IMG/VR virus record: IMGVR_UViG_3300029610_000240
Length of the DNA stretch: 64,000 bases
DNA from: a virus
Lineage: Duplodnaviria > Heunggongvirae > Uroviricota > Caudoviricetes
Direction: 5' to 3' (one strand)
Shown piece after piece: positions 1 through 64,000 of this stretch. The notes under the pieces were generated by a model, which was given only the letters and a program-made list of their open reading frames with translations, was not told where the DNA came from and searched no databases. Every line of letters begins with the position of its first letter. Positions within the stretch are counted from its first letter, which is position 1. The position numbers and the translations under genes are program-made.

Positions 1-2
1 AA

Positions 3-3000
3 GCAACAAAAAAAGTTGCCGATACGATCACAACGAATACGGAAGGATATGCAGAATCCAAAGAACTGGATCCGGGAACATATTATGTTCATCAGATCGA
101 AGGAACTCCAAACTATAAATTTAGTGAGGATTCCGCAGATATCAAGATCGAGAATGGAGATACAGGAAAATACAATCACAATGTTGTATTAAAGAACTAT
201 GGTTCCACAAAACTTCGTATCATCAAGAAGATGAGTAAGAATAAACGAAGCAAGGCAGAAGTTGGAGCTTCCTTTACGGTTCTGGATGCATCTTATACCA
301 AAGATATTGAAAAACAGGATCTTGGAAATGCACAAAAAAGAATCGACTATATCAATTCCCTGGACAAAAAAGCAATCCTTGGAGAGATCGTAACGAACAA
401 AGAGGGAAAAGCTGCCCTGATGTTAGACAAATACAGTAAGAAGAATGGATTTGTCGTTATTCAGACCATGGGAGCTGACGGATATGATCTGATGGGAATC
501 TACTATTCCAAAGATCATAACCCAAAGACGGAAAAAGGACAGGATGTTTATGAGATCGAGGCATCTGATCCATACTCTGATTCCGGATGGGTAGAAATCT
601 ACAAGCAAAAGAGAGTCGCAGCGGATGAATATGTACCAGAAGTCGGAGCGAAGTTTGAGTTAAAAGAAGCGGATGGACATGTCGTAGAAACACTGACGAT
701 CGGAAAGGACGGAAAAGCAAAGACCAGCGAAAAAGTAGCACTGGGAGCTTATATCCTGCATCAGGTAGCCGGTGAAAATGGCTGCACAAAAGAACAGGAT
801 AAGCATGACTGGATCGAAGATCAGGATATCGTCTTAACAAAAGACAACAAAAATAAGACTGTCAGCTATTCTTACGATGATAATGAAAAACCGATCGAAG
901 TAGAACTTGTCAAACAATCCTCTGAAACAAAAAAACTGTTAAACGGAGCTGTCTACAAAGTCTATGACAGTGAAAAGAATCAGGTGGCAACATTAACAAC
1001 AGGAACGACCTCTGACGGGAAAGCATCCTGCAGACTGCCATATGGAACTTATACGATCAAAGAAACAACTGCACCGGATGGTTACAATCTTGATACAGAA
1101 CAAAGAACCTTTACCTTAAGTGAAAAGTCTGACAGTATCAAGATCAAATATGACAATGCCGGAAACGGAAAAGCAACCTTAAACGAGACAGATACACCGG
1201 TCATGGGTTCGATCTCCTTACAGAAGAAAGGAGAGTATCTGACAGGGCATGATGGAGATGTAGGATTCACATATGAAGATGATAACATCAATGGAGCTGT
1301 TTACGGCTTGTTTGCCAAAGAAGATATCACAAAAGATGATGGAACCGTTGTATGGAAAGCGGGAACAAAGATCGATGAAAAGACAACAAGCAAAGACGGA
1401 CCAGTGATTTTCACAAGAACAGGCAGCGATGGAAAACAGACGACTAATTTCTATCAGGGCCACTATTATGTCAAAGAACTTTCCGGTCCAAACGGATATA
1501 CCATTGATAAAGAAGAGCATGAAGTCAATATCACATGGGATACGAAACCAGATGCTATGAACAATCTGAATAAAAACAATACAACGCCGGATGTGGAAGA
1601 TCCAATGGGAAGTGAAGATGCGAAACCATCAACAGGGATCTATGTTCTGGAAGAAGGCGAAACTTTAAACAAAGAATTTGCCAATGCAGAGACGATCACG
1701 TTTACATGGGAAAAGGCAGCAGACGGAGTCCAGACAAAAGACGTTTCCCAGAACAAGGACGGAAGTGTTGTTTTATGGAAAGATGGAAACAACTATTATG
1801 TATCCACACAGAGAGCCGGACAGGTCATCTACATGAACGCTGTATCAAGTAAGATGTTCTTAAACTGTACAGCACTGACAACGATCAAATTTAAAAACAT
1901 TGATACTTCACAGACCGTGGATATGTCTGAGATGTTTGCCGGATGCGGAGCATTAAAAGAACTCGACTTATCAAGTTTCAACACATCTAATGTGGAAGAT
2001 GTATCCAAAATGTTTTACGGATGTTCTGAACTAAAGACAACCTATACACAGGATCAGAAGTTACAGATCACGGATGATTACGTGGCAGCAAAAGGATTAC
2101 AGATCACAGCTTCTCCAAAAACAGACTTTATGTTAGGAGATAAATACAAAGCCAGTGATTTTGACTTCTCTATGCTCTATGATGATAATGGAGAGGAAAC
2201 ACTGGAAGATGTGACGGACGCAGATGTCAGCTTCAATCCAACCTATGCAGATATGTCTGGAAAACAGAAAGTTCAGATCAGCTTTAAGTCATCCAGTAAA
2301 TATGCAAAATACCAGACGATTGAAACAACAGTCAAAGTCATCGATCCTGATGATACGAGTGATGTATCCTTAGATACGGCAAAACATGTAAACATCGACC
2401 TGAACCTGACTGATAAGCTTCAGAAATACAGCATTCAGTTTATCAAAACAGACAACAAAGGAAATATGTTACCGGGTGCGAAGTTTGCATTAAAAGCAGC
2501 CTGTGAGATCGTGGACCGCAATGGAAAGACGATCTTTAAGAAAGGTGATACGATCGCAACAACTGTTTCCGGAGATGATCAGTTTGGTTATCTGGAATTC
2601 TTCGGACTGCCAACTGGTATTTATGCAAAAGACGGTGTTGGCAAAGAAATGTATACGGTGGAAGAGATCGAAGCACCACTTGGATATAATAAGTCCGATG
2701 AAAAGCTGACATTTGGCGGAGAAGTATTAAACAATACGGCTGCGGACTTTATCCATGACGTGGCATCCCAGGGAAATACCAATACCGATGAAACAACTTA
2801 CAAACATGATTCCAAGACAATTGTCAACACTCCATCAGATTATGTGCAGGTGAAGAAGTACTGGATTGATGATAACAACTCCATGAACACAAGACCTGTA
2901 TCAGTGACCATCAAAGCCGAAAATAAGAATACACATGAAGTGAAGACTTATGTTCTGAACAAAGATAACAACTGGGCAATGCAGACAGATATCAAGCGTG

Positions 3001-4673
3001 GTGAGGAAAAGAACTATACGTTTAGTGAAGTTTGTAATGCAGCAGGTTACACAAGAGTTAGTGAAGCAAGTGGCGATTGGGATGAAAAAACATATACTTT
3101 ATCTTATACAAACAAATATGATAAGAATGATAAAGTACGGATTGTTGTCAAGAAAAACTGGAATGACAGTAATAATAGTGATGGTATTCGCCCAGATTCT
3201 GTTGTTGTGAGAGTTTATCAAAATGGTACAGAAATAAATCATAAAACATTAGATGCGAGCAATAACTGGACTGCAGAATTTAATAACCTCAATAAGACTG
3301 ATCCTGTTGGAGAAGATTACGAATATGAAGTGAAAGAAGATTCATCCTCTGTTGTTAACGGAAATGCAAAAACAGGTTATGAAGTGGCATATGAAGTAAA
3401 GAAATCAACGGATAAATCTACAGGTATCACAACGATCTCAACAGATATCACAAACACACATAGTCCAGATTCAACGACCAAATCCATTCAGAAGAAATGG
3501 AGTGATAACAACGATTCCGATGGCATCCGCCCAGATTCTGTCAAGTTCAATCTTGTCGGAAACGGAAAAGTCGCAGATACCGTAACCTTGTCTGAAAAGA
3601 ATGGATGGAAAGCGACATCCAAGCTCGTTCCAAAGAAAGAAAATGGAAAAGCGATCACTTATACATGGCAGGAAGTACAAGAAGGTGTGGTCACAGGAGA
3701 GAGTCAGATCGGATATAAGGCAACTTATACAACCGATAAAGATGATCCTGATACAACGATCGCAACCAATACCCATACACCGGGAAGAGGAAAGGTAACG
3801 ATCACGAAAGAGATCGATCCATCTAACTTAAACATGGATATCGGAAGTGCGAAATTTACGTTTACACTGAAAGGAACCGATGCTTATGGAAAGAAACATA
3901 CGTACAAGGAAGAGGTTGAATTCAGCAAGGATGAAGTAGCAAAACAGTTAAAAGCTCATCCGGGAGAAAGGATCAAACTTTCTGCAACCTTCGATGATCT
4001 GATCTACGGTACTTATACATGCAGCGAGAGTGGTGGAGAGAAATACTTTAAGCTCCTGACACTTACATCTGACAGCACCAATGCAACGGTTGACCAGAGC
4101 AAAGGAACTGTAACATTTAAGATCGGACCAGAAGGAACTATGGGAAATGCGAAACTGACAGCAGATGCAACTTTCGTTAACCAGATGATCCGTGGATCCG
4201 TAAAATTAGTTAAGAAAGATTCCTCCGGAAAACGATTAAAAGGTGTGGAATTTACGATCGAAGATTCCGATGGAAACAAGATCGCCAGTGACACAACAAA
4301 CGAGAATGGAGAGATTAAGTTTGATGGATTACTGCCAGATAAGTATAAGATCACAGAGACAAAGACACAGAGCGGTAAGACACTGTTAAAAGAACCAATC
4401 GATGTAACGATCCCAATGACAGTGACACAAAGCGAAGTGAACGATCAAAATATCGATGTGAGCAATGCGATCAAGCAGGGAAATAACTATTATTTCTATC
4501 ACTTAACTTATGAGGTGAGCAATGATTCCACACTGAACCTGCCATCAACTGGTGGATTCAGTAATATCAAGACTTACCTTCCACTGATCGGTGGATTCGT
4601 ACTGATCTTAGCAGCAGGATTCTATTATCTGAAAAAGAAAAAGGGTATGAAAATCCTGAAGAAGAAAAAATAA
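3..4673 (+). CDS. LPXTG-anchored surface adhesin, 5'-partial (Cna-B/SpaA-type repeats plus BspA-type leucine-rich repeats)
   Basis: The frame is open from the window edge; there is no stop upstream of the listed Met at 231. Repeated isopeptide-domain-like modules: GTYTIKETTAPDGY, GHYYVKELSGPNGY, YTVEEIEAPLGY, DKYKITETKTQSG. LRR block: LNCTALTTIKF..FAGCGALKELDLSSFNTSNV. C-terminal LPSTGG, hydrophobic helix and KKKK tail. Confidence 0.85.
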   Translation, partial: ATKKVADTITTNTEGYAESKELDPGTYYVHQIEGTPNYKFSEDSADIKIENGDTGKYNHNVVLKNYGSTKLRIIKKMSKNKRSKAEVGASFTVLDASYTKDIEKQDLGNAQKRIDYINSLDKKAILGEIVTNKEGKAALMLDKYSKKNGFVVIQTMGADGYDLMGIYYSKDHNPKTEKGQDVYEIEASDPYSDSGWVEIYKQKRVAADEYVPEVGAKFELKEADGHVVETLTIGKDGKAKTSEKVALGAYILHQVAGENGCTKEQDKHDWIEDQDIVLTKDNKNKTVSYSYDDNEKPIEVELVKQSSETKKLLNGAVYKVYDSEKNQVATLTTGTTSDGKASCRLPYGTYTIKETTAPDGYNLDTEQRTFTLSEKSDSIKIKYDNAGNGKATLNETDTPVMGSISLQKKGEYLTGHDGDVGFTYEDDNINGAVYGLFAKEDITKDDGTVVWKAGTKIDEKTTSKDGPVIFTRTGSDGKQTTNFYQGHYYVKELSGPNGYTIDKEEHEVNITWDTKPDAMNNLNKNNTTPDVEDPMGSEDAKPSTGIYVLEEGETLNKEFANAETITFTWEKAADGVQTKDVSQNKDGSVVLWKDGNNYYVSTQRAGQVIYMNAVSSKMFLNCTALTTIKFKNIDTSQTVDMSEMFAGCGALKELDLSSFNTSNVEDVSKMFYGCSELKTTYTQDQKLQITDDYVAAKGLQITASPKTDFMLGDKYKASDFDFSMLYDDNGEETLEDVTDADVSFNPTYADMSGKQKVQISFKSSSKYAKYQTIETTVKVIDPDDTSDVSLDTAKHVNIDLNLTDKLQKYSIQFIKTDNKGNMLPGAKFALKAACEIVDRNGKTIFKKGDTIATTVSGDDQFGYLEFFGLPTGIYAKDGVGKEMYTVEEIEAPLGYNKSDEKLTFGGEVLNNTAADFIHDVASQGNTNTDETTYKHDSKTIVNTPSDYVQVKKYWIDDNNSMNTRPVSVTIKAENKNTHEVKTYVLNKDNNWAMQTDIKRGEEKNYTFSEVCNAAGYTRVSEASGDWDEKTYTLSYTNKYDKNDKVRIVVKKNWNDSNNSDGIRPDSVVVRVYQNGTEINHKTLDASNNWTAEFNNLNKTDPVGEDYEYEVKEDSSSVVNGNAKTGYEVAYEVKKSTDKSTGITTISTDITNTHSPDSTTKSIQKKWSDNNDSDGIRPDSVKFNLVGNGKVADTVTLSEKNGWKATSKLVPKKENGKAITYTWQEVQEGVVTGESQIGYKATYTTDKDDPDTTIATNTHTPGRGKVTITKEIDPSNLNMDIGSAKFTFTLKGTDAYGKKHTYKEEVEFSKDEVAKQLKAHPGERIKLSATFDDLIYGTYTCSESGGEKYFKLLTLTSDSTNATVDQSKGTVTFKIGPEGTMGNAKLTADATFVNQMIRGSVKLVKKDSSGKRLKGVEFTIEDSDGNKIASDTTNENGEIKFDGLLPDKYKITETKTQSGKTLLKEPIDVTIPMTVTQSEVNDQNIDVSNAIKQGNNYYFYHLTYEVSNDSTLNLPSTGGFSNIKTYLPLIGGFVLILAAGFYYLKKKKGMKILKKKK

Positions 4674-4740
4674 CAACCAATAATGATCTCACAGTCTTTG
4701 GGCTGTGGGATCGTTTCTGTAAAAAAAGGAGAAGAACAAG

Positions 4741-5031
4741 ATGGAAAAATGTTTCGATGAAAAGAAAATAGCAAAACTTACAGGAACCGCAGTACAGGAT
4801 GATGAAACATTTAAAGCAGAAGGTGGATTTGTTCCTGAAAGAGATCAGTTTTATTTTGAGATGAAGCAGGGAGATTATGTTTTTATGGTTGGATTTAAAG
4901 AGCTGCTGATATGTCTGCGACTACTTGAAAAGATGGATGAAATCCCAGAGATCGGTGAAAAATGGTGGCAGCAGATGGCAACACTTTATGGGAATGATAT
5001 TTATATGCTAAAATATGATGAAGCAAAATAA
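4741..5031 (+). CDS. hypothetical protein
   Basis: 96-aa ORF with the RBS-like AAGGAGAAG 8 nt upstream. No motif recognised. Confidence 0.5.
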   Translation: MEKCFDEKKIAKLTGTAVQDDETFKAEGGFVPERDQFYFEMKQGDYVFMVGFKELLICLRLLEKMDEIPEIGEKWWQQMATLYGNDIYMLKYDEAK

Positions 5032-5054
5032 AATCATATACAGGAGACGATGTC

Positions 5055-5174
5055 ATGAAAGAAATTAAGTTTGTCACAGGCGGATGGACTGATTATTTTC
5101 CACTTGCAGGAGGAATCATTCTGATTGTAGGAGGATTGTTTGTATATTACAGAAAGAAAAGGAGAAAGATGTGA
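5055..5174 (+). CDS. 39-aa mini-ORF resembling an orphan cell-wall sorting tail
   Basis: ATG at 5055 lies 6 nt after AGGAGA. Product: MKEIKFVTGGWTDYFPLAGGIILIVGGLFVYYRKKRRKM, i.e. TGG, hydrophobic helix and basic tail. Below the ORF-track size cut-off. Confidence 0.3.
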   Translation: MKEIKFVTGGWTDYFPLAGGIILIVGGLFVYYRKKRRKM

Positions 5175-5398
5175 AGAAAAACCAAGATGAAGAGATTAAT
5201 AAAGAAATTGTAAAATCAGTAATCAGTCGAGGAATCCCAGTTGAAAAGTTCTTTGAGCTTGGTGGAGAAATAATAAAGTTAGACCCAAGCCCTAACTCAA
5301 CACATGTTAATGTGTTTGAGATGGCAGGGATCGATCCAAAGAAAGTGGAAGAAAACACGAAACTGATTAATGACCTGATTAATTCTATGAAAGAATAA
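5171..5398 (+). CDS. hypothetical protein
   Basis: 75-aa ORF with a GTG start overlapping the previous stop (GTGA). No motif recognised. Confidence 0.4.
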   Translation: MKKNQDEEINKEIVKSVISRGIPVEKFFELGGEIIKLDPSPNSTHVNVFEMAGIDPKKVEENTKLINDLINSMKE

Positions 5399-5509
5399 CG
5401 AAAAGAGTCCAGATACACGAAAGAGATAAATCGAAAGACGGTACGCATGTTGATTGGTGGATATACGAGGAATCAGATCCTCAAAATTATTTTAAGGAGG
5501 TAAAAGAAA

Positions 5510-5920
5510 ATGAGTAATTTATATTTCAATAATGTAGAAAAAGTTGGCCAATTATATTTAGAATATGTTTTTTTTGAATTTGAAAGCGAGCCAATACTAT
5601 TTATATGCCACGATCAATTAAATCAAACATATCTTTGTTTATGTTCCGATATTCGATATGGCCAAAAATGGATAATTACTAAGTGTGATACGAAAATATT
5701 AAGGGCTTTAATTACTGCAGAAATTGATATTGTGACTGCCTTTTTAAAACATCAAAAAGCAATAGTTATAGATATGGATATGGAAGGAACGGAAAAAAGT
5801 TATGAAATAAATACCGAGGAAATTGATCCTTTAGATTTACCTAAACCTGGAACTTTTATTAGATGTAATAAGGAAAAAGCTCAAAATTATTTATTACAAT
5901 TGGAAACAAACTCTGAGTAG
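5510..5920 (+). CDS. hypothetical protein, paralogue of 5944..6417
   Basis: RBS AAGGAGG. Shares an N-terminal pattern with the next ORF: YLEYVFFEFESEPILFICHDQLNQTYLCLCSD versus YLDHILVDYEYVPIFLLCKDDECQYYLALCTN. Confidence 0.6.
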   Translation: MSNLYFNNVEKVGQLYLEYVFFEFESEPILFICHDQLNQTYLCLCSDIRYGQKWIITKCDTKILRALITAEIDIVTAFLKHQKAIVIDMDMEGTEKSYEINTEEIDPLDLPKPGTFIRCNKEKAQNYLLQLETNSE

Positions 5921-5943
5921 CTTTAGAATTATGGAGAATAAAA

Positions 5944-6417
5944 ATGAATAAAGAATTGTGTTTTATTTTGGAAAATAAAAATGTATATTTAGATCATATA
6001 TTAGTTGATTATGAATATGTTCCAATTTTTTTATTATGTAAAGACGATGAGTGTCAATATTATTTGGCATTATGTACGAATATAGAAAATGGAGAATATA
6101 TTGTTGTAAAGATATCTTTATTAAGTGTTTATAACTTATTACATGGAAATATTGCAATGAGGGATGTAATCTTAAATCAGAAAATGTTTTGGAAAGTTGT
6201 TTCTGGTGACGAAATAAAAAATGATATTATAAATCAATATCCAATTAATCATATAAATGATCAAGATTTACCAGAGAAGGATGTAAAGTTTAAAATCCTT
6301 CAGAAACATATAAAAGAGTATGTGCAAAAATTTGATAAAGAGTTTTTTGCATTGGAACAATATAATAAAGAAGAGTGGTGGAGAGAAATACTTCAAACTC
6401 TTAGCACTGACATCTGA
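5944..6417 (+). CDS. hypothetical protein, paralogue of 5510..5920
   Basis: Tandem paralogue. Its last ~15 codons run out of frame into the adhesin relic at 6373..6527. Confidence 0.6.
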   Translation: MNKELCFILENKNVYLDHILVDYEYVPIFLLCKDDECQYYLALCTNIENGEYIVVKISLLSVYNLLHGNIAMRDVILNQKMFWKVVSGDEIKNDIINQYPINHINDQDLPEKDVKFKILQKHIKEYVQKFDKEFFALEQYNKEEWWREILQTLSTDI

Positions 6418-6527
6418 CAGCACCAATGCAACCGTTGATCAGAGCAAAGGAATTGTGACGTTCAAGATTGGACCGGAAGAAACCAAGATTGCAAAAGATA
6501 CAACTAATGAAAACGGAGAAGTTAAGT
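6373..6527 (+). pseudogene. relic of a second adhesin copy
   Basis: 6373..6480 aligns by eye to 4028..4135 (GAGTGGTGGAGAGAAATACTT..). 6481..6527 aligns to about 4275..4322, so about 140 bp are deleted. The encoded SGGEKYFKLLALTSDSTNATVDQSKGIVTFKIGPE matches the adhesin C-terminal region. Confidence 0.75.
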
Positions 6528-6641
6528 TATGTAAGAGAAAATAAAACAAATAGAATTAAAAAACAATACATTGACAATGATTAATATAACCATAAATGCT
6601 GATTATGATCATATACATACATATGGCAAGGAGGATTTAAC

Positions 6642-6950
6642 ATGATAATACAATTAAAATCATTTACAAATGATGCAGCATCAAGAACAAAAGGATTACA
6701 GTTGAAAACAAAGTTGGAACATGCTATAAAAGAAGAAAGGAATATATCTGTTGATTTTGATGGTATTGACAAATTTGCTTCTCCATTTTTTAACAATAGC
6801 TTTTCTGCACTTGGAATTCAATATGGTTTTGAAATAATAGAAAAAATTGAATTATTAAATATTTCCGATAATGGCAAATTAGTATTTGATTCTTCAATAG
6901 AAAATGCAAAATTTTTAACAGACCATAATGATCAAAAAACTGATAAATAG
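6642..6950 (+). CDS. STAS-like (DUF4325-type) small protein
   Basis: 102 aa. The ISVDFDGIDKFASPFFNNSF pattern is typical of DUF4325/STAS-like domains, recalled from memory. RBS AAGGAGG. Confidence 0.45.
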   Translation: MIIQLKSFTNDAASRTKGLQLKTKLEHAIKEERNISVDFDGIDKFASPFFNNSFSALGIQYGFEIIEKIELLNISDNGKLVFDSSIENAKFLTDHNDQKTDK

Positions 6951-6997
6951 TTCTGTGGAAAGATAAACAAAATACCAGAAATTTAATTATCCTCCAG

Positions 6998-7025
6998 TCC
7001 AATTTCGGATTGGATGATTTTTTTT
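6998..7025 (+). terminator. rho-independent terminator
   Basis: TCCAAT-TTCGG-ATTGGA hairpin followed by TGATTTTTTTT. Confidence 0.6.
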
Positions 7026-7055
7026 GAACATTTTGATATATTGTAGCTGTATAAC

Positions 7056-7493
7056 TTGCAAACAGCTACATACTTGTGCTATAATAAAAGTATGAAAAGA
7101 GAATATAAAGTTACAAAAACAACAACATCACTGATCAAGTATCATTTCGTTTTTTGCCCAAAGTATCGAAGAAAGATATTTCTGATCCATGGGGTAGAAG
7201 AACGAATGAAAGAATTGACAAAGGAACAGTGTGAAAAGGATCAGATCGAGATTCTTGAGATGAAATGTGATGTGGATCATGTATATTTATATGTAAGAGC
7301 ATATCCACAGACAACAATAACAAGGATCATGGGGAGCATCAGAGAGTACACATCAAAAATATTAAGAAAGGAATTTAAAGAACTATCAAAAATGAGTTCT
7401 CTTTGGACTAGATCTTATTTTGTTAGCACAGAAGATTTTATTAGTCTGGATACGATCAAATGGTATGTTGAGCAGCAAAAAACTAGAGGGTAA
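7056..7493 (+). CDS. tnpA: IS200/IS605-family Y1 transposase TnpA with a variant HUH motif
   Basis: YHFVFCPKYRRKIF, DHVYLYV (HUH reads H-V-Y) and C-terminal WYVEQQ Tyr helix. Likely true start is the Met at 7092. An 8-bp hairpin GTAGCTGT..ACAGCTAC at 7043..7069 lies just upstream. Confidence 0.85.
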   Translation: MQTATYLCYNKSMKREYKVTKTTTSLIKYHFVFCPKYRRKIFLIHGVEERMKELTKEQCEKDQIEILEMKCDVDHVYLYVRAYPQTTITRIMGSIREYTSKILRKEFKELSKMSSLWTRSYFVSTEDFISLDTIKWYVEQQKTRG

Positions 7494-7512
7494 GTAAAAT
7501 TGGAGGTAGATT

Positions 7513-10500
7513 ATGAGTAAGGTAAAAAAAGGAAAACGAGTGGCAGCAGCTGCGATGGCTGTTGCGTTATCTATGGCTACGGTAACGACTGGTGTGTTAC
7601 CGAACACAACGGTTCATGTACATGCAGAAGAAGATGGAAGTGTATATAAAAAGATTGCTGATTCAAGCGTAGATGGATTCTATTACGAGCAAAATGTATG
7701 GGGATATGTACAATGTACAACAGACAAAACATTGGAATATTCTTCTTATGATGAAATGATAAAAAAACTTTCAGCAATTACAAAAAAAATCGTTCAGGAA
7801 AATGCTTATGATCGGTATAGTTTTAGTTTTCCTATAAAGATCAGTTCTGCTGCAAAGGATGAAAGATTTGAAAATGGTCAAGTTAATAAAGATTTAAAAA
7901 ATGAAATATATAAAGAAACAGGAGATCCAAAGGGTGGACATACAATGATTGCTATGGGCGGTGGATCGACACAAATTTATGATATAAGTTATTCTGAGTC
8001 TGAAAAAGCATATGTAGGTGAAGTATCTGGAAGTGGTGGATATGGAGAAAAACGAAATAGATATCAAGAAGCTACAAAGAAATTAGATGAAGTTATCAGA
8101 TCATTGAATCTTGATGGAAAATCTGATTATGATAAATTTAAAGCAGTCACGAATTGGATTGTTTCAAATGTGCGATATGACGATGATAATGAAACAAAAT
8201 ATCAGCACGACCTAACAGGAGCTGTCTTAGATGGATTGGCCGTTTGCGATGGATACGCAGGAACTTTTTATTATATGGCAAATGCAGTTGGATTAAATGC
8301 TTTGTTTGAGGATGGTATAGATAATGATAATAGAATTCGACATGCATGGAATCTGGTACAGATTGATGGAATTTACTATTATGCAGATCCTACAAATGCA
8401 TATTTTAAAGAGGATGGAGAACCAGGAAGTGAAGTATTATATGGACAGAAACACTTTTTTTCTCTGGACACACCAGACAGTACTACGATAGAAGATACCT
8501 ACAAAAATATATCACAGGATGACTACTTGAAAGAGCATTCTGTATGTAAAGGAAATCACAATCTTCGAGAAAATGGAGGAAAATCTGCTCAATGTACAAC
8601 ACCTGCTACAATACATTATGAATGTACAAACCCTGGCTGCCTATATGAATACGATGTAGAATCATCCCCAGCTTTAGGACATGCATGGGATGAAGGCAAA
8701 ATCACACAGGAACAATCCTGTGATAATCCAGAAATTACAACATATACATGTACCAGAAGTAATTGTAAAAAGAAGAAACAGGTAGAAACCAAACCCGCAC
8801 TTGGTCATACATGGGATGAAGGAAAGATCACAAAAGAAGCTACCTGTTCCGAAACAGGAGTTAAGACTTATACATGTAGTCGCTGCGGTGGAACAAAGAC
8901 TGAAGAGATCCCAAAAACAAAACATGACTATAAAGAGCATGTAGTAAAAGCTCCTACTTGCACAGAAAAAGGTGTTAGCTACTATGTATGTAAAAACTGT
9001 GGACTTACAACATCAAGACATCAGACACCTGCGACTGGGCATATCCATACAGAAGTACGGAATCAAAAGGATGCAACATATAAGGAAAATGGGTACACCG
9101 GAGATACTTACTGCAAAGATTGTGGTAAGAAACTGGAAACAGGAACCGTGATCCCAAAATTGGTAGAGAAAGAACATGATTACGGCGAATGGGTTCTTGA
9201 TCAGGCTCCAACGTGCAAAAAATACGGGGCAAGGCACAGAATCTGCAAGAACTGCGGAGATCGAGAGGTCGATGTGCTTGACAAGGTCGATCATTCATGG
9301 GAACTTGTCTCAACGACACCTGCTACATGCACCATTGGAGAAATCCAACATTATAAGTGCAGCGTTTGTGGAGAGACAAAAGATGTGACATTAAGTAATC
9401 CATTAGGAGAACATTCCTGGGATAACGGAAAGGTAACCAAAAAAGCTACCTGTACGGAAGATGGAGAAAAGACTTATACCTGTACTGTCTGCAATACGAC
9501 AAAAACGGAAGTCATTTCTGCTACCGGACATCAGCACAAAGAAGTGAGAAACGCAAAGAAAGCTACCTGTACCGAAGATGGTTATACAGGAGATACTTAC
9601 TGCAAGGACTGTGGAGAAAAGCTAGAAACAGGTTCTGTGATCAAAAAGCTTGGTCACACATGGGATAACGGAGTGATTACAAAAGAAGCAACAGAAACCG
9701 AGGAAGGTGTTAAGACTTATACTTGTAAAACATGTGGAGAAACAAAGACAGAGAGTATTCCAGTCACATCTCACCACTGGGATCAGGGAACGATCACAAA
9801 GAAAGCTACTTGTACAGAAAACGGAGAAAAGACGTACCGTTGTACGGATGCAGACTGTGATAAAACATATGTAGAGACAATTCCTGCCACTGGACATCAG
9901 CATACAGAAGTCCGTGATAAAAAGGATGCCACATGCGAGAAAGATGGTTACAGCGGAGATACCTACTGTAAAGATTGTGGTCAGCTGATCAGTAAAGGAG
10001 CAATAGTGAAAGCCACTGGACATTCTTGGGATGATGGAAAAGTGACCGAAGCAGCGACCTGCAAGAAAGAGGGAATAAAAACCTACACCTGCAAGAACTG
10101 TGGAGAGACAAAGACAGAATCCATTCCAAAAACAGAACATCAGTGGGATAACGGTAAGGTTACAAAAGAAGCTACCTGCAAAGAAGAAGGAAGCAAAACC
10201 TATACCTGCAGCATTTGTGGTGACACGAAAACAGAAGTAATTCCAAAGAAAGACCACACATGGGATGAAGGAAAGGTAACCAAAAAAGCAACCTGTACCG
10301 AAGATGGCTTAAAAGTCTACACTTGTAAGTCTTGTGGAGAAACCAAAGAAGAGGCACTAAAAGCAACAGGGCATCAGTATACAGAACTCCGCAATGAAAA
10401 GAAAGCGACCTGTACGGAAGAAGGTTACACAGGAGATACTTACTGTACCGACTGCGGCGAGCTGATCAAAAAAGGTTCTGCGACAGAAAAAGCCAATCAT

Positions 10501-11232
10501 AACTGGGAAGTAACCAGTGAAGAGAAAGCTACTTGTGAAAAAGATGGTTCTAAGACATACACTTGTGCAGACTGCAAAGAAACAAAGACAGAAACGATTC
10601 CTGCCACTGGACACAAGTTTAGTGATTGGCAGACCGTAACAACACAAAGTGTCTTTACTGGCGGGGTACAGAAACGAATTTGTAGTATCTGTGGAAAAGA
10701 AGAAACCAGAAATGTGGGCAATCAGCTGAAAGCTACGATCAAAACCAATGCATCATCCTTAAAGCTGAAACGCAAACAGGCAACAAAGAAATTTGTGGTA
10801 AGTGGACTTGCAGCGGGAGATTCTGTAAAATCTTGGACAAGCAGCAATCAGAAGATTGTAAAAGTTTTCGGAAGTAGAAACGGAGCGTGTACGATCAAAG
10901 CAGGAAATAAGACTGGAAAAGCTAAGATCACGATTACACTGGTATCAGGACTGAAAAAGACGATCAATGTAACCGTTCAGAAAAATGCGGTTGCTTGTAC
11001 ATCCATTAAAAATGTACCGAAAAAAATAACATTAAATGCGAAAAAATCTTATCAGTTGAAACCAGTGATCAATCCGATCACATGCACTTACAAAGCGATA
11101 TATAAGACTTCTAACAAAAAGATCGTAAAAGTGACATCAAGAGGAAAAATCACAGCTGTAAAGAAAGGGAAAGCAAAGATCACAGTTATGGTAGGTAAAA
11201 AGAAGTTTGTATGCACTGTAACAATCAAATAA
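7513..11232 (+). CDS. secreted transglutaminase-like protein with Cys-rich tandem repeats and C-terminal Big_2 domains
   Basis: Signal peptide. Cys-His-Asp core context: CDGYAGTFYY..RHAWNLVQIDGIYYYADPT. More than 15 repeats of the type ATCTEDGEKTYTC..CG.TKTE.IPATGH. Big_2-like tail: KITAVKKGKAKITV. Confidence 0.8.
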   Translation: MSKVKKGKRVAAAAMAVALSMATVTTGVLPNTTVHVHAEEDGSVYKKIADSSVDGFYYEQNVWGYVQCTTDKTLEYSSYDEMIKKLSAITKKIVQENAYDRYSFSFPIKISSAAKDERFENGQVNKDLKNEIYKETGDPKGGHTMIAMGGGSTQIYDISYSESEKAYVGEVSGSGGYGEKRNRYQEATKKLDEVIRSLNLDGKSDYDKFKAVTNWIVSNVRYDDDNETKYQHDLTGAVLDGLAVCDGYAGTFYYMANAVGLNALFEDGIDNDNRIRHAWNLVQIDGIYYYADPTNAYFKEDGEPGSEVLYGQKHFFSLDTPDSTTIEDTYKNISQDDYLKEHSVCKGNHNLRENGGKSAQCTTPATIHYECTNPGCLYEYDVESSPALGHAWDEGKITQEQSCDNPEITTYTCTRSNCKKKKQVETKPALGHTWDEGKITKEATCSETGVKTYTCSRCGGTKTEEIPKTKHDYKEHVVKAPTCTEKGVSYYVCKNCGLTTSRHQTPATGHIHTEVRNQKDATYKENGYTGDTYCKDCGKKLETGTVIPKLVEKEHDYGEWVLDQAPTCKKYGARHRICKNCGDREVDVLDKVDHSWELVSTTPATCTIGEIQHYKCSVCGETKDVTLSNPLGEHSWDNGKVTKKATCTEDGEKTYTCTVCNTTKTEVISATGHQHKEVRNAKKATCTEDGYTGDTYCKDCGEKLETGSVIKKLGHTWDNGVITKEATETEEGVKTYTCKTCGETKTESIPVTSHHWDQGTITKKATCTENGEKTYRCTDADCDKTYVETIPATGHQHTEVRDKKDATCEKDGYSGDTYCKDCGQLISKGAIVKATGHSWDDGKVTEAATCKKEGIKTYTCKNCGETKTESIPKTEHQWDNGKVTKEATCKEEGSKTYTCSICGDTKTEVIPKKDHTWDEGKVTKKATCTEDGLKVYTCKSCGETKEEALKATGHQYTELRNEKKATCTEEGYTGDTYCTDCGELIKKGSATEKANHNWEVTSEEKATCEKDGSKTYTCADCKETKTETIPATGHKFSDWQTVTTQSVFTGGVQKRICSICGKEETRNVGNQLKATIKTNASSLKLKRKQATKKFVVSGLAAGDSVKSWTSSNQKIVKVFGSRNGACTIKAGNKTGKAKITITLVSGLKKTINVTVQKNAVACTSIKNVPKKITLNAKKSYQLKPVINPITCTYKAIYKTSNKKIVKVTSRGKITAVKKGKAKITVMVGKKKFVCTVTIK

Positions 11233-11324
11233 GGACTATTTGCCGAGTAGTTCACGAAAATAGAGCACCAGAGATATCCACAGTCAATTTGACTGTGGAT
11301 ATCTAACAAAGGAGAATAATTTTT

Positions 11325-12146
11325 ATGAAAATAATAAAGTACCTCACAGTATTTTGCATGATGATATGTATGATCATGCAATTAAATATAAATGTTTCAG
11401 CAAATGAAAATAATATATGTTATGTCGCTCACAGAGGATATACGAAATATGCACCAGAGAATTCAATTCCTGCATTCGAAGCCGCAGGAAAAGAAGGTTT
11501 TCAAGCAGTTGAGTGTGACATTCATGAAACTGCCAAGGATAAAAAGGGAAAACGTAGATTTGTGATCATGCACGATCAAACATTAAATCGTATGTGTGGA
11601 TTATCTGGAAAAAATATATATCAAAAGAAATTAACATATCAAAAGATTCGAAGCAAATATCATATCAAAACAGGAAACAATATTGAATCATATACAAAAA
11701 AACAATTAAGGATACCGTCTCTTGAGGAATATTTAAGTATTTGCAAAAGATATCATATGAAGCCTGTGATCGAGATCAAACAAAAGATGAAAAAAGATAC
11801 GATCAAACGACTGTATCAAAGTCTAAAAAAAGCAAAAATGCAAAATCAGGCAGTCGTTACTTGTAAATACAAACAACAGCTTACTTATATGAGAAAATAC
11901 GCACGTAAAATGCCATTAGAATATGTTAGGCATGATTTTACTCAGAACGATCTCTCATGGATGAAGAAGTATCATATTAATGTAAGTATTAACAAAAATA
12001 TCTTGTCGGATGATATGATTCAGTTATTTGAAGCAAATAATATAAAGATTAATATCTGGACGATCAATAATAAAGATCAATTATATAATTTTACCAACAA
12101 AGGAATAAAAATTGTAACAAGTGATGATGCTTTGTGGAAAGAGTAA
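11325..12146 (+). CDS. glycerophosphodiester phosphodiesterase family protein
   Basis: Signal peptide, then VAHRGYTKYAPENSIPAFEAA..GFQAVECDIHET..IMHDQTLNR, the GDPD catalytic pattern. Confidence 0.8.
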   Translation: MKIIKYLTVFCMMICMIMQLNINVSANENNICYVAHRGYTKYAPENSIPAFEAAGKEGFQAVECDIHETAKDKKGKRRFVIMHDQTLNRMCGLSGKNIYQKKLTYQKIRSKYHIKTGNNIESYTKKQLRIPSLEEYLSICKRYHMKPVIEIKQKMKKDTIKRLYQSLKKAKMQNQAVVTCKYKQQLTYMRKYARKMPLEYVRHDFTQNDLSWMKKYHINVSINKNILSDDMIQLFEANNIKINIWTINNKDQLYNFTNKGIKIVTSDDALWKE

Positions 12147-12332
12147 GAAGGATGATTCCACAGTCTTTTGGCTGTGGGATTTTTGTATATCTTTAGAATT
12201 TTAGAATAATTTCATAAAATACGCATAAAATAAAAAATATGACACATATTGATAAAAAATATGATTTTTAGTATAATAAAGGAGTGTTATTTCGTGAATT
12301 ACGAATTTAAAATTTCAAGGGGGAAAGAGAAA

Positions 12333-13451
12333 ATGATAGTGATGGATGTTAAAATCAATAATTTTTATGCGTTTAAAGATTTTCATATGAACATGTCATA
12401 TCCAAAAAAAATAGTGAATTCATACATTCGAGATGAACATTTAAAAGAACGTCCGAATTTCAGATACAAAAAAGTAAATATCATAATGGGAGCAAATGCA
12501 ACAGGAAAGACATCGTTTGGTCAAATGTTGATGTCCGTATTTAACTTTATTCATAAAAAAGAGACTGCATATTTGATAAATCGTATTTGTGATGTGAAAA
12601 AAGAAGCAAATTTTTCGATAGATTTTGTCATGAATAGATTTACTTTATATTCTATGCAGATAATTATACATCCAGTGAACGACGATGATTATACGGAAAA
12701 CAATATAGAAGTAAAGATTGATAAGATAAAAATAAATAAAAATGATAGTTATGAAAGTTGCAAGAAGCGTATGGAAAGCAAAAATAACCTTTCAGAATAC
12801 ACAGCAAGTTATGTAGAGGAATTAGATAAGTTGAGCAGATTATCATGGCTGTTTGTTTCTCCAGAAAAAGAAGAAAAATTTAAATTTCCAAAAGGAGATT
12901 TTAAGAAAATTTATATTACAGTTTTAGAAAAGACATTAAAAGCATTAGATCCTTCCATAGAAAAAGTAGAAGAACTAAACGATATTGATGATTCTTATGT
13001 AATACGCATGAAATCAAAAAATGTGATTATTCAGGAAGGATCAATTGTAAATGAAAGTATTTTATCAAGTGGTACGAAAGCAGGACTTGAAATCGCTAGG
13101 ATCGTTGCTTCAATCCTGACAAATAGAAATCAGTTTTATTATTGTGACGAAAAATTTTCTTACGTGCATAGTGATATTGAAAAAGCTTTTCTATCAATCA
13201 TGATTGACAAGCTGGGGGAAAATGAACAGTTATTTTTCACAACGCATAACATGGATATTCTGGATTTAACATTGCCTAAACACTCATTCATATTTATGAA
13301 AAAAGATATTTATAATGAAAAGATGCCAATAAAATGTATCAGTGCAGACGAAATATTAAAAAGAAATACAGATTCTCTAAAATCAGCAGTTGAAAATGAT
13401 TTATTCTGTACCGCACCAAGTGTAGATTGCGTATATGATATCATTTCGTAA
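12333..13451 (+). CDS. AAA/ABC-type ATPase (AAA_21-like), candidate defence ATPase
   Basis: Walker A GANATGKTS and late FFTTHNMDILD motif. Start moved to the ATG at 12333, behind the RBS GGGGGAAAGAG. Confidence 0.7.
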   Translation: MIVMDVKINNFYAFKDFHMNMSYPKKIVNSYIRDEHLKERPNFRYKKVNIIMGANATGKTSFGQMLMSVFNFIHKKETAYLINRICDVKKEANFSIDFVMNRFTLYSMQIIIHPVNDDDYTENNIEVKIDKIKINKNDSYESCKKRMESKNNLSEYTASYVEELDKLSRLSWLFVSPEKEEKFKFPKGDFKKIYITVLEKTLKALDPSIEKVEELNDIDDSYVIRMKSKNVIIQEGSIVNESILSSGTKAGLEIARIVASILTNRNQFYYCDEKFSYVHSDIEKAFLSIMIDKLGENEQLFFTTHNMDILDLTLPKHSFIFMKKDIYNEKMPIKCISADEILKRNTDSLKSAVENDLFCTAPSVDCVYDIIS

Positions 13452-13465
13452 AAGGGGATAAAACA

Positions 13466-13969
13466 ATGGCTACAAAATATTATTTATATTATGTTGAAGG
13501 AGAAGATGAAAAGAAGGTTGTTGATACATTAAAAAAAGATATGAAGTTAATCAGACCTGGAGTTTCGCAAGTATTTAATGTTGTAGAAAATGAATTGACA
13601 AATGCTAGACTTATGACAATTAAGGAAAATACAACCGTTGTGCTGATTTTTGATACAGATACAGGAAATACAGAAAAAGTCAGGAAAAATATCGAGCTTC
13701 TAAAAAAAGCTAGAAATGTGAAAGAGATTGTATGTATTACACAAGTAAAAAATTTGGAAGATGAATGGGTTCGAAGCTGCGATGTGAAGAAACCTCAAGA
13801 ATTAACTGGAAGTGATTCCTTAACTAATTATAAAAGAGCATTAAGAAAAATCACAAATCTTGATAAAAAATTAAAAGAACATCATTTTGATTTTCAAAAG
13901 TTTTGGAAAAAATCAGATCCTGTGTATGAAGATATAAAAAATGAATCAGATAAAATTCGATTAAAATAA
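13466..13969 (+). CDS. small DUF4435/TOPRIM-like partner of the ATPase
   Basis: YYVEGEDEKKVV..VVLIFDTDTG acidic pattern as in DUF4435/OLD-type TOPRIM, recalled from memory. Tightly coupled to the upstream ATPase. Confidence 0.4.
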   Translation: MATKYYLYYVEGEDEKKVVDTLKKDMKLIRPGVSQVFNVVENELTNARLMTIKENTTVVLIFDTDTGNTEKVRKNIELLKKARNVKEIVCITQVKNLEDEWVRSCDVKKPQELTGSDSLTNYKRALRKITNLDKKLKEHHFDFQKFWKKSDPVYEDIKNESDKIRLK

Positions 13970-13978
13970 AGGAGTTTA

Positions 13979-15370
13979 TTGCTAATGTTGCGTACAATCG
14001 AAATGTGCACAAATGAATACAAAGATACAACACAAAAGGAAATCCGAAAGAAAAAAGGACAGTTTTTTACACCGGCAGAGGTTTCGATGAGAATGGCTGC
14101 TGTAGAAAATAAATATCCGAAGAATCAATTAATAAGGGTGTTAGATCCAGGAGCAGGAAACGGTATTTTATCTTTTGCCATGATTGATAAATTACTAAGA
14201 AGTGGGTATAAACGGCTTGATATTACACTGATTGAAACGGATACAGAGATTTTACCAGTCTTAGAATATACAATCACTAAAATTAGACAAATCTGTGAAT
14301 CATATCATGCAGAATGTACTATCCATTATATTGATCAAAATTTCGTGTTATGGGAATCCTCCTGTTTATATGATATCGTCATATGTAATCCTCCATATAT
14401 GAAAGTAAGAAAAGATTCTATCGAAGCAACGGCAATGAAGGCATATGTATATGGACAGCCTAACCTATATGGATTGTTTATGGCAAAAGCAGTAGAATTA
14501 TTGCGTGATAATGGACAGTACATTTTTATTACTCCCCGTTCGTGGACTTCTGGAAAATATTTTACGAAAGTACGGAGCTTCTTACAAAAAGAATTGAACA
14601 TAAAAGAAATCGACCTTTTTTCAAGTCGTGATGAAGTTTTTCAGGGAGAGAAAGTTCTTCAGGAGACAATGATCTTATATGGAGAAAAAGGACAGATTCA
14701 AAATGAGAAAATTAAAATTAATATTCTTAAAGACGGAACTTTAGATACAGGAAACAGTTTTTGGGCAGCAGCAGATCAGATTAAGTTTAAAGGATCAGAA
14801 CAATATCTGCTTTTACCAGAAAATGAAAATGATCTTAAAATTATAGATATAATGTCTGATATGACAGATTCTTTTGAGTCCAGTGGATATCACTTCAAAA
14901 CGGGACCAGTTGTAGAATTTCGAAATTTAGATCATATTCATAAAATATATCAAACTGGAGATATCCCAATGTATCGTTCGATACATATACAAAATGGAAC
15001 TCTGCAGTTTCCTGCCGATACTCAAAAAGCACAATATGTTAGTGCGGATGAAGAATCCTTGTTGATCCCAAAGCAAAATACTATTTTAGTTCGTCGGTTG
15101 AGTATGAAAGAAGATTTAAAACGTATTCAGGCTTGCAAATATTTTGCAGATGAAAATACAGACTTAAATACAGAATTTATGACTGTTGAAAATCATGTAA
15201 ATTATCTAACACGTAAAGATGGTATGGAAATGACCAGAAATGAAATAGATCAGCTGTTTGATATTTTAATGTCAGATATGTATGAACGTTATATCCGATT
15301 GATCAACGGAAGTACACAGATAAATGCGGGAGAACTTAATAAATTACCATTACAGAGGATTGAACGATGA
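13979..15370 (+). CDS. N6-adenine DNA methyltransferase (gamma class)
   Basis: GQFFTP, the AdoMet motif VLDPGAGNGIL and the catalytic NPPY (ICNPPYMKV). Confidence 0.85.
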   Translation: MLMLRTIEMCTNEYKDTTQKEIRKKKGQFFTPAEVSMRMAAVENKYPKNQLIRVLDPGAGNGILSFAMIDKLLRSGYKRLDITLIETDTEILPVLEYTITKIRQICESYHAECTIHYIDQNFVLWESSCLYDIVICNPPYMKVRKDSIEATAMKAYVYGQPNLYGLFMAKAVELLRDNGQYIFITPRSWTSGKYFTKVRSFLQKELNIKEIDLFSSRDEVFQGEKVLQETMILYGEKGQIQNEKIKINILKDGTLDTGNSFWAAADQIKFKGSEQYLLLPENENDLKIIDIMSDMTDSFESSGYHFKTGPVVEFRNLDHIHKIYQTGDIPMYRSIHIQNGTLQFPADTQKAQYVSADEESLLIPKQNTILVRRLSMKEDLKRIQACKYFADENTDLNTEFMTVENHVNYLTRKDGMEMTRNEIDQLFDILMSDMYERYIRLINGSTQINAGELNKLPLQRIER

Positions 15371-16359
15371 AAAGAAATGTAGAAAAATATGATTATCAGG
15401 TATTGAATGATGCAAAAAATATTCTTATGGAAATTGATATGCCAAAAGAACTTTATAATCCAAGGTGTGTTATGATATTTTGTGCATGTGCCCAGATGAT
15501 AGATGGAAAATCATGGAGGCATATATCAGAAGAATATATGAGTGTCCATGATATTATCAAATATGTAAATGATGTATTTCCTAATAAAGCAGGTTTGGAT
15601 AAAAAAGGATATCAGGAAAATAGCAGGGAAACATTTCGGGATGAAACTCTAAAACGTTGGGTAAGTGCAGCAATCATTGAATCTAAAGCAGGACTGGCAG
15701 CCAATGATAGAAACAATGGATATCGTTTTACTTCCGCTTTTGCCGCATTGGTAAGAACTTATGGAAGTGATCAGTGGGAAGATTCCCTGTCAGCATTTAT
15801 GGAAACTTATGAAAGCTATAGTAAAAAATTAAAACAAGTAAAATCCCTGCCGAAAGGATATGATGTGACTTGCGGAAATATTACAGTTAAATTAGGATTA
15901 TCCGCACATAATAAATTACAAAAACAGATTTTAGAAGAGTTTGTTCCCAATTTTGCATCTGGAGCAGAATTATTATATATAGGCGATACATCCGATCGTA
16001 CATTACAAAGAGATGACAAACGATTATCAGAATTAGGAATTAAAATCCTAGAAGATACTTCAAAACTTCCAGATATTATTTTATATGATTCTGATAAAAA
16101 TCGAATCATATATGTGGAAGCGTACTCCAGTACCGGAGAATTTAATAAGGATCGAGTCGATTATATTAATACATATTGCTCATATAAAAATGATATTGAA
16201 GTGGCATTTGTAACAGCATTTGCAACAACAAAAAAGATGCTTCAGGTTTATCCAAAGATTGCATGGGACACAGAGATCTGGATTGCCGAAGAAGCAACAC
16301 ATCTGACTCATAAAAACGGAGATAGATTTATGGGAAGGAATCCCGAAGAGTTTTTATAG
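15367..16359 (+). CDS. type II restriction endonuclease, BsuBI/PstI-like
   Basis: Overlaps the methyltransferase stop (ATGA). 330 aa with PD-(D/E)xK-like PDIILYDSDKNRIIYVEAYSS. Family assignment is from memory of PstI-type size and organisation. Confidence 0.55.
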   Translation: MKRNVEKYDYQVLNDAKNILMEIDMPKELYNPRCVMIFCACAQMIDGKSWRHISEEYMSVHDIIKYVNDVFPNKAGLDKKGYQENSRETFRDETLKRWVSAAIIESKAGLAANDRNNGYRFTSAFAALVRTYGSDQWEDSLSAFMETYESYSKKLKQVKSLPKGYDVTCGNITVKLGLSAHNKLQKQILEEFVPNFASGAELLYIGDTSDRTLQRDDKRLSELGIKILEDTSKLPDIILYDSDKNRIIYVEAYSSTGEFNKDRVDYINTYCSYKNDIEVAFVTAFATTKKMLQVYPKIAWDTEIWIAEEATHLTHKNGDRFMGRNPEEFL

Positions 16360-16410
16360 AAATACTTTGATTGGTATAGAATTCTTTTTGTGGTTGTGAT
16401 AATATAATAT

Positions 16411-16650
16411 GAAAGTTGTGTTTGCGAACGCAAGACACTGGCAACAAGGCAAAAAGTTGTAGTCCATACAGAGGACTTCCGAAATCTGTAACGTAATACA
16501 CATTTTTAGAATGTGTGATCCCGGTGACTGGGCGATAAGTCATAACCCATATGGAGGGTTTCCAAAATCCATAACTGAATAGCTCATCTACCATTTACTA
16601 GGAAGAAAGAGAAACCCTACCTGTGTTATTATATAGGTAGGGTTTGTTAT
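16411..16650 (+). ncRNA. candidate structured RNA of unknown class
   Basis: TATAAT at 16403..16408. Several local hairpins: GTGTTTGCG/CGCAAGACAC, AGTCC/GGACT, ACACAT/ATGTGT, ATGGA/TCCAT. Ends with an 11-bp terminator stem AAACCCTACCT/AGGTAGGGTTT at 16612..16645. No ORF. Confidence 0.3.
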
Positions 16651-16843
16651 AAATTTGTGGCGAAAACCCACACGCTTGCGTGTGGGATGAAAGCTACATT
16701 TCACTTGACATATACATAGATTAAATATATATATTAAAATACAGAAAGAAAACAGACCATGAGTAAGAGCAACTATGATATAAACACGCATACAACACAA
16801 AATAATGCTACACAATATCATTCAAGTCGTGGAGGAAAAAATA

Positions 16844-17023
16844 ATGGCACAAACTAAAAGTGACAATGTACAAATAAATATTTCTATTCCTACTGGATGG
16901 AAAACAGAACTTGAAAATCTTGCTCGTATCTATTCTGTTGAAGAAGGAAAAACCATCACTTTTCTTGACTTAATGCGTAGAGGTATTCAGGAAAAATATC
17001 AATTAGGAGAAAAAAGGCAGTGA
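16844..17023 (+). CDS. ribbon-helix-helix (CopG-like) small protein
   Basis: ATG at 16844 behind GGAGGAAAAAA. Beta-strand then two helices: VQINISIPTGWKTELENLARIYSVEEGKTITFLDLMRRGI. Confidence 0.5.
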   Translation: MAQTKSDNVQINISIPTGWKTELENLARIYSVEEGKTITFLDLMRRGIQEKYQLGEKRQ

Positions 17024-17433
17024 GTGAGGAACAATATCATAGTGCTTCACATTGTAAATATTTGATACAGTATCATATCATTTGGTGTCCCAAGTTCAGA
17101 TTTTCAGTATTACAAGGAAATGTCGATATCATTCTTAAACAGATATTACAGAAAATTTGTAATGATTATAAATACAAGATCAAAGCACTCGAAGTGATGC
17201 CAGATCATATACATATTTTCATAGATGTTCCGCAGACAGTTGCTCCTTGTGATGTTGTAAGAACTCTCAAAAGTATCAGTGCTATCGAATTATTTAAAGT
17301 ATTTCCAAAATTAAAACAGTTCTATGCGAAATGCGGAGTATTATGGCCAAGAGGATACTTTGTATCTACTGTCGGACATATAAGCGAAGCTACAGTAATT
17401 AAGTATATTGAGGAGCAGAAAAATGATAAGTGA
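17020..17433 (+). CDS. tnpA: IS200/IS605 Y1 transposase TnpA
   Basis: YHIIWCPKFR, intact HUH (PDHIHIFI) and the catalytic Tyr helix VIKYIEEQ. Confidence 0.9.
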   Translation: MSEEQYHSASHCKYLIQYHIIWCPKFRFSVLQGNVDIILKQILQKICNDYKYKIKALEVMPDHIHIFIDVPQTVAPCDVVRTLKSISAIELFKVFPKLKQFYAKCGVLWPRGYFVSTVGHISEATVIKYIEEQKNDK

Positions 17434-19036
17434 TAAAGAATATAAAAAACTTTTAAAACAATTTCATAAACTTTCTGACAGGCATATCTTGGTTGTAGAA
17501 ACCGATATGCCATCTTCTGATGTACAAAAGGTTGTGATTCTTTCTGATAAGATCAGAAAAGCAGGTAATGAGCTTGTTGGTCTTATGAGAAAGAATTATG
17601 ACCAACTTATGCGTACTAAAAAATATCGCAAGTTGCTAAAACTCTATGGTTCTACCAACGATAAAAAGAAACACAGAGATCTAGCAAATCAGCTCAATGA
17701 AATGCAAAAACAGTACAATGTCACATGGGATCATTGCAGAAACGCTATGATACATATAGGTAAGAAATATAGTATTGATGCCGTATTTGCCCTTACAAAA
17801 GCTGAAGATATATGGCGTGGTATTGAAAAATGTCTTTATAACAATGGTAAAACTATTCATTTTTCTAAATATGGTGAGTTGCCTTGTATCAGGGCAAAAC
17901 AGATAAATCGTGGCATTTCAATGTCTGTTAAAGATAATGAATTAAAATTCAAATTAAAGGGAAATGTATTTGGGATACAGGTTAAAGATAGATTTCAAAC
18001 AGATGAAGTTTGTGCGGTTTTAGAATATTTATCAAGATCAGAGATCATAAATGATAAAGCAATAAATAAATTTTTAGATAAAGCATACTGTATTGATACA
18101 TACAGACCTTGCTATGCTACTCTTGTACCTAAATTTATTCGTGGAAAATATAGGGTGTATTTGCATCTTACTATTGAAGGTAAGGCGAAACCTAAATATG
18201 ATAGGTTTGGTAATCCAAGACATAAGTTTGGCAAAGGTATTATAGGCGCAGATATTGGTACACAGACTGTTGCGTATACATCAAATACTGAGGTGGGCTT
18301 GAAAAATCTTTCAGAGCGTGGTAACAGTATTCAGACTTCTGAAAGAAGAGAACGTCTGCTTTACCGTGCGATGGACAGGTCAAGACGTGCAACTGATCCG
18401 CAAAACTATAATGATGATGGTACTGTTAAAAAAGGCCGCAAAACTTGGAAATATTCTAATCATTATAAAAAGCTAAAAGCTAAACACTCTGAACTATGTC
18501 GTATCAATGCTATAAACAGACAGCTTGCAATAAATGAAGACGCTAACCATTTAAGAAGTCTTGGAGATGTATTTATCACGGAACCTAAAAATGCAAGTAA
18601 ACTTATGAAACGAACTAAAGATACTACGGTCAATAGTAAAGGTAAGTTTCATAAGAAAAAGCGTTTTGGAAAATCCATAAAGAACAGATGTCCTTCTGGG
18701 TTTCAAACTACTGTAGAGCGGAAATTTAAGGTATCAGGTGGTATATATATTGAAGTACCTAATAATTACAGAGCAAGTCAATATGACCATACAGCAGATG
18801 ATTATATCAAGAAAAAGCTGTCTGATAGAATATATAAACTTACTGACGGAACATTGGTACAAAGAGATTGGTATTCATCATTCTTATTATACTGTTACGA
18901 TTACAGAACTAAAGATATAGATAAAAACAAATGTATTTCTGAATTTGATAAGTGTTACAACAAAGAAAAAGCTCTGATCGAATGGATCAAGGCTAACAAG
19001 ATCAAAATATTAAATAGCGGAATTAAGATATCGTAA
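17408..19036 (+). CDS. TnpB-like RuvC protein, 542 aa, without a recognisable Zn finger
   Basis: RuvC-like triad candidates: GADIGTQTVAY (D), FITEPKNASK (E), LVQRDWYSSF (D). No CxxC..CxxC between the last two. Confidence 0.6.
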   Translation: MRSRKMISDKEYKKLLKQFHKLSDRHILVVETDMPSSDVQKVVILSDKIRKAGNELVGLMRKNYDQLMRTKKYRKLLKLYGSTNDKKKHRDLANQLNEMQKQYNVTWDHCRNAMIHIGKKYSIDAVFALTKAEDIWRGIEKCLYNNGKTIHFSKYGELPCIRAKQINRGISMSVKDNELKFKLKGNVFGIQVKDRFQTDEVCAVLEYLSRSEIINDKAINKFLDKAYCIDTYRPCYATLVPKFIRGKYRVYLHLTIEGKAKPKYDRFGNPRHKFGKGIIGADIGTQTVAYTSNTEVGLKNLSERGNSIQTSERRERLLYRAMDRSRRATDPQNYNDDGTVKKGRKTWKYSNHYKKLKAKHSELCRINAINRQLAINEDANHLRSLGDVFITEPKNASKLMKRTKDTTVNSKGKFHKKKRFGKSIKNRCPSGFQTTVERKFKVSGGIYIEVPNNYRASQYDHTADDYIKKKLSDRIYKLTDGTLVQRDWYSSFLLYCYDYRTKDIDKNKCISEFDKCYNKEKALIEWIKANKIKILNSGIKIS

Positions 19037-19235
19037 AACATATTTAGGAAGATTGACTATACTTCCTTACGAAAGTAGAAATTTACCGTCAATGTGGTCG
19101 TTGGACTGCTTGGTAATGAAAGCTCTGATTCAAATAGACTTACACTTGTAACTCCAAAGTCTGAAAATGATGTACGATTACAAGCTACACTTGATAATCA
19201 GAACCCCACGGGCTTGCCCGTGGGAGTAGTCAGAT
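19037..19235 (+). ncRNA. putative omega/right-end RNA of the TnpB-like gene
   Basis: Non-coding 3' flank ending in the right-end hairpin. Position is as expected for TnpB guide RNAs; no direct evidence. Confidence 0.35.
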
Positions 19236-19460
19236 ATAAAATTATATTTATTGTTTTGAATAAAAAATAAATTTTTTATCAAGATACACAAATGATATAA
19301 TTTGTGCTATAATTTATATCATGAGTTGTTGTATCAAAAGGCAACTTTTTATTAGAAAATTGGATATAAGGACAGTTTATGTCAAGGAAATAGAGATATT
19401 CAGAGAAATATCTCTATTTTTTTATCATTTTTTGCTTTAGTGGAGAAAGGAGACGTGCAA

Positions 19461-19772
19461 ATGAAACAGTATATCGGAATAAAGGTTGTTGCTGCGAGAC
19501 CAATGACAAGAGGTGACTATAATATCTTTCGAGGATGGCAGATTCCGGCAGACGAAGATCCTGCCGATGAAGGATATGTGATGAAATACGAGAATGGACA
19601 TGTGCAATGGTTGCCAAAGGATATGTTTGAGTCTGACTATAAAGAATATGACGAGAGTACCCTGCCGGCAACAGCTATTGGTATGGTAAGTTCAGATTAC
19701 AAAGAATGTTTTCAGGCAGAGTACAAGCAGCTCAGAATTCGTTATGAAAAATTGAAGAGAATGCGTCAATAA
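19461..19772 (+). CDS. hypothetical small protein
   Basis: ATG at 19461 behind GGAGAAAGGAG. Its stop codon directly abuts the IscB element's left hairpin. Confidence 0.5.
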   Translation: MKQYIGIKVVAARPMTRGDYNIFRGWQIPADEDPADEGYVMKYENGHVQWLPKDMFESDYKEYDESTLPATAIGMVSSDYKECFQAEYKQLRIRYEKLKRMRQ

Positions 19773-20044
19773 CCCCGACCTACAGTAATAACTGTTGAGG
19801 TCGGAGCTTGTAAAAGCTCATATTGACTAGCCTAAGTTCTTCGAGAACTACGTTGTTTATGTTATCACACCTGCGAATGATACCATAGTTTGCAGCCTTG
19901 TGTAGGCTCTGTAAAAGTTCTGTGAGGTAGGAACGGTCAACCTAGTATGTTCGATCACGACAAGCATTTACAACATTGGCGAAGGGTAACAAACTTTCAA
20001 AAGAAAGGGACAGCACTTGAGAGTAGCTGTCAAAGGTAAAAACT
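19773..20044 (+). ncRNA. IscB omega-RNA region
   Basis: About 270 nt of non-coding, visibly GC-richer and hairpin-rich sequence immediately 5' of iscB, which is the known position of IscB omega-RNAs. Confidence 0.65.
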
Positions 20045-21319
20045 ATGAGAGTATTTGTATTCAATATGCGTGGCAGACCATTAATGCCATGCTCACAAAG
20101 AAAAGCCAGATTACTCCTAAGGGAAAATAAGGCTATGATTTATAAATATCATCCATTTACGATTCAGCTGACTTATACAACTGGAGAAACAAAGCAGGAC
20201 TGTCATATAGGTATAGACACAGGTTCTAAATATATAGGAGCTGCTGTCAGATCAGAGGATAAGGTTTTTTGGAAAGGCGAAATCGAGCTTCGACAGGATA
20301 TCAGGTCAAATCTTGATACGAAACGTATTTATCGCAGAAGCAGACGAAATCGTAAAACAAGATACCGAAAACCAAGGTTTTTAAATCGTAAGAGAAGAGA
20401 TGAATGGCTTCCACCTAGCTTGCAAAGCAGGATAAATCATACGTTTCATTGGATTGACACATTGAGTAGTTTGGTTCCAAACCCCATTCTTCACATAGAA
20501 GTCGGTAAGTTTGATGTAGCAAAGATGATAAATCCTGAAATCCATGGAGTTGACTATCAACATGGTCAGACATATGGTTTCTTCGATGAAAGGTATTTTG
20601 TTTTTGCAAGAGATAACTACACTTGTCAGTGCTGTGGAAAGTCAAAAAATAAGATTTTGAACACACATCATATCATCTACCGCAGTAATGGCGGAACAAA
20701 CAGAGTTGATAATCTTATTACAGTTTGCACAGATTGTCATACATCGCAGAATCACAGGAAAGGTGGAATATTCTATCAATGGCAGGAGCAGCATAAAAAG
20801 GTAAAACAATACAAAGAACCGCCGTTCATGAATACCTTACGTAAGAGGATATTTGTAGCGTATCCAGATGCTGAGATCACATATGGATCTGAAACAACAC
20901 CAAAACGTAAGGCGATGAAATTGGATAAGACGCACTATAATGATGCGATTGTCATTAGTGGTATCAATGAAATTAAAGAAAATCCTGAAGAATGGTTACT
21001 GATAAAACAATTCCGCAAAAAGAAACGCTCTTTACACGAGGCTACCGCCCGTAAGGGAAGAAAAAAGCCAAACAGAAATCAGACGCGTAACAGTAAGAAT
21101 ACGCCTTATTATAAAGGATTTTATCTTAACGATAAGGTTTCAGTTTTTGGAAAGAGTGGATATATTACAGGATTTACGAGCAATGCGGCATATATAAAAG
21201 ATGAGAACAATGACTATATTACTCTGCCAAACAAAACCTATAAACAGGTCAGCATCAATAAAATGAAGTTGGAATGTCATAACAACAATTGGCAGTACAT
21301 AATAAAAAATGCTGTGTAA
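20045..21319 (+). CDS. iscB: IscB RNA-guided nuclease (PLMP, split RuvC, HNH)
   Basis: PLMP motif (RGRPLMPC), RuvC-I IGIDTGSKYIGAAV, Arg-rich bridge RRSRRNRKTRYRKPRF, RuvC-II LHIEVGKFD, HNH CQCCGK..THHIIYRSNGGTNRVDNLITVCTDCH, RuvC-III HYNDAIV. Confidence 0.9.
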   Translation: MRVFVFNMRGRPLMPCSQRKARLLLRENKAMIYKYHPFTIQLTYTTGETKQDCHIGIDTGSKYIGAAVRSEDKVFWKGEIELRQDIRSNLDTKRIYRRSRRNRKTRYRKPRFLNRKRRDEWLPPSLQSRINHTFHWIDTLSSLVPNPILHIEVGKFDVAKMINPEIHGVDYQHGQTYGFFDERYFVFARDNYTCQCCGKSKNKILNTHHIIYRSNGGTNRVDNLITVCTDCHTSQNHRKGGIFYQWQEQHKKVKQYKEPPFMNTLRKRIFVAYPDAEITYGSETTPKRKAMKLDKTHYNDAIVISGINEIKENPEEWLLIKQFRKKKRSLHEATARKGRKKPNRNQTRNSKNTPYYKGFYLNDKVSVFGKSGYITGFTSNAAYIKDENNDYITLPNKTYKQVSINKMKLECHNNNWQYIIKNAV

Positions 21320-21404
21320 TCCGCAATTCATCCCACCACCTATAGAGGTGGGGGACTTCTTGCTCACGGCGTGTTAAATAATTTCCATGAAAGAGAGGTT
21401 TTTT

Positions 21405-21878
21405 ATGCAAAAAAGATATCAATACTGTATGTCAGGTATGTTTGCTGCGACAGATCAAAATTATTACGAAATTAACATCCCATCTCCGCATACATATGAG
21501 ACGGAAGAAGAAGCTATGGCAGATGGAGCTTTTGGATATCGTTTTGTTTTATTGCCTGGTGGTAAAGGACCACAAGTAGTTATATTTGAAGGATCTGGCT
21601 TTCGTCTGGTTTGTGATGGAAAAGAAAATTATATAAAAGACTGGGTTGAAGGAGATATTGTCGGAATATATGATTTCGATGAATTTACAAAAGCTGGTGG
21701 CTATATCCGCTTACTAAATCCAGAACTGGGAGACGATGTTTGTATTATTGAAGATTCAGACTTTTTGGACACAGATAAAACGTTTGCGGATATTTTCCCT
21801 AATATGGAACATCTAAAGCTGTATTATATCGATAATCTTGCATATTCCATTGATGAAATAACAGAAGGAGATAAATAA
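21405..21878 (+). CDS. hypothetical protein
   Basis: ATG at 21405 behind GAGAGG. No motif recognised. Confidence 0.5.
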   Translation: MQKRYQYCMSGMFAATDQNYYEINIPSPHTYETEEEAMADGAFGYRFVLLPGGKGPQVVIFEGSGFRLVCDGKENYIKDWVEGDIVGIYDFDEFTKAGGYIRLLNPELGDDVCIIEDSDFLDTDKTFADIFPNMEHLKLYYIDNLAYSIDEITEGDK

Positions 21879-22399
21879 TGGCAAAAACAGAAGAAACATT
21901 GATCATTGAAGATGTCTTATATCAAAACCTGTTTGGATCCAACCCATGCCTTGCAAGAGAGTATGGAACAAAGGAAGTTACCGTAACTCTTCTCAAGGAG
22001 AAAAAAGTAAAGGAAATCGTTGATTTTCTAAGCTATAACGCAAAAAAAGATGAATTTCGATGCTATGAGATTAAAGTCAGCATGGCCGATTTTAAGAGTA
22101 AGGCTGCCAAAACATGGATTGGAAATTATAATTATTTGGTTATTCCAAGAGAGTTATATTTAAAGCAATCCTTGTATGAATGGAAAGAACAGATTCCATA
22201 TTACGTGGGTATTATCGTTGTAAACGTAGAGCGTAGATCGAAATGGGTTGCTAAAAGACCTTCACCAATGGAAGTATCTGCAGGAATGAAGTTTATGTTA
22301 AGACAGAGTCTAATCAGAACTTTATTTTATCAAAATGATAAATTAAAAAAGAATAGTGCTGCTAAAATAGAGCAGATCTGTCAAGAGACAGAAAAGTAA
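21878..22399 (+). CDS. MmcB-like PD-(D/E)xK family protein
   Basis: EIVDFLSYN..FRCYEIKVSMADFKSK resembles the MmcB-family nuclease-fold core, recalled from memory. Confidence 0.4.
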   Translation: MAKTEETLIIEDVLYQNLFGSNPCLAREYGTKEVTVTLLKEKKVKEIVDFLSYNAKKDEFRCYEIKVSMADFKSKAAKTWIGNYNYLVIPRELYLKQSLYEWKEQIPYYVGIIVVNVERRSKWVAKRPSPMEVSAGMKFMLRQSLIRTLFYQNDKLKKNSAAKIEQICQETEK

Positions 22400-22434
22400 C
22401 TGTTAAGTATCAAATAAAGAAAGGAATTTAAATT

Positions 22435-23001
22435 ATGGAAAAAATCTTGAATTTACAGAGAGGATGGAAATCCAGACTATGGTTTGGAGAAAAAGCATTT
22501 GCATTATGTTTTGTGATATTTACAGCATTTACTGGTTTAGTAAGTGTTAATGCAGGACCTGGAGCCTTGTATGAATCTCATACATTTCGTACAATTTTAA
22601 ATGTCATGTTGACTGCTGCTGCATATGTAATCGCAATTGATCTTGTGTATAACATGATGTTTAATTTTTCCCAACGTTTTTATCAGTCAATCGTCATAGA
22701 AGAAGCAATCGCTATCATTCCATTTATCGTTGGATTGATTATTTTATATGTATTTTCCTGCGGAAAAACAGTGGCAGATTTAATGTATTTTAAGACATAT
22801 GAGCATTTATGGGTGACATTTGTAATTGCTGCATGTATGATTCATGTGGTTTGCAGCTTTGTATTTCGTATGATCCGAAAGGATTACTATAAAAAACATC
22901 CAGAAGAAGAACCACATTATGGCACCATGTATGTATATGATCTTAATAAAAGTAAGAATGATGAAGGAGGAGATGTAGATGAAAAAAGGGAAAGTGATTA
23001 G
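22435..23001 (+). CDS. multi-pass membrane protein
   Basis: Four or five hydrophobic helices and an acidic C-terminal tail. Confidence 0.55.
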   Translation: MEKILNLQRGWKSRLWFGEKAFALCFVIFTAFTGLVSVNAGPGALYESHTFRTILNVMLTAAAYVIAIDLVYNMMFNFSQRFYQSIVIEEAIAIIPFIVGLIILYVFSCGKTVADLMYFKTYEHLWVTFVIAACMIHVVCSFVFRMIRKDYYKKHPEEEPHYGTMYVYDLNKSKNDEGGDVDEKRESD

Positions 23002-23446
23002 AGTAGAAAATGATATTGTAACGATCGGGATGAACAATGGTTCCATTAAAGAAGTTCGAAGATGTGATCTTGGATTTGATCCTGTTCTTGGAGATTTGGT
23101 GGAAATTTTCGAGAATGAAGATCAGATCATTGTGACAAAGGCAAAAAAAGAGCCTGAGAATCACAACGATGCTGGAATCAATATTAACATGACAAACAGT
23201 ATTAACAATGCATCTGATGTGGCAGCAGGAAATGGAAAGAAAGTAGTGAATAAAGTAGCTTACTGCTTACTGGCACTTTTCCTTGGTGGTTTCGGTGCTC
23301 ATAAGTTTTACAGTGGAAAGACTGGGATGGGAATCCTCTATATTGTGTTTTGTTGGACAGCGATTCCAAGTTTTGTTGCATGGGTAGAATTGATCATTGC
23401 TGTATTTACCAAAAAAGCCGATGCAAACGGAAACATTGTTATGTGA
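22979..23446 (+). CDS. TM2-domain membrane protein
   Basis: AYCLLALFLGGFGAHKFYSGKTGMGILYIVFCWTAIPSFVAWVE is the TM2 domain signature. Confidence 0.7.
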   Translation: MKKGKVIRVENDIVTIGMNNGSIKEVRRCDLGFDPVLGDLVEIFENEDQIIVTKAKKEPENHNDAGININMTNSINNASDVAAGNGKKVVNKVAYCLLALFLGGFGAHKFYSGKTGMGILYIVFCWTAIPSFVAWVELIIAVFTKKADANGNIVM

Positions 23447-23600
23447 CATCCTCTCCCATCTATAGAGGTGGGAGCTTCCCTAACCTCGGCAGGTTTGGTT
23501 CTCGTTCGATAGCACCAATGTGCTAAGCTTAAGCGAGCTAACCCCGTGTGTCCCACGGTTGTATTATGTGAAATTGTGGTTATGCAGTTACTATCCGCAT
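23447..23600 (-). ncRNA. TnpB omega-RNA region
   Basis: Sequence overlapping and extending past the 3' end of tnpB, GC-richer than its surroundings, ending at the element-end hairpin. Confidence 0.55.
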
Positions 23601-24698
23601 TCCCTCATTTCTGATATTGATCGCTGCATTTACATCTCTGTCGTGATGGATTCCACACTGCGGACAATCCCACTGCCTGAGTGCAAGATCCTTTGTTTTC
23701 GCATTCTTGTAACCACAGGCAGAACACATCTGACTGCTTGCAAAAAATCTGTCCACTTTCACAAGTTTTTTCCCTTGTTCCTCAAGTTTATACTTTAGAA
23801 AGGCTGTGAACATTCCCCATCCATTATCCGAAACGGATTTTCCCAATTTCAACGACCGAGACATTGCTTTCATATCCAGATCCTCTATACATACACAATC
23901 ATAGGCATTGGTTATCTGTCTTGACTGCTTATGCAGAAAATCTTTTCGCTGATTGGAAACTTTTTCGTGAAGTTTGGCTACCTTGATTCTCTGTTTCCTG
24001 CGATTGTTCGAACCTTTCTGCATCTTGGAAAGTCTGCGTTGTTCTCTTGCTAATCTTTTCTCTGCGTTCCGGTAATATCCTGGATATGCCGGTTCATTGC
24101 CATTACTGTCACGATATAATCCGTGCATGGAAAAGTCCAGACCTAAAAAACTGTGCATCTCCTTTTCTGGTATCTGATCTTCATACTCAAAAAGGATACT
24201 TGCATAGTATCTTCCGCCTGGTGTCTGGCTGATCGTCACTGATTTCAACCTGTATCCCTTTGGAACAGATCTGTGCTGCTTTAATCGGACTTGTCCGATC
24301 TTTGGCAGTTTCAGATACCCATCCGATATGGTGATGTTGCCATTGATACATATGGTTGAATAGCTGTTTTTATGATTCTTTTTTGATTTGAACCTTGGAA
24401 ATCCTGTTTTCGGCCGTTTGAAAAAGTTCTGAAATGCTGTATCAAGGTGTCGGAGTGATTGCTGTAAGGATATACTATCGACTTCCCGCAAAAATGCGTA
24501 TTCTTCCGTTTTCTTCATTTCAGCCATTTCTTTCGCACAGACAGTATATGTTATATTTGTCTTGTTCTTCTTATACTGCCTGATCCTTCGATTAAGCCAA
24601 TGGTTGTACACCATTCTGACACAGCCGAAAGTCCTGGCAAACAGAATCATCTGCTCATTATTGGGATATATTCTGAATTTATATGCTCTGTTTGCCAT
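23580..24698 (-). CDS. tnpB: TnpB RNA-guided nuclease (IS605 OrfB type)
   Basis: N-terminal AYKFRIYPN..Q, RuvC D (GLDFSMHG), E (CIEDLDMK), Zn finger CSACGY..CPQCG, RuvC-III HDRDVNAAINI. Confidence 0.9.
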   Translation of the reverse strand: MANRAYKFRIYPNNEQMILFARTFGCVRMVYNHWLNRRIRQYKKNKTNITYTVCAKEMAEMKKTEEYAFLREVDSISLQQSLRHLDTAFQNFFKRPKTGFPRFKSKKNHKNSYSTICINGNITISDGYLKLPKIGQVRLKQHRSVPKGYRLKSVTISQTPGGRYYASILFEYEDQIPEKEMHSFLGLDFSMHGLYRDSNGNEPAYPGYYRNAEKRLAREQRRLSKMQKGSNNRRKQRIKVAKLHEKVSNQRKDFLHKQSRQITNAYDCVCIEDLDMKAMSRSLKLGKSVSDNGWGMFTAFLKYKLEEQGKKLVKVDRFFASSQMCSACGYKNAKTKDLALRQWDCPQCGIHHDRDVNAAINIRNEGMRIVTA

Positions 24699-25247
24699 GG
24701 TATCACTCCCTTAGTTTTCTGCTTGTGTTTTTGATCATTTTAACAATTTATTATATTTTATCATTTCTTTATTATTCTTTTAAATATATTATACTATGAT
24801 CAGAATACAATATCAAGTGCTTAACAGACGCAATTCATCTCTCACCTTAGAGGTCGGAGTCTTCTTGCTGGAAGAAGATAAAGTATAAGAATAAAAGCCC
24901 CAAAATCTTAACGGATAACGGGGCTTATTTTTTTGTTTAGAAGTTGGAATAAATTATAAATAATAATTTAAAATATGTAATATTCCCATATAATTATAAT
25001 GTTATTCTTGAAATATGTTCAAATAAAGCTAAAAAATATGGGAGCGTTACATATTTTTGCTTGTAATTTGTCAAGGTTATTGTATAATTAAATTATAACG
25101 AACGTTCGTACTAATTAATTTTGAAATGGAACAAAATGTGATTAGAAAGGTAACATTTTTACATGAATTTGGAAAAACAAAAAGAAAATTTCAAGAATCA
25201 TAGGGCAATATTTAAAGATCTTGGAAATAAGGAAGGAGTTGATTTTA

Positions 25248-25451
25248 ATGTTTGAAACTATATCTCACTTTGTTTTGGGTGTTGTTGCAATAGCTATTTT
25301 GCATATAGCTCTCACTTATGGTATGAGCGATAAAACAAACGACAATCCAAAGATAAGATTCTTAAAAACTGTGTGTTTTGTGGGTGCTTTTGTGGGTGCA
25401 AATATAATGATCATATTTTTCATTTATATTATTGTTAGGAGTCCATTATGA
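25248..25451 (+). CDS. small membrane protein
   Basis: ATG at 25248 behind AGGAAGGAG. Two hydrophobic helices. Confidence 0.45.
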   Translation: MFETISHFVLGVVAIAILHIALTYGMSDKTNDNPKIRFLKTVCFVGAFVGANIMIIFFIYIIVRSPL

Positions 25452-25479
25452 TATTGATTTTGCAAAAGGAGGAACAAGA

Positions 25480-25644
25480 ATGAGAATGGAAACTTTTTAC
25501 AAAATAATACTTGGAATAAGAGAGTTTCCCGGCTGTGCAGACTTGTTGTTAACTTATGATGATCAAGAAATTTTGCATCAATTATATAATCAGAATCACA
25601 TTGGAATACACATTATAGGTAGAAATTATAGTTGCCGCCGGTAA
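25480..25644 (+). CDS. hypothetical small protein
   Basis: ATG at 25480 behind AAAGGAGGA. Confidence 0.4.
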   Translation: MRMETFYKIILGIREFPGCADLLLTYDDQEILHQLYNQNHIGIHIIGRNYSCRR

Positions 25645-25675
25645 AATAGAGAAAATTATGTGAAGGAGAACGTTT

Positions 25676-25912
25676 ATGACAATAGCACAGCAGATTGCAC
25701 ATGACTTTTTAGCGAGTATAGAAAAAGTATGTGTCGAAAATAAAATAGATATTGGGTCATTAGAAACAAGTATTATTTATGACAAAGGAGCACAAGCAGG
25801 AATAGCAGTAAAAGATGCACAAGCAGGAATAATTATTGCATCTCTATTTTATGCCTTTTATTTTTCCCATATAAGAGAAATCCTTTTTATGATCTGCAAA
25901 AAGATGGAATAG
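25676..25912 (+). CDS. hypothetical small protein
   Basis: RBS GAAGGAGAA. Contains an internal duplicated GAQAGIAVKDAQAGII. Confidence 0.4.
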   Translation: MTIAQQIAHDFLASIEKVCVENKIDIGSLETSIIYDKGAQAGIAVKDAQAGIIIASLFYAFYFSHIREILFMICKKME

Positions 25913-25992
25913 ATATGATGGAAAAGGATTTCGGAAGTTTTTTGGACAAGTAGATCATATAGGCAGATATAAACGAATTGATCACAAGTTAA

Positions 25993-26667
25993 ATGAAAGA
26001 GGTTTTGAAGAAAATGAAAATAAAATGTAGTAAAAAATTAAAGAAAACGCATTTGAGTGATGGTGCTTATAATTTGCTAATCGAAGCTATTGTACTATAC
26101 GGCTTATTAATCAATCTTATAACATGTGCATTTTTTGCGGATTATGTAGCTATGATTCCATTAAGAGCATTGGTGATTGGATACCTGCTCATTTCAATTA
26201 TTGGAATAGTAATGTTAACCAGATATAAGGCTGTCCTTGTAAAATTTGTTGGATATAACATGATTGTGATTCCATGTGGAATAACATTATCAACCATCAT
26301 CAGTGATTATGCTGGTAGATCTGATCTTGTATTGCAAGCATTGATCATTACAACTATGATCACTTTTTGTATGATTACTCTTAGTTGCATATTCCCAAAG
26401 TTTTTTGTAGGTATTGGGAAAATGCTTTTTGTAGCATTAGTAGGAGTTGTTATTGCATATGTCGTATGCTATTTTGTCGGATTAAATACAGGAATTATAG
26501 CATGGATTTCGGCAATTATTTTTTCCTTATATATTGGATACGATTTTGTTTCAGCACAGCAGGCTAAACATACAGTTGCAAACGCAATTATTTACGGGGC
26601 TGATATTTATTTGGATCTGGTCAATCTTTTTGTTGAGATTTTAAGAATTTTAAAAGATAACGATTAA
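25993..26667 (+). CDS. Bax-inhibitor-1/YccA-like membrane protein
   Basis: Seven hydrophobic helices and the C-terminal GADIYLDLVNLFVEILRIL pattern typical of BI-1 family proteins. Confidence 0.6.
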   Translation: MKEVLKKMKIKCSKKLKKTHLSDGAYNLLIEAIVLYGLLINLITCAFFADYVAMIPLRALVIGYLLISIIGIVMLTRYKAVLVKFVGYNMIVIPCGITLSTIISDYAGRSDLVLQALIITTMITFCMITLSCIFPKFFVGIGKMLFVALVGVVIAYVVCYFVGLNTGIIAWISAIIFSLYIGYDFVSAQQAKHTVANAIIYGADIYLDLVNLFVEILRILKDND

Positions 26668-26703
26668 TCATTATATGTCAAAATAAGATAGGAGAGAAAG
26701 ATT

Positions 26704-26913
26704 ATGAGTCAAAATACGAATAAGCAGCATCGAGAAATAAAAGTAGTTGTGAGGGATTTTACGCAGCAGGGAGAAAGAGATAAAGTAAGGGATGAACTAA
26801 TTAAAAGTGGCTATAAAGTAGTTGTGAAAAATTTTACAAAGGAAGAGAGTCACGGAGAGTTTCGAATGCCTGAAAATGAAGATGTAGACATTGACTCAAA
26901 AAGATTTATCTGA
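26704..26913 (+). CDS. hypothetical protein with a KVVV(R/K)(D/N)FT repeat
   Basis: Two internal copies, KVVVRDFTQQGE and KVVVKNFTKEESHGE. A third orphan copy lies at 28019..28084. Confidence 0.5.
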   Translation: MSQNTNKQHREIKVVVRDFTQQGERDKVRDELIKSGYKVVVKNFTKEESHGEFRMPENEDVDIDSKRFI

Positions 26914-26946
26914 TTACGAAAATGAAGTTCTTATAGGAGAAAATTT

Positions 26947-27978
26947 ATGAAAATGAGAAAGAAAGAAGTCGTTAAAATGTTAAAAGAAATGCAAAAAACT
27001 GTATATAATTCTGTTATGTTTGAAAAAGCCGGACCCCAGCAGAAATGGATTATTGAAAACCTGCTTGGAAGTGCAATCGCAGAGTTAGATGAGTATCCAT
27101 ATGCGATTGGACTCAAAAATAAGAATTTGATCGAGTCTAAAGTGGTTCATCCAGAAAGCGAATATGATTACGTTGATAGATTTGATGATGATGAAACGGA
27201 CTACTTAGATTATGATTGCAGGTATTCACTTTTTGAACCAAATACGAAAGAATCAAAGAATATTTCTGCAAAACAGGAATGCATGAAAGAAGGTATCGTA
27301 AAAAAGATTCCTTTTCTGCTCACAAAGGAAATAATCGCTGTATGTATCAATCACTCAAATACTACATACGCCAAATTCATCTATGAAAAAACGGATGATG
27401 GAAAGACCAAAGTAATTTTATATCCAGGCAATGTAAGCTTCGTGGTCGAAATAGAATCATTATCTATGTCATCTGATATTAGAAAAGCAAAAATTATATT
27501 TTCTTCTCTAAAAGCACAGTATAAAGACATGAATGAAGAATTATTTAATGAAATTCAGGAACGGATTATTGAACGATATATCAGGCTTATGGCATGGGAA
27601 GAAATCGAAAAAATAAGTACCTTAAATTTTCATGTAAGAATGCGAGAATGTGATCTGCTAAAATTATATCAATATTATATTTTTGATCGTAGCCGGCAGC
27701 GTCTAATAGTAAATGCGAAACCCTATGATAATGATCAATTATATGTCAATATCCTTGGAAATAGAATTAATTTGAATGATATATTAATCGGAGATCACTA
27801 TAAGTGGAATCCTGAAAAATTTCCAAAAATTTATGATGGATCATTTAAAGATTTTTTAGAATCATTTGATTTTGAAGCAAACGGAATTTGTCGTGTTCAT
27901 GATTCTATATATGCAAGTGATGAAAATGACATTCTTATTGGAAGAAAAATGAAATCTGTAATTGATAAATTATTCTAA
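26947..27978 (+). CDS. hypothetical protein
   Basis: 343-aa ORF with RBS TAGGAGAAA. Confidence 0.55.
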   Translation: MKMRKKEVVKMLKEMQKTVYNSVMFEKAGPQQKWIIENLLGSAIAELDEYPYAIGLKNKNLIESKVVHPESEYDYVDRFDDDETDYLDYDCRYSLFEPNTKESKNISAKQECMKEGIVKKIPFLLTKEIIAVCINHSNTTYAKFIYEKTDDGKTKVILYPGNVSFVVEIESLSMSSDIRKAKIIFSSLKAQYKDMNEELFNEIQERIIERYIRLMAWEEIEKISTLNFHVRMRECDLLKLYQYYIFDRSRQRLIVNAKPYDNDQLYVNILGNRINLNDILIGDHYKWNPEKFPKIYDGSFKDFLESFDFEANGICRVHDSIYASDENDILIGRKMKSVIDKLF

Positions 27979-28087
27979 AAAGAGAAATCAAAGAAGAAGT
28001 TGTTTTCAAAAGAAACAGCTACAAAATAGTTGTAAGAGATTTTACAAAGAAAGAGAATCACGGAAGGATTTGCGTGTTTGAAAAGGA

Positions 28088-28648
28088 GTGATGATAGTGA
28101 ACAATGCACAATTAATGAGAGAATTGAAAGAATCTGAGGAAATTAAGCAAGTTATTAACCATTTAACTCAAGATATTATTGATCTGTATCATATCCAGAT
28201 ACCAATTCAGGATATTGATGAAGCAGTTAAGATGTTTGGCGGCCGCGTGGAAGAAGATCGAGAAAAATACTGTAAATATTGCGATTTTATCAGCAAAGAG
28301 AGAGATTCTTTTGCAATTTATATTTCCCCATATTATAAATCTGAACGGAGAAAAATGATTATTGCTCAACAGTTAGGTCATTTGTTCTTGCATATGGGGT
28401 ATCAAACGAATCATGATCTTTGGAATCATCAAAAAGAAGGGCGGTTCCAAGAGAAGAACGATCCTGAACAGGCACGGCAGGCAAATAGTTTTGCATTTGC
28501 ATTGCTTATGCCGGAAAAAGAGTATCGAAAAATGATTGATCTTAATTCCGAAGGATTGCTAGTACAAACGAAAAATATTGCAGAGTATTTTGGAGTATCC
28601 CTGGCTGCTGCCGCTCAAAGAGGTAGAGGACTTAATATTTTAACATAA
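28088..28648 (+). CDS. ImmA/IrrE-like protein with degenerate metalloprotease motif
   Basis: IAQQLGHLFLH occupies the place of the family HExxH (aHELGHlllH). The trailing AFALLMPEKEY is typical of ImmA/IrrE. Confidence 0.5.
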   Translation: MMIVNNAQLMRELKESEEIKQVINHLTQDIIDLYHIQIPIQDIDEAVKMFGGRVEEDREKYCKYCDFISKERDSFAIYISPYYKSERRKMIIAQQLGHLFLHMGYQTNHDLWNHQKEGRFQEKNDPEQARQANSFAFALLMPEKEYRKMIDLNSEGLLVQTKNIAEYFGVSLAAAAQRGRGLNILT

Positions 28649-28698
28649 TACTAGCAGAAAAACTCCGTTTGTAAAACGTAAAAAGGAGAATCGTATTT

Positions 28699-28992
28699 AT
28701 GAGTGAATTCATTAAAACATTATTTGAAGAAAAAGAAAAGCTTGACGAAATATGCCATATTGAAGAGCAACAACGAAAGAAAATCCAGAAACATCTGGAT
28801 ACATTAACTGATGATCAGGTTAGGGAAATGTCATTTGAGGATAAAGTATTATTAAAAGAAAAATATGGATTTTTTATTGATACTAAATTAGTCAATCTTT
28901 TACATAGAGAAATCAAAAATGGATTAATTAAAGCAAAAGGACCTGCCATTCATTATCCTTTCTTGAAAGGACTTGTTTTTTTAACTGAATAA
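28699..28992 (+). CDS. hypothetical protein
   Basis: 97-aa ORF with RBS AAAGGAGAA. Confidence 0.5.
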   Translation: MSEFIKTLFEEKEKLDEICHIEEQQRKKIQKHLDTLTDDQVREMSFEDKVLLKEKYGFFIDTKLVNLLHREIKNGLIKAKGPAIHYPFLKGLVFLTE

Positions 28993-29015
28993 TCTGGTGC
29001 TAATTGATCCATCTG

Positions 29016-29215
29016 TCCGGTGTAAAGTGAGCCACTTCATTTACAATTGTTTTTTCTACAGCTAGGGTATGAGATTGAACACATCTTATAAAGCCTGCTA
29101 TCGCACCGCTGTGGCGGCAAGGGCTTGACAAGATATGTCCACTCTCATAAATAGCACCTAAGCAAAATCAAAGTGGATTAATGTTAGCCGGAATACCGGC
29201 TCACTCAACACCGGA
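29016..29215 (+). other. about 200-bp GC-richer element with nested inverted repeats (structured RNA or MITE-like)
   Basis: TCCGGTGTAAAGTGAGCC (29016..29033) versus GGCTCACTCAACACCGGA (29198..29215) pairs at 16 of 18. CCACTT pairs AAGTGG. Inner arms 29068..29096 and 29121..29149 pair at about 24 of 29. Confidence 0.45.
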
Positions 29216-29698
29216 ATGATGGCTCTCGCGAGGCAGAATCTCCATTTAACAAAAGAACAGATTTATGATTTAGATGAATTCGTTAATCAAATGAGAAACT
29301 TAAATGCTTTAACTCAAAGTCTGGCAAACAGAAAATTGAATGACACATTAAAAGAAACGGCAGAATATGAGAACATAGAATATAAAGAAATGACATTAAC
29401 AGATGAAAAATGGAAGCAGATTGTTGATTTACTTGTACAGCATAAGATTGGAAAATGTATGTTGCATATAGCTGTTAATGACTGTGGCGATACATGTTGG
29501 ATTGATCGCAAACAATATGAGAAAGTAAAATCTGGAAAAGCTTCCGAAGACGAAAAAGAAGAATTGTATGATCAAATTTGGGGTAATACCTGTGGATATT
29601 GTGAAATATCTACAAATTGTCAAGATTTAGAATATTGTAATTTTATGAAACAAATTAAGATTTGTGGTTTTTCCTTCATAAAAAATGATGTCAATTAG
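29216..29698 (+). CDS. hypothetical Cys-rich protein (start uncertain)
   Basis: 160-aa ORF. The first codons overlap the right arm of the structured element. Confidence 0.4.
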   Translation: MMALARQNLHLTKEQIYDLDEFVNQMRNLNALTQSLANRKLNDTLKETAEYENIEYKEMTLTDEKWKQIVDLLVQHKIGKCMLHIAVNDCGDTCWIDRKQYEKVKSGKASEDEKEELYDQIWGNTCGYCEISTNCQDLEYCNFMKQIKICGFSFIKNDVN

Positions 29699-29752
29699 CT
29701 CGTATTAAGCATGAATCATAGAGATTGAATTAGAAAGAAGGATTTCTTATTT

Positions 29753-30253
29753 ATGACGAACAAACAACAGTATGTGGAACGAAAGAAATATAAAAAAGAG
29801 CAGATTTATGATGCAATCGCAAAAAGAATTAGAGAAATTTGCGATCTTACTGATTCAGTAACTTCTGCAGAGTGTCTTAAAAATACACTGCTTAGAATGG
29901 GTTATGAAATAATCTGTACGAATGATATAAGCAGATACAATGATCGCTATGAATTAATACCAAAGTTTGATAAAACTTATCAAATTAAGGTTCCATTTGT
30001 ATCGAGAGAAAAAGAAAATATGCTGCTTGCACGAGCTTTGTGTGAAATACAAACAGGTATACATAATGATATGGAATGTAAGATTATAGCAAGAAGATTA
30101 TTGATGCCAAAACAAGAGTTTTTAGATCAAATCAAAAAAAATGAAGATGTTTCTGGACGAGTTAATCTTACCAATATTGCCAGACATTTTTGTGTAGATG
30201 AATCAGTTGTATCGTCATTGGGTGTGGACCTTAATCTTTTAAGTATTTTTTGA
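29753..30253 (+). CDS. hypothetical protein, weakly ImmA-like
   Basis: LLARALCEIQTGIH..RRLLMPKQEF resembles a decayed ImmA/IrrE core. Confidence 0.4.
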   Translation: MTNKQQYVERKKYKKEQIYDAIAKRIREICDLTDSVTSAECLKNTLLRMGYEIICTNDISRYNDRYELIPKFDKTYQIKVPFVSREKENMLLARALCEIQTGIHNDMECKIIARRLLMPKQEFLDQIKKNEDVSGRVNLTNIARHFCVDESVVSSLGVDLNLLSIF

Positions 30254-30297
30254 TCAATAACAAAAGGACTTCAACCAAATAGTCAAAGTCCCTTTGC

Positions 30298-30498
30298 TTA
30301 ATCCGGAATGATCTCTATAACATCCTCTATTTTACAATTGAGATAGAGACAGATTTTGTCAATTGTCTCTAAAGAAATGTATTCTCCCTTAGACATTTTT
30401 GCGAGTGCATTTGTCCCAAATCCAATGTTTTTTCTAAGTTCGGTTTTTGTCATTCCTTTTTTAGTTAACGTTGTAAATAATGGTGTATAACTTACCAT
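30298..30498 (-). CDS. XRE-family helix-turn-helix regulator
   Basis: 66 aa. MTKTELRKNIGFGTNALAKMSKGEYISLETIDKICLYLNCKIEDVI is the classic short Cro/CI-type HTH. Confidence 0.85.
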   Translation of the reverse strand: MVSYTPLFTTLTKKGMTKTELRKNIGFGTNALAKMSKGEYISLETIDKICLYLNCKIEDVIEIIPD

Positions 30499-30499
30499 A

Positions 30500-30674
30500 A
30501 TGCAACCTCCTATGTTTGTATTATAGCATATTTTATTTCAAAATCAAAATAAAATATCTCGAAAAGCAAATATTTCTATTGACTTAATATCTCGAAAGTG
30601 ATACATTATATTTAGAAAAGCAAATAATTTATCTCGAAACAGAGATATATATTTATGAGTAAGGAGAATGTAAA
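30500..30674. promoter_or_regulatory. divergent promoter and operator region
   Basis: Three ATCTCGAAA boxes (30556, 30589, 30631), the last inside the palindrome TATCTC-N6-GAGATA. GAAAAGCAAATA occurs twice. Plus-strand TTGACT-17-TACATT; minus-strand TTGATT-16-TATAAT with TGc extension. Confidence 0.6.
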
Positions 30675-31259
30675 ATGAGCGAAATTGAAGTAAAAATTAG
30701 AGACGATAAAGCAATGTTATATACACCATATAATCCAGAGTTTGTTAAAAGGATTAAAAAATTTTCAGATGCGAGATGGAATTCGGGCGAAAAATGTTGG
30801 ACGATTGATGAATCAAATCTGGATGCTGCCAGAGTGATTATGAAAGAAATCTACGGATATGCAGATAATGAAATTAATGAAAAGGTCACACTCAAAATTC
30901 ATGTAAAGGAATCTGTAAGTAAAAAACATGGTGACGTAATCCTCTTTGGAAAAATCTTAAGTCATGCAACAGGTCGAGACAGTGGAGCACATCCCGGCAG
31001 TGACGTAGCCTATATTCATGGATCAGCTTACAGCGGTGGAAGTGCTAAGAACTGGGAGAGTGTAGTTAGTGAAGATAGTGAGATCTTATTACATAATGTC
31101 AATAAAAATCTTTATGAGGAATATCTTGAGAATCCGCAGGAAGAGTATGAGATAGAAGTTGTAACAGACAGTATTGACTCTGCTGCCTTGAAGCAAGAAA
31201 AGGAACGTTTATTAAAAAGAATCAAAGAAATTGATCATGTATTGAATTGTGAGGGATAA
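30675..31259 (+). CDS. hypothetical protein
   Basis: 194-aa ORF with RBS AAGGAGAA. Confidence 0.55.
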   Translation: MSEIEVKIRDDKAMLYTPYNPEFVKRIKKFSDARWNSGEKCWTIDESNLDAARVIMKEIYGYADNEINEKVTLKIHVKESVSKKHGDVILFGKILSHATGRDSGAHPGSDVAYIHGSAYSGGSAKNWESVVSEDSEILLHNVNKNLYEEYLENPQEEYEIEVVTDSIDSAALKQEKERLLKRIKEIDHVLNCEG

Positions 31260-31261
31260 AA

Positions 31262-31765
31262 ATGAGAAAGACATTTGTAGTATTTATAGCATTTATAATG
31301 CTGTACGTTGTAGTAGATCAATATGATACTTGGATGAGCTATAACGAAATAAAACAATATTATACGGATAATTATACTTTTATCTATAAGCAGAAAACTC
31401 TTTCAAAAAGTCTTACAAAGCAGTTTTTGCAACAATTAAAAGGACAGTCACATATCCATGGATCTAAAGATAAAGATATGGTTTTGCATCAATTTAATGA
31501 TTCTGAATCCGATGATTTTGGACAAATTATAATTCAAATTGATAAAAAAACGAAAACCATTTATGCATTTAGAGTGAAATCAGGATCTAAAGAATATATA
31601 GGTACACAGATTGCTTATCAGCGTGGATATAAGATATTTCATAACGATAAAGAACTTTCTTCAAAGAAAGACGTAAATAAAGTTTTAGATAAAATGGAAG
31701 ATGCTGATAACTATATGATTGAAGCGAATGACAAAAATAAAACACTAAATATCATAGATCCATAG
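31262..31765 (+). CDS. hypothetical membrane-anchored protein
   Basis: N-terminal hydrophobic helix, coupled to the upstream stop. Confidence 0.5.
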   Translation: MRKTFVVFIAFIMLYVVVDQYDTWMSYNEIKQYYTDNYTFIYKQKTLSKSLTKQFLQQLKGQSHIHGSKDKDMVLHQFNDSESDDFGQIIIQIDKKTKTIYAFRVKSGSKEYIGTQIAYQRGYKIFHNDKELSSKKDVNKVLDKMEDADNYMIEANDKNKTLNIIDP

Positions 31766-31786
31766 AGAAATCATGGAAAGTAGTAT

Positions 31787-32218
31787 TTGGTGTATGACAT
31801 TTATGGTAGAAATGGAGAAAAGATTATGTTGTTAGATGAATTAAAGATTGAGCAGGATGATTTAAAAGTTGGAGATGTTGTATATACATCACATCATCCT
31901 AATATTGGAGTATGGGTAAGTTTCCGGTATTCAAAAATGCGAAAAGAAGTGATTCAACGGATCACTCCGAAACGAACAAAAATTGTAACGGACTATGGAG
32001 AATATACGAATCGTGATCATTTTTATAAAATGACTGATGAATTGAAGAAACAGTCGGAAATTGCAGAGGCAGCAGAAAACATCTGTGATGATCTTGCTAA
32101 AATTGATCAATTTATTAAGAAACACAGTTATAAAGGGATTCGTGATGAAGATATGCTAAATATCAAAGATCATATGAATGCTGTTCGTAAAATATTAGAC
32201 TCATATGAGCAAGAATAA
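31787..32218 (+). CDS. hypothetical protein (start may be 31826)
   Basis: ORF with an internal ATG behind GGAGAAAAG. Confidence 0.45.
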   Translation: MVYDIYGRNGEKIMLLDELKIEQDDLKVGDVVYTSHHPNIGVWVSFRYSKMRKEVIQRITPKRTKIVTDYGEYTNRDHFYKMTDELKKQSEIAEAAENICDDLAKIDQFIKKHSYKGIRDEDMLNIKDHMNAVRKILDSYEQE

Positions 32219-32224
32219 CAGAAG

Positions 32225-32710
32225 ATGAAGCATATGATTATAAACACATTGATCATTATATTTTGGTTACTTGTAATTATTTACATACTTATAGAAAGTT
32301 ATATCTACGGCCCATTAACAGTACTATGTGGATGTGTTTTGGCAAGCATAATAGTAATTGCCGGCATAAAAATAGTAACGGGAATAGCCCCTAAAGGATG
32401 GATTAAAACATATACAACCGTAGCGACTGTATCAAAAAAATATACAAAAGATGATAAATATGGATAAGGTACCACAATAAGAGGGAAATATGAAATAACA
32501 GGTGTTCTACTATGTAGAAAATATTATATTGTTTTAAATGAGAATGGGAAAGATCATACATTTGAGATTCCTAAAAGCCAATACAATTCAATAAAGCTGA
32601 ACAGTCGTGTATTGTGTAAGATAAATTATAAAGAAAATAAAATTACAAAAATTAAAATGATCGATAAATCAAGAATTTTATATAATCCTTTCGTTCAAAA
32701 ACTTAGATAA
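32225..32710 (+). pseudogene. membrane protein gene with an in-frame TAA at 32465 (paralogue of 32905..33267)
   Basis: The frame continues 81 codons past the TAA with no restart codon. The combined product mirrors the paralogue: TM helices, DDKY, then a small beta-rich domain (KLNSRVLCKINY versus KIGDKVLCNVY). Confidence 0.45.
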
Positions 32711-32730
32711 CGTAACTATAAAGAGATTCA

Positions 32731-32802
32731 TGATGATGACTTAATTGATGATTTAAGACAAAGTTTTAAAAATATGTAACAGATATATGTAAAAACAAAT
32801 GG
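32731..32802 (+). CRISPR. guide module A: one spacer-like segment plus one repeat
   Basis: Repeat GTTTTAAAAATATGTAACAGATATATGTAAAAACAAATGG (32763..32802), preceded by TGATGATGACTTAATTGATGATTTAAGACAAA. Confidence 0.6.
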
Positions 32803-32804
32803 CA

Positions 32805-32872
32805 GTTACATAATGCGTAAGAATAAGAATGTATCGAATAAGTCTATATAAGTAGAATCTACCAGGTGGTAG
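32805..32872 (+). ncRNA. tracrRNA-like scaffold A
   Basis: Anti-repeat GTTACATAATGCGTAAGAAT pairs with ATATGTAAC of the repeat. Nexus AAGAATGTATCGAAT. Hairpins TCTA/TAGA and CTACC-AGG-TGGTAG (32859..32872). Confidence 0.65.
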
Positions 32873-32904
32873 AAAATATTAAAACTAACAGGAGATAATA
32901 TTTC

Positions 32905-33267
32905 ATGGACACAGAAGATTTAATTGAAAAAAAGGTAAATATCATGATTTTACTATGTATCATGATGATAATGTTGGCTATGCTTCCCCGTATGGTTAAC
33001 CAGGTAATAAAAATTTGTAACTATAAACAAACAGCTTCTCTAAATGTGGATGATAAATATTACCAAAATTCTCGCTGGGGAAACAGCTATAAAATTGTTA
33101 TTAATTGTCATGATGAAGAAAAAGAAATTGCAGTTTCAGAAAAAGAATTTCACGCAATTAAAATCGGAGATAAAGTATTGTGTAATGTATATCGTTCAGC
33201 AAATCAAGTTGTAACTGTAGAATTAAATGAACATTGGAAAGACGCAGGTGACAAGTATGATAACTAA
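32905..33267 (+). CDS. small membrane-anchored protein
   Basis: RBS AGGAGA and one TM helix. Paralogue of 32225..32710. Confidence 0.55.
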   Translation: MDTEDLIEKKVNIMILLCIMMIMLAMLPRMVNQVIKICNYKQTASLNVDDKYYQNSRWGNSYKIVINCHDEEKEIAVSEKEFHAIKIGDKVLCNVYRSANQVVTVELNEHWKDAGDKYDN

Positions 33268-33730
33268 TTCAAAAAAATGGAACGATCCTGATTATTATGA
33301 AGAAAATTTCGTAAATATCATTTACGACAAACTTACAGAAGGAATGGGTTTGTCAAAAGATGAAAGAAAAAGCCTTTTGGATTTGCTTCTTAATCAAAGA
33401 CACGATCCGATGTATTATGACATTATTTGCCAAGAGTTTAAAAATCATTTATTTAAAGAGGAAGTAAGAACTATTTTTAGACTGAATGGTAAGTATTTTG
33501 AGATTCGTTGGATTCGCAAAAATGAATCTTTTGATGAACCAGATGAATTCCCTAATGATCCAATAGAGGTAGTAAAAACAACAAGGGTTGTAAAGGAATG
33601 GGTTGCAAAATCTGATCAGTATAATTTTGATCCCGTTCTTTTAAAGGAGCAAAAAGCAAAATTGCAAAAATATCTAAAAAAAATTGATTGTATTTTGGAT
33701 ATATTAGAAATGGAAAAAATGGATTACTAA
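33257..33730 (+). CDS. hypothetical protein, paralogue of 33806..34147
   Basis: WNDPDYYEENFVNIIYDKLTEGMGLSKDE..KYFEIRW versus WDDRDYYDEHFYDIMYDKITEGMKLTVDE..KYFEIRW. Confidence 0.55.
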   Translation: MITNSKKWNDPDYYEENFVNIIYDKLTEGMGLSKDERKSLLDLLLNQRHDPMYYDIICQEFKNHLFKEEVRTIFRLNGKYFEIRWIRKNESFDEPDEFPNDPIEVVKTTRVVKEWVAKSDQYNFDPVLLKEQKAKLQKYLKKIDCILDILEMEKMDY

Positions 33731-33805
33731 AGCAGACTGAAAAAAATTAGTCATTTATTAGTTTGTAATAATACAAAATAAGATAATTGAAAGGAGAAGC
33801 AGCTA

Positions 33806-34147
33806 ATGATAACAGATCAGGGAAGATGGGACGATAGAGATTACTATGATGAACATTTCTATGACATCATGTATGACAAGATTACGGAAGGAATGAAATT
33901 AACAGTAGATGAAATGGACAACCTTGTAAGTGCAGGATTATTTGATAAGGAAATTGTTCCGCATGAAGAATACTTAGAGGTTAATGATAATAATCAGAAG
34001 ATGAGAACCATTGTTAAGCTTCATGACAAATACTTTGAGATCCGTTGGACTCAATGGACACACAAAGATTCGGAATTTCCAAATGATCCAGTGGAAGTAA
34101 GAAAGAAACCTAAAATTATAGATGACTGGATTCCAGTAGAAAAATAA
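33806..34147 (+). CDS. hypothetical protein, paralogue of 33257..33730
   Basis: RBS AAAGGAGAA. Paralogy as described for 33257..33730. Confidence 0.55.
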   Translation: MITDQGRWDDRDYYDEHFYDIMYDKITEGMKLTVDEMDNLVSAGLFDKEIVPHEEYLEVNDNNQKMRTIVKLHDKYFEIRWTQWTHKDSEFPNDPVEVRKKPKIIDDWIPVEK

Positions 34148-34160
34148 GAGGGGGTTATTT

Positions 34161-34328
34161 ATGAATGAATTAACATTGCTTTCTATTGCAGTGACATTAT
34201 TTGTTATTATTTTGGTGATTGCAGGAGTTTTTACTTTTTTAAAATCAATCGTGCATAGATTAGATGGCGATATATATACAACAGCTGGTATCGTTGCTTT
34301 ATCCATTATGATGGAGAGGAGTGAATAA
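34161..34328 (+). CDS. 55-aa membrane protein
   Basis: ATG behind GAGGGGG. Product MNELTLLSIAVTLFVIILVIAGVFTFL.. Its stop abuts the next start. Below the ORF-track cut-off. Confidence 0.45.
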   Translation: MNELTLLSIAVTLFVIILVIAGVFTFLKSIVHRLDGDIYTTAGIVALSIMMERSE

Positions 34329-35135
34329 ATGAGTTTAGGAATCTACGATGCATTTATTTTTGATAGATCTTACACTATGGAAGAATTGACAAAAAAGATT
34401 GATATTCTAAGAAAAGATGTAAAAAAAACTATTGATATTCAATTACACAAATATGTACTGGAAAAGTTTTTATATTGCTATTTTTTGAGAGAAAATCTCA
34501 GCACCGATGAAATTTTAGAAATAGCGAAGAAAGAAACAGATTATGATAGGAAAATGTGGTTACAAGATACTGCTCAAGGGCAATGGAAATCATTATATCG
34601 AAACATTGTTCTGTATATTCGTGGTAAAGTCAGAAATCAAACAAGGGATAATTTGTTAGAAAGCTTGGATTATAATTATCGAGCTGTCTTGTTTTTGTTT
34701 GCTGTAGAAGGAAAAATACTTTGCGTTTACAGTGGAAATTCGAGTATTATTCCAATTTTGGAACAGCAAAAGTATCTAAGTGATTTTCAATATTGGAACA
34801 ATACAGATCGACCGAAAGAAATTTCAGAAAAAGACTGGGAAAAAAGATATTATCTTTGGGAAAAGGCAATTGGACCAGAGTATTTTCTACCAGATCATGG
34901 TTTCATGGTGAATCTTTATGATACTTCTATGGAATTATTTCGGTCAAATTTTCCATTTTATAAAGAATCTGTTCCAGATTATGATGATATTTTATACCGC
35001 TTAATGAACACGCTATATCCAGATATTGAAGGTGATCAATGGGAAGATAAATGGAATAAGCTAAAAAGGAATTGCCCAAAGATGGATATGGATGGGATTG
35101 GTCAGATTTTTGATCTTACTGAAAGGAGAAGCTAA
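34329..35135 (+). CDS. hypothetical protein
   Basis: 268-aa ORF with RBS GGAGAGGAG. Confidence 0.55.
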   Translation: MSLGIYDAFIFDRSYTMEELTKKIDILRKDVKKTIDIQLHKYVLEKFLYCYFLRENLSTDEILEIAKKETDYDRKMWLQDTAQGQWKSLYRNIVLYIRGKVRNQTRDNLLESLDYNYRAVLFLFAVEGKILCVYSGNSSIIPILEQQKYLSDFQYWNNTDRPKEISEKDWEKRYYLWEKAIGPEYFLPDHGFMVNLYDTSMELFRSNFPFYKESVPDYDDILYRLMNTLYPDIEGDQWEDKWNKLKRNCPKMDMDGIGQIFDLTERRS

Positions 35136-35137
35136 CC

Positions 35138-36085
35138 ATGAGTATTAAAGATGCGATATACAAAAAAATTATTTTTCATATTATCAATGATAATAGTTTT
35201 TTGTATAAACAAGCCATAAAAGAGTATGTATCACATAAGACTTTATCATTGGTTCAGAAAAGTATTCAGGACAAAAACATGAGTTCTATTATCTTAGATT
35301 ATGATTGGCAGATTTATAATGTTGTGGAAAATAAACAGATCCTTGATCAAACAAATATTCAGATTTTAAATTTTACACAACAATTAAATCCGAAAGCCGA
35401 AAATGAGGAATTTATTGGATATAATCCCTTTGATTATATTCATAGTAATTTAGAAATCAAAGAAGCCATTGATAATATAATTATCCGTAAAGATTCTGTG
35501 AACGATGTATGTGAAAAAATTTTGCTAGAAAAAATATTCCAAAACATGATGCAAGAACCTGTTCCAAAACGTAACTTTACTTTTGTTTTAGATGTTCTAA
35601 ATAATTGGGAAAAACATGGAATGCCTCATTTTGATTGGGGCTTTGGTCGGGAAAAACATGATGTATTTGAGGTACTTGATTTTACTACAGTAAATAATTT
35701 GATCGAAGATATTAAAATATTTTGTGATGATAAAATCGAATTTGTTGACAAGGAAAAACTTGAGATTGGTATGTTAAGAAAAGAAAAAACTACATTATTT
35801 ATAGAAATTCCGTCAGAGAATAATACGTATGATGCAATTATACGCATATTAATTCAACAATTATGGCAGGAATTAGCTTTAAATCAATACGATAATTATG
35901 GAAACGATGAATTCCCACATTTTGTAAGAATGATAACTCCATTATTTGAGGAAACGACAGTTAATATAAGAGATGGGTTGCTGCCAACATATGAACAATT
36001 ATTTCGATGGGCTCATTTCACGAGACGGCCGGAAGATTATAATTTAAATATTTCGGTAGTCTCAATGTATGATAATGCATTTTAG
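35138..36085 (+). CDS. hypothetical protein
   Basis: 315-aa ORF with RBS AAAGGAGAA. Confidence 0.55.
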   Translation: MSIKDAIYKKIIFHIINDNSFLYKQAIKEYVSHKTLSLVQKSIQDKNMSSIILDYDWQIYNVVENKQILDQTNIQILNFTQQLNPKAENEEFIGYNPFDYIHSNLEIKEAIDNIIIRKDSVNDVCEKILLEKIFQNMMQEPVPKRNFTFVLDVLNNWEKHGMPHFDWGFGREKHDVFEVLDFTTVNNLIEDIKIFCDDKIEFVDKEKLEIGMLRKEKTTLFIEIPSENNTYDAIIRILIQQLWQELALNQYDNYGNDEFPHFVRMITPLFEETTVNIRDGLLPTYEQLFRWAHFTRRPEDYNLNISVVSMYDNAF

Positions 36086-36133
36086 TAAACTTGTCTTTAA
36101 AAAGGAAATAATCATAATAGAAATGAACCAACT

Positions 36134-36277
36134 GTTTTGTAATCGTGTAAAAGCACTTAAATATGCTGTAGAAGATGTTTTGTTACTGTGCAACGGAAAT
36201 ATGTCTAAATGATTTAATTTATTACTACTTTTTATTCCTTTGTTTTGTAACCGTGTAACGGAGACATGTCTAAATGG
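36134..36277 (+). CRISPR. guide module B mini-array (3 repeats)
   Basis: Repeats at 36134..36165 (decayed), 36177..36212 and 36242..36277 (GTTTTGTAACCGTGTAACGGAGACATGTCTAAATGG). Spacers are 11 nt and 29 nt (TTTAATTTATTACTACTTTTTATTCCTTT). Confidence 0.7.
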
Positions 36278-36356
36278 TCAAATTATTTTGCACGGTGCGT
36301 AAAAATAAGAAATTATCGAATAGGCTCGTTAAAACGAGAGCTGCCGTGTGGCAGTA
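36278..36356 (+). ncRNA. tracrRNA-like scaffold B
   Basis: TCAAATTATT linker. Anti-repeat TTGCACGGTGCGTAAAAAT pairs with ACCGTGTAA. Nexus AAGAAATTATCGAAT. Hairpins CTCGT-TAAA-ACGAG and CTGCC-GTGT-GGCAG. Confidence 0.75.
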
Positions 36357-36499
36357 AATCTAAGCTACATCAATTTCAAGATTATAATTTGGGAGGAGAA
36401 AATGTTTGGGAAAATTAATGTTTTTTATTTATTGTTGGCTATATATTTGTATTATTTGTTATATTCTTGCAGCCAAGAACAAGAAAGAAGGTGTAGTGT

Positions 36500-37183
36500 A
36501 TGATTAATTTTTCAGTAGTTCATAATTCTTTATTCATTTTGCTTAGTATCATCTTTATATTATCTACAATAAATCCGCTCAAACATCGCTACGAACCAAT
36601 CATAGATATTGAGCCGCAGATCATAAAAATTAAAGATGGAAAATATGTAAAAATTGATTATATCATATACTCTCAGATTATAGATTCAAAATTGTATCGT
36701 AAGAAAAAGAATGAAAATATAATGAAATTAATGAGGATGAAATCATTATATATATTAGAACGTATTATTCGAAATATGCCATACAAAACAATTGTTGATC
36801 AAAGAGAATATATCGAAAATAATCTACAGACACAATTAAATGATAGTTTAAGAAAATATGGAATTGGAGTAGAACGTGTTGCTTTAAAAAATATTTTGGA
36901 AGATTCAGTTCTTGTATCTTGTGTAGATAAAAGCTCGAATGAAACTCATAAATGTACTTCCGAAGAAGTAGGAGATATTCCAAGTTATGTTGATGATCAT
37001 GTACGGACAGATTATATATCTATTTTTCAATATAATGATCAGATAATCAAATCAAGAAATAAAGATATTTATGATCAAGTAGAAGTTGGGAAAAAATACA
37101 ATGCTAGAATTAAGATTCTAATACATAATGATCAAACAGAAAATTATGATGTGGCAGAAATTATATCCGGAATTAAAAAATGA
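36500..37183 (+). CDS. membrane protein with weak SPFH/band-7-like segment
   Basis: N-terminal TM helix. LNDSLRKYGIGVERVALKNI resembles the SPFH core. Confidence 0.4.
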   Translation: MINFSVVHNSLFILLSIIFILSTINPLKHRYEPIIDIEPQIIKIKDGKYVKIDYIIYSQIIDSKLYRKKKNENIMKLMRMKSLYILERIIRNMPYKTIVDQREYIENNLQTQLNDSLRKYGIGVERVALKNILEDSVLVSCVDKSSNETHKCTSEEVGDIPSYVDDHVRTDYISIFQYNDQIIKSRNKDIYDQVEVGKKYNARIKILIHNDQTENYDVAEIISGIKK

Positions 37184-37201
37184 GGAAGGGAGCAAAAGAA
37201 A

Positions 37202-38038
37202 ATGTCAAACAAAAAACTTATACTTTGTAAGTTTATATTTTTTATAGGAATGTGCATTTTATATTCATGTTCCTGGCAAGGACTTGAACTATATTTTTAT
37301 GGAAAAATTACTACAGAGGATTTTGATACAATACGGTGCATTACCATGTTGCCGGTATTCTGGAAGTTGACAAATTATTTTGCTACTTCGTTTATACAAA
37401 AGATTCACATTATACCACTTCCTGGGCAGGAAAGAGAATTTTCTCACAAACGATTAGAAGTTTTTGCTACAAGATGTGCTACATATTTAGGTATTTGGGC
37501 TTTGTTAGAGGTAATGTTTTTCAAGAGTTATAAACATCAGATTGTAGAATTAATAATGCTTTTCGTTTTTGGCGGTTTAGTTTGGATTGTATCAAAATAT
37601 AGCCTTCTATCAGCAATCATGGGAAGTGCTAATACAGGTAAATCAAATCTTGTGAATAGATTTAATAAATTGAATCTAAGAGATATTTATATGATTTATA
37701 AAGATCATAACGAATATTCAATGTATATATATGATCCGAAAGATAAAGATGACGAATTTATTGGATTCCAGATTGCTTATTTCCGTTTTGAGTTTTTAAA
37801 TCTTACTAAAACGCAAAGGAATATCATTCAAGAAGTGCTTGATCGAGCATACAGTGATCATTCATTTGAGCTAGTTGAAATTATCATGGCTCTACGTAGT
37901 ATTCATATTGCTTATTATCTGACTTTTGCCCCAACATCGGATATGTCAGGAGAAGTAGCTGTGTATACTTATGCTTCATCATTTCTTCCATTTTATAAAC
38001 GATGCATTGAAGCAAAATTATATAAACCGATAAGATGA
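37202..38038 (+). CDS. multi-pass membrane protein
   Basis: 278-aa ORF with RBS GGAAGGGAG and several hydrophobic helices. Confidence 0.55.
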   Translation: MSNKKLILCKFIFFIGMCILYSCSWQGLELYFYGKITTEDFDTIRCITMLPVFWKLTNYFATSFIQKIHIIPLPGQEREFSHKRLEVFATRCATYLGIWALLEVMFFKSYKHQIVELIMLFVFGGLVWIVSKYSLLSAIMGSANTGKSNLVNRFNKLNLRDIYMIYKDHNEYSMYIYDPKDKDDEFIGFQIAYFRFEFLNLTKTQRNIIQEVLDRAYSDHSFELVEIIMALRSIHIAYYLTFAPTSDMSGEVAVYTYASSFLPFYKRCIEAKLYKPIR

Positions 38039-38340
38039 TAATATAAAGAGGTGTAAAGATGTTTATGTTAGGAACTGGATTTTTCTTTTTTGTTTTCTGA
38101 TTGCAATTGGATATTTTTTGTACAAGTATTTTTCTCATTTTGGAGTTAACATACTTTCTGTAACGTTTCTAATTGTTATGTCCATTTTTTATTATTTCTT
38201 CATTTGTTTTGCCAAAACTTTGGAATGCCGGAGTTAATTCACCAGAACAATTTGTATTGGAATGCCAGAATGAAAAATAAATATCAGAAGAAATAACCTT
38301 TATATTTTTTTGAAATATGATATAATATAGTTGTATTTTT

Positions 38341-38421
38341 TATTAGATTTTAGAATTCCTATTAGAAGGATTCTGGACTTTATTAGACTTTGGAAATTCC
38401 ATTAGGGAAGTGCTGAACTTT
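38341..38421 (+). repeat. two tandem ~40-bp repeats downstream of an extended -10 promoter
   Basis: TTATTAGATTTTAGAATTCCTATTAGAAGGATTCTGGACT and TTATTAGACTTTGGAAATTCCATTAGGGAAGTGCTGAACT. TGATATAAT lies at about 38318..38326. Confidence 0.6.
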
Positions 38422-38611
38422 TTAAAGAAAAACTTAAATAGAAACTTAATAACCAATTTAGGATGTAAATTTAGCAATTACTTTAGTATTGCGTATTTTT
38501 ACATCCTTTTTTATTTTACAAAGGAGGAAAATAAATGTAAAACATAATGGATAAACGTGTAATGTTGCGTATTTTTTAACAGTATGCTACTCTAAAAGAA
38601 AGGAAATAACG

Positions 38612-39127
38612 ATGGACATAATAAATAAATTAAACAAGAAAGGCAATGTTACTATGGAAGATATTTTATATCATGGAAGTAAAATGATTGTTTCTGAGCC
38701 AGAAATAAGAAAATCACGATTTACAAAAGATTTTTCGTGGGGATTTTATTGTACTAATCGAAGGAAACAAGCTGAAATTTGGTCAGTTCGTCATTGCGAA
38801 ACAGGATACGTCAGTGTTTATAAATTTCATAAGAGAAATGATTTAAAAATCAAAGTCTTTTCTACGACAGATGCAGAATGGTTAGATTTTGTTGCAAAAT
38901 GCAGAAATGGAGATATTCATGAATATGACATTGTAGAAGGCCCTATGGCGGATGATACTATTTACAATTATGTAGAGGATTATCTTGATGGGAAAATTTC
39001 GAAAGATGATTTTTTACAGTTGGCAAAATTCAAACATCCAACACATCAAATATCTTTTCATACCATTAAAGCATTGTCTTGTCTTGAATTTTTAAATGCA
39101 GAGGAGGTGCATGATGAAGGTCAATGA
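38612..39127 (+). CDS. DUF3990-like protein
   Basis: ILYHGSKMIVSEPEIRKSRFTKDFSWGFYCT matches my memory of DUF3990. It overlaps its usual partner gene. Confidence 0.5.
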   Translation: MDIINKLNKKGNVTMEDILYHGSKMIVSEPEIRKSRFTKDFSWGFYCTNRRKQAEIWSVRHCETGYVSVYKFHKRNDLKIKVFSTTDAEWLDFVAKCRNGDIHEYDIVEGPMADDTIYNYVEDYLDGKISKDDFLQLAKFKHPTHQISFHTIKALSCLEFLNAEEVHDEGQ

Positions 39128-39539
39128 AAATGATTTATTTTATATTTGTTCTTTGATTGAGTCTGTATCGAGAAAATCCGGAAATAGTAAGGCTGATATT
39201 GTTGATACACTTGGAGAAAAAAAGCTTCGACGTTTGTATCGATTTGCCAATATCAATCACTGTTTGCCAATAGAACAGGTTACACAAGAAGTAATTGAGG
39301 ATAATCAGATTGTATGTCAAGAAAAGATTTCTCAGAGTCGCAAGCAATCCGTATGGGATTCTGGTCATATATATCAAAGATTGATTGTAGATACGATGAA
39401 TGGGAATGATTGGCTATCAAAAATGAAAGAGATATATCATTCCTGGATCTGCAAATATTTAGACAACGATAAGAAGCCTATCTACTGGCAACCTCGCAGC
39501 TATATACGAGAATGCTATTTACAGCAGAAAATTTTGTAA
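39111..39539 (+). CDS. DUF3791-like protein
   Basis: ATG at 39111 behind GAGGAGG. Overlapping pair with the DUF3990-like gene. Confidence 0.45.
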   Translation: MMKVNENDLFYICSLIESVSRKSGNSKADIVDTLGEKKLRRLYRFANINHCLPIEQVTQEVIEDNQIVCQEKISQSRKQSVWDSGHIYQRLIVDTMNGNDWLSKMKEIYHSWICKYLDNDKKPIYWQPRSYIRECYLQQKIL

Positions 39540-39804
39540 TAATAGTGGAACTTAAGAATCATTGATGATTCAGTGTATTCGGGTAAAATGGAGTCCATGT
39601 TAGGATATCCCAAGGAACCCCTCTGTACGGCAATACGGAGGGGTTTATTTTTGTATTATAATAAAATGATATGCAAATGTTATAATTTATGTTATAATAT
39701 ATATAGTGAGTTCGTGCATATATTAATATGTACGAACTTTTTGTATATGGGCATTCTGTATAAACAGAGTGCCTTTTTTCATGTCTAAAATTAGGAGGAT
39801 AACA

Positions 39805-40899
39805 ATGAGAAAAAGAAGAATTGCAGTAGAGTTGTTTGCAATGATGATCGCGGTTACCGGTGTATTTCATGGAAGTATGAATGTTAATGCAGCGACAAAA
39901 AAGATTACCGTAGATCAAACATATGAAAATGCAACGAAAATCAAGGGAAAAACCAAAAAGGGATGTGTTGTTAAGGTAAAAATCGGGAAAAAGACATATC
40001 AATCCAAAGTAAACAAGAAAGGAAACTATAGTGTTAAGGTTTCTAAATTAAAACTTGGAAAGAAATATACTATGACTGCATATCAGAAGAAAAAGGTATA
40101 TGCGAAAAAGAGTTTTTATGCAGAAACAAAGAATATCAAAGTAAATGCATTTACAGAAAATGATCATATTTTTTCTGGATATGCTCCATCCAAAGCATAC
40201 ATTGTATTAAAATGCAGCGGAAAATCATATACGACAACAGCCAGCGTATCAGGATATTGGAAAATTGATACGAAAAAGCCGCTTGGAAGAAATCGTATTG
40301 AAATGAAAGTTTATAAAAAAGGAAAAGTTATTGCGAAGTATTGGAAAGAATATCAGAAAGAATCATCCGTAACGGATAAAAATGATGATCAAAACAATGC
40401 AGCATCCGCTGTACATAAGCATTTATATAATATTCCTGTATATAAAACCGTTCATTTTGATGAAGCAGGTCATTATGAGACAATCATAAGCTCAGGATCT
40501 TATTATGAAAAAGAAGTTTCTCACGACATCTGTGATACATGTGTGAAAGATCTTACGCAGGAATATATCAATGGGATAAAAGATGGGACTTATAAAAAAG
40601 TTGAGATTCCAAAGAATGATGAGAATACAAGTAGCTCTAAAAGTCGAGACATTCTTGACGATTATAAAGAAATTCGATGGAGTAATGATATGCCACTATA
40701 TGAAGATTTTATCGCATATGGTGGATGGAATCATACATGTTCCGATCATAAACTAACAGAGCAAACAGAAACAATTATGGCGTATTTTCCTGGGGCTATT
40801 CGTAAGGATTGGATTGTGGATCAGAAAGCTCATGATGAGCAAGTTGTAATCGGATACCAATGTAGTTGTGGAGACATCCATAAAGTAGAAAATAATTAG
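39805..40899 (+). CDS. secreted protein with bacterial Ig-like repeats
   Basis: ATG at 39805 behind AGGAGGA. Signal peptide ending NVNA. Repeated K-rich beta modules: KIKGKTKKGCVVKVKIGKKTYQSKVNKKGNYSVKV. Confidence 0.65.
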   Translation: MRKRRIAVELFAMMIAVTGVFHGSMNVNAATKKITVDQTYENATKIKGKTKKGCVVKVKIGKKTYQSKVNKKGNYSVKVSKLKLGKKYTMTAYQKKKVYAKKSFYAETKNIKVNAFTENDHIFSGYAPSKAYIVLKCSGKSYTTTASVSGYWKIDTKKPLGRNRIEMKVYKKGKVIAKYWKEYQKESSVTDKNDDQNNAASAVHKHLYNIPVYKTVHFDEAGHYETIISSGSYYEKEVSHDICDTCVKDLTQEYINGIKDGTYKKVEIPKNDENTSSSKSRDILDDYKEIRWSNDMPLYEDFIAYGGWNHTCSDHKLTEQTETIMAYFPGAIRKDWIVDQKAHDEQVVIGYQCSCGDIHKVENN

Positions 40900-40986
40900 A
40901 ATATTAACATATTAAAAAAGGCATTCCGCTTATTGAACGGAGTGTCTTTTTTTGTGCGTAGACTTATTTAGAAGGACTCAATAATA

Positions 40987-43065
40987 ATGATAAAAATGGG
41001 ATTTAATAAGGGATTTGTTAACGATAAATGTAAAAAGGAGCATAACAAGAAATTTAAGTGTTTGTTTATGGGAATGAAAAAAATTGCTGTAGTAAATCTG
41101 GCTGCTGCCGGAGCAATGATCACAATTCCTGGACTATTTTCAGATTGCAATGTTATGGCCAATCAAAAAGTAAAATTATCCATAGGGAAAAATAAATTGG
41201 TCAATAAATCTAAATACGGTTATCTTCAAGTAGCCACACAGAAAAATTCAAACAGTCAAGGTTATCGTTCAGTAAATAGCAGAAAAATGACAACAGCTTA
41301 TCATTTACCTTCATCTTATGGTTCTACATCAAAAGCTGTAAAAAATCAGCTGCCTTGGGGAACATGTTGGATATTTTCAGCTATCGGCACAATGGAATAT
41401 ACTGCAGATAAGAAGGAATCATCAGATCATATCTTTTCAGAAGAAGAAATGCTTCGTTCATTTACAAAGAAATCAAATGTCGGATGGCAATTAACGAATA
41501 AAAATGATGGTGGTAACGAAGAGATGTCCGCGGGATATCTTGTATCGCACGGAGCTGTTAGCAGTGATATTCCATATGATACGAAAAATGTATTGATGGA
41601 ATTGACATATATAAGTCATGAGCAAAGCCAATCTGCGTATCGAGCTACAGATATAAAGTTTTTTCAAAAGAATTATAATCAGGATCAAACATTAACTGAT
41701 AATTATATCAATGAGGTAAAGCAGGCAGTTTATAACAACGGCAGTGTTTTAACTCTTGCAAATTGGAATTATCTTTATATCAAAGGTAATTCTATGAACA
41801 GTATTAATAGCAATGCTAGGGATAACCTTAATCATGCCGTTGTAATCGTTGGATGGGATGATAATTATGATAAATCGAACTTCTTGCAGAAGCCTAAAAA
41901 TAATGGTGCCTTCCTCGTTCGAAACAGCTGGGGAACTAATGATCATGGATATTACTGGGTATCTTATGAGGATAAATCAATTGTACCAACATATACAATT
42001 CAAGATTATGAAAAAACAGCATCAAATGAGAGAATTTATAATTTAGAAGAAGGTGCTTTATGTTCTACAGTAGCGATCAATAAAAAAACGGCCGGATTTG
42101 TAAATATATTTTCATTAAAGGGAAAAGAACAACTTGATAAAATAAGTTTTTATACGTCTAATGTTGGAGCAGAGTATCAGATATATTATGTTCCTTTAGA
42201 TCAGGATGGAAATTTGGATCTGAATGGTATGAAAGCAATTTCTGAATCTGGAACAGTGAATTATGAGGGATATTATACGAAACAAATCAAATCACCGATT
42301 ATTAAGCAGGGAAAAGTTGCGATTATGGTTGTAATTAAATCTTCTGGAAAAAATACATCAATGGGTGCTGAGGGAACGTATGATGCTGCATCCGCAAAAT
42401 ATTATGTTCCATCTATTTCTAAAGGAGAATCCTATTTAGTTACCGATTATGGTTCTCAGGATTCATATAAAGAAAATTATGGGAATTGGACGATTAAGCT
42501 AACAACACGAAATGCAAATGATAAATCAGTAACACAAGATAACAAAATACAGAATATAAAGAAAGAGATTACGGAGAAAGATTTAGGACTTCATTCAACC
42601 TCTGATTTAGAGCTTGATGCTGGTAATGTTGTGTATAACGGAAAAAGTAAAAAGCCCAATACGATTGTAACAACAGATAATGATGAATTATTAGATTTAA
42701 ACGATGATTATTATGCGGTATATAAAAATAATAAAAATATAGGATTGGCTACAGTTACAATTAAAGGCAAAAGTTTTTTTGTTGGTTCTAAGACAAAAAA
42801 GTTCTGGATTCATCCAGATAAGGTTAAATCCTTAAAAGTAAAACAAAAAAGAAACATAACCACAATTCGATTCAGAAAGAATAAAGGCGGAGTTACTGGT
42901 TATAGAATTAAGTATTCTACAAGAAGAGATATGAAACATTGCAAATATATTATGACGAAGAAGAATGTCTGTAAGATTAAGAATCGTCACAAATTATATG
43001 TTAGAGTTAAAGCTTATAAACAGGTTGGAACGAAAAAGGTATATTCTGTTAAATGGGCAAAATGA
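40987..43065 (+). CDS. secreted papain-like (C1 family) cysteine peptidase with C-terminal beta-domains
   Basis: Catalytic Cys context QLPWGTCWIFSAIG, His NHAVVIVGWDD, Asn/Trp VRNSWG. The start is possibly the Met at 41068, just before the signal peptide. Confidence 0.8.
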   Translation: MIKMGFNKGFVNDKCKKEHNKKFKCLFMGMKKIAVVNLAAAGAMITIPGLFSDCNVMANQKVKLSIGKNKLVNKSKYGYLQVATQKNSNSQGYRSVNSRKMTTAYHLPSSYGSTSKAVKNQLPWGTCWIFSAIGTMEYTADKKESSDHIFSEEEMLRSFTKKSNVGWQLTNKNDGGNEEMSAGYLVSHGAVSSDIPYDTKNVLMELTYISHEQSQSAYRATDIKFFQKNYNQDQTLTDNYINEVKQAVYNNGSVLTLANWNYLYIKGNSMNSINSNARDNLNHAVVIVGWDDNYDKSNFLQKPKNNGAFLVRNSWGTNDHGYYWVSYEDKSIVPTYTIQDYEKTASNERIYNLEEGALCSTVAINKKTAGFVNIFSLKGKEQLDKISFYTSNVGAEYQIYYVPLDQDGNLDLNGMKAISESGTVNYEGYYTKQIKSPIIKQGKVAIMVVIKSSGKNTSMGAEGTYDAASAKYYVPSISKGESYLVTDYGSQDSYKENYGNWTIKLTTRNANDKSVTQDNKIQNIKKEITEKDLGLHSTSDLELDAGNVVYNGKSKKPNTIVTTDNDELLDLNDDYYAVYKNNKNIGLATVTIKGKSFFVGSKTKKFWIHPDKVKSLKVKQKRNITTIRFRKNKGGVTGYRIKYSTRRDMKHCKYIMTKKNVCKIKNRHKLYVRVKAYKQVGTKKVYSVKWAK

Positions 43066-43252
43066 TTGTTATTATAACAGATAAAATATAACATTATATC
43101 ATAATTCAAATAAAAAAATTCGGTTTATAAAACCCATTTTTTTCGATAAAAATCATAAACAATAAATAAAGGTCCGGTATCACAGACGGAATTCTCATGG
43201 ATGAGAAATGTAACCATCAATATGCAGATTAGAAATAAGAAAGGACAGAAGT

Positions 43253-43600
43253 ATGTCAGGAATTAACATGGAGACAATCAAAACATTAGAAATGATCAAT
43301 ATGCTTGTACAAAAAGCAAAAAATGGAGTAAAGCCATTTTCAGAAGCCACATTAGAAAATATGGATAACTATATTTTTTATGATGAAAAAGCCGAAACTG
43401 AAAATGGATTCCCGATTGTACATGGCATGATGGTGGATGAAGATCATCATGATGTACTGTCAACATTAGACCAGTATATCAACAGTGACGATGAATATAC
43501 TGTCAGAGTAAGATTCGATGAAGACGATTACATGTACATCGAATTTCAGTTAGATGATGGCATCATTGAGATCGATGAAAATGGATGGTATGTTGCCTAA
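43253..43600 (+). CDS. hypothetical acidic protein
   Basis: 115-aa ORF with RBS AAAGGACAG. Confidence 0.5.
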   Translation: MSGINMETIKTLEMINMLVQKAKNGVKPFSEATLENMDNYIFYDEKAETENGFPIVHGMMVDEDHHDVLSTLDQYINSDDEYTVRVRFDEDDYMYIEFQLDDGIIEIDENGWYVA

Positions 43601-43699
43601 ATCTAAAAAAAGATAGTGTTTAATATTTTTAGACAGATTCATTGGATGTATAAGAAATGTAAATAATCATCCGTTATTATCCATATCATATACAAAATG

Positions 43700-43847
43700 T
43701 GTATTTTGTGTAAAATGTGTTAAAAACATAATTGCCACAAATGATGATATGTGATACAATTTCATGGTAACATATGAATTGCACTCTGATGCAACGTAGT
43801 ATGTGATAAAGTTATGCTCGCATGAGACGAGATCTGCCGGGTGGCAG
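43700..43847 (+). ncRNA. degenerate tracr-like scaffold (module X)
   Basis: Repeat-like ATTTTGTGTAAAATGTG..ATTGCCACAAATGATG. Shortened nexus GTATGTGATAAAGTTATG. Intact hairpins CTCG-CATGAGA-CGAG (43817..43831) and CTGCC-GGGT-GGCAG (43834..43847). Confidence 0.45.
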
Positions 43848-43856
43848 AGGTAAAAA

Positions 43857-43880
43857 GGCCAGAGAATATCTGGTCTTTTT
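43857..43880 (+). terminator. rho-independent terminator after module X
   Basis: CCAGA-GAATAT-CTGG stem followed by TCTTTTT. Confidence 0.5.
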
Positions 43881-44159
43881 ACTTAAAAATAGAGTATTAT
43901 TTATTAGCATTTTCTGATATAATATAAGCAGTGTTAGAGAGATATATGTAACACCATCGTTTATTAGAAAAGAATATACAGGGAAATTGCATCATTTTAT
44001 ACAATTTCTAAAGCGAGAGGTATTCATATATCTCTCGTTTTTTTTATGTGAAGAGTATTCGATTGAATGCTCTTTTTTCTTTGTAATAATCTAAACGATT
44101 TGTTACAGATCATCTCCTGGCATGAGTAACAAAAAGCTAATATGAAAGGAAGATGCTCT

Positions 44160-45038
44160 ATGATGAAAGAAAAAGGACAATTCAAGAAAAAGTTTGTACA
44201 GAAGATTGCTACAATTATGATGGCAGCAGCTATGGTTGTGAGTGGTGGATTTGGAGTTGCACCAGCAGCGGATCATTCAGTATCCGTATATGCAACAGAT
44301 AATGCATATCGTGGTTATCATGTAACTTCTACGAAGACGGAAAAGAAACCTGCGACCTCATCTACAAAGAAAAGCAAGTTGTCAAAAAATCATGCAAACA
44401 AAACAACAAAAACAGTAACAACTACGACAACTAGCACAGGTTACAAGCATGTTGTTGCAAAAGACACGAAAACTGTAACAAAGACTGTCGTAACTACAAC
44501 AAAGGTATATTACAAAAAGACCTTAACAACAACTGTAAAAAAACAGGTAACTGTAACGACAACAACGATCAATTATCTGAGAAGCGGTAATCCAGATTAT
44601 ATGAAATTAATGGGAACAGTAAATACTCAGATTCCTACAAAGGTGGGGAATGCAATGAAAGCAGATGGATTAAAAGTAGTCCTGAATCCTAATTTATCTT
44701 ATGATGGAGTATATTCTGCTTCCAGAAATTCCATTGAAATGAAAAATAATGTAGATTATGGTTTTATGCATGAAATTGGACACTATGTGGATCGTAAGAC
44801 AGGATATGTTTCAGGCAGTACAGAATTTAAAAATATCTTTAATTCTGAAAAATCCAAATACAAAGGATTTTATTCTGACTGGAATTTAGATAGTGGAAAT
44901 TATGCAAGAACAAGCACTTCTGATTATTTTGCAGAATGTTTTAGAGATTACTACTTTAGTGCAAACTCCAGAAGCAAGTTAAAAGCAAATTGTCCTAAAT
45001 CTTATAGTTTTATTCAGAAAACAATCAATAAGTTCTAA
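44160..45038 (+). CDS. secreted zinc metalloprotease, anthrax-lethal-factor/PPEP (M34)-like domain
   Basis: Signal peptide, T/K-rich linker, MHEIGHYVD and downstream SDYFAECFRDYYFS. Confidence 0.6.
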   Translation: MMKEKGQFKKKFVQKIATIMMAAAMVVSGGFGVAPAADHSVSVYATDNAYRGYHVTSTKTEKKPATSSTKKSKLSKNHANKTTKTVTTTTTSTGYKHVVAKDTKTVTKTVVTTTKVYYKKTLTTTVKKQVTVTTTTINYLRSGNPDYMKLMGTVNTQIPTKVGNAMKADGLKVVLNPNLSYDGVYSASRNSIEMKNNVDYGFMHEIGHYVDRKTGYVSGSTEFKNIFNSEKSKYKGFYSDWNLDSGNYARTSTSDYFAECFRDYYFSANSRSKLKANCPKSYSFIQKTINKF

Positions 45039-45131
45039 ACAATCAATATTAATTTATCTCAGGAGTCAGTAAGCAGATGCTTACTGGCTCTTTTAGTATA
45101 CAGAAAAAAATGAGGAGAAGAACACGAAACA

Positions 45132-45959
45132 ATGGAAAACAAAAATAACATAAGCAAGTTAACAAAAATCTTATTTGTTGCACTAGCAATGGGAATGATC
45201 TTGATTTCCCCATATCAATTATGCAATGTGGCAGCAGCTGATAAATACTATGGATACCAGAAGAAAACAAAGAGTGTAAAAACAAAGATAACAGCATCTA
45301 AAAAGAAAGTACGTATAAAAAAGAAATATAGAGGAACAAGAACCACAAAAAATGTTGAAAGCAAATGGTCTGATTCTTATAAATATACATATGGAGATGC
45401 AAAAAAGATACATATAAAGACAGTTATAACCACTCAAAAAACATATCACGGATATTTTATTACGACAAAGCGAAATATTAAAACGACAACTACAGAAAAT
45501 AAAATCAATTTTGTTCGCAATCAGAAGAAAGTTAGTTTTAATGGCCGAATTCCAAGTAATGTACAGAAACAATTGAATAGTGAAAAAATACAGATCGTCA
45601 TAAATCCAAAATTGAAACATAATGGAATCTTTTCTCTGAAAGATAAGAAAATATCCATAAAATATAACTCCGACTATGTTTTATTACATGAAATAGGACA
45701 TTTTGTAAATTACAAAAATGGTGATGCTGCACATAGTTCAGAATTTTATAATATCTACTTAAAAGAAAGAAGTAAATATCGTGGATTCTATAACGATTAT
45801 TATGAAAAGTTAGACCTTGGAAAATATGAAAGAACTACTCCTGCGGAATATTTTGCCGGAGCATATCGGGATTATTATTTTAGCAAAGATTCTCGGAATC
45901 GATTAAAAAAATATTGTCCAAATACTTATAATTTTATTACTAAATACCATTTTATTTAA
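45132..45959 (+). CDS. secreted zinc metalloprotease, paralogue of 44160..45038
   Basis: Signal peptide, LHEIGHFVN and AEYFAGAYRDYYFS. Confidence 0.6.
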   Translation: MENKNNISKLTKILFVALAMGMILISPYQLCNVAAADKYYGYQKKTKSVKTKITASKKKVRIKKKYRGTRTTKNVESKWSDSYKYTYGDAKKIHIKTVITTQKTYHGYFITTKRNIKTTTTENKINFVRNQKKVSFNGRIPSNVQKQLNSEKIQIVINPKLKHNGIFSLKDKKISIKYNSDYVLLHEIGHFVNYKNGDAAHSSEFYNIYLKERSKYRGFYNDYYEKLDLGKYERTTPAEYFAGAYRDYYFSKDSRNRLKKYCPNTYNFITKYHFI

Positions 45960-46126
45960 AATATTGTAATTTTGTAATAAATATATATTAATGTGGGGGC
46001 ATTACATAAATAATGAAATAAAAAGGCGTATTATATTGAAAAAAGTATCAAAAAGTGTTAGCATATTACATATAGACAAGAGAATTCAGAAAAACAAAAT
46101 GTGTATTTTATAAGGAGGATACTTAC

Positions 46127-49100
46127 GTGCAGAATGGATTTTTAGGAATAACTGTTAGTAGTGAACAGGTTGGTTGGGCAGTTACAAATCCCAAATATGA
46201 GTTAGAACGTGCATCTCGAAAAGATTTATGGGGTGTAAGGCTTTTTGATAAAGCAGAAACAGCGGAAGATCGAAGAATGTTCCGTACAAACAGACGATTA
46301 AATCAGAGAAAAAAGAACAGAATACATTATCTTAGAGATATTTTCCATGAGGAAGTAAATCAAAAAGATCCTAACTTTTTTCAGCAATTAGATGAAAGCA
46401 ATTTCTGTGAAGATGATCGTACTGTAGAGTTTAATTTTGATACTAATCTTTATAAGAATCAGTTTCCAACAGTGTATCATTTAAGAAAATATCTAATGGA
46501 AACAAAAGATAAACCAGATATTCGTCTGGTATACTTAGCTTTTTCAAAATTTATGAAAAATCGAGGACATTTCTTATACAAAGGAAATCTTGGAGAGGTT
46601 ATGGACTTTGAAAATTCCATGAAAGGCTTTTGTGAAAGTTTAGAGAAATTTAATATTGACTTCCCTACATTATCAGATGAACAGGTAAAAGAAGTCCGAG
46701 ATATCTTATGTGATCATAAAATTGCTAAAACTGTGAAAAAGAAAAACATCATTACTATTACAAAAGTAAAAAGTAAGACAGCAAAAGCATGGATTGGACT
46801 GTTTTGTGGTTGCAGCGTTCCTGTTAAAGTATTATTTCAGGATATCGATGAAGAAATTGTAACGGATCCAGAAAAAATCTCATTTGAAGATGCTTCTTAT
46901 GATGATTGTATTGCAAATATTGAAAAGGGTGTCGGTATTTATTATGAAGCTATTGTTTCTGCAAAGATGCTTTTTGACTGGTCTATCCTGAATGAAATTT
47001 TAGGTGACCATCAGTTATTAAGTGATGCAATGATCGCAGAATACAATAAGCATCATGATGATTTAAAGCGTTTACAGAAGATCATTAAAGGAACTGGCAG
47101 TAGAGAATTATATCAGGATATCTTTATTAATGATGTTTCTGGAAATTATGTATGCTACGTTGGTCATGCAAAAACAATGAGTAGTGCAGATCAGAAACAG
47201 TTTTATACATTTTTAAAAAATCGATTAAAAAATGTGAATGGTATTTCATCAGAAGATGCAGAATGGATTGATACAGAGATTAAAAACGGTACTTTACTAC
47301 CAAAACAGACAAAACGTGATAACAGTGTTATTCCGCATCAATTACAGTTAAGGGAATTTGAATTAATTCTTGATAACATGCAGGAAATGTATCCATTCTT
47401 AAAAGAAAACAGAGAAAAATTATTAAAAATCTTCAATTTCGTTATTCCTTATTATGTAGGTCCGCTAAAGGGCGTTGTAAGAAAAGGAGAGAGTACAAAC
47501 TGGATGGTGCCTAAAAAAGATGGTGTGATTCATCCATGGAATTTCGATGAAATGGTAGACAAAGAAGCGTCTGCGGAATGTTTTATTTCCCGAATGACAG
47601 GAAATTGTAGTTATTTATTTAATGAAAAAGTTCTTCCAAAGAATTCTCTTCTTTATGAGACATTTGAGGTATTAAATGAGCTAAATCCATTAAAGATCAA
47701 TGGAGAACCTATCAGCGTGGAATTAAAACAGAGAATTTATGAACAGCTTTTCTTGACAGGGAAAAAAGTTACAAAAAAATCTCTGACAAAATATCTTATC
47801 AAGAATGGCTATGACAAAGATATTGAATTATCAGGTATTGATAATGAATTTCACAGCAATCTAAAATCTCATATTGATTTTGAGGATTACGATAATCTAT
47901 CTGATGAAGAAGTTGAACAGATTATTCTTAGAATTACAGTATTTGAAGATAAGCAGCTGTTAAAAGATTATTTAAATCGCGAGTTTGTAAAGCTCTCTGA
48001 GGATGAGAGAAAACAGATTTGCTCATTATCTTATAAAGGATGGGGAAACTTATCAGAAATGCTATTAAACGGTATTACTGTAACAGATTCCAATGGTGTA
48101 GAAGTTTCTGTAATGGATATGCTGTGGAATACAAACTTAAATCTGATGCAGATCTTAAGTAAGAAATATGGATATAAAGCAGAAATCGAACATTACAATA
48201 AAGAACATGAAAAAACCATTTATAATCGTGAAGATTTGATGGATTATTTAAATATTCCACCGGCTCAGCGTAGGAAGGTAAATCAGCTGATTACGATAGT
48301 AAAATCTCTCAAAAAGACATATGGAGTTCCAAATAAGATTTTCTTCAAAATAAGCAGAGAACATCAGGATGATCCAAAGAGAACTTCATCCAGAAAAGAA
48401 CAGCTAAAATATTTATACAAATCCTTAAAATCAGAAGATGAAAAACATCTTATGAAAGAGCTTGATGAATTGAACGATCATGAATTATCCAATGATAAAG
48501 TTTATCTTTATTTTCTACAGAAAGGACGCTGCATTTATTCTGGCAAGAAATTAAATCTTTCAAGATTAAGAAAATCTAATTATCAGAATGATATTGACTA
48601 CATTTATCCATTATCTGCAGTAAATGATCGTTCTATGAATAATAAGGTATTAACGGGAATCCAGGAGAATCGAGCAGACAAGTATACCTATTTTCCAGTT
48701 GATTCAGAAATTCAGAAAAAAATGAAGGGATTTTGGATGGAACTGGTTCTGCAGGGATTTATGACAAAGGAGAAATACTTCCGATTATCCAGAGAAAATG
48801 ATTTTTCAAAGAGCGAACTTGTTAGCTTTATTGAACGTGAAATTTCAGATAATCAGCAAAGTGGAAGAATGATTGCTTCTGTATTACAGTATTATTTCCC
48901 TGAATCAAAGATTGTATTTGTAAAAGAAAAGCTGATTTCTTCCTTTAAGAGGGATTTCCATTTAATTAGTAGTTATGGTCACAATCATTTACAAGCTGCA
49001 AAAGATGCTTATATTACGATTGTAGTTGGAAATGTATATCATACAAAATTTACAATGGACCCAGCAATCTATTTTAAGAATCATAAGAGAAAAGATTATG

Positions 49101-50065
49101 ATCTGAACCGATTATTCTTAGAAAATATCAGCAGAGATGGACAGATTGCATGGGAAAGTGGTCCATATGGGTCAATTCAGACGGTTCGAAAAGAATATGC
49201 TCAAAACCATATTGCTGTTACAAAAAGAGTCGTGGAAGTAAAAGGCGGCTTATTTAAGCAGATGCCATTAAAAAAAGGACATGGCGAATATCCATTAAAA
49301 ACCAATGATCCTAGATTTGGCAATATCGCACAGTATGGAGGGTATACGAATGTCACAGGTTCCTATTTTGTATTAGTAGAATCAATGGAGAAAGGGAAAA
49401 AACGTATTTCTTTAGAATATGTTCCAGTATATCTTCATGAGCGTTTAGAGGATGATCCTGGACATAAACTGTTAAAAGAATATCTGGTTGATCACAGAAA
49501 ACTTAATCATCCAAAGATTTTACTTGCAAAAGTAAGAAAAAACTCATTACTTAAGATTGACGGTTTTTATTATCGTTTAAATGGTCGAAGTGGAAATGCT
49601 CTTATCCTTACAAATGCAGTGGAATTGATCATGGATGACTGGCAGACAAAAACAGCAAACAAGATTTCTGGATACATGAAACGCAGAGCTATTGATAAGA
49701 AAGCAAGGGTTTATCAAAATGAATTCCATATTCAGGAATTAGAACAGCTTTATGATTTTTATTTAGATAAATTAGAGAATGGTGTTTATAAAAATCGTAA
49801 GAATAATCAGGCTGAATTAATTCACAACGAAAAAGAACAGTTTATGGAACTCAAGACAGAAGATCAGTGTGTATTATTGACTGAGATTAAAAAGCTTTTT
49901 GTATGTTCTCCAATGCAGGCAGACCTTACATTGATTGGTGGCAGCAAACACACAGGAATGATTGCTATGTCAAGCAATGTTACAAAAGCAGATTTTGCAG
50001 TCATTGCGGAAGATCCTTTAGGACTTAGAAACAAAGTAATTTATTCTCATAAAGGTGAGAAGTAA
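46127..50065 (+). CDS. cas9: Cas9 homologue (type II-A-like size) with substituted RuvC and HNH catalytic residues
   Basis: GTG start 7 nt after AAGGAGGA. Conserved: bridge helix RRMFRTNRRLNQRKKNRIHYLRDIF, FPTVYHLRKYL, NRGHFLYKG, IPHQLQL, IPYYVGPL, PWNFDEMVDKEASAECFISRMT, YKGWGNLS. Catalytic columns: LGITVSSEQVGWAV (D10 is T), IFFKISREHQ (E762 is K), DIDYIYPLS (H840 is Y), QAAKDAYITIVVG (H983 is A, D986 kept). Confidence 0.9.
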   Translation: MQNGFLGITVSSEQVGWAVTNPKYELERASRKDLWGVRLFDKAETAEDRRMFRTNRRLNQRKKNRIHYLRDIFHEEVNQKDPNFFQQLDESNFCEDDRTVEFNFDTNLYKNQFPTVYHLRKYLMETKDKPDIRLVYLAFSKFMKNRGHFLYKGNLGEVMDFENSMKGFCESLEKFNIDFPTLSDEQVKEVRDILCDHKIAKTVKKKNIITITKVKSKTAKAWIGLFCGCSVPVKVLFQDIDEEIVTDPEKISFEDASYDDCIANIEKGVGIYYEAIVSAKMLFDWSILNEILGDHQLLSDAMIAEYNKHHDDLKRLQKIIKGTGSRELYQDIFINDVSGNYVCYVGHAKTMSSADQKQFYTFLKNRLKNVNGISSEDAEWIDTEIKNGTLLPKQTKRDNSVIPHQLQLREFELILDNMQEMYPFLKENREKLLKIFNFVIPYYVGPLKGVVRKGESTNWMVPKKDGVIHPWNFDEMVDKEASAECFISRMTGNCSYLFNEKVLPKNSLLYETFEVLNELNPLKINGEPISVELKQRIYEQLFLTGKKVTKKSLTKYLIKNGYDKDIELSGIDNEFHSNLKSHIDFEDYDNLSDEEVEQIILRITVFEDKQLLKDYLNREFVKLSEDERKQICSLSYKGWGNLSEMLLNGITVTDSNGVEVSVMDMLWNTNLNLMQILSKKYGYKAEIEHYNKEHEKTIYNREDLMDYLNIPPAQRRKVNQLITIVKSLKKTYGVPNKIFFKISREHQDDPKRTSSRKEQLKYLYKSLKSEDEKHLMKELDELNDHELSNDKVYLYFLQKGRCIYSGKKLNLSRLRKSNYQNDIDYIYPLSAVNDRSMNNKVLTGIQENRADKYTYFPVDSEIQKKMKGFWMELVLQGFMTKEKYFRLSRENDFSKSELVSFIEREISDNQQSGRMIASVLQYYFPESKIVFVKEKLISSFKRDFHLISSYGHNHLQAAKDAYITIVVGNVYHTKFTMDPAIYFKNHKRKDYDLNRLFLENISRDGQIAWESGPYGSIQTVRKEYAQNHIAVTKRVVEVKGGLFKQMPLKKGHGEYPLKTNDPRFGNIAQYGGYTNVTGSYFVLVESMEKGKKRISLEYVPVYLHERLEDDPGHKLLKEYLVDHRKLNHPKILLAKVRKNSLLKIDGFYYRLNGRSGNALILTNAVELIMDDWQTKTANKISGYMKRRAIDKKARVYQNEFHIQELEQLYDFYLDKLENGVYKNRKNNQAELIHNEKEQFMELKTEDQCVLLTEIKKLFVCSPMQADLTLIGGSKHTGMIAMSSNVTKADFAVIAEDPLGLRNKVIYSHKGEK

Positions 50066-50106
50066 GTTTTCATATTTGTTCGGAAAATTCATAATCATAT
50101 CGAACG

Positions 50107-50259
50107 GCTTTGGAACTGCGTAGAACATGATATGTCTTATGGCTAAAAGAATTACAGGTGCATATTTTGAACTGTGTAAAACATGGCATATGGGAGAATT
50201 GGCAACGACTGGAACAGAACACAGTTTTGAAACTGTATAAAACATGACATGTCTTATGG
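50107..50259 (+). CRISPR. guide module C mini-array (3 repeats), starting 42 nt after the cas9 stop
   Basis: Repeats at 50107..50142 (6 mismatches), 50164..50193 (30 nt, decayed) and 50224..50259 (GTTTTGAAACTGTATAAAACATGACATGTCTTATGG). Spacers: 21 nt CTAAAAGAATTACAGGTGCAT and 30 nt GAGAATTGGCAACGACTGGAACAGAACACA. Confidence 0.75.
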
Positions 50260-50336
50260 TTCAAATTATTTATACAGTACGTGAAAATAAGAAATTATCG
50301 AATAAACTCGTTTAGACGAGAACTGCTAGAGGCAGT
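50260..50336 (+). ncRNA. tracrRNA-like scaffold C
   Basis: Anti-repeat TTTATACAGTACGTGAAAAT gives a 10-bp perfect pairing with ACTGTATAAA. Nexus AAGAAATTATCGAAT. Hairpins CTCGT-TTAG-ACGAG and CTGC-TAGAG-GCAG (50323..50335). Confidence 0.8.
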
Positions 50337-50352
50337 AATTGCAGAAAATGTC

Positions 50353-50385
50353 ATGAACCCCAAGCGACTTCGTCGGCCGGGGGTT
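50353..50385 (+). terminator. GC-rich hairpin after module C
   Basis: AACCCC..CGAC-TTC-GTCG..GGGGTT nested stem followed by a short T run. Confidence 0.45.
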
Positions 50386-50448
50386 TACGCACCAATTTGA
50401 TAATATTTCTAATCATATATTACCTTATATGATTAATGGAGAAAATAG

Positions 50449-50595
50449 ATGTTTCAAGTAAAAAATAAAGAAACTGGGCAAGAATATACCGTATATGCTG
50501 TCGGGGATGAATATCTGACAAAATTTCTGATTTATGAAGATGGACATTGGAAATGGCAGACTATAGATGATTTTGTTCCAGTGATTGTAGATTAA
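50449..50595 (+). CDS. 48-aa hypothetical protein
   Basis: ATG behind GGAGAAAATAG. Product MFQVKNKETGQEYTVYAVGDEYLTKFLIYEDGHWKWQTIDDFVPVIVD. Below the ORF-track cut-off. Confidence 0.4.
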   Translation: MFQVKNKETGQEYTVYAVGDEYLTKFLIYEDGHWKWQTIDDFVPVIVD

Positions 50596-50612
50596 GAAAG
50601 CGAGAAATTCAC

Positions 50613-50957
50613 ATGAAGATTACAAGAACGATTAAATTTAAAGAATATATCCTCGGATATTTAGAAAAATTAGAGGTTCATGAAGTTCGACGCATTGAAA
50701 AAGCCGGACGATTAAGCCGTGACATTATCAAAGAGGAATCTGAAAAATGCGGACACAAATTAATGATTCTTGATACGATTGAAAAAGAAAGACGTTATGA
50801 ATGTTCATTAGAAGATTTCTTATCCGTTGCAAGAGAGATTCCACTAAAAAATCAGGAGACTGTTAATACAGAAGAAAAAAATGTTCAGGAAGATAATTCA
50901 GAGGATTCTAAGTCTAAGTTAGGCGATTCTGACTGTGCCCCTTGGATTGAAGATTAA
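50613..50957 (+). CDS. hypothetical protein
   Basis: 114-aa ORF lying between guide modules C and D. Confidence 0.5.
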   Translation: MKITRTIKFKEYILGYLEKLEVHEVRRIEKAGRLSRDIIKEESEKCGHKLMILDTIEKERRYECSLEDFLSVAREIPLKNQETVNTEEKNVQEDNSEDSKSKLGDSDCAPWIED

Positions 50958-50961
50958 TGTT

Positions 50962-51117
50962 ATTTTGAGAAATGATTGCAAATGTGATCGTAGCGTACCT
51001 TACTTCACAGCTTAGTTTTGGAACTATGTAAAATCAAATGATTGCAAATGGGCAGAGAGAAAATTTGAAAAATTGTCTGTGTTTTGGAACTATGTAAAAT
51101 CAAATGATTGCAAATGG
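50962..51117 (+). CRISPR. guide module D mini-array (3 repeats)
   Basis: Repeats at 50962..50985 (internally deleted), 51015..51051 and 51081..51117 (GTTTTGGAACTATGTAAAATCAAATGATTGCAAATGG). Spacers: GATCGTAGCGTACCTTACTTCACAGCTTA and GCAGAGAGAAAATTTGAAAAATTGTCTGT. Confidence 0.8.
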
Positions 51118-51193
51118 TCAAAGTAATTGCATGGCGTGTAAAAATAAGAATTTATCGAAATAATTTGCTCCGGCGAAATCTGCAAGATGCAGA
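51118..51193 (+). ncRNA. tracrRNA-like scaffold D
   Basis: TCAAAGTAA linker. Anti-repeat TTGCATGGCGTGTAAAAAT pairs with CTATGTAA through two G:U. Nexus AAGAATTTATCGAAAT. Hairpins TTTGC-TCCG-GCGAA and TCTGC-AAGA-TGCAGA. Confidence 0.75.
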
Positions 51194-51197
51194 AATC

Positions 51198-51265
51198 AAG
51201 CTGATCGATGCTTTACATATTTATCTATTTCAATATTTCTTCAACCATATACATTGATCAGCTTT
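51198..51265 (+). terminator. long-loop inverted repeat with AGCTGATC core (possible terminator)
   Basis: AAGCTGATCGATG pairs with CATTGATCAGCTT (13 bp, one G:U) around a 42-nt loop. A related element lies at 54054..54131. Confidence 0.4.
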
Positions 51266-51290
51266 AATAAAAAGAATTAAAATTACGAAA

Positions 51291-51445
51291 ATAAAATTGA
51301 ATGATTCCAATGGATAGTCGAAAAAGAATTGGATAGTCGACGGGTTTTAGAATAGTGTAAAATTGAATGATTCTAAGGGTTAGATACTCCACTAGATAGC
51401 AAAGTACTTGTTTTAGAATAGTGTAAAATTAAATGATTCTAAGGG
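51291..51445 (+). CRISPR. guide module E mini-array (3 repeats)
   Basis: Repeats at 51292..51313 (3' half only), 51344..51379 (GTTTTAGAATAGTGTAAAATTGAATGATTCTAAGGG) and 51410..51445. Spacers: ATAGTCGAAAAAGAATTGGATAGTCGACGG and TTAGATACTCCACTAGATAGCAAAGTACTT. Confidence 0.8.
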
Positions 51446-51528
51446 GTCAAATAGATTCTATACAATGCGTGAAAATAAGAAACTTATCGAACAAACCTGT
51501 GTAGGAAACAGGAACTGCCGAGGGCAGT
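51446..51528 (+). ncRNA. tracrRNA-like scaffold E
   Basis: GTCAAATAGAT linker, anti-repeat TCTATACAATGCGTGAAAAT, nexus AAGAAACTTATCGAAC. Hairpins CCTGT-GTAGGAA-ACAGG and CTGCC-GAG-GGCAG (51515..51527). Confidence 0.75.
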
Positions 51529-51823
51529 AAAAATAAAAAGCATATTTTTATTATGTTTTATTTTATGATGAAGAGGTGGATGATGGTTCTATCTCTGTTT
51601 TTGAGAAAATGGATGCATTGCAAAATGCAACAATCTTAGAAGTACAAATACATATTGATGACTTAAAAGATAAATTGGAAGAAGTAAAATTTACTCTTAA
51701 AATATCAGGTTTGTATTTGAAGAAGATAATTTTATGGATTCTTATTATAAATCTTATACGTTACCGATTGTATATCACAAAAACTATTTATTAAGTATTA
51801 ACAATGATAAGGAATAACAATAA

Positions 51824-53755
51824 ATGGAAATAGATTACAGAAAAGAATTAAATAAGAGTCAATATGAAGCTGTTACAACGACAGAAGGACCAGTCCTAAT
51901 CCTTGCCGGTGCCGGAACTGGCAAAACTCGTTGTATGGTATATCGTGTGGCATATCTGATTGAAAAAGGCGTGTCACCCAATAATATCTTATTATTGACC
52001 TTTACAAATAAAGCAGCAAATGAAATGAAGCAAAGGGCAGCAGATATGCTTGATGAACGATGTAGTCAAATTACTGCATGTACATATCATTCATTCTGTG
52101 CAAAGATGCTTCGCAAATATTCACAACTGATTGGAATTCAATCAGATTATACAATTATTGATCCGGGAGATTGTGCAGATATCATATCGATCATCGAAAC
52201 AGAACACGGTATGGATAAAGTAAAAGATTTTCCAAGATCATCTCAACTGGTATCAGCACATAGCAAAGCCTTAAATACGAATCAGTCATTAGAGGATACT
52301 TTGTTTGATATGCTCGGTAAATGGAAGTATATGGAAATCGAAAGATTCATTCCAGATATAAAGAAAATCTTAGCGGATTATCAATCATACAAAAAACAAA
52401 ACAACATGATGGATTATGATGATTTGCTAATCAATTTTATATCTGTATTGAAAAGAAACCCTTCTATAAAGAATAAATTAGCTGATATTTATCAGTATAT
52501 TATGATCGACGAATATCAGGATTCTAATTATTTACAGGAAAAGATTATTTTTATGTTACGTGAAAAGAATCGTAACTTAGCAGTGGTAGGTGATGATTAC
52601 CAATGCATCTATGGATTTAGAGGAAGTATGGTAGAAAATATCATTAATTTTCCACAAAAGATGTCCGGATGTAAAGTTGTTTACTTAACACAGAATTATC
52701 GCAGCAATCAAGAGATCATGGATTTATCCAATATTGTTATGAAAAAACATTCACTGGAAGGTTTTTTTAAAAAGCTTGTCGCAACTCATGTGGCCAATAT
52801 TCAGCCATTGCTAGTTCGATCAGAGGACGAGGGCGAAGAAGCTTCTTATATTTTAAATAAGATTATGGCATTACATGATGAAGAAGAGATTCCGTATCAT
52901 GAAATTTGTGTTCTTGAAAGAAGTTCTTATCATTCTGTAAGACTAGAAGCACTTTTAAATAAAATGAAAATCCCATATGACAAATATGGTGGAATGAAGT
53001 TTTTTGATTATGATCATATCAAAAACTTCTTATGCTTTTTGCGATGTCAGATAAATCCACATGATGAAATTGCGTGGTTTCGACTATTAAAGTTATTTGA
53101 TGGTATTGGAAATGTTTATGCCAGAAATATCGCAGCAACATGTAAAACTCTTGGATTAGAGGGACTTGTTCAACACAAATACATAAAAAGAAAATTTCAG
53201 CCGGATCTTGAAAATTTAAAGAGTTTTATTGAAAAGCTTAATGATCAAGATTTTCAGATCGAATTGCAAAGCATTAAATCATTTTATTCACGTTTAATGG
53301 ACATTACATTAATGCTGATGAAAACATCGGAGAAGAAACGTAGGGAGCTTGCTAGAGCAAATAAACAAGCGGTCCGCGATTTTGATACACTGATTGAAAT
53401 GGCAGATGGATATGATTCTCCAGTGACATTTCTGGAAGAAATAATGCTTGAAGCCAGTCCTCAGAAAGAGGAAGAGGAAGATCGAATGGTTATATCTACA
53501 ATTCATTCCGCAAAAGGCTTAGAGTTTCACTCTGTTTTTGTTATGAACTGCGTAGATACAATGTTTCCATCTACAGATAAAGATCAGATTGGAACAGTAG
53601 AAGATAACGAAGAGTTGAGATGCTTCTATGTGGCAATAACACGGGCAAAAGAACGATTATTTTTAATGGCACCGAAATATATAGCCAAATTTGGATGTGT
53701 TGAAGAGGGAATTATCTCCCATTTTATTAGTGATGTTTTTCAAGTAAAGGAGTAA
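51824..53755 (+). CDS. UvrD/PcrA-type SF1 DNA helicase
   Basis: Walker A AGAGTGKT, motif II IMIDEYQDSN, QNYRSNQEI, late STIHSAKGLEF and FYVAITRAKERL. Confidence 0.85.
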   Translation: MEIDYRKELNKSQYEAVTTTEGPVLILAGAGTGKTRCMVYRVAYLIEKGVSPNNILLLTFTNKAANEMKQRAADMLDERCSQITACTYHSFCAKMLRKYSQLIGIQSDYTIIDPGDCADIISIIETEHGMDKVKDFPRSSQLVSAHSKALNTNQSLEDTLFDMLGKWKYMEIERFIPDIKKILADYQSYKKQNNMMDYDDLLINFISVLKRNPSIKNKLADIYQYIMIDEYQDSNYLQEKIIFMLREKNRNLAVVGDDYQCIYGFRGSMVENIINFPQKMSGCKVVYLTQNYRSNQEIMDLSNIVMKKHSLEGFFKKLVATHVANIQPLLVRSEDEGEEASYILNKIMALHDEEEIPYHEICVLERSSYHSVRLEALLNKMKIPYDKYGGMKFFDYDHIKNFLCFLRCQINPHDEIAWFRLLKLFDGIGNVYARNIAATCKTLGLEGLVQHKYIKRKFQPDLENLKSFIEKLNDQDFQIELQSIKSFYSRLMDITLMLMKTSEKKRRELARANKQAVRDFDTLIEMADGYDSPVTFLEEIMLEASPQKEEEEDRMVISTIHSAKGLEFHSVFVMNCVDTMFPSTDKDQIGTVEDNEELRCFYVAITRAKERLFLMAPKYIAKFGCVEEGIISHFISDVFQVKE

Positions 53756-53791
53756 TTTATAGTGAAATGCTTAAATTATGTTGTCAATGTG

Positions 53792-53965
53792 GATTTGAAT
53801 CCATGTAAAAATGTAAAGCAAATGATTCCAAATGGCAATCTTCTCGAATTGTCGTGTAGGCAAAGTTTTGAAACCATGTAAAAAAATGATTCCAAATGGG
53901 TATGCATTGGTGTTTGAAGCGTTTGTGTGTTTTGGAACCATGTAAAAGCAAATGATTCCAAATGG
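53792..53965 (+). CRISPR. guide module F mini-array (3 repeats)
   Basis: Repeats at 53792..53835 (internal duplication), 53865..53899 (2-nt deletion) and 53929..53965 (GTTTTGGAACCATGTAAAAGCAAATGATTCCAAATGG). Spacers: CAATCTTCTCGAATTGTCGTGTAGGCAAA and GTATGCATTGGTGTTTGAAGCGTTTGTGT. Confidence 0.8.
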
Positions 53966-54043
53966 TTAAAAGCAGATTACATGGTGTGTCAAAATAAGAA
54001 CTTATCGAATAGATCTATATAAATGGAATCTGCCAGGTGGCAG
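53966..54043 (+). ncRNA. tracrRNA-like scaffold F
   Basis: Anti-repeat TTACATGGTGTGTCAAAAT gives a 9-bp perfect pairing with ACCATGTAA. Nexus AAGAACTTATCGAAT. Hairpin 2 CTGCC-AGGT-GGCAG (54030..54043). Hairpin 1 is weak and resembles that of scaffold A. Confidence 0.75.
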
Positions 54044-54053
54044 AAAAAAACTG

Positions 54054-54131
54054 AAAAAGCTGATCAATAATAACTGTTGTTACCATAATATTAATTTATG
54101 TTTTTGTATTTTGTCTATTGATCAGCTTTTT
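54054..54131 (+). terminator. 16-bp perfect long-loop inverted repeat with AGCTGATC core
   Basis: AAAAAGCTGATCAATA pairs perfectly with TATTGATCAGCTTTTT around a 46-nt loop. Confidence 0.5.
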
Positions 54132-54133
54132 GC

Positions 54134-55411
54134 ATGAAAATGAAAGTTATAAATATGGCAATGAAGAAAGTCGGTGATGATAAATTGAGAAGAAAAGTAG
54201 TCAGTTTTTTACTTGTTACACTTATGATGGCAACGATCACTCCTGTACATGCAGATGAGGTGTCAGAACCAACAACTGCTGCGACAGAAGTTACAACAAC
54301 AGAAACGAAGCCGACTACGACAGAAAAAAAAGAAACAACTCATCATAAGGAAAAAACAGTAAAAAAAGATAAGAAAACAAAAAAGAAAAATACTAAAAAA
54401 GATGGGAAAAAGAAAAGTAAACAAAAAGAAAAATCTAAAAAAAAGGAAAACAAAAAATCAACAATTCCGATGCCTAAACGGGCTGTAAAGAAAAAAGGTT
54501 GTGATACTGTACAAAAGAAGATTGTAAAAATGCAATCAAAGATTAAAAAGTTGCAGAAAGAACAAAAAAATATCCGAAAAGAGATCAAAAAAGAAAATAA
54601 TAAAAAAGAAGCACTGCAGCGATTTTATCAGCAATATCCTACAGAGCGTGAAGCAACTATGAAACTGCGAGGACAAAAGATTACACCTCTTACTAAGATT
54701 TCAGAGGAAGACGATGCATTAAGAAATAGATTATTCAGTTTAGCTAATACATTTCATGACGATCAACTACGTAAAATTGCCTCTGAGTACGTCTTTGGCG
54801 TAAGAGATCTTAATTTTGAAGACCTGTTAAACGAGGATGATACCATTGACCTTAATACATATTTAAAAGGCAAATATATTGCTCCAACGCAGAATATGCA
54901 GATAGGAATTAAAAATAAGGATCAAGAAATTCAAAAATTAAAGAAACAGATCAAAGAGGAAAAGAAAACCAGATTTTTTGATCCGAAAAACGTAAATTCT
55001 ATTAGCAATATTACAGTTGATGATGCTAAAAAGATGTTGTCTGGAACGCAATTATATCCAGAAGCAGAAGCTTTTGTTAAAGCAGAAAGAATTCATCATG
55101 TAAATGCAGTCTTTTTAATGGGAATTGCTGCACATGAAAGTGCCTGGGGAACAAGCCGGCGTGCCAGAGAAGATAATAATTTAACTGGATATGGAGTTTA
55201 CTCAGATAGTGCAAAGGGCATCAATAAGACAAGCAAAGAAGAAGGATTATTAGCCACCGCTGAGACATTGCACGAACGATACTTAACCCCTGGAGGCAGC
55301 TATTACGAAGGAACTTCCGTTGCTGATGTAAATAAACATTATTGTGTCGGAAATGAATGGGCCGGAGCGGTAGTTGGTTATGCTTATCAATTAATGAATA
55401 AACTAAATTAG
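54134..55411 (+). CDS. secreted Lys-rich protein with C-terminal GH73-type glucosaminidase domain
   Basis: Signal peptide and K/E-rich low-complexity linker. AVFLMGIAAHESAWGTSRRAREDNNLTGYGV is the FlgJ/GH73 catalytic region. Confidence 0.75.
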   Translation: MKMKVINMAMKKVGDDKLRRKVVSFLLVTLMMATITPVHADEVSEPTTAATEVTTTETKPTTTEKKETTHHKEKTVKKDKKTKKKNTKKDGKKKSKQKEKSKKKENKKSTIPMPKRAVKKKGCDTVQKKIVKMQSKIKKLQKEQKNIRKEIKKENNKKEALQRFYQQYPTEREATMKLRGQKITPLTKISEEDDALRNRLFSLANTFHDDQLRKIASEYVFGVRDLNFEDLLNEDDTIDLNTYLKGKYIAPTQNMQIGIKNKDQEIQKLKKQIKEEKKTRFFDPKNVNSISNITVDDAKKMLSGTQLYPEAEAFVKAERIHHVNAVFLMGIAAHESAWGTSRRAREDNNLTGYGVYSDSAKGINKTSKEEGLLATAETLHERYLTPGGSYYEGTSVADVNKHYCVGNEWAGAVVGYAYQLMNKLN

Positions 55412-55543
55412 ATATCATCAAAGAGGTTTTGGTTAACTAAAGGTTGATTATCGGTATATCATTGTTCGGTGTCTGTAGACAGCATTTTTTCAAATCTATA
55501 GTTGTTATAAAATAAGAGACACTTTCATGTATAGTGGAGTTTA

Positions 55544-55570
55544 GTTTCAGAAGTTTATAAAAACAGATAA
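55544..55570 (+). CRISPR. guide module G: single divergent repeat
   Basis: GTTTCAGAAGTTTATAAAAACAGATAA, preceded by the candidate guide GAGACACTTTCATGTATAGTGGAGTTTA. Confidence 0.5.
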
Positions 55571-55580
55571 CTATTAATGA

Positions 55581-55658
55581 TTATCTGTTTCATGGATTGT
55601 GTAAAAATAAGCAAATTAGCGAATATGCTCGTTGAAACGAGAGCTGTTAGATAACAGC
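55581..55658 (+). ncRNA. tracrRNA-like scaffold G
   Basis: TTATCTGTTT pairs perfectly with AAACAGATAA across a 10-nt loop. GATTGTGTAAAAAT, nexus variant AAGCAAATTAGCGAAT. Hairpins CTCGT-TGAA-ACGAG and GCTGTTA-GA-TAACAGC. Confidence 0.6.
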
Positions 55659-55710
55659 TAAAAATGTAACTATATAAATTAATTTGTAAATTATAGGGAG
55701 GACTATTTTA

Positions 55711-55866
55711 GTGAAACACGGTAAAGTTCCAACAAGAAATCAAAAAGAACTTATGTTAAAAAATAATCTTAATCCGAAAGAATGGCTGGTTGTAAAGAAA
55801 ATGGCGGATGGATTTGAGATTGTTAATAGAGAAAATGAAGCAGATCGTAAATTTCTGTATTGTTAA
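55711..55866 (+). CDS. 51-aa small protein
   Basis: GTG start behind GGGAGGA. Product MKHGKVPTRNQKELMLKNNLNPKEWLVVKK.. resembles small conserved proteins of Firmicutes mobile elements, recalled from memory. Below the ORF-track cut-off. Confidence 0.45.
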   Translation: MKHGKVPTRNQKELMLKNNLNPKEWLVVKKMADGFEIVNRENEADRKFLYC

Positions 55867-55875
55867 GGTGAAATA

Positions 55876-56091
55876 ATGATGGATATTTACACAAGATTAT
55901 TGATGATGGATATTATGATATCGGCAGTAGCTATTATGGTAAATATCTTAGAAAATTGTCCGATTAACGGTAAAATACACAATATTTCAAGAATTTTAAT
56001 CATATCTAGTATTGCTGCAGACATTATCTTACTTTTAGGAATTGTCAATACGTTCATCTCATACAGTATCCTGTATTCTTATTTTAAATAA
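55876..56091 (+). CDS. small membrane protein
   Basis: 71 aa with two hydrophobic helices. Its stop overlaps the first, partial repeat of module H. Confidence 0.45.
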   Translation: MMDIYTRLLMMDIMISAVAIMVNILENCPINGKIHNISRILIISSIAADIILLLGIVNTFISYSILYSYFK

Positions 56092-56094
56092 GAT

Positions 56095-56249
56095 ACAGAA
56101 GAATCATTGTCGATGTTAAACATATTATGTGAAACATTATTGTCAGGCTTTAGAAGTCTATAAAACAGAATCATTGTCAATGAGATCAAATTCTTTATGA
56201 CAACGCAATACAGCTTTAGAAGTCTATAAAACAGAATCATTGTCAATGG
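56095..56249 (+). CRISPR. guide module H mini-array (3 repeats)
   Basis: Repeats at 56095..56115 (3' half only), 56147..56183 and 56213..56249 (GCTTTAGAAGTCTATAAAACAGAATCATTGTCAATGG). Spacers: TTAAACATATTATGTGAAACATTATTGTCAG and GATCAAATTCTTTATGACAACGCAATACA. Confidence 0.8.
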
Positions 56250-56325
56250 TCAAATAAGCAGACTGCGTAAAAATAAGAATTTTATCGATATTGCTCGTGT
56301 AGTCGAGAACTGCCAAGTGGCAGCA
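56250..56325 (+). ncRNA. tracrRNA-like scaffold H
   Basis: TCAAATAAG linker, anti-repeat CAGACTGCGTAAAAAT, nexus AAGAATTTTATCGAT. Hairpins CTCG-TGTAGT-CGAG and CTGCC-AAGT-GGCAG (56310..56323). The next gene's RBS follows 18 nt later. Confidence 0.75.
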
Positions 56326-56352
56326 ACATTTATAATAAAAAGGAGGAATTAT

Positions 56353-57006
56353 ATGCGAAAACAAGTTTTTGCAACGATTGGTTGTGCTATCTTTTTACTG
56401 ATCGTAGTAGGTTTCCTGATGATGGCATATTCTTCTTATACAAAACATCAAGAGGAAATTGCTGAACAAAAATTAATAAAGCAGGAAAGAAAAGAATCAC
56501 GAAAAACACTTCAATCATCAGAAGAAAGGGAATGGAATCTGGACTGCCTGTGGGAGCATGTTATCGAAATTGATGGTACAGAAATTGAAGTACCAATTAA
56601 ATACAATGATCTGATCAAGACACTTGGAAACAAAGTGAAAGAAGCTAAAGATAAAAAAATCATGCTACAAAATGGACAGGTTTTATGGCTGAATTGTACA
56701 AAAGATGAAAAAGACTCTATGAATAATGGAAAAGATAAAGCAATGGTTTATGGTATATCTACACAACAGGACGCTAAAGATTCTTGTGTTACAATTCAGA
56801 AAATCAAAACTGGAATGTCTTATGATAAATTAAAGGAATATTATGAGACTCCAGTTACGAAAGATGATTCCCAAAGTATTTCTGTACTGCAATATGCTGA
56901 TCCGAAATCTGATTTAGATATCACACAGCAGAATGTGACTGTTTATCTGGATAACAATACAGTGGTTGGATTAGGTATATATTATGACGGAAGTAAGGAG
57001 GAATAG
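56353..57006 (+). CDS. membrane-anchored hypothetical protein
   Basis: ATG at 56353 behind AAAGGAGGA. One N-terminal TM helix. Confidence 0.55.
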   Translation: MRKQVFATIGCAIFLLIVVGFLMMAYSSYTKHQEEIAEQKLIKQERKESRKTLQSSEEREWNLDCLWEHVIEIDGTEIEVPIKYNDLIKTLGNKVKEAKDKKIMLQNGQVLWLNCTKDEKDSMNNGKDKAMVYGISTQQDAKDSCVTIQKIKTGMSYDKLKEYYETPVTKDDSQSISVLQYADPKSDLDITQQNVTVYLDNNTVVGLGIYYDGSKEE

Positions 57007-57007
57007 G

Positions 57008-57238
57008 ATGGAAAATAAAAATAAACCAAACCAAGAATTATTAACTATTAAAGAAACGGCAAAATTATTAAAAGTAAATCCACATAGAGTATATGACTTA
57101 GTGAGAATGGGAATTTTGCCAGCACTAAAATTAGGAAGCCTGAAAATACGAAGACAGGCATTAAATGAATTCCTTGAAGAATATGAAGGGATGGATCTGA
57201 CAGATTTAAATGAGATCAAAAAATTAGAAGTTAAATAA
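57008..57238 (+). CDS. excisionase-type HTH DNA-binding protein
   Basis: ATG behind AAGGAGGA. LLTIKETAKLLKVNPHRVYDLVRMGILPALKLGSLKIRRQALNEF is the excisionase/MerR-like winged helix. Confidence 0.7.
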   Translation: MENKNKPNQELLTIKETAKLLKVNPHRVYDLVRMGILPALKLGSLKIRRQALNEFLEEYEGMDLTDLNEIKKLEVK

Positions 57239-57660
57239 AAAGGAGCTGTTATGTCGGGATAATCTGATATAATAGCTCTTTTTTTGTAGCAAATTCTAAA
57301 TACTAATTAACAAATTAACTATATTATAAAGGATAATTTGATGATGGTAAATAATGAAGTCCCACGTCAGGCCCACGGAGAGTGCGGCACGAATAAGCAC
57401 GTATATGCATAATATACATAAAAATAGCATGCGTGATACGTTCTGGTTGTGAAAAATATACGAAAAAAGCACAAAATAACACGATATAACATAGGTAGTC
57501 ATTCGCAGTTGGGTTGGGTAACAACCCAATGGTAGGAGCTACAGTAGCTGTAGCTGTATCTATTGAGGAAGCTGCTAAAGCAGGTAAATTCTAGGAAACC
57601 ACGTATTTAAGCGGTTTTTTGAGGGTGTTAGAAGTGGTAAAAAGTAGTGAAATGTAGACA

Positions 57661-57704
57661 ATCTCTATATTATCTCTACACTATCTCTATACCACATCTC
57701 TACA
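57661..57704 (+). repeat. four direct ATCTCTA(T/C)A repeats (candidate recombinase arm sites)
   Basis: Copies start at 57661, 57672, 57683 and 57696 (spacing 11, 11, 13 bp), about 65 bp beyond the 3' end (stop) of the integrase gene. Confidence 0.5.
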
Positions 57705-57769
57705 CTCAAAAATGTGAATAAGAAGAGAGAGCCAATTAATTTTGACTCTCTTTTTTTCTTCGTTTTATT

Positions 57770-59011
57770 TTATTTTATTTTCATGATCTCGGCCATTAGC
57801 CACTCTGGTTTTCGTTTTGTGTAAGTAGCTTCTGTGATATCGTTGATCTTGTGACCCATCATATATTTTAATGCATATTCATCTACTTTATCTCTTTTTG
57901 CCATCGTGGAAAACTGAATCCTTGGATCATGAGCTCTGTGATCTGGATTGAGCTCTAATTTCTTAACAATCTTTTCGAATCGATGTCTATATTTATCATA
58001 CGTCATTTTTAAGCTACTTCGGTGTGTTTTTGTATCAGTGCAGTTGATTAAATAATCACTTCCAAGATTTATTGCTTCCTGGTATCGATGCTTGACTAGA
58101 TCACGAATCCGTGGATGGATTGGAACCAAGCGATCTTTACCTGCGTCAGTCTTCATACCGCCGATAAAAAACCAATTTTCCAGATCTACATTTTTTAATT
58201 CAATTAGACCCAATTCTTGTGGTCGCCATCCAGAGTAGCATTGGATCAGAATCACATCCACATAATCAGTATCATACAAATGATCCCATAATTTTTTTAT
58301 TTCTTCATCCGTAAAATCAATATGGTCCTTCTTCGCTTCTTTAACATCTTTAATAACATCATCAGACAAATTAAAGGTCCTTGCATAATTCTTGTCTACT
58401 AATTCATACTCTAGCGCATAATCCAACATTAAGTTGAATAGAGATTTTATCTTTGTCTTTGTAGTAGGAGATGCGTGTTTTTCTTTACCATCGACTACAT
58501 ACGTTCCATCTTCCATACAACCTTTAATATGTCGGGCACGTAAATCTTTTGCACGCATATCATAAACAGCAGAGCAGTAGTTCCAGGCAGATTTAATTGT
58601 ACGTTCACTTGAAGGACTTGACAGGGATTCAAAATATTTATCAGTCCACTTTTCGTATAATTGCTCGACTGTCAGATCAGAGTCAAGATCATACGGATTT
58701 TTATGATATTCAAGTAATGCAGCGTAAGCATCATTATAGGTTTTGAAATATGTTTCTGGTTTCAATGATTTATAAATAGGTTTTCCATAAAAATTTTTTC
58801 CAACACAGACTAATGCACGAAAAGGCTTTCTAAGATTTTGATTTTTTAATTCGGATATAGTGCCAAATCCATTTGGAAGACGTTTTCGTTTATTAGTTTT
58901 TCTTTGTTGTTGTTTAATAACTTTTGTATCTAGAGGATAACCGCAGTGAGGACAAGTTATTGCCTTATCACTTACCTGCAATTGACATTCTGGACATTTG
59001 ATCAGTGCCAT
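57770..59011 (-). CDS. tyrosine recombinase/integrase with N-terminal zinc ribbon
   Basis: CPECQ..CPHCG at the N-terminus. C-terminal catalytic pattern RAHDPRIQF..MMGHKINDITEATYTKR (R..HxxR..Y). Confidence 0.85.
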   Translation of the reverse strand: MALIKCPECQLQVSDKAITCPHCGYPLDTKVIKQQQRKTNKRKRLPNGFGTISELKNQNLRKPFRALVCVGKNFYGKPIYKSLKPETYFKTYNDAYAALLEYHKNPYDLDSDLTVEQLYEKWTDKYFESLSSPSSERTIKSAWNYCSAVYDMRAKDLRARHIKGCMEDGTYVVDGKEKHASPTTKTKIKSLFNLMLDYALEYELVDKNYARTFNLSDDVIKDVKEAKKDHIDFTDEEIKKLWDHLYDTDYVDVILIQCYSGWRPQELGLIELKNVDLENWFFIGGMKTDAGKDRLVPIHPRIRDLVKHRYQEAINLGSDYLINCTDTKTHRSSLKMTYDKYRHRFEKIVKKLELNPDHRAHDPRIQFSTMAKRDKVDEYALKYMMGHKINDITEATYTKRKPEWLMAEIMKIK

Positions 59012-59177
59012 ATATCATCATTCCTTTCTAAAAAAGGGTACAAAAAATACACCCTTATCAATTTGTAATTTTGCAGGATGTATGATATAATTCTGGTGTT
59101 CAGGCAGAGATTACATCAATCACCCATGATTGATAATTTCTGAAATTCCGTCCAGTTGGTAGCTGGGCGGTTTTCTT

Positions 59178-59864
59178 TTATTGTAAATTACTTACATTAT
59201 CAAATAATTTCCAGATATAGTTAGAATATTTTTGATACGGAAAATAATAATTACTTTTTGGAGTAGGAGTTCCGTTTTTGTCAAGGATATTCTTCAGTCG
59301 AACAGTTTCAGCGTCAAGCTTTTCCCAAGTCTTTTTGAATTTAGAATAATGTTTACCTTGTACAGAATAAACAAATTTATTCCAAGAATTTCTTTTTTTA
59401 TAATTTTTATTTAAGTCGGAAATGGTTTTATCAATATTTAATTTGTTTCCGCAAGAGTCGGTTCCATCTTCTATATAGTGATATATATCACAGTATCCAT
59501 TGTTCCAAATATCTTCACACTGCCAGTCATAAGCATCCCATAATTTATTAGTTATTGATTTATGACTACGAACAGATACTTCACATTTTAATGTTTGACC
59601 ATTAACTTTTGCAGTAATATAAGCAGTTCCAGATTTTTTAGCAATAACCTTTCCAGACTTTGTAACTGCTACAACTTTCTTTTTACTAGAACTCCATTTA
59701 ACTTTCTTTTTCGTTCCTTTAATTTTTAGCGTATAGCTATTTTTCTTTGGTAAAGTTATGAATGTTTTATTTATTGTTGTATTCTGTTTTGCGTGTATCG
59801 GTACAGCAGGTAATAGCATCATTGCAGACAATGCAACGCATAAAAACTTTTTTTTCATACGCAT
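59178..59864 (-). CDS. secreted Big_2-domain protein
   Basis: Signal peptide. KVKWSSSKKKVVAVTKSGKVIAKKSGTAYITAKV is Big_2-like. Confidence 0.7.
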   Translation of the reverse strand: MRMKKKFLCVALSAMMLLPAVPIHAKQNTTINKTFITLPKKNSYTLKIKGTKKKVKWSSSKKKVVAVTKSGKVIAKKSGTAYITAKVNGQTLKCEVSVRSHKSITNKLWDAYDWQCEDIWNNGYCDIYHYIEDGTDSCGNKLNIDKTISDLNKNYKKRNSWNKFVYSVQGKHYSKFKKTWEKLDAETVRLKNILDKNGTPTPKSNYYFPYQKYSNYIWKLFDNVSNLQ

Positions 59865-59932
59865 TTCTCCTTCTTTATTTTAATAATAAAAACGACAATT
59901 CGAGATTATATCCCATTAAGTCATTTAGATAA

Positions 59933-60540
59933 TTATTTCACAGTAGTTTTTGAAACATTTAGATAATCAATAATGTAACCATCTGATGCCCAGATACTAA
60001 AAACACCTGCGAAAGAAGTACATTCAGGATTTTTAATTTTAGCTTTTAAAATAAAATTTCTAGTGTCTTTTGAAGCAATATACGGAGAAGTGGTCATTTC
60101 ATCTGGTTCGTAATCCGTATCGTTCAATTTAAAATATTCACAGTCAAACTTAAATAAGGAATCTGTTTTATTATATACTGAAAACGCAATTTCAGAAGAA
60201 GTTGTATATGCCAACTTTATCTGAAGTTTATCGTTATCCAAAATAATTCTATTATATGTATAATTTTTAACAGTAGGAGCTGAAGGGGTTTTAACAACTT
60301 TCTTTTTGATAGTCATTTTGCTCCGATAAGTCTTTTTACCGATCTTAGCTTTTATATAAGCTGATCCAACTTTCAGCCCTTTGATAGTTGCATATTTGTT
60401 ATTTTTGTTCACTATTCTTATTTTATTATTAGATACTGTCCATTTTACTTTAGTTTTATTGTTCTGTAAATTAATTTTACAAGTCTGGTTAATATAAATA
60501 GTCTTTTTTAATGGTGTAATACTTACTTTAGATTTTATCC
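59933..60540 (-). pseudogene. 5'-truncated paralogue of the Big_2 protein
   Basis: Big_2 segment KVKWTVSNNKIRIV..GSAYIKAKIG but no Met or signal peptide. The listed ORF extension (to 60862) is antisense to the parA/parB relics. Confidence 0.5.
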
Positions 60541-60693
60541 ATGATTGAAGTATTTGAAAATGTGATCCCGATGTCTGTAAAAGCTGCTGAGACCAGTGCA
60601 GAGGGAAAAAGCATCTACATGCATTGTCCGAAAGGAAAGGTTGCAGAGGCCTATATGAACTTAACACAGGAGGTTTTGAAGAATGAAAAATAG
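60541..60693 (+). pseudogene. ParA/Soj C-terminal fragment
   Basis: Translates to ..VFENVIPMSVKAAETSAEGKSIYMHCPKGKVAEAYMNLTQEVLKNEK, a typical ParA C-terminus with no upstream part. Confidence 0.65.
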
Positions 60694-60799
60694 AAGTGGC
60701 GAAAAGATTAAACTGGCAAGCATTGATGAACTGCTTGGTGTGGTAAATGAAGAATCTGCAATGGAGATAGAAATTAGTAAGATCCATCCGTTTAAAATT
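60683..60799 (+). pseudogene. ParB-like N-terminal fragment
   Basis: MKNRSGEKIKLASIDELLGVVNEESAMEIEISKIHPFK, broken where family members continue with NHPF. Confidence 0.6.
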
Positions 60800-60912
60800 G
60801 TGCGCCCAGATAAGGGCGAGTAGTCTAGCAGGTGGAATGCCTGTCTGGTAAGGTCTAACCAACCGCCAGTAGCGAGTCTTGGGTCTTCCATAGTCTGCGC
60901 CATACCAGCGTT
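60800..60912 (+). mobile_element. 5' fragment of a group II intron (about 110 bp)
   Basis: GTGCGCCCAGATAAGGGCGAGTAG.. matches the conserved bacterial group II intron 5' end (GUGCG; Ll.LtrB starts GTGCGCCCAGATAGGGTG). No RT/maturase or domain V follows. Confidence 0.6.
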
Positions 60913-60935
60913 TATGAAGAAAAAATCAAAGGCTC

Positions 60936-60966
60936 TTGACTTGGAGTTAACTTCAAGTAGTATACT
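60936..60966 (+). promoter_or_regulatory. MerR-type promoter with 19-bp spacer and dyad operator
   Basis: TTGACT, 19 nt, TATACT. The spacer carries the near-palindrome ACTTGGAGTTAACTTCAAGT (60939..60958). Confidence 0.65.
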
Positions 60967-60988
60967 AATCGAAACAGGAGGTAAAAAG

Positions 60989-61486
60989 ATGAAGAAATTA
61001 CTGATTATATATTATTCATGGTCAAATGGAAACACGGAAAGAATTGCAAAAATGCTGCAGAGTGAGACTGATAGCGATATTCTAAAAATAGATACCGTAG
61101 TTCCATATTCTGGCAGTTATGATGATGTGGTAAATCAGGGACAGAATGAAGTGCAGCGCGGATACGAACCTGAAATTAAACCGCTGGATATCAATATTGC
61201 AGATTATGATGTCATCGCAGTTGGGACACCTACATGGTGGTACACAATGGCTCCGGCTGTAAAAACATTTCTGCACCAACAGGATTTTACCGGAAAGACA
61301 GTAGTACCTTTTATGACAAATGGTGGCTGGCCAGGGCATGTAATAAAGGATATGAAAGTAGCCTGCAAAGGCGCAAATGTGGTTTGCGATATGCAGATAC
61401 AGTTTGATTCTACAGGTGGAAGTAATATGGAGACACCTCAGGAACAAATTAATGAATGGATACAGAGTGTGAAAAATCTTCTTTAA
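60989..61486 (+). CDS. flavodoxin-like protein
   Basis: ATG behind AGGAGGT. KKLLIIYYSWSNGNTERIA and GTPTWWYTMAPAV are the flavodoxin_4 pattern. Confidence 0.75.
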   Translation: MKKLLIIYYSWSNGNTERIAKMLQSETDSDILKIDTVVPYSGSYDDVVNQGQNEVQRGYEPEIKPLDINIADYDVIAVGTPTWWYTMAPAVKTFLHQQDFTGKTVVPFMTNGGWPGHVIKDMKVACKGANVVCDMQIQFDSTGGSNMETPQEQINEWIQSVKNLL

Positions 61487-61502
61487 ATTGTGGAGGAAGA
61501 AT

Positions 61503-61886
61503 ATGACAATAAAAGAAGTGTCAGAAAAATATGGTATTTCACAGGATACCCTTCGTTATTATGAGAGGGTTAATGTGATTCCTAAAGTTACAAGAACATC
61601 CGGAGGAATTCGGGATTACCAGGAAGAAGATCTTAGATGGGTTGAGCTTGCAGTATGCATGAGAAATGCAGGACTTCCCATAGAAAGTCTGATTGAATAT
61701 CAAAGGCTATTTAGGGCGGGAGATTCTACAATACCTGCGAGACTTGAGTTGTTGAATGAGCAGATGGATATTCTTCAGAAGCAAAAAGAGCAGATAGAGG
61801 AAACTATGGACAGGCTTTCTTATAAGATATCACGGTATGAAGAAGCAGTGAAAACAGGAAAACTGGTATGGACAAAGGAGGAATAG
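61503..61886 (+). CDS. MerR-family transcriptional regulator
   Basis: MTIKEVSEKYGISQDTLRYYERVNVIP HTH followed by a coiled-coil dimerisation helix. Confidence 0.85.
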   Translation: MTIKEVSEKYGISQDTLRYYERVNVIPKVTRTSGGIRDYQEEDLRWVELAVCMRNAGLPIESLIEYQRLFRAGDSTIPARLELLNEQMDILQKQKEQIEETMDRLSYKISRYEEAVKTGKLVWTKEE

Positions 61887-61891
61887 TACAA

Positions 61892-62398
61892 ATGGCAAAG
61901 CTGGTAGCATTTTATTCAAGAGCAGATGAAAATTATTTTGGCGGTTCCATGAAATATATTCAGATTGGCAATACTGAGAAAGCTGCAAAAATGATAGCTG
62001 ATATGACAGGAGCAGACCTTTTCAAAATCGAGCAAAAGATTCCCTATGCCGCTGATTATAATACCTGCATTGCACAGGCAAAAGAGGATAAACAGACAGG
62101 AAAACGACCAGAGATACTAAATCTGCCACAGGACATAGATCAATATGACGAGATTTATCTTGGATACCCGAATTACTGGGGAACCATGCCAATGGCTGTA
62201 TATACTTTTCTGGAAAGTTATGATTTTACAGGAAAGAAAATTCATCCATTCTGTACGCATGAAGGAAGCGGATTGTCAAATACGGAGAGTGATATTAAAA
62301 AAAGTGCAAAAGGTGCAGTGATTGAGAAAGGCATTGCGATACATGGAAGCGGCGTAGATCAAGCGAAAGATGTACTTGAAAGATGGATACAGAAATAG
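61892..62398 (+). CDS. flavodoxin-like protein
   Basis: ATG behind AAGGAGGA. YLGYPNYWGTMPMAVYTFLE. Paralogous in type to 60989..61486. Confidence 0.75.
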   Translation: MAKLVAFYSRADENYFGGSMKYIQIGNTEKAAKMIADMTGADLFKIEQKIPYAADYNTCIAQAKEDKQTGKRPEILNLPQDIDQYDEIYLGYPNYWGTMPMAVYTFLESYDFTGKKIHPFCTHEGSGLSNTESDIKKSAKGAVIEKGIAIHGSGVDQAKDVLERWIQK

Positions 62399-62964
62399 AG
62401 GTTAGAAAAATGGAATGCAAGGAAATACGTGTTGATGTAAGAACTGCGTCAATAAAAGAAAGTACAGAAGGGCAACGCCAGACAAAAATATTATTTCAGA
62501 TTAATCATACAATGCCTTTTACTGATGAATATAATCATTTATTAAAGGAATTGTTTGGAAATAACCTAGGAGATGGGAGTATGATATCACCACCGCTTAA
62601 TGGAGCATGTGTTGGAAGCGTAAAGATTGGCAGGAATGTATTTATCAATTCTAATCTTCTTGCAATGGCAAGAGGTGGAATAACGATTGAAGACAATGCT
62701 ATGATTGCTGCAAATGTACAGCTTATTTCCAATAATCATGATCCATATGATTTGTGTACTCTGACTTGTAAGCCTGTTCTGATAAGAGAATATGCCTGGG
62801 TAGGAGCTGGAGCTACGATACTTCCGGGAGTATGTATCGGAAGACACGCAATTGTGGGAGCTGGATCTGTAGTGACAAAGGATGTACCGGATTATGCAGT
62901 AGCAGTTGGAAATCCGGCAAAAGTAATAAAAATGCTTGATAAAGAAAAATTTCAGGAGGACTAA
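62383..62964 (+). CDS. hexapeptide-repeat O-acetyltransferase (maltose/galactoside acetyltransferase-like)
   Basis: Left-handed beta-helix repeats: IGRNVFINSN, ITIEDNAMIAANV, VGAGATILPGVCIGRHAIVGAGSVV. The start may be the Met at 62410. Confidence 0.75.
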   Translation: MDTEIEVRKMECKEIRVDVRTASIKESTEGQRQTKILFQINHTMPFTDEYNHLLKELFGNNLGDGSMISPPLNGACVGSVKIGRNVFINSNLLAMARGGITIEDNAMIAANVQLISNNHDPYDLCTLTCKPVLIREYAWVGAGATILPGVCIGRHAIVGAGSVVTKDVPDYAVAVGNPAKVIKMLDKEKFQED

Positions 62965-62968
62965 AAAG

Positions 62969-63808
62969 ATGGAAAATATGAAGTTGAATAACAATTTGGA
63001 ATGTCCAATGCTTGGACTAGGAACTTTTATGTTATCACCAGAGGATGCCTACACAAGTACATTAGAGGCATTAAAAATGGGATATTCCCTAATTGATACA
63101 GCAAATGCTTATGTAAATGAGCGTGCAGTTGGAAGAGCAATCAAGGATAGTGGAATTGACAGAAAAAATATATTTCTATCAACAAAAATATGGGCTAGTG
63201 AATATGAAAATGAGAATACTGTAGAAGAAACTCTAGAAAGACTTGGTGTTGATTATGTGGATTTACTTTATATACACCAGCCTGCAGGCAACTGGCTTGC
63301 CGGATACAGAATGCTTGAAAAAGCGTATAGAGAGGGCAAAGCAAAATCCATTGGTATCTCGAATTTTGAAGGAAAATATATGGAAGAGTTGGAAACAAAG
63401 TGGGAAATTGTACCTCAGTTTATTCAGGTGGAAGCACATCCATATTTCACACAGAAAGAAATGCGTGTAACTTTAGACAAATATGGAATTAAGCTTATGA
63501 GCTGGTATCCGCTGGGACATGGAGATACAGCATTAATGAATGAGTTGGTATTTGCAGGACTTGGCAAAAAATATGGAAAAACACCTGCACAGGTTATTCT
63601 CCGTTGGCATACTCAGATGGGATTTGTTGTAATTCCTGGAAGTAAAAATGCAGAACACATTAAGGACAATATGGATATCTTTGATTTTGCATTAACAGAT
63701 GAAGAAATGGAACAGATTGCAAAGCTGGACAAGAATGAAAGATATTATCACCGCACGGATGAACAGCTTGTACAGTTTGCAAACTGGAAACCAGAGTTTG
63801 AAAAATAA
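62969..63808 (+). CDS. aldo/keto reductase
   Basis: ATG behind AGGAGGA. LGLGTF, IDTANAYVNE, LSTKIW, YVDLLYIHQP and IPGSKNAEHIKDN. Confidence 0.85.
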   Translation: MENMKLNNNLECPMLGLGTFMLSPEDAYTSTLEALKMGYSLIDTANAYVNERAVGRAIKDSGIDRKNIFLSTKIWASEYENENTVEETLERLGVDYVDLLYIHQPAGNWLAGYRMLEKAYREGKAKSIGISNFEGKYMEELETKWEIVPQFIQVEAHPYFTQKEMRVTLDKYGIKLMSWYPLGHGDTALMNELVFAGLGKKYGKTPAQVILRWHTQMGFVVIPGSKNAEHIKDNMDIFDFALTDEEMEQIAKLDKNERYYHRTDEQLVQFANWKPEFEK

Positions 63809-64000
63809 TATGGAGAAAATAGTATGAGCAAAAATGATGTATGGCTTAATCAGTAAAATGGGGAAGTACGGAGCAACTGCTTCCATCTTTTTATCTAGAA
63901 GTAGCAGTAAGTAAATCCGAGTAAAATATGGTCAAAAAATCATCGACATCCGACCTACAGCACGTTATAATATAGTTAATCTAATAAGAAAACCAAGTGA

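What the first reader, a model, noticed from the sequence alone, without database searches (positions are those of the whole stretch)
16660..24880. Three OMEGA-type RNA-guided nuclease elements within 8 kb, next to the Cas9 island
A TnpB-like gene with tnpA (16.7-19.2 kb), an IscB with its 5' omega-RNA (19.8-21.4 kb) and a classic TnpB (23.4-24.9 kb, opposite strand) sit side by side. IscB and the classic TnpB have intact catalytic motifs. The window thus holds the Cas9 ancestor type (IscB), the Cas12 ancestor type (TnpB) and a Cas9 that has lost catalysis. This density is unusual and useful for comparing guide-RNA architectures in one host.
Basis: partly seen in the sequence, partly recalled or inferred. 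Interest (0 to 1): 0.55.

Follow-up and report, generated by a model that had tools for sequence, protein, structure and literature searches.

The report
Three clustered RNA-guided-nuclease insertion sequences
Three small selfish transposons, each carrying its own guide-RNA-directed DNA-cutting enzyme, inserted independently within 8 kb of an Anaerostipes hadrus (human gut) genome; the IscB and the standard TnpB are ordinary and already annotated, and the third enzyme is a very divergent TnpB without a zinc finger that databases still call 'hypothetical'.

Summary

- Element 1 (about 16652-19233, + strand) is an autonomous IS200/IS605 element. It has a small RHH-like ORF, a Y1 tnpA, and a 537-aa protein with no Pfam or NCBIfam hit. 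Profile and fold comparisons show that protein is a TnpB-fold RuvC nuclease with a canonical D-E-D triad and no zinc finger. A covariation-supported 3' RNA scaffold ends exactly at the right end.
- Element 2 (19765-21377) is a non-autonomous IscB element with a HEARO omega-RNA.
- Element 3 (23443-24877, - strand) is a non-autonomous canonical TnpB element.

Empty-site alleles and alternative contexts in other strains give scarless boundaries, and all three elements sit 3' of a TTAT-type motif. Elements 2 and 3 share end sequences with tnpB antisense to iscB, a published pattern. Element 1 has different hairpins.

The Cas9 is indeed catalytically dead (D10T, E762K, H840Y). Its gene lies 21 kb away, inside the same integrative island.

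I found no functional link between the elements. The cluster is best read as independent insertions that vary between strains. IscB and TnpB are already annotated in NCBI, so only the element 1 nuclease lineage adds anything modestly new.

The parts
16646..16651 (+). Element 1 target/TAM motif GTTAT(A), immediately 5' of the left end
   Evidence: Empty-site alleles L006 and L008 read ...GGGTTTGTTATATATAAAATT.... 42 of 49 family loci have GTTAT at the projected left junction, with unrelated sequence upstream.
16652..19233 (+). Element 1: autonomous IS200/IS605-type insertion sequence (2.58 kb; 1-nt 'A' ambiguity at the junction)
   Evidence: Absent, scarlessly, in L006 and L008. Present in other A. 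hadrus contigs at the same site.
16667..16686 (+). Element 1 left-end subterminal hairpin CCCACACG-CTTG-CGTGTGGG
   Evidence: Read from the sequence. Conserved with compensatory changes across family loci.
16844..17023 (+). Small conserved ORF (59 aa from the internal Met; the ORF opens at 16805), probably a ribbon-helix-helix DNA-binding protein
   Evidence: Present in 55 of 59 family loci that have tnpA, at 61-91% identity. Strand-helix-helix pattern; AF2 places helices at 20-33 and 40-54. Only weak, non-significant RHH hits: pRN1 ORF56 at E = 0.23 and pCXC100 ParB at E = 3.6. No Pfam hit.
17020..17433 (+). tnpA, Y1 (HUH) transposase of element 1
   Evidence: Pfam Y1_Tnp 6e-37; NCBIfam transpos_IS200 139 bits against a cutoff of 55.
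17423..19036 (+). Divergent TnpB-fold nuclease (537 aa) with RuvC D277/E387/D482 and no C4 zinc finger
19041..19233 (+). Predicted omega-RNA scaffold of element 1. Hairpin 1 is 19047-19066. A pseudoknot joins 19053-19060 with 19226-19233. The right-end hairpin is 19205-19224. The scaffold ends in GTAGTCAG.
   Evidence: Conserved in 65 loci, all ending in GTCAG and then diverging. 43 pairs are 96.4% paired, against 39-47% for slid controls; 25 pairs carry double changes; 0 of 500 shuffles reach the observed values. No Rfam family matches.
19234..19250 (+). Predicted guide segment of the element 1 omega-RNA (right-end flank)
   Evidence: Inferred from TnpB architecture. The flank is identical to the target half of the empty allele.
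19749..19764 (+). Predicted guide segment of the IscB omega-RNA (flank 5' of the scaffold)
   Evidence: Four different flanks abut the same GTCAATAACC scaffold start. Guide length is inferred from the published IscB architecture.
19765..21377 (+). Element 2: non-autonomous IscB (ISC) element. As a transposon it is inverted, with RE at 19765 and LE at 21377.
   Evidence: 99.9% identical over 19765-21382 in the unrelated context L005/L123. Its ends resemble those of element 3 (D1, D10, D11).
19765..19994 (+). IscB omega-RNA scaffold (Rfam HEARO)
   Evidence: RF02033, 112.4 bits against a gathering score of 83, E = 2e-22, full-length model.
20045..21319 (+). iscB (424 aa) with PLMP/RuvC/bridge helix/HNH and catalytic residues intact
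   Evidence: NCBIfam guided_IscB 3e-111; Pfam RRXRR 2.9e-61 and HNH 4.8e-10. Aligned to solved IscBs with IGIDTGS, HIEVGKFD, THH..N..H and KTHYNDA conserved.
21378..21382 (-). Element 2 TAM-like motif: ATTAT on the transposon's top strand, ATAAT 3' of the IscB target on the + strand
   Evidence: Window ATAAT versus L005 AAAAT directly after the shared ...GCGTGTTAA.
23427..23442 (-). Predicted guide segment of the element 3 omega-RNA (ATAACAATGTTTCCGT on the - strand)
   Evidence: The empty allele L008 reads TACTTTAT|ATAACAATGTTTCCG, which is TAM plus target.
23443..24877 (-). Element 3: non-autonomous canonical TnpB element (1435 bp)
   Evidence: Cleanly absent in L008, where window 23442 joins 24878 with no duplication.
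23443..23700 (-). Element 3 omega-RNA scaffold and right end. The hairpin is 23453-23474 and the scaffold ends ...GGATGTCAC. The 5' limit is approximate.
   Evidence: Conserved in relatives L098, L100, L101 and L102 with compensatory changes, diverging exactly after GTCAC. The fold z-score alone is weak at -1.9.
23580..24698 (-). tnpB (372 aa), canonical, with the D-E-D triad and C4 zinc finger intact
   Evidence: NCBIfam IS200_TnpB 2.6e-132 (441 bits against 425). Pfam HTH_OrfB_IS605, OrfB_IS605 and Cas12f1-like_TNB. 3e-83 to ISDra2 TnpB.
24788..24877 (-). Element 3 left end, with hairpin 24839-24859 and a promoter-like site TTGATA-17-TATAAT (24816-24788)
24878..24882 (-). Element 3 TAM, TTTAT on the - strand

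Best explanation
The region holds three separate insertion sequences of the IS200/IS605 superfamily. They inserted independently into the left part of an integrative, prophage-like island of Anaerostipes hadrus.

How each one works (mechanism taken from published work on this superfamily):
- A Y1 TnpA transposase recognises the subterminal hairpins. It excises one strand scarlessly and re-inserts it 3' of a short AT-rich motif, GTTAT/TTTAT/ATTAT here.
- The element-encoded nuclease, loaded with an omega-RNA whose scaffold is the element's end and whose guide is the adjacent flank, cuts the emptied donor joint (TAM plus target).
- Recombination with a sister copy then restores the element.

The three elements:
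- Element 1 is autonomous. It carries tnpA and a very divergent TnpB that has no zinc finger, together with a conserved small RHH-like protein and a pseudoknotted 3' omega-RNA.
- Elements 2 (IscB with a HEARO omega-RNA) and 3 (canonical TnpB) lack tnpA. They share related ends and must be mobilised in trans by a TnpA encoded outside this window.

The elements do not form a functional unit with each other or with the dead Cas9.

Shown here: gene and RNA identities, catalytic residues, exact boundaries, target motifs, presence/absence between strains, and RNA covariation. Inferred: expression, RNA-guided cleavage, current mobility, and the role of the RHH-like protein.
For: - Identities.
- Scarless empty sites containing exactly TAM plus guide-matching target, for element 1 (L006, L008) and element 3 (L008).
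- The same IscB element in unrelated contexts, with four different guide flanks.
- GTTAT at 42 of 49 left junctions of the element 1 family, and GTCAG at all 65 right ends followed by unrelated sequence.
- Covariation of the element 1 scaffold (96.4% paired against 39-47% slid; 25 pairs with double changes; 0 of 500 shuffles).
- Element 3 scaffold conserved with compensatory changes, ending at the empty-site boundary.
- Elements 2 and 3 share end sequences, with tnpB antisense to iscB. This matches Kapitonov 2016 (PMC4810608) and the G. stearothermophilus IS family mobilised by one TnpA (PMC10055086).
- Strain variation, with extra or decayed copies at this locus (L007, L008, L211, L015).
- Island context, including an integrase at 57770-59011.
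- Sibling loci in IMG/VR.
Against: - No expression or cleavage data exist here.
- The exact element 1 nuclease was seen at one genomic site only, in all ten contexts returned, so recent mobility in A. hadrus is not shown.
- No cognate tnpA for elements 2 and 3 lies in the window. The only other Y1 gene (7056-7493) has unrelated hairpins.
- No IscB-free allele was found.
- The element 1 nuclease lacks the zinc finger present in every biochemically characterised TnpB that I know of, so its activity is an extrapolation.
- TTAT density here is no higher than in the rest of the window, so the reason for the local clustering is unexplained.
Confidence: 0.85

Rival explanations
1. The element 1 protein is not a homing, RNA-guided nuclease. 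Together with the small RHH-like protein it would form a toxin-antitoxin-like or regulatory pair, as proposed for archaeal RHH/MazE-TnpB, or it would act as a transposition regulator. The conserved 3' region would then serve mainly as the DNA right end.
For: - The RHH-like ORF is more conserved than the nuclease and nearly always present.
- Altae-Tran 2023 proposes a toxin-antitoxin role for RHH-associated TnpBs (PMC10691335).
- The zinc finger is absent.
- No curated TnpB HMM recognises the protein.
Against: - The family is mobile and linked to tnpA, unlike the immobile archaeal clade.
- The D-E-D triad is invariant or nearly so.
- The 190-nt scaffold shows RNA-type covariation, including G-U intermediates and a pseudoknot far from the TnpA hairpin. 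DNA-end function alone does not require this.
- The boundary between scaffold and variable flank coincides with the transposon end, as in TnpB.
Confidence: 0.12
2. The cluster is a functional unit. The three OMEGA nucleases and the dead Cas9 with its dispersed guide genes would cooperate, for example as an island-encoded defence or regulatory module. In that case the proximity is selected and not accidental.
For: - All lie in or at the edge of one integrase-bounded island.
- The same arrangement recurs in many metagenomic contigs.
- One 19-kb IMG/VR contig carries both IscB and TnpB.
Against: - Each element is individually present or absent, or decayed, in otherwise identical loci (L006 and L008 lack element 1; L008 lacks element 3; L015 lacks IscB; L211 has fragments).
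- The identical IscB element also sits in an unrelated phage-like context (L005).
- The putative spacers of the sgRNA-like units have no seed match of 11 nt or more to the elements.
- Elements 1 and 2/3 use different end hairpins.
Confidence: 0.04
3. Elements 2 and 3, and perhaps element 1, are fixed relics in this strain. Their genes are intact but they no longer transpose, because no compatible TnpA is available. The nucleases would then persist only through past homing or neutral drift.
For: - No cognate tnpA lies in the window.
- The TnpB and the element 1 nuclease were each seen essentially at this one locus.
- Decayed copies exist in some strains (L211).
Against: - The ORFs, catalytic residues, end hairpins and a strong LE promoter are all intact.
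- Presence/absence between closely related strains is precise.
- The identical IscB element occurs at two or more different sites.
- The rest of the genome, where a helper tnpA could lie, was not available.
Confidence: 0.25

Closest known systems
ISDra2 / IS608-type IS200/IS605 elements (Y1 TnpA plus TnpB with a 3' omega/reRNA)
   Same: - Element 3's TnpB aligns end to end with ISDra2 TnpB (3e-83), with the D-E-D triad and both CxxC pairs.
- Insertion is scarless, 3' of a pentanucleotide TAM, and the omega-RNA scaffold ends at the RE.
- Element 1 has the same overall layout: LE hairpin, tnpA overlapping the nuclease gene, 3' scaffold, RE hairpin.
   Different: - Element 3 lacks tnpA.
- The element 1 nuclease is only 11-14% identical to solved TnpB/Cas12f structures. 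It is about 150 aa longer, has no zinc finger, uses GTTAT as TAM, and comes with an extra conserved small ORF.
G. stearothermophilus ISGst family (Meers et al. 2023, PMC10055086) and ISC / IS605B pairs (Kapitonov et al. 2016, PMC4810608)
   Same: IscB-only and TnpB-only elements in one genome have similar LE/RE, with TnpB encoded antisense relative to IscB. They share an AT-rich TAM and depend on a TnpA supplied in trans.
   Different: The helper TnpA was not identified here, and no excision or cleavage data exist for these elements.
OgeuIscB-type IscB with a HEARO omega-RNA
   Same: PLMP-RuvC-BH-HNH architecture with intact catalytic residues, and a full-length HEARO match directly upstream with a variable 5' guide flank.
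   Different: 25-40% protein identity to solved IscBs. The TAM-like motif here is A(T/A)AAT and has not been tested.
TnpB major clade RIIIr-4 and RHH/MazE-TnpB (Altae-Tran et al. 2023, PMC10691335)
   Same: No C4 zinc finger, an association with a small RHH-like protein, and relatives in phages.
   Different: - RIIIr-4 is defined by RuvC-III Asp->His. This family keeps the Asp (D482 aligns with D355 of the canonical TnpB).
- The RHH/MazE-TnpB group is archaeal and immobile, whereas this family is bacterial, tnpA-linked and mobile.
- Assignment to that nomenclature could not be checked because no supplements were held.
Cas12n / Cas12f miniature type V effectors
   Same: They are the best sequence-profile hit (RdCas12n 9j09, 6.7e-11) and the best fold hits (AsCas12f 2.5e-13) for the element 1 nuclease.
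   Different: There is no CRISPR array. The guide is supplied by a transposon-end omega-RNA, and the gene sits inside an IS with tnpA.

Membership tests
IS200/IS605 insertion sequence (element 1) | Y1 HUH transposase TnpA | tested here: met
   Pfam Y1_Tnp 6e-37; NCBIfam transpos_IS200 139 bits against a cutoff of 55.
IS200/IS605 insertion sequence (element 1) | Subterminal hairpins at both ends and no terminal inverted repeats | tested here: met
   Hairpins at 16667-16686 and 19205-19224, conserved with compensatory changes across loci.
IS200/IS605 insertion sequence (element 1) | Scarless insertion 3' of a specific short motif, without target-site duplication | tested here: met
   Empty alleles L006 and L008. 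GTTAT at 42 of 49 left junctions.
TnpB (OMEGA, Cas12 ancestor): the 537-aa protein of element 1 | Split RuvC domain with a D-E-D catalytic triad | tested here: met
   D277 and E387 are invariant and D482 is at least 90% conserved in 61 sequences. hhalign aligns them to D188, E272 and D355 of canonical TnpB at 98.1% probability.
TnpB (OMEGA, Cas12 ancestor): the 537-aa protein of element 1 | TnpB/Cas12f overall fold (WED, REC, RuvC) | tested here: met
   AF2 pLDDT 94.7. The top 36 Foldseek PDB hits are all TnpB, Cas12 or Fanzor, for example ISFba1 TnpB at 6.9e-13 with TM 0.70.
TnpB (OMEGA, Cas12 ancestor): the 537-aa protein of element 1 | C4 zinc finger between RuvC-II and RuvC-III | tested here: not met
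   ASQYDHTADD and KLTD-G occupy the positions of SSQMCSACGY and DCPQCG, with no Cys.
TnpB (OMEGA, Cas12 ancestor): the 537-aa protein of element 1 | Passes curated family HMMs (Pfam OrfB_IS605 / Cas12f1-like_TNB; NCBIfam guided_TnpB) | tested here: not met
   No hit for the window protein. Only 23 of 61 relatives give weak OrfB_IS605 hits, the best at 5.8e-6. PHROG phrog_506 'transposase' matches at 2.9e-15.
TnpB (OMEGA, Cas12 ancestor): the 537-aa protein of element 1 | Structured omega-RNA at the 3' end whose scaffold stops at the RE and is followed by a variable guide | tested here: met
   by covariation and boundary analysis. Expression was not tested.
TnpB (OMEGA, Cas12 ancestor): the 537-aa protein of element 1 | RNA-guided, TAM-dependent DNA cleavage | not testable with these tools
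   Needs plasmid interference or in vitro cleavage assays.
TnpB clade RIIIr-4 (Altae-Tran 2023) | RuvC-III catalytic Asp replaced by His | tested here: not met
   VQRDWYSS aligns with HDRDVNAA, so the Asp is retained. Definition taken from PMC10691335.
TnpB clade RIIIr-4 (Altae-Tran 2023) | Loss of the C4 zinc finger, and association with an RHH/MazE-like protein | tested here: inconclusive
   Zinc-finger loss is met. The small ORF is conserved, but its RHH fold has only non-significant support.
IscB (OMEGA, Cas9 ancestor): element 2 | PLMP, RuvC, bridge helix and HNH domains with catalytic residues | tested here: met
   NCBIfam guided_IscB equivalog, 371.5 bits against a cutoff of 175. Pfam RRXRR and HNH. 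Motifs conserved in the alignment to solved IscBs.
IscB (OMEGA, Cas9 ancestor): element 2 | HEARO-type omega-RNA directly upstream, with the guide 5' of the scaffold at the transposon boundary | tested here: met
   RF02033 at 112.4 bits against 83. Four independent flanks abut the scaffold start.
Canonical IS200/IS605 TnpB: element 3 | Curated TnpB model, D-E-D triad and C4 zinc finger | tested here: met
   NCBIfam IS200_TnpB 441.3 bits against 425. Full-length alignment to ISDra2 TnpB with all motifs.
Canonical IS200/IS605 TnpB: element 3 | Scarless insertion 3' of the TAM, with the scaffold ending at the RE | tested here: met
   Empty allele L008 reads TACTTTAT|ATAACAATG. Relatives diverge after GGATGTCAC.
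Catalytically active Cas9 (the Cas9 mentioned in the finding) | RuvC D10 and E762, and HNH H840 (SpCas9 numbering) | tested here: not met
   GITVS replaces GLDxG, FFKISREHQ replaces IxxEMARExQ, and DIDYIYPLS replaces DxDHIxPxS. Residues beyond about 950 were not inspected.

The most novel reading that the evidence does not exclude
The element 1 nuclease represents an uncharacterised, widespread lineage of TnpB. The representative search found 1904 clusters at 50% identity, mainly from gut Firmicutes, with distant relatives in Clostridium and Geobacillus phages and in Bacillus plasmids. In this reading the lineage works without the zinc finger and uses a pseudoknot-closed omega-RNA with a GTTAT TAM. 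It is also controlled by, or acts with, an obligatory RHH-like partner protein, making a three-protein IS200/IS605 architecture (RHH-like protein, TnpA, TnpB) with a regulatory layer not described for characterised TnpB elements.
Probability: 0.3. Interest if true: 0.5.

Novelty: new member of a known kind. Interest (0 to 1): 0.33.

Why it matters
For elements 2 and 3, very little. They are textbook OMEGA elements that PGAP already labels correctly, and their shared ends repeat a published pattern.

The locus is still a convenient natural comparison. One common human-gut species offers an IscB, a canonical TnpB and a divergent TnpB, each with defined ends, TAM-like motifs and natural empty-site targets, next to a naturally dead Cas9.

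The element 1 lineage is the useful part:
- It is abundant and invisible to Pfam and NCBIfam.
- It keeps a canonical RuvC triad without the zinc finger.
- It now has a covariation-supported guide-RNA scaffold model and a predicted TAM, so it is directly testable as a nuclease and as a case study of what the TnpB zinc finger is for.

Tried and rejected
- Single-sequence searches of the 537-aa protein against Pfam, NCBIfam and the PDB found nothing. Only family profiles and structure worked.
- The search for related loci with the 61-sequence alignment failed because no conserved stretch was available. A closer 16-sequence alignment worked.
- Mapping the lineage to the RIIIr-4 clade was rejected on the RuvC-III criterion. 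The paper's supplements were not available.
- The RHH assignment stays unproven.
- The search for an IscB-free allele in JGI metagenomes found nothing.
- An Rfam scan at E <= 1 over 16.3-25.3 kb found only HEARO, so no family exists for either TnpB scaffold.
- Folding energy alone is weak evidence for the element 3 scaffold (z = -1.9). The comparative evidence is better.
- Element 1's TnpA as helper for elements 2 and 3 is unlikely, because the hairpins differ. The second Y1 gene at 7.1 kb also has unrelated hairpins.
- A link between the dCas9 guides and the OMEGA elements was tested by seed matching and not found.
- The 923-aa members of the IscB 90% cluster are unrelated GH3-like glycosidases, which is a clustering artefact.
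- TTAT enrichment as an explanation for the clustering was rejected: 21.0 per kb here against 22.8 per kb in the whole window.

Full report
**Observation.** The ORF map and the profile searches confirm genes of the stated types at the stated places.
- A Y1 transposase lies at 17020-17433 (Pfam Y1_Tnp 6e-37; NCBIfam IS200 8e-41).
- An IscB lies at 20045-21319 (NCBIfam guided_IscB, 371 bits against a curated cutoff of 175; Pfam RRXRR and HNH).
- A canonical TnpB lies at 23580-24698 on the minus strand (NCBIfam IS200_TnpB, 441 bits against 425; three Pfam TnpB domains).
- Rfam places a full-length HEARO RNA, the IscB omega-RNA family, at 19765-19994, directly upstream of iscB (112 bits against 83).
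- The large ORF overlapping the end of tnpA (17408/17423-19036) matched nothing in Pfam, NCBIfam or PDB sequences on its own. It was therefore the one assignment that needed real work.

**The 537-aa protein is a divergent TnpB.**
- It belongs to a large family without annotation. The word-indexed search gave 1408 hits. The exhaustive search gave 1904 representative clusters at 50% identity, 361 of them below 1e-30.
- A 61-sequence alignment shows D277 and E387 invariant and D482 at least 90% conserved, within GxDIGTQT, E and QRDLYSAFLL motifs.
- A profile of that alignment hits RdCas12n (9j09; identified through PMC12216341) at 6.7e-11, an AI-designed TnpB-like nuclease at 1.4e-7, and ISDra2 TnpB at 6e-3.
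- 23 of the 61 members give weak OrfB_IS605 hits. PHROGs phrog_506 'transposase' matches at 2.9e-15.
- AlphaFold2 with this alignment gives pLDDT 94.7 and pTM 0.86. Foldseek against the PDB returns only TnpB, Cas12f, Cas12m, Cas12p or Fanzor structures at the top. Examples are AsCas12f at 2.5e-13 and ISFba1 TnpB at 6.9e-13 with TM 0.70, aligned over nearly the whole length at 11-14% identity.
- hhalign against an alignment of canonical TnpBs built from this window and IMG/VR relatives gives 98.1% probability and E = 1.2e-13. It pairs D277/E387/D482 with the RuvC-I/II/III residues D188/E272/D355. The four zinc-finger cysteines of TnpB are replaced by non-Cys residues: ASQYDHTADD for SSQMCSACGY and KLTD-G for DCPQCG.
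The protein has a canonical triad and no zinc finger.
- Distant relatives (30-37% identity) sit in phiCD211-like C. difficile phages, Geobacillus virus E3, C. botulinum phage c-st and many Bacillus and Clostridium plasmids. They are annotated as transposase, OrfB, or occasionally TnpB-family.

**Boundaries and target motifs.** Look-ups of the exact IscB and TnpB proteins returned sibling contigs that differ by presence or absence of individual elements. BLAST of the region against them, followed by direct reading, gives the element limits.
- Element 1 is 16652-19233. L006 and L008 join 16651 to 19234 scarlessly (...GTTTGTTATATATAAAATT...), with a 1-nt ambiguity.
- Element 3 is 23443-24877. L008 joins 23442 to 24878; on the minus strand this reads TACTTTAT|ATAACAATGTTTCCG.
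- Element 2 is shared at 99.9% identity over 19765-21382 with an unrelated phage-like context (L005/L123).
  - Four independent flanks all abut the same scaffold start, GTCAATAACC.
  - The far end stops at ...GCGTGTTAA, followed by ATAAT in the window and AAAAT in L005.
- For elements 1 and 3, the empty alleles contain exactly what each element's own guide would recognise, namely TAM plus flank.
- Across 49 loci of the element 1 family from GTDB genomes, 42 have GTTAT at the left junction with unrelated sequence upstream.
- All 65 usable right ends of that family finish in GTCAG and then diverge.

**Guide-RNA scaffolds.**
- Element 1: the roughly 190 nt between the stop codon and the right end are conserved down to loci whose proteins are only about 50% identical.
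  - RNAalifold on 22 diverse copies predicts 38 pairs, 23 of them with compensatory double changes.
  - With the first hairpin added as a pseudoknot, 43 pairs are 96.4% paired, against 39-47% when the partners are slid. 25 pairs carry double changes, against 7-10 for the slid controls, and 0 of 500 shuffles reach the observed values.
  - One helix pairs the loop of hairpin 1 (19053-19060, TTGACTAT) with the last 8 nt of the element (19226-19233, GTAGTCAG). It covaries A-U to G-C in nine sequences and closes the scaffold right at the guide junction.
  - No Rfam family matches this RNA.
- Element 3: relatives share the scaffold with compensatory changes (TAGCAC/GTGCTA, TAGTAC/GTACTA, TGACAC/GTGTCA) and diverge exactly after GGATGTCAC, the boundary defined by the empty site.
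  - Its folding z-score alone is weak.
  - The best promoter-like site of the whole region lies in its left end.

**Relations among the elements.** The sequence after the iscB stop codon (21322-21375) resembles both ends of element 3 read on the same strand (D1, D10, D11). As transposons, elements 2 and 3 therefore have the same orientation, and iscB is antisense to tnpB relative to LE and RE.
- This explains how IscB, with a 5' guide and a 3' TAM, and TnpB, with a 3' guide and a 5' TAM, can both target the same kind of donor joint.
- Kapitonov et al. 2016 described this pattern (PMC4810608). Meers et al. 2023 exploited it experimentally, showing that one TnpA mobilises related TnpB and IscB elements and that the transposase and the nucleases share an AT-rich TAM (PMC10055086).
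- Element 1 has different hairpins (CCCACRCG-CTTG-CGYGTGGG). Its TnpA is probably not the helper for elements 2 and 3.
- The only other Y1 gene in the window (7056-7493, 29% identical) also has unrelated hairpins.

**The small ORF.** A 59-aa product (16844-17023) is encoded upstream of tnpA in 55 of the 59 family loci that have tnpA. It is 61-91% identical across the family, which makes it more conserved than the nuclease.
- Its strand-helix-helix pattern and a single-sequence AF2 model (helices at 20-33 and 40-54, pLDDT 72.5) fit a ribbon-helix-helix protein.
- The two best database hints are both RHH proteins, but neither is significant: pRN1 ORF56 at E = 0.23 and pCXC100 ParB at E = 3.6.
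- Altae-Tran et al. 2023 describe a major TnpB clade, RIIIr-4, that lacks the zinc finger, includes RHH/MazE-associated members and has RuvC-III Asp->His (PMC10691335).
- This family matches the first feature and perhaps the second, but not the third. Unlike their archaeal RHH-TnpB group, it is mobile. I therefore do not file it there.

**Host and context.** All five key proteins exist as exact sequences in NCBI records of Anaerostipes hadrus.
- PGAP already names the IscB 'RNA-guided endonuclease IscB' and the TnpB 'IS200/IS605 family element RNA-guided endonuclease TnpB'. The 537-aa protein is called 'hypothetical protein' or 'Transposase'.
- Upstream lies a PstI-type R-M pair at 13979-16359.
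- Downstream lie PHROG-matching ORFs, an ImmA/IrrE-like protease, UvrD, a glucosaminidase and a tyrosine integrase at 57770-59011. IMG/VR holds the same IscB-TnpB segment.
- The region from about 19.3 to 59 kb therefore looks like an integrative, prophage-like island.
- The Cas9 (46127-50065) is inside that island, 21 kb from element 3.

**Is the density meaningful?** I could not count copies genome-wide.
- The locus varies between strains. Element 1 or element 3 is absent in some. Others have extra copies (a second TnpB and a DDE IS in L007; a second IscB in L008) or decayed copies (L211).
- TTAT density is no higher here than elsewhere in the window.
- The simplest reading is repeated independent insertion into a tolerant accessory region, not a functional module.
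- A direct test for dCas9-guide matches to the elements was negative.

**Verdict.** Elements 2 and 3 are already known. The element 1 nuclease lineage is a new, unannotated member of the TnpB kind, arguably a variant. It now has a defined scaffold, a predicted TAM and a conserved partner ORF, which justifies a modest interest score.

Noticed in passing
window 32817-56326 (eight units starting at 32817, 36299, 50281, 51138, 51469, 53988, 55601, 56267) and Cas9 at 46127-50065: Eight dispersed Rfam RAGATH-30 matches (65-79 bits against a gathering score of 59.5) look like tracrRNA tails (GUAAAAAUAAG... plus two hairpins). Each is preceded by repeat-like and anti-repeat-like segments. In six of the eight, an 11-32-nt copy of the repeat lies further upstream, about 66 nt in four units and 117-130 nt in two; 66 nt would fit a 36-nt repeat plus a 30-nt spacer. 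The units therefore resemble one-spacer mini-arrays, each fused to its own tracrRNA. They sit around a naturally dead Cas9 (D10T, E762K, H840Y), and the window has no conventional CRISPR array. This may be an RNA-guided regulatory system of the island. No paper in the library mentions RAGATH-30.
   Followed up: partly
window 7056-7493 (+): A fourth IS200/IS605-family gene: a tnpA-only, IS200-like Y1 transposase (145-aa ORF, 29% identical to element 1's TnpA, tblastn 3.8e-14). Its upstream hairpins are unrelated to those of elements 1-3.
   Followed up: partly
window 16405-16650 (+): The non-coding stretch between the R-M genes and element 1 folds unusually well (z = -3.4). It ends in a 15-bp terminator hairpin, directly before the GTTATA into which element 1 inserted. 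This is a candidate small RNA with no Rfam match.
   Followed up: partly
window 23444-23446 and 22979-23446: The stop codon of the TM2-domain gene is supplied by the right end of element 3. The gene ends ...GTT ATG TGA here and ...GTT ATA TAA in the empty allele, so the insertion changes the last residue (Ile to Met) but not the protein length.
   Followed up: yes
window 19320/19440-19772 (+): A phage-type ORF (phrog_872 4.6e-18; weak Pfam crAss001_48/Sequestin hit) ends with its stop codon inside the first bases of the IscB omega-RNA scaffold. It covers only positions 11-95 of the 172-position phrog_872 profile, so the IscB insertion may have truncated it. In sibling contigs it is called as 121, 150 or 168 aa.
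   Followed up: partly
L007 3711-5204 and 11369-12484; L008 12216-13275; L211 6624-9205: Sibling A. hadrus contigs carry further mobile elements at the same locus: a DDE_Tnp_1 IS, a second TnpB of 371 aa, and a second IscB with about 81% DNA identity. One contig has fragmented IscB and TnpB genes. This accessory region is a recurrent landing and decay site.
   Followed up: partly
window 12249-16359 (+): Defence-type genes lie immediately upstream of element 1: an AAA_21/AbiEii-like ATPase (weak hit), an Eco57I/N6-type methyltransferase, and a BsuBI/PstI-family restriction endonuclease.
   Followed up: no
protein cluster of the IscB (database, not the window): The 90%-identity cluster holding this IscB has a 923-aa representative and many 923-aa members that are unrelated glycosidase-like proteins (GH3-like by eye). 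This is a clustering artefact and not an IscB fusion.
   Followed up: yes

What the first reader, a model, noticed from the sequence alone, without database searches (positions are those of the whole stretch)
19773..24880. The IscB and TnpB elements share end hairpins although their cargo genes are different and oppositely oriented
On the plus strand both elements have a left end ending GAGGT(C/G)GGAGCTT (19797 and 23467). Both have a right end reading CGCAATTCATC..CACCT(A)TAGAGGT(G/C)GG..CTTCTTGCT (21322 and 24830). IscB reads left to right and TnpB right to left. As a result both guide RNAs map to the same element end but on opposite strands. This suggests one trans-acting TnpA mobilises both, and that nuclease cargo has been exchanged within a common IS chassis. 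Neither element encodes tnpA; copies exist at 7056 and 17020.
Basis: seen in the sequence. Interest (0 to 1): 0.55.

Follow-up and report, generated by a model that had tools for sequence, protein, structure and literature searches.

The report
IscB and TnpB transposons sharing ends
Two small non-autonomous IS605-family transposons in a gut phage genome, one carrying IscB and one carrying TnpB, share the same family of end hairpins with their nuclease genes in opposite orientations, which is the normal, already published layout for such elements rather than a new phenomenon.

Summary
Empty-site alleles in near-identical phage contigs fix the elements exactly: IscB element 19765-21373, TnpB element 23443-24877.

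The window's minus strand is the IS200/IS605 'top' strand for both:
- 5'-TTTAA|LE...RE| for IscB and 5'-TTTAT|LE...RE| for TnpB.
- The left-end (LE) hairpin lies 18-19 nt inside the boundary and the right-end (RE) hairpin 8-10 nt inside.

tnpB is in the conventional orientation. iscB is inverted, so its HEARO omega-RNA starts exactly at the RE boundary on the other strand.

The two LEs are clearly homologous (38/43 nt). The two REs share only one hairpin arm plus GCTT (12/13 nt).

In more than 120 bacterial loci this LE type is followed by tnpA+tnpB, tnpB alone, or inverted iscB. The last TAM base covaries with the base 5' of the LE hairpin (118 of 119 scorable LEs complementary).

Meers et al. 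2023 already showed RE-derived IscB omega-RNAs, and TnpB and IscB elements with shared ends excised by one TnpA.

The window's own tnpA genes are poor candidates. Both are only 24-30% identical to the cognate clade. One lacks the second His of the HUH motif. The other belongs to a third IS605-like element with different hairpins.

Verdict: a new member of a known kind, of modest interest.

The parts
19749..19764 (+). Predicted 16-nt IscB omega-RNA guide (AAATTGAAGAGAATGC). It is phage DNA just outside the RE.
   Evidence: It lies directly 5' of the HEARO model start. The IscB-free alleles (L004, L240, L244) carry this sequence followed by TTAAA. The 16-nt length is assumed by analogy with published IscB systems.
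19765..21373 (-). Complete non-autonomous IscB element (1609 bp). The IS605 'top' strand is the window's minus strand.
   Evidence: The boundaries come from the IscB-free allele L004. They are confirmed by an identical element at a different site (L143) and an 88% relative (L146), both ending ...GTG|TTAAA and starting |GTCAATAA.
19765..19812 (-). RE of the IscB element. The hairpin spans 19773-19806 and has an enlarged 15-nt loop. On the top strand it ends with TEM-like ...TTATTGAC|.
   Evidence: The ssDNA fold is -12.0 kcal/mol, z -5.75. The hairpin lies 8 nt from the boundary.
19765..19994 (+). IscB omega-RNA scaffold (Rfam HEARO RF02033). It probably extends to about 20040.
   Evidence: cmscan gives 112.4 bits (gathering score 83), E 2.2e-22, with the full-length model 1-211 matched.
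20045..21319 (+). iscB ORF (424 aa), inverted relative to the transposon top strand.
   Evidence: Pfam RRXRR 2.9e-61 and HNH 4.8e-10. PDB IscB hits down to 3.8e-38.
21322..21373 (-). LE of the IscB element. The hairpin spans 21332-21354. The DNA-guide base is T on the top strand (position 21355).
   Evidence: The fold is -11.5 kcal/mol, z -4.33. It is 49/52 identical to the LE of an autonomous tnpA+tnpB element, L325.
21374..21378 (-). TAM of the IscB element: TTTAA on the top strand, TTAAA on the + strand.
   Evidence: The same pentanucleotide flanks three independent insertions (window, L143, L146). It is complementary to the guide base T.
23427..23442 (-). Predicted 16-nt TnpB omega-RNA guide (ATAACAATGTTTCCGT on the minus strand).
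   Evidence: It lies directly 3' of the RE on the tnpB strand. Empty alleles read TTTAT|ATAACAATGTTTCC on that strand.
23443..24877 (-). Complete non-autonomous TnpB element (1435 bp) in the conventional IS605 orientation.
   Evidence: Exact empty sites TTAT|ATAAAG occur in L003, L004, L006 and L263. Relatives at 80-83% identity with the same limits occur in two other faecal phage records.
23443..23484 (-). RE of the TnpB element. The hairpin spans 23453-23474. On the top strand it ends ...AGGATGTCAC|.
   Evidence: The AGGATGTCAC tail is conserved in L115, L069, L072 and L090. The hairpin lies 10 nt from the boundary. The hairpin is imperfect: z is only -0.83.
23443..23600 (-). TnpB omega-RNA scaffold: 137 nt of non-coding sequence plus the 3' end of tnpB.
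   Evidence: A 118-nt block is conserved across TnpBs that are 61-85% identical. The consensus fold has 26 pairs, 7 of them with compensatory changes. No Rfam family matches.
23580..24698 (-). tnpB ORF (372 aa).
   Evidence: Pfam hits OrfB_IS605, Cas12f1-like_TNB and HTH_OrfB_IS605. PDB ISDra2 TnpB E 3e-83. The RuvC-type motifs GLDFS / IEDLD / HDRDVNAA are present.
24829..24877 (-). LE of the TnpB element. The hairpin spans 24839-24859. The DNA-guide base is A on the top strand (position 24860).
   Evidence: The identical hairpin variant occurs in Anaerobutyricum hallii DSM 3353 (L083).
24878..24882 (-). TAM of the TnpB element: TTTAT on the top strand, ATAAA on the + strand.
   Evidence: The same TAM occurs at the insertions in L001 and L002. 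It is complementary to the guide base A.

Best explanation
**What they are.** These are two non-autonomous members of one IS200/IS605 (IS605-group) end family, inserted in a large gut phage genome.

**Shared layout.**
- Both lie with their transposon top strand on the window's minus strand.
- Each follows a pentanucleotide TAM: TTTAA for IscB and TTTAT for TnpB.
- Each has the LE hairpin 18-19 nt inside the boundary and the RE hairpin 8-10 nt inside.

**Mobilisation (inferred).**
- A Y1/HUH TnpA supplied in trans excises and reinserts the top strand. It is most likely of the 'MKLDSNAHSVFLL.YHLVLVVKYRR' clade that sits next to this LE in autonomous elements.
- It would come from the bacterial host or another mobile element.
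- The TAM is read by base pairing with the nucleotide(s) 5' of the LE hairpin.

**Role of the nucleases (inferred from homology and published work).**
- Each nuclease uses an omega-RNA whose scaffold is the RE and whose guide is the DNA flanking the RE.
- It therefore recognises the element-free allele, which is TAM plus RE flank.
- Cleavage of that allele promotes re-copying of the element.

**Why the genes face opposite ways.**
- TnpB takes a 5' TAM and a 3' guide.
- IscB takes a 3' TAM and a 5' guide.
- The same RE and TAM geometry therefore forces the two genes onto opposite strands.

**Shown here.** Exact boundaries, TAMs, orientation, omega-RNA positions, end homology, TAM/guide covariation, presence/absence polymorphism and a second insertion site.

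**Inferred only.** The identity of the transposase, nuclease activity and homing.
For: **Empty sites and a second insertion site.**
- Empty alleles and a second IscB insertion site give exact boundaries with no target duplication.

**Orientation and omega-RNAs.**
- The HEARO match starts at the RE boundary.
- The TnpB omega-RNA region is conserved, with compensatory pairs, and ends at the RE boundary.

**End similarity within the window.**
- LE versus LE is 38/43 identical, score 47 against a shuffle maximum of 22.
- The end motif occurs only at the four ends.

**The same LE type in bacterial genomes (at least 120 loci).**
- On the top strand, tnpB follows the LE on the + strand in 22 of 22 loci.
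- tnpA+tnpB follow it in L060, L070 and L115, and a tnpA start at a contig end in L077.
- iscB lies on the - strand in 2 of 2 loci, L132 and L104.

**TAM and guide-base covariation.**
- Counts are T/A 78, A/T 38, C/G 2, with 1 exception.
- Both window elements obey the rule.

**Links to autonomous elements.**
- The IscB LE is 49/52 identical to the LE of an autonomous tnpA+tnpB element, and one of the three differences is part of a compensatory stem change.
- The autonomous element in L012/L272 has an LE like the window's TnpB element and an 81%-identical TnpB.

**Published precedent.** Meers et al. 2023 report:
- an IscB omega-RNA scaffold derived from the RE;
- ISGst1-5, comprising TnpB and IscB elements, with similar ends;
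- one TnpA that excises all five;
- TAMs that match the nuclease TAMs.
Against: - No cognate TnpA was found in the window. None lies on this phage lineage's contigs among the 80 of 90 viral-contig hits that were listed. The mobilising enzyme is therefore unidentified.
- The RE similarity between the two elements is short and not specific to the RE-RE pairing.
- The TnpB element's own hairpins are imperfect and fold weakly (z -1.35 and -0.83). I saw that element at only one site in this phage lineage, so it may be poorly mobile.
- All IscB-bearing alleles at this locus carry the same 132-bp flank deletion. This points to a single insertion history at this site, not repeated transposition.
- Nuclease and transposase activities are untested.
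Confidence: 0.85

Rival explanations
1. The phage's own Y1 transposases (TnpA1 at 7092-7493, TnpA2 at 17020-17433) are the trans-acting enzymes that move both elements. This is what the first reader implied.
For: Both ORFs are genuine Y1_Tnp proteins and lie in the same genome. TnpA2 keeps the HUH motif and the catalytic Tyr. The TAM of TnpA2's own element (..GTTAT|) resembles TTTAT.
Against: - Neither tnpA is flanked by the shared end motif.
- They are only 24-30% identical to the TnpA clade that sits next to this LE in at least 11 loci.
- TnpA1 has HVY in place of HUH and has no room for an RE before the next gene.
- TnpA2 belongs to a separate element with different hairpins: CCCACACGCTTGCGTGTGGG and CCCACGGGCTTGCCCGTGGG.
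Confidence: 0.08
2. The end similarity is a generic IS200/IS605 hairpin, and the two elements are unrelated families that happen to sit near each other.
For: The RE-RE similarity is only 12/13 nt and equals the RE-LE scores. All four ends share the same palindromic arm.
Against: - LE homology extends well beyond the hairpin. It covers CAAGAAG on one side and GATGAATTGCG on the other, 38/43 in total.
- Most other IscB elements in viral contigs (about 73 of 80) do not have this LE, so it is family-specific.
- The same LE precedes tnpA/tnpB in many genomes.
Confidence: 0.03
3. The elements are no longer transposons in practice. They are fixed or domesticated nuclease cassettes that the phage keeps for another purpose, such as cutting competing phage genomes, and their ends are relics.
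For: - The TnpB element's hairpins are degraded.
- No cognate tnpA was found in the phage.
- The IscB guide matches the intact allele of sibling phages perfectly and has a TAM next to it.
- The IscB+ allele is the majority, 17 of 20.
Against: - An identical IscB element sits at a different site in another phage contig with the correct TAM.
- Exact scarless presence/absence occurs in all four combinations.
- The IscB ends fold strongly.

These point to recent TnpA-type mobility. This reading is not exclusive of the main explanation.
Confidence: 0.1

Closest known systems
ISGst1-5 of Geobacillus stearothermophilus (Meers et al. 2023; bioRxiv 10.1101/2023.03.14.532601, later published in Nature)
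   Same: - TnpB- and IscB-carrying non-autonomous IS605-family elements have highly similar LE and RE.
- The IscB omega-RNA scaffold derives from the RE, with a 5' guide outside the boundary.
- TAMs are pentanucleotides, TTTAT for ISGst2.
- TAM/TEM covary with DNA guides.
- One TnpA acts in trans on all of them.
   Different: - The host here is a roughly 200-kb gut phage lineage, not a bacterial chromosome.
- There are only two copies in the window.
- The transposase is not identified.
- The RE similarity between the IscB and TnpB elements is weaker here.
- Nothing here is experimentally tested.
ISDra2 / IS608 (canonical IS200/IS605 elements with TnpA + TnpB)
   Same: - Subterminal imperfect palindromes on one strand.
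- Insertion 3' of a short TAM without target duplication.
- LE cleavage about 19 nt 5' of the hairpin and RE cleavage about 10 nt 3' of it.
- The cleavage-site base pairs with the base 5' of the hairpin (established knowledge for IS608).
- The window's TnpB matches ISDra2 TnpB with E 3e-83.
   Different: - The window elements have no tnpA.
- The TAM is TTTAT or TTTAA, not TTAC or TTGAT.
- The cognate TnpA clade is only about 37% identical to IS608 TnpA. That figure comes, against an IS608 sequence I entered from memory; against PDB entry 2a6m confirms the homology.
ISC / HEARO elements (IscB with omega-RNA; Kapitonov et al. 2016; Altae-Tran et al. 2021; Rfam RF02033)
   Same: - IscB has RuvC and HNH domains.
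- A full-length HEARO RNA lies immediately upstream on the same strand and starts with GUCAA, the reverse complement of the RE terminus TTGAC.
- The upstream host gene is in the same orientation, as needed to transcribe the guide.
   Different: - This IscB (424 aa) rides on an LE type otherwise seen mainly with tnpA/tnpB. Only about 7 of 80 IscB loci sampled from viral contigs have it.
- Its RE hairpin has an enlarged 15-nt loop.

Membership tests
IS200/IS605 family (IS605 group), non-autonomous element | Subterminal imperfect palindromes at both ends on the same strand, and no terminal inverted repeats | tested here: met
   All four hairpins lie in the same orientation. The folds are: strong for the IscB element, weak for the TnpB element.
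IS200/IS605 family (IS605 group), non-autonomous element | Insertion immediately 3' of a short specific target (TAM) with no target-site duplication, and a scarless empty site | tested here: met
   The TnpB empty site is TTAT|ATAAAG. IscB insertions at three sites all abut TTTAA. TnpB relatives abut TTTAT.
IS200/IS605 family (IS605 group), non-autonomous element | Asymmetric ends: LE cleavage site about 19 nt 5' of the hairpin and RE cleavage about 10 nt 3' of the hairpin | tested here: met
   Distances are 19 and 18 nt at the LE, and 8 and 10 nt at the RE, on the minus strand.
IS200/IS605 family (IS605 group), non-autonomous element | The cleavage-site or TAM base is recognised by pairing with the base 5' of the hairpin (DNA guide) | tested here: met
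   Covariation is 78 T/A, 38 A/T, 2 C/G and 1 exception across distinct LEs, and both window elements fit. The physical pairing itself is not testable here.
IS200/IS605 family (IS605 group), non-autonomous element | Mobilised by a Y1 HUH TnpA | not testable with these tools
   Autonomous relatives with the same LE encode a Y1 TnpA. Excision of these particular copies is untested.
TnpB / OMEGA RNA-guided nuclease | TnpB has RuvC motifs and a Zn-finger region. Its omega-RNA overlaps the 3' end of the gene and the RE, with the guide beyond the RE and a 5' TAM equal to the transposon TAM | tested here: met
   The conserved, structured 3' region is. The empty site reads TTTAT + guide match. Cleavage is not testable.
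IscB / HEARO (ISC) element | IscB has RuvC, HNH and N-terminal PLMP/RRXRR domains, with a HEARO omega-RNA directly upstream on the same strand | tested here: met
   HEARO scores 112 bits with the full model matched.
IscB / HEARO (ISC) element | The omega-RNA scaffold starts at the transposon RE boundary. The guide lies 5' outside the element. The TAM lies 3' of the target and equals the reverse complement of the transposon TAM | tested here: met
   The HEARO start at 19765 coincides with the boundary defined by empty and alternative sites. The IscB-free allele reads guide + TTAAA. Cleavage is not testable.
Multi-cargo IS605 end family served by one TnpA (ISGst-like) | TnpB- and IscB-bearing elements share homologous LE and RE | tested here: inconclusive
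   LE homology is clearly met (38/43; family level). The RE shares only the AAG + hairpin arm, and the loops and tails differ systematically: AGGATGTCAC versus T(T/A)(A/G)TTGAC.
Multi-cargo IS605 end family served by one TnpA (ISGst-like) | A single TnpA excises both element types | not testable with these tools
   This is inferred only from the shared LE and the association with one TnpA clade.

The most novel reading that the evidence does not exclude
In this phage population the two elements behave chiefly as RNA-guided homing or gene-drive cassettes, or as inter-phage weapons. They would act during co-infection instead of moving as ordinary transposons.

- The IscB guide plus TAM matches the intact allele of IscB-free sibling phages perfectly.
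- The IscB-bearing allele, together with a co-inherited 132-bp deletion that truncates a crAss001_48-like gene, makes up 17 of 20 metagenomic alleles.
- All four IscB+/- and TnpB+/- combinations segregate, as expected if each cassette spreads independently by cleavage and recombination between phage genomes.
Probability: 0.3. Interest if true: 0.55.

Novelty: new member of a known kind. Interest (0 to 1): 0.3.

Why it matters
It gives a clean natural example of IS605 logic, with base-exact boundaries from population polymorphism. Because the TAM and RE flank define the target, TnpB (5' TAM, 3' guide) and IscB (3' TAM, 5' guide) have to sit on opposite strands of the same chassis.

It also shows these elements segregating within a large gut-phage lineage. 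That lineage could serve as a system for testing RNA-guided homing between co-infecting phages.

It does not change current understanding, because the principle was shown experimentally in Geobacillus.

Tried and rejected
**Rfam search for a TnpB omega-RNA family (23380-23780).** It returned only an insignificant CRISPR-DR9 resemblance (16 bits, E 0.83). I treated that as chance.

**Whether RE-RE similarity alone proves equivalence of the left ends.** It does not. A-C scores the same as A-D. I relied on boundaries, spacing and omega-RNAs instead.

**The window's tnpA genes as mobilisers.** Rejected as unlikely.

**A cognate tnpA elsewhere.**
- None was found in the window.
- None lay on this phage lineage's contigs among the 80 of 90 IMG/VR hits that were listed.

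**An allele with the 132-bp deletion but no IscB, or with IscB and the 132 bp retained.** None was found among 20 metagenomic alleles. The origin of the deletion stays open.

**First tblastn classification.** It used a mis-framed TnpA1. This was corrected and rerun.

**A strict LE regex.** It missed LE variants such as CAAGAAA next to cognate TnpAs. Inspection by eye recovered L325.

**The 542-aa ORF after tnpA2.**
- Pfam gave no credible hit (only DUF7667 at E 0.057, far below its cutoff) and PDB gave nothing relevant.
- Only PHROG 506 'transposase' matched.

**The 59-aa ORF upstream of tnpA2.** It gave no RHH/Arc Pfam hit.

Full report
**1. What is in the window**

The region holds two nuclease genes.
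- An IscB ORF lies at 20045-21319 on the + strand (424 aa; Pfam RRXRR 2.9e-61, HNH 4.8e-10).
- A TnpB ORF lies at 23580-24698 on the - strand (372 aa; OrfB_IS605, Cas12f1-like_TNB, HTH_OrfB_IS605).
- Four unrelated phage ORFs lie between them (21387-23446).
- Rfam places a full-length HEARO RNA, the IscB omega-RNA family, at 19765-19994 on the + strand (112 bits against a gathering score of 83).
- TnpB matches ISDra2 TnpB structures with E 3e-83 and keeps the RuvC-type motifs. IscB matches solved IscBs.

**2. Checking the observation**

- TAGAGGTSGGRG with up to 1 mismatch occurs four times in 64 kb. All four are on the + strand and all are at the four element ends. Shuffles predict 0.17.
- The two right-hand ends (B 21322-21373, D 24829-24877) align 38/43 with local score 47. 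The maximum of 1000 shuffles was 22.
- The two left-hand ends (A 19765-19812, C 23443-23480) share only GAGGTSGGAGCTT (12/13, score 21). This is no better than A versus D (21) or B versus C (31).
- So all four ends share one palindromic arm. Only the right-hand ends are homologous well beyond the hairpin.

**3. Exact boundaries from related genomes**

IMG/VR contigs 98-99.7% identical to this region differ by presence or absence of each element.

*TnpB element.*
- L003, L004 and L006 lack it and read ...CATTGTTAT|ATAAAGTATAAG.
- This gives the element as 23443-24877 (1435 bp), with no target duplication.

*IscB element.*
- L004 lacks it, and the flank homology ends at 19764|19765, exactly the HEARO start.
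- An identical IscB element sits at a different site in another roughly 220-kb viral contig (L143). An 88% relative sits at a third site (L146).
- All begin |GTCAATAACCCC and end ...G|TTAAA.
- The element is therefore 19765-21373 (1609 bp).

*Relatives of the TnpB element.* Two faecal phage records carry relatives that are 80-83% identical with the same limits, next to ATAAA.

**4. Which strand is the transposon strand**

Read on the minus strand, the two elements are:
- 5'-TTTAA|CACGCCGTGAGCAAGAAGT[hairpin]ATGAATTGCG ... AAG[hairpin]TTATTGAC|-3' for IscB
- 5'-TTTAT|CTTCTTCCAGCAAGAAGA[hairpin]ATGAATTGCG ... AAG[hairpin]AGGATGTCAC|-3' for TnpB

The evidence that the minus strand is the top strand:
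- A constant pentanucleotide precedes the 5' end.
- The 5' hairpin lies 18-19 nt inside the boundary and the 3' hairpin 8-10 nt inside. This is the IS608/ISDra2 asymmetry (established knowledge).
- The plus strand shows no common 5' flank.

It follows that tnpB is conventional, with the LE upstream and the RE plus omega-RNA downstream, while iscB is inverted. The region between the tnpB stop codon and the RE boundary is conserved across TnpBs that are 61-85% identical. It folds into a consensus with 26 pairs, 7 of them with compensatory changes.

**5. Family-level evidence**

Most are Clostridia (Ruminococcus, Lachnospiraceae, Anaerobutyricum hallii), with some Erysipelotrichaceae and Fusobacterium.

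Oriented on the top strand:
- tnpB follows the LE on the + strand in 22 of 22 detectable cases.
- tnpA+tnpB follow it in L060, L070 and L115, and in the viral contig L012. L077 shows a tnpA start cut off by its contig end.
- A distinct TnpA clade (MKLDSNAHSVFLL.YHLVLVVKYRR...) follows the LE in at least 11 loci.
- iscB lies on the - strand in L132 (38% identical, full length) and L104.
- Short LE+RE elements with no gene (PATE-like) also occur.

The last TAM base is complementary to the base immediately 5' of the LE hairpin in 118 of 119 distinct, scorable LEs: T/A 78, A/T 38, C/G 2. The window follows the rule:
- TTTAA pairs with ...AAGAAGT in the IscB element.
- TTTAT pairs with ...AAGAAGA in the TnpB element.

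Further links between the window elements and autonomous elements:
- The IscB element's LE is 49/52 identical to the LE of an autonomous tnpA+tnpB element (L325). That includes the first 17 nt and the TTTAA. One of the three differences is part of a compensatory stem change.
- Only about 7 of 80 IscB loci sampled from viral contigs carry this LE type. The sharing is therefore specific and not a general property of IscB elements.
- RE tails differ systematically by cargo: AGGATGTCAC| with TnpB and T(T/A)(A/G)TTGAC| with IscB. This fits the RE doubling as two different RNA scaffolds.

**6. Which TnpA**

Neither window tnpA looks like the partner.
- *TnpA1 (7092-7493).* The second His of the HUH motif is replaced by Tyr (alignment to IS608 TnpA 2a6m). 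It is followed within 20 nt by a structural gene. It is conserved in diverged relatives.
- *TnpA2 (17020-17433).* It lies in a third, apparently autonomous IS605-like element, about 16651-19233.
  - The LE hairpin is CCCACACGCTTGCGTGTGGG.
  - The genes are a 59-aa ORF, tnpA2 and a 542-aa ORF that hits only PHROG 506 'transposase'.
  - The RE hairpin is CCCACGGGCTTGCCCGTGGG followed by AGTAGTCAG|.
  - The element is found with unrelated flanks in four other viral contigs.
- Both proteins are 24-30% identical to the cognate clade.
- The cognate clade is common in IMG/VR (90 stretches). None of the 80 listed lies on a contig of this phage lineage, and none is in the window.
- The mobiliser is therefore most likely supplied by the host or by another element. 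This step is inference.

**7. Population picture and an unexplained detail**

Scanning metagenome contigs with the IscB left flank gave 20 alleles of this phage locus.
- 17 carry IscB and 3 do not.
- All four IscB+/- and TnpB+/- combinations exist. L266 is IscB-/TnpB+ and L263 is IscB+/TnpB-.

Every IscB-free allele has 132 extra bp (44 codons) where the element sits.
- These complete a PF21825 crAss001_48-like domain. The full-length allele scores 64 bits. The window's truncated copy scores 22-23 bits and matches only profile positions 1-25 of 61.
- The 132 bp are bracketed by two TTAAA sites. The RE abuts the first site and the LE abuts the second.
- No allele shows the deletion without the element, or the element with the 132 bp retained.

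Possible causes are slippage between the TTAAA repeats, or a TnpA event using the alternative TAM. I cannot decide between them.

Both elements sit at the 3' ends of phage ORFs and supply new stop codons: ...MRQ* for the truncated gene, and an I-to-M change plus stop for the TM2-domain gene.

The IscB-free alleles contain the 16-nt guide match followed by TTAAA. The TnpB-free alleles contain TTTAT followed by the guide match. Each nuclease could therefore, in principle, cut its empty allele.

**8. Comparison with what is known**

Meers et al. 2023 state the following:
- The conserved region upstream of iscB is bounded by the transposon RE.
- IscB omega-RNAs are an RE-derived scaffold plus a 5' guide outside the boundary.
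- ISGst1-5, which encode TnpB or IscB, have highly similar LE and RE.
- A single GstTnpA excises all five.
- TAM/TEM covary with DNA guides.
- Most iscB and tnpB genes lack a nearby tnpA.

What is new here is the particular element pair, its phage setting, the base-exact polymorphism and the flank deletion.

**9. Verdict**

The opposite-strand guides at the same end and the shared chassis hold. The 'copies at 7056 and 17020' are not credible partners, and the layout is conventional.
- Novelty: new member of a known kind.
- Interest: 0.3.

Noticed in passing
window 16651-19233: A third, apparently autonomous IS605-like element with different end hairpins. Its LE hairpin is CCCACACGCTTGCGTGTGGG at 16669-16688 and its RE hairpin is CCCACGGGCTTGCCCGTGGG followed by AGTAGTCAG|. 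It carries a 59-aa ORF (16844-17023), tnpA2 and a 542-aa ORF that matches only PHROG 506 'transposase', with no credible Pfam or PDB hit. It occurs with unrelated flanks in four other viral contigs (L138-L141). The 542-aa protein may be a very divergent TnpB-like nuclease.
   Followed up: partly
window 7092-7493: A solo Y1 transposase (TnpA1) whose HUH motif reads H-V-Y. It is 99% conserved at protein level in relatives (L133, L135), where the surrounding aligned region is about 85% identical at DNA level. The next gene starts 20 nt after its stop codon, leaving no room for an RE. It may be inactive or domesticated.
   Followed up: partly
window 19764/19765 and 21373/21374; L004 486-617: All IscB-bearing alleles lack 132 bp (44 codons) of the upstream crAss001_48-like gene that IscB-free alleles retain. 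The missing segment is bracketed by two TTAAA (TAM) sites. No intermediate allele was found among 20 metagenomic alleles, so the mechanism is unresolved.
   Followed up: yes
window 32817-32875, 36299-36357, 50281-50338, 51138-51195, 51469-51530, 53988-54046, 55601-55660, 56267-56326 (all + strand): Eight copies of the Rfam RAGATH-30 RNA motif (64.7-78.6 bits against a gathering score of 59.5) are spread over about 24 kb on one strand. This looks like a repeated regulatory or processing signal of this phage.
   Followed up: no
window 25227/25228 and 25843/25844; L003 8407-12155, L005 10454-11678, L006 8406-9148: Further gene-content polymorphisms lie just downstream in sibling phage contigs. 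One is a 3.7-kb insert that carries a different 385-aa TnpB-like ORF (L003, L004). Another is a 1.2-kb insert with two ORFs. The neighbourhood is a hotspot of variation.
   Followed up: partly
IMG/VR loci L142-L221: IscB genes are abundant in viral contigs: 231 confirmed stretches. Several copies can occur per large phage contig, for example four or more in IMGVR_UViG_3300008136_000223. Most have LEs that differ from the one studied here.
   Followed up: partly
window 23443-23478 (- strand): The TnpB RE hairpin plus its AGGATGTCAC tail gives a weak, non-significant match to a CRISPR repeat model (CRISPR-DR9, 16 bits, E 0.83). This is probably chance.
   Followed up: no
L001 (MT835477.1) about 1495-1520: A related TnpB element in another faecal phage has lost its RE hairpin (GTGACATCCTCCCC-AACCTCGG) and has a duplicated GTGAC at the boundary. 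It looks like a decayed, immobile copy.
   Followed up: no

What the first reader, a model, noticed from the sequence alone, without database searches (positions are those of the whole stretch)
25000..59170. The dead-Cas9 system rides on an integrase/excisionase-bearing AT-rich island rich in secreted hydrolases
The right end carries an Xis-like HTH (57008..57238) and a Zn-ribbon tyrosine integrase (57770..59011, minus strand). An XRE repressor with a triple-operator divergent promoter sits at 30.3-30.7 kb. In between are about 40 co-oriented genes. These are mostly hypothetical, with many local paralogue pairs, plus a C1 peptidase, two M34-like metalloproteases, a GH73 glucosaminidase and Ig-like proteins. 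I recognised no capsid, terminase, portal or type IV secretion genes. A mobile element carrying a binding-only CRISPR effector could use it to silence host or competitor genes, or to regulate itself.
Basis: partly seen in the sequence, partly recalled or inferred. Interest (0 to 1): 0.55.

Follow-up and report, generated by a model that had tools for sequence, protein, structure and literature searches.

The report
Dead Cas9 on a giant element
A gut bacterium (Anaerostipes hadrus) carries a roughly 245,000-base mobile element that encodes a Cas9 without cutting residues and many scattered, self-contained guide-RNA cassettes, at least two of which match phages. This looks like a natural, non-cutting version of CRISPR interference.

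Summary
D10, E762, H840 and H983 equivalents are T, K, Y and A across its clade, yet dN/dS is 0.06-0.16. The island boundaries are wrong.

The right junction is an 83-bp att core (57515-57597), the 3' end of a GGGtGRT gene. The Zn-ribbon integrase lies beyond it. It occurs, identical, in A. hadrus genomes that lack the island, so it belongs to a neighbouring element.

There is no left boundary at 25000. Public contigs are colinear across 1-57260. They continue about 189 kb further to a different integrase (439 aa) that abuts the same GGGtGRT core. The element is therefore about 245 kb.

The main new result: eight Rfam RAGATH-30 hits in the island are tracrRNA tails. Each is fused to an anti-repeat that pairs, with compensatory changes, with the last repeat of a 1-3-repeat mini-CRISPR array (36-nt repeats, 30-nt spacers). 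These are natural sgRNA-like cassettes. They also occur at both far ends of the element.

Spacers differ between otherwise identical copies. One matches 30/30 a prophage and another matches 28/30 gut phages. Both sites lie just upstream of phage replication genes.

Most likely function: nuclease-free interference against competing phages. That step is inferred.

The parts
46127..50065 (+). dCas9, 1312 aa. Full Cas9 architecture, with catalytic residues replaced: D->T in RuvC-I, E->K in RuvC-II, H->A in RuvC-III and H->Y in HNH.
   Evidence: Pfam finds Cas9_REC, PI, BH and HNH_4. The best PDB match is 9jwk at E=7e-216. Motif alignment against active relatives is. dN/dS is 0.06-0.16. NCBI names it Cas9 of Anaerostipes hadrus, WP_044924278.1.
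32733..32875 (+). Guide cassette U1: one guide, a 36-nt repeat, an anti-repeat and a tracr tail. It lies 30 nt upstream of ORF 32905.
   Evidence: RAGATH-30 hit at 32817-32875, 71.4 bits. Sequence, fold. The guide is conserved in L021.
36134..36357 (+). Guide cassette U2: degenerate repeats at 36134 and 36177, terminal repeat at 36242, and a tracr tail.
   Evidence: RAGATH-30 hit at 36299-36357, 78.6 bits. Repeats. The sgRNA-like fold has an energy of -30.7 kcal/mol.
50107..50338 (+). Guide cassette U3, immediately downstream of dCas9.
   Evidence: RAGATH-30 hit at 50281-50338. Repeats at 50107, 50163 and 50224. L032 carries an extra spacer here.
50970..51195 (+). Guide cassette U4: a truncated repeat, spacer TGATCGTAGCGTACCTTACTTCACAGCTTA (50985-51014), a repeat, spacer 51051-51080, the terminal repeat and a tracr tail.
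   Evidence: The first spacer matches 30/30 a prophage-like element in gut metagenomes. Spacer content differs between copies.
51292..51530 (+). Guide cassette U5: two 30-nt spacers and a tracr tail, upstream of the UvrD-like helicase operon.
   Evidence: RAGATH-30 hit at 51469-51530. Repeats at 51344 and 51410.
53799..54046 (+). Guide cassette U6: two spacers and a tracr tail, upstream of the glucosaminidase gene.
   Evidence: RAGATH-30 hit at 53988-54046, 76.4 bits, with the alignment shown. The fold energy is -34.4 kcal/mol. L002, L003, L001 and L031 carry different spacers.
55514..55660 (+). Guide cassette U7: a single conserved guide and an atypical repeat, upstream of the DUF6906 ORF.
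   Evidence: RAGATH-30 hit at 55601-55660. The guide is identical in every copy that contains this cassette.
56093..56326 (+). Guide cassette U8: two spacers and a tracr tail, about 25 nt upstream of the 217-aa ORF that precedes the Xis-like gene.
   Evidence: RAGATH-30 hit at 56267-56326. Repeats at 56147 and 56213.
57008..57238 (+). HTH_17 protein (76-84 aa), a candidate excisionase or regulator. It is the last gene of the element.
   Evidence: Pfam HTH_17, E=1e-12. In the relatives L001 and L040 this position holds a Tn916-Xis gene followed by a Tn916-type integrase.
57239..57514 (.). Right arm of the element, between the Xis-like gene and the core.
   Evidence: It is shared with L005 and L006 (element-core-chromosome junction) and absent from island-free loci.
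57515..57597 (.). att core, 83 bp, identical to the last ~80 nt plus stop codon of the GGGtGRT gene.
   Evidence: Present in the empty site (L054, L057, L060, L062), the Int413 junction (L012-L020), the Int439 junction (L053, L112) and the right junction (L005).
57770..59011 (-). Zn-ribbon tyrosine integrase (413 aa). It is NOT part of the dCas9 element. It is the first gene of a neighbouring element that runs from 57598 past the window end.
   Evidence: The identical protein is indexed in 8761 blocks of the collection. All ten places shown, read from the longest contigs, lack the island. 57512-64000 is 99.5-100% identical to the island-free loci that span it (L012, L014-16, L018-20). The family is typical of 30-60 kb IMG/VR prophages.
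30298..30675 (-). XRE repressor gene with a divergent intergenic region that carries three TATCTCGAAA repeats.
   Evidence: Pfam HTH_26. Repeats.
40987..45959 (+). Secreted C1 peptidase with a lectin domain, and two ATLF metalloproteases, directly upstream of dCas9. This synteny is kept in relatives that are 71-74% identical.
   Evidence: Pfam. Synteny in L038, L040 and L042.
51824..53755 (+). UvrD/PcrA-type SF1 helicase between guide cassettes. It is absent at this position in L038 and L040, so it is not an obligate partner.
   Evidence: Pfam UvrD-helicase and UvrD_C. Relatives.
1..24999 (+). More of the same element:
- LPXTG adhesin
- transglutaminase/Big_2 surface protein
- GDPD
- AAA_21 ATPase
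- Eco57I-type methylase with a BsuBI/PstI endonuclease
- IS200/IS605 copies
- IscB with HEARO RNA
   Evidence: Colinear with IMG/VR contig 3300029328_000184 and others. Pfam, Rfam.

Best explanation
The window lies inside, and reaches the right end of, a ~245-kb integrative element of Anaerostipes hadrus. The element is inserted at the 3' end of the GGGtGRT gene.

The order of features is:
- GGGtGRT-core
- a 439-aa integrase
- about 189 kb of element outside the window
- window 1-57514
- the core at 57515-57597
- a second, unrelated element that starts with the Zn-ribbon integrase, inserted in tandem

The large element encodes a Cas9 that has lost its RuvC and HNH catalytic residues but is under strong purifying selection. 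It also carries many dispersed guide cassettes. Each cassette is a mini-CRISPR array whose last repeat is followed, on the same strand, by its own anti-repeat, nexus and two hairpins. This gives a natural sgRNA-like RNA, or a crRNA:tracrRNA pair after RNase III cleavage. The spacer next to the tracr part serves as the guide.

Shown:
- the anatomy of the cassettes
- dead catalytic motifs
- purifying selection
- repeat/anti-repeat covariation
- spacer turnover between copies
- two phage matches
- the att junctions

Inferred: dCas9 loaded with these guides binds target DNA without cutting it. It thereby blocks transcription or replication of competing temperate phages, at the entry to their exonuclease/ssDNA-binding/DNA-polymerase module. 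This lets the element fight phages, including integrated ones, without breaking the host chromosome.
For: Dead but maintained protein:
- RuvC-I GLDLG is GITVS, RuvC-II VEMARE is FKISRE, HNH DIDHIYP is DIDYIYP, and RuvC-III LHHAKDAY is LQAAKDAY. This holds across members 71-100% identical; one member keeps the HNH H.
- 16 clusters have deleted the HNH domain altogether, residues ~743-898.
- dN/dS is 0.06-0.16.
- The bridge-helix arginines are invariant.
- The 90%-identity cluster has 2780 member sequences, and one member is seen on at least 1000 contigs.

Guide cassettes:
- Eight RAGATH-30 hits at 64.7-78.6 bits (gathering score 59.5), all on the plus strand and all intergenic.
- 36-nt repeats at a 66-nt period lie directly 5' of each hit.
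- MFE folds give the Cas9 sgRNA shape: lower stem, bulge, upper stem, nexus, two hairpins.
- Across 13 distinct cassettes, 95.9% of cells are paired, against 36-51% when the partner is slid. Five of 9 upper-stem pairs show compensatory changes, and 0 of 500 shuffles reach the observed score.
- The tail resembles the tracrRNA of a canonical II-A locus whose Cas9 is 42% identical.
- Cassettes follow dCas9 in relatives that are 73-74% identical.
- Cassettes also occur within 8 kb of Int439 and upstream of the adhesin.

Spacer turnover:
- Copies with 100% identical flanks differ in the spacers of U3-U6. In most comparisons the difference is at the tracr-proximal end.
- L036 and L037 share an array but no spacers.

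Targets:
- The U4 spacer matches 30/30 or 29/30 in 9 gut metagenome contigs and 2 genomes. The site is inside a PemK/MazF gene directly upstream of DUF2800 nuclease, Enc34 ssDNA-binding protein and PolA, next to an XRE/M78 switch.
- A spacer from the Int439 end matches 28/30 in phage NatCom_43819 (human faeces) and Terrisporobacter phage TPDSL_ph1. The site is 22 nt upstream of the first gene of the operon hyp-hyp-exonuclease-SSAP-DNA polymerase.

Element and att site.
Against: - No RNA, binding or phenotype data exist. Loss of cleavage is inferred from motifs only.
- Only 2 of the roughly 50 distinct spacers collected have a match. The second match is 28/30 with BLAST E=0.02 and has a mismatch 10 nt from the PAM side.
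- Only 6 spacers could be scanned against the large collections. The other 5 found nothing.
- The two 3' flanks (AGAAG/AGAGG and GAAAA) do not define a clear PAM.
- The first protospacer has coding-strand sense. For SpdCas9 that is the weaker orientation for blocking elongation (own knowledge).
- The named carriers of target 1 are not called A. hadrus.
- No cas1, cas2 or csn2 is in the window, so the source of new spacers is unknown.
- Guides U1, U7 and U8 are invariant and unmatched, which fits a fixed regulatory role better.
- The ~245-kb size is stitched from overlapping contigs, not read from one molecule.
- Whether Int439 acts on this element is untested.
Confidence: 0.5

Rival explanations
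1. RNA-guided gene regulator. dCas9 and the cassettes form a transcription-factor system that controls genes of the element itself or of the host. The cassettes sit in the 5' leaders of the genes they help regulate.
For: - The cassettes lie 15-50 nt upstream of co-oriented ORFs, and by eye no U-tract follows their last hairpin.
- Guides U1, U7 and U8 are identical in all copies.
- No adaptation genes are in the window.
- Precedents exist: tracr-L, and the TldR and dCas12f regulators.
Against: - No spacer has a full or 17/20 match in the window or in the loci held when the search was run, about 0.9 Mb.
- A later search for exact 13-nt PAM-side seeds over 2.3 Mb gave only partial matches, no more than 21 of 30.
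- A scan of JGI metagenome contigs for the U8 guide found nothing.
- Spacers in U3-U6 and in the adhesin-side array differ between otherwise identical copies. A fixed regulator would not do this.
- Two spacers match phages.
Confidence: 0.2
2. Counter-defence decoy. The element makes a dead Cas9 and guide RNAs to soak up, or compete with, a host type II system. Alternatively it occupies sites so that an active Cas9 cannot cut them.
For: - The system is carried by a mobile element.
- Phage-encoded sgRNAs that subvert host Cas9 have been described.
- The repeats and tail are related to those of canonical II-A systems of Lachnospiraceae.
Against: - The spacers do not match the element itself.
- Each cassette keeps its own co-varying repeat/anti-repeat pair. 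A decoy aimed at a single host repeat would not need this.
- No active type II locus of A. hadrus was identified here.
Confidence: 0.1
3. Decaying remnant. A type II system captured by the element has lost its activity, and the arrays are relics.
For: - Catalytic residues are lost and some variants have deleted HNH.
- No cas1, cas2 or csn2 is nearby.
- The repeat at the 5' end of each array is truncated.
Against: - dN/dS is 0.06-0.16 over lineages with synonymous divergence (dS) above 1.
- The ORF is intact in 38 of the 40 cluster members read, out of 2780.
- Compensatory changes keep repeat and anti-repeat paired.
- Spacers turn over.
- Synteny is kept at 71-74% identity.
Confidence: 0.03
4. 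The island is the ~34-kb unit the first reader drew, mobilised by the Zn-ribbon integrase at 57770-59011 together with the Xis-like protein.
For: - The Xis-like gene and the integrase are 530 bp apart and convergent.
- The same adjacency is seen in L003, L004, L002 and L032.
- The element and the integrase's own elements use the same 83-bp core, so the integrase might act on it in trans.
Against: - The core lies between the two genes.
- L005 has the element's right end joined to the chromosome with no integrase.
- The integrase and its right flank occur without the island.
- There is no boundary or core copy anywhere in 1-57480.
Confidence: 0.05

Closest known systems
Canonical type II-A CRISPR-Cas9 (cas9-cas1-cas2-csn2, tracrRNA, one array), for example the locus of the 42%-identical Cas9 P0068 (L156)
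   Same: - The same Cas9 domain order: BH, REC, HNH and PI.
- 36-nt repeats beginning GTTT with 30-nt spacers.
- An anti-repeat, nexus and two-hairpin tracr tail with the shared motif ATTTATCGAA.
   Different: - RuvC and HNH catalytic residues are replaced.
- No adaptation genes lie next to it.
- There is not one array and one tracrRNA. There are many mini-arrays, each with its own tracr part in cis, spread over ~245 kb.
- It is carried by a mobile element.
tracr-L, the natural single-guide RNA of S. pyogenes that makes Cas9 repress its own promoter (as summarised in 10.64898/2026.06.01.729453)
   Same: A crRNA-like part and a tracrRNA part lie in one RNA, joined by a long loop. The action is binding without cutting.
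   Different: - tracr-L works with an active Cas9, through a short 11-13-nt match to one fixed target (the cas9 promoter).
- Here the guides are full 30-nt spacers, they are many and variable, the protein itself is dead, and no match to the dCas9 upstream region was found.
Phage-encoded sgRNAs (vsgRNAs) that subvert host Cas9 (bioRxiv 10.64898/2026.06.01.729453)
   Same: Compact natural sgRNA-like RNAs encoded on mobile elements.
   Different: - vsgRNAs have no cognate cas9 on the element and are aimed at the host's cas9 promoter.
- Here the element brings its own dead Cas9 and arrays with spacers against phages.
- That paper does not mention RAGATH or a dead Cas9.
Binding-only or nuclease-poor CRISPR effectors and RNA-guided regulators: type IV-A, Cas12m, Cas12c (own knowledge); TldR and dCas12f-sigmaE (PMC10705468, PMC12259090)
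   Same: These RNA-guided proteins have lost cutting and act by occupying DNA. Several are carried by plasmids or phages and used in conflicts between elements or for regulation.
   Different: None derives from Cas9. None has its guides as dispersed array-tracr cassettes. No natural dead Cas9 turned up in five full-text searches.
Rfam RF03055, RAGATH-30 RNA (an sRNA candidate given no function in its Rfam entry)
   Same: Eight matches above the gathering score in the window, and more in related loci.
   Different: The Rfam model treats the first 26 nt as unpaired. Here they are the 3' half of an anti-repeat plus the nexus, and they pair with a CRISPR repeat that lies about 45 nt upstream, outside the model.
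Integrative elements that accrete in tandem at one att site (tyrosine-recombinase prophages, ICEs, IMEs)
   Same: - An 83-bp core at the 3' end of a conserved gene.
- Empty, single and tandem occupancy states.
- An integrase at one end and a small HTH protein at the other.
   Different: - The size is about 245 kb.
- No phage structural genes or conjugation genes were found in the 64 kb read.
- The mode of transfer is unknown.

Membership tests
Type II CRISPR-Cas (Cas9 effector) | Cas9 multidomain protein (bridge helix, REC lobe, HNH insert, PI domain) | tested here: met
   Pfam finds Cas9_REC at 1.5e-138, Cas9_PI at 2e-57, Cas9-BH and HNH_4. PDB 9jwk matches at E=7e-216.
Type II CRISPR-Cas (Cas9 effector) | Functional RuvC (D10, E762, H983, D986) and HNH (H840) catalytic residues | tested here: not met
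   The residues are T, K, A, D and Y respectively. This holds clade-wide, except that one member keeps the HNH H. Some variants lack the HNH domain. SpCas9 numbering is from my own knowledge.
Type II CRISPR-Cas (Cas9 effector) | tracrRNA whose anti-repeat pairs with the CRISPR repeat | tested here: met
   Folds. Covariation: 95.9% of cells paired, 5 of 9 upper-stem pairs compensatory.
Type II CRISPR-Cas (Cas9 effector) | Adaptation genes cas1 and cas2 (plus csn2 or cas4) in the locus | tested here: not met
   None among the ORFs of the 64-kb window. The remaining ~190 kb of the element was not read.
Rfam RF03055 RAGATH-30 | Covariance-model score at or above the gathering score (59.5 bits) | tested here: met
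   Eight hits at 64.7-78.6 bits.
Natural single-guide RNA (tracr-L type) | crRNA-like and tracr parts present on one transcript | not testable with these tools
   Both parts are on the same strand, separated by about 30 nt, and a cis fold is predicted. Transcript ends need RNA-seq or 5' RACE.
Natural single-guide RNA (tracr-L type) | Short guide matching the cas9 promoter (auto-repression) | tested here: not met
   No 11-nt or longer PAM-side match of any guide upstream of 46127. The only seed match in the window is 13 nt, at 12127 on the minus strand.
Tyrosine-recombinase integrative element | The same core sequence at both junctions and in an unoccupied site | tested here: met
   The core 57515-57597 is found in L054, L057, L060 and L062 (empty site), L053 and L112 (left junction) and L005 (right junction).
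Tyrosine-recombinase integrative element | Its own integrase inside the element | tested here: inconclusive
   The Zn-ribbon integrase is outside the element. The 439-aa integrase abuts GGGtGRT and lies on the same contigs as the window's adhesin, 185-188 kb away. Its activity on this element is untested.
Tyrosine-recombinase integrative element | Excision (circular form or restored empty site in the same strain) | not testable with these tools
   This needs read-pair or PCR evidence. The Xis-core-Int413 arrangement in the window is explained by tandem insertion and is not proof of a circle.
Prophage | Capsid, portal, terminase and tail genes | tested here: not met
   None found by Pfam or PHROGs in the window. 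The other ~190 kb was not tested. IMG/VR lists the long contigs as viral.
Integrative conjugative element | Relaxase, coupling protein and VirB4-type ATPase | tested here: not met
   None in the window, nor in the 10 kb left of the adhesin, which holds pilin, sortases and surface proteins. The rest was not tested.

The most novel reading that the evidence does not exclude
This is a new, nuclease-free branch of type II CRISPR. A giant mobile element keeps an adaptive repertoire of phage-derived spacers in dozens of dispersed mini-arrays. Each array is wired in cis to its own tracrRNA, so that the newest spacer (added at the tracr-proximal end, next to a leader-anchor-like GGTCAAAT motif) is expressed directly as a natural single-guide RNA for a dead Cas9. 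That dead Cas9 silences the replication modules of rival phages without cutting DNA. On this reading the orphan Rfam family RAGATH-30 is the tracrRNA tail of the system.
Probability: 0.4. Interest if true: 0.9.

Novelty: new variant of a known kind. Interest (0 to 1): 0.8.

Why it matters
- Engineered dCas9 with an sgRNA is a standard laboratory tool. A natural, selected and abundant counterpart in a common human gut butyrate producer would show that evolution reached the same design.
- It would add Cas9 to the list of CRISPR effectors exapted for binding-only roles.
- It would give a function to an orphan RNA family, RAGATH-30.
- The cis array-tracr cassette is a compact natural template for guide design.
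- The hypervariable spacers raise a testable question: how does a system with no visible cas1-cas2 acquire them?
- A non-cutting system can target integrated prophages without killing the host. That would be a new logic for conflicts between mobile elements in the gut.
- The att analysis defines a hotspot at the GGGtGRT gene of A. hadrus where a ~245-kb element, prophages and a RepA_N/ParAB element stack in tandem.

Tried and rejected
- Self-targets. Each spacer was searched against the window (at least 16/20, or an 11-nt or longer 3' seed). The only hit was a 13-nt seed of the U2 spacer at 12127 on the minus strand, taken as chance. Searches of the held loci, 0.9 Mb and later 2.3 Mb, gave only chance-level 13-nt seeds.
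- BLAST of spacers. Twenty-four spacers against GenBank phages and 28 against PLSDB plasmids found nothing. Megablast of 36000-57600 against phages also found nothing.
- Exact scans. IMG/VR scans for three spacers found nothing. A JGI metagenome scan for the U8 guide found nothing.
- Relatives in GTDB. A search of species representatives for the dCas9 found no relative.
- Walking left. The exact 1480-aa adhesin is not on record.
- Test of a circular form. I tested whether the window shows an attP circle of an element that includes the Zn-ribbon integrase and the RepA_N/ParAB genes. Neither gene is on the ~200-kb contigs that carry the adhesin and dCas9. The idea was dropped in favour of tandem insertion once Int439 was found on those contigs.
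- Promoter and terminator scan of 49900-57700. Promoter-like sites were not above the shuffled expectation (43 found against 37.5 +/- 5.9), so no transcript model was built.
- PHROGs on ten hypothetical island proteins. Only three families of unknown function matched.
- Naming the host of the active relative P0068.
- UvrD helicase as an obligate partner. Rejected, because it is absent beside dCas9 in L038 and L040.

Full report
**1. What is at the stated coordinates**

- Bax1-I at 25993, M78 peptidase at 28088 and XRE/HTH_26 at 30298-30498, minus strand.
- SPFH at 36500, DUF3990 at 38612, Big_6 at 39769, C1 peptidase with a lectin domain at 40987 and ATLF at 44142.
- A second ATLF at 45132, Cas9 at 46127-50065, UvrD helicase at 51824, glucosaminidase at 54134, HTH_17 at 56984-57238 and a Zn-ribbon tyrosine integrase at 57770-59011, minus strand.

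Further points that hold:
- Three TATCTCGAAA copies lie in the XRE divergent region.
- Nearly all ORFs are on the plus strand.
- GC is 31.3% for 25000-57514, against 38-41% in A. hadrus chromosomal flanks.
- No phage structural gene or conjugation gene was found.

**2. The Cas9 is dead but maintained**

I aligned the protein with its nearest active relatives (42-43% identity, Lachnospiraceae and Clostridium). The replacements are:

| Motif | Active relatives | This protein |
|---|---|---|
| RuvC-I | GLDLG | GITVS |
| RuvC-II | VEMARE | FKISRE |
| HNH | DIDHIYP | DIDYIYP |
| RuvC-III | LHHAKDAY | LQAAKDAY |

- The same replacements occur in clade members that are 89%, 74%, 73% and 71% identical. 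One member keeps the HNH histidine.
- Sixteen further clusters have deleted residues ~743-898, the whole HNH domain.
- Even so, dN/dS between lineages is 0.06-0.16, and the bridge-helix arginines are invariant.
- NCBI annotates the protein as Cas9 of Anaerostipes hadrus (WP_044924278.1). One member sequence is seen on at least 1000 contigs.
- Relatives at 71-74% identity keep the neighbourhood C1 peptidase, ATLF, dCas9, glucosaminidase, DUF6906, 217-aa protein, Xis.

**3. The unexpected part: dispersed guide cassettes**

- Rfam finds eight RAGATH-30 RNAs, all on the plus strand and all intergenic, between 32.8 and 56.3 kb.
- Directly 5' of each lies a mini-CRISPR array of 1-3 repeats of 36 nt (GTTTTGGAAC.ATGTAAAA...), with 30-nt spacers and a 66-nt period. 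The 5'-most repeat is truncated.
- After the last repeat and a roughly 30-nt linker comes a stretch complementary to the first ~17 nt of that repeat. It runs straight into the RAGATH-30 match.
- Rfam's consensus leaves the first 26 nt unpaired (GUAAAAAUAAGAAuUUAUCGAA...) and ends in two hairpins. That is the layout of a tracrRNA: the 3' half of the anti-repeat, the nexus and two hairpins.
- MFE folds of five of the eight cassettes (U2-U6) give the familiar sgRNA shape.
- The eight cassettes have different repeat variants, and each anti-repeat changes to match. On 13 distinct cassettes, 95.9% of cells pair (36-51% when the partner is slid). Five of 9 upper-stem pairs and all 5 pairs of hairpin 1 show compensatory changes. 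None of 500 shuffles reaches the observed score.
- A canonical cas9-cas1-cas2-csn2 locus of a 42%-identical Cas9 has a tracrRNA with the same ATTTATCGAA nexus motif.
- By eye, no U-tract follows the last hairpin, and the next ORF starts 15-50 nt downstream. The cassettes therefore probably sit in polycistronic transcripts. This step is inferred.

**4. Spacers turn over**

- Public contigs that are 100% identical to the window over tens of kilobases differ exactly in the arrays.
- In U3-U6 the spacers differ between copies. In four of five informative comparisons the distal spacer is shared and the tracr-proximal one differs.
- An array upstream of the adhesin has three spacers in L037 and three entirely different ones in L036.
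- U1, U7 and U8 guides are invariant.
- The terminal repeat is followed by a conserved GGTCAAAT. Its reverse complement resembles the ATTTGAG that ends the leader of the canonical locus. This fits acquisition at that end. It is a lead only; the role of ATTTGAG as a leader anchor comes from my own knowledge.

**5. Targets**

No guide matches the window or the loci I held.

First match:
- The U4 spacer TGATCGTAGCGTACCTTACTTCACAGCTTA matches 30/30 or 29/30 in nine human-gut metagenome contigs.
- It also matches in Clostridium sp. OF09-36 and an uncultured Eubacterium MAG.
- The site is inside a PemK/MazF gene that directly precedes DUF2800 nuclease, Enc34 ssDNA-binding protein and family-A DNA polymerase. 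It lies downstream of a divergent XRE/M78 switch. This is the early region of a temperate phage.

Second match:
- A spacer from a cassette near the far left end matches 28/30 (BLAST E=0.02) in phage NatCom_43819 from human faeces and in Terrisporobacter phage TPDSL_ph1.
- The site is 22 nt upstream of the first gene of an operon hyp-hyp-exonuclease-SSAP-DNA polymerase.

The 3' flanks are AGAAG/AGAGG and GAAAA. Six spacers in all were scanned against the large collections. One gave the first match above, and the other five found nothing. Most spacers remain untested at that scale.

**6. Boundaries**

- The exact Zn-ribbon integrase is indexed in 8761 blocks of the collection. In all ten places shown, its 3' end abuts a chromosomal GGGtGRT gene with no dCas9 island.
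- Window 57512-64000 is 99.5-100% identical to those island-free loci that span it.
- Four site states share window 57515-57597, which is the last ~80 nt of GGGtGRT:
  - empty sites: GGGtGRT-core-host CRISPR array-HTH_5-HMA ATPase (L054, L057)
  - the Int413 junction
  - a junction with a 439-aa integrase (L053; L061, on a 3.1-Mb contig)
  - the element's right end joined straight to the chromosome (L005)
- So the element ends at the core, and the Zn-ribbon integrase starts a second element inserted in tandem.
- That integrase family typically ends 30-60 kb prophages. One example (L011) carries PolA, DUF2800 and VapE.
- On the left there is no boundary. Related contigs are colinear from 19761 on. 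The TnpB at 23580-24698 is an IS insertion.
- IMG/VR contig 3300029328_000184 is colinear with 1-57260. No second core copy exists in the window.
- The 439-aa integrase lies on two contigs that also carry the window's adhesin, 185-188 kb away.
- RAGATH-30 cassettes and IscB/HEARO occur within 8 kb of that integrase.
- Adding about 189 kb to 57.5 kb gives about 245 kb.
- Some relatives (L001, L040) instead end in a Tn916-type Xis-Int pair at another chromosomal site. The integration module is therefore exchangeable.

**7. How it most likely works**

Shown: a conserved Cas9 without catalytic residues; cognate, co-varying array-tracr cassettes; spacer turnover; phage matches near replication genes; carriage on an integrative element.

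Inferred: the cassettes yield guide RNAs that load dCas9. The complex binds phage DNA without cutting it and blocks transcription or replication. This would work even on a prophage in the same chromosome, where cutting would be lethal.

I put this at about 0.5. Regulation of the element's own genes or host genes is about 0.2, supported by the invariant guides and the 5'-leader position. A counter-defence decoy is about 0.1. A decaying relic is very unlikely.

**8. Comparison with known systems and novelty**

- The system fails one defining test of a type II effector (active nuclease sites) and lacks adjacent adaptation genes. It meets the protein-architecture, tracrRNA and repeat-spacer tests.
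- It works like tracr-L or an engineered dCas9-sgRNA, and like binding-only systems such as type IV-A, Cas12m, Cas12c, TldR and dCas12f. It is not a member of those families.
- Eight full-text searches were run. They covered a natural dead Cas9, RAGATH-30, RAGATH with tracrRNA, and Anaerostipes with Cas9. None found a description of this system. The vsgRNA preprint does not mention it. The library is incomplete, so prior description elsewhere cannot be excluded.
- I rate it a new variant of a known kind, of high interest.

Noticed in passing
window 19765-21319: A HEARO RNA (112 bits) lies directly upstream of a 424-aa RRXRR+HNH ORF with a PLMP-like N-terminus. This is an IscB/omega-RNA unit, from the ancestral family of Cas9, on the same element as the dead Cas9. 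More IscB/HEARO copies lie near Int439 (L053, L112) and in variants (L021, L026).
   Followed up: partly
window 7056-7493, 17020-19036, 23580-24698(-): There are several IS200/IS605 units: Y1 TnpA-like ORFs and TnpB (OrfB_IS605 plus Cas12f1-like TNB). The TnpB at 23580 is an insertion that is absent from some relatives. It created the apparent edge near 25000.
   Followed up: partly
window 51196-51275 and 54054-54128; also L112 downstream of the cassette at 171: A long inverted repeat, AGCTGATC(A/G)AT...ATTGATCAGCT with a ~45-50-nt loop, follows several guide cassettes. After U6 a T-run follows it. It may be a terminator or another RNA or DNA element.
   Followed up: no
L054 9500-10000; L060 9531-13124 (chromosome just right of the att core): The empty att site is followed by a host CRISPR array with a 30-nt repeat, GAATTAATAGAATCATAATGGAATTTAAAT, and ~36-nt spacers (about 50 repeats in L060). 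It is unrelated to the type II mini-arrays. The giant element inserts between GGGtGRT and this array's leader side.
   Followed up: partly
window 12249-16359: A defence-like cluster sits inside the element: an AAA_21 ATPase with a small partner ORF, then an Eco57I-type N6 methylase and a BsuBI/PstI-type restriction endonuclease.
   Followed up: no
window 12127(-), inside the GDPD gene 11325-12146: The 13 PAM-side nucleotides of the U2 spacer (TTTTTATTCCTTT) match here. This is the only seed-length self-match in the window. The sequence is AT-rich, so the match is probably chance.
   Followed up: partly
proteins P0003-P0018: These dCas9 variants of ~1151-1159 aa are 96-99% identical elsewhere but have cleanly lost residues ~743-898, the HNH domain. 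They occur on contigs up to 111 kb.
   Followed up: partly
L053/L061 15135-17011; L037 2087-8712: The giant element also carries an accessory SecY/SecA pair near Int439. Left of the LPXTG adhesin it carries a pilin with two sortases. This suggests a large surface-protein export cargo.
   Followed up: no
L022, L028, L030 (variants of window 31-36 kb): The cassette content between the XRE gene and U2 is mosaic between copies. PARG_cat_microb and Aq_aa04 genes replace window genes. Several breakpoints fall at the guide cassettes U1 and U2.
   Followed up: no
window 57598-64000 and beyond (L014-L020): The neighbouring Int413 element carries an Ig-like protein, two flavodoxins, MerR, a hexapeptide acetyltransferase and an aldo-keto reductase. 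Beyond the window it has ParB-ParA-ParB, RepA_N and a choloylglycine hydrolase. It looks like an integrated plasmid-like element.
   Followed up: partly
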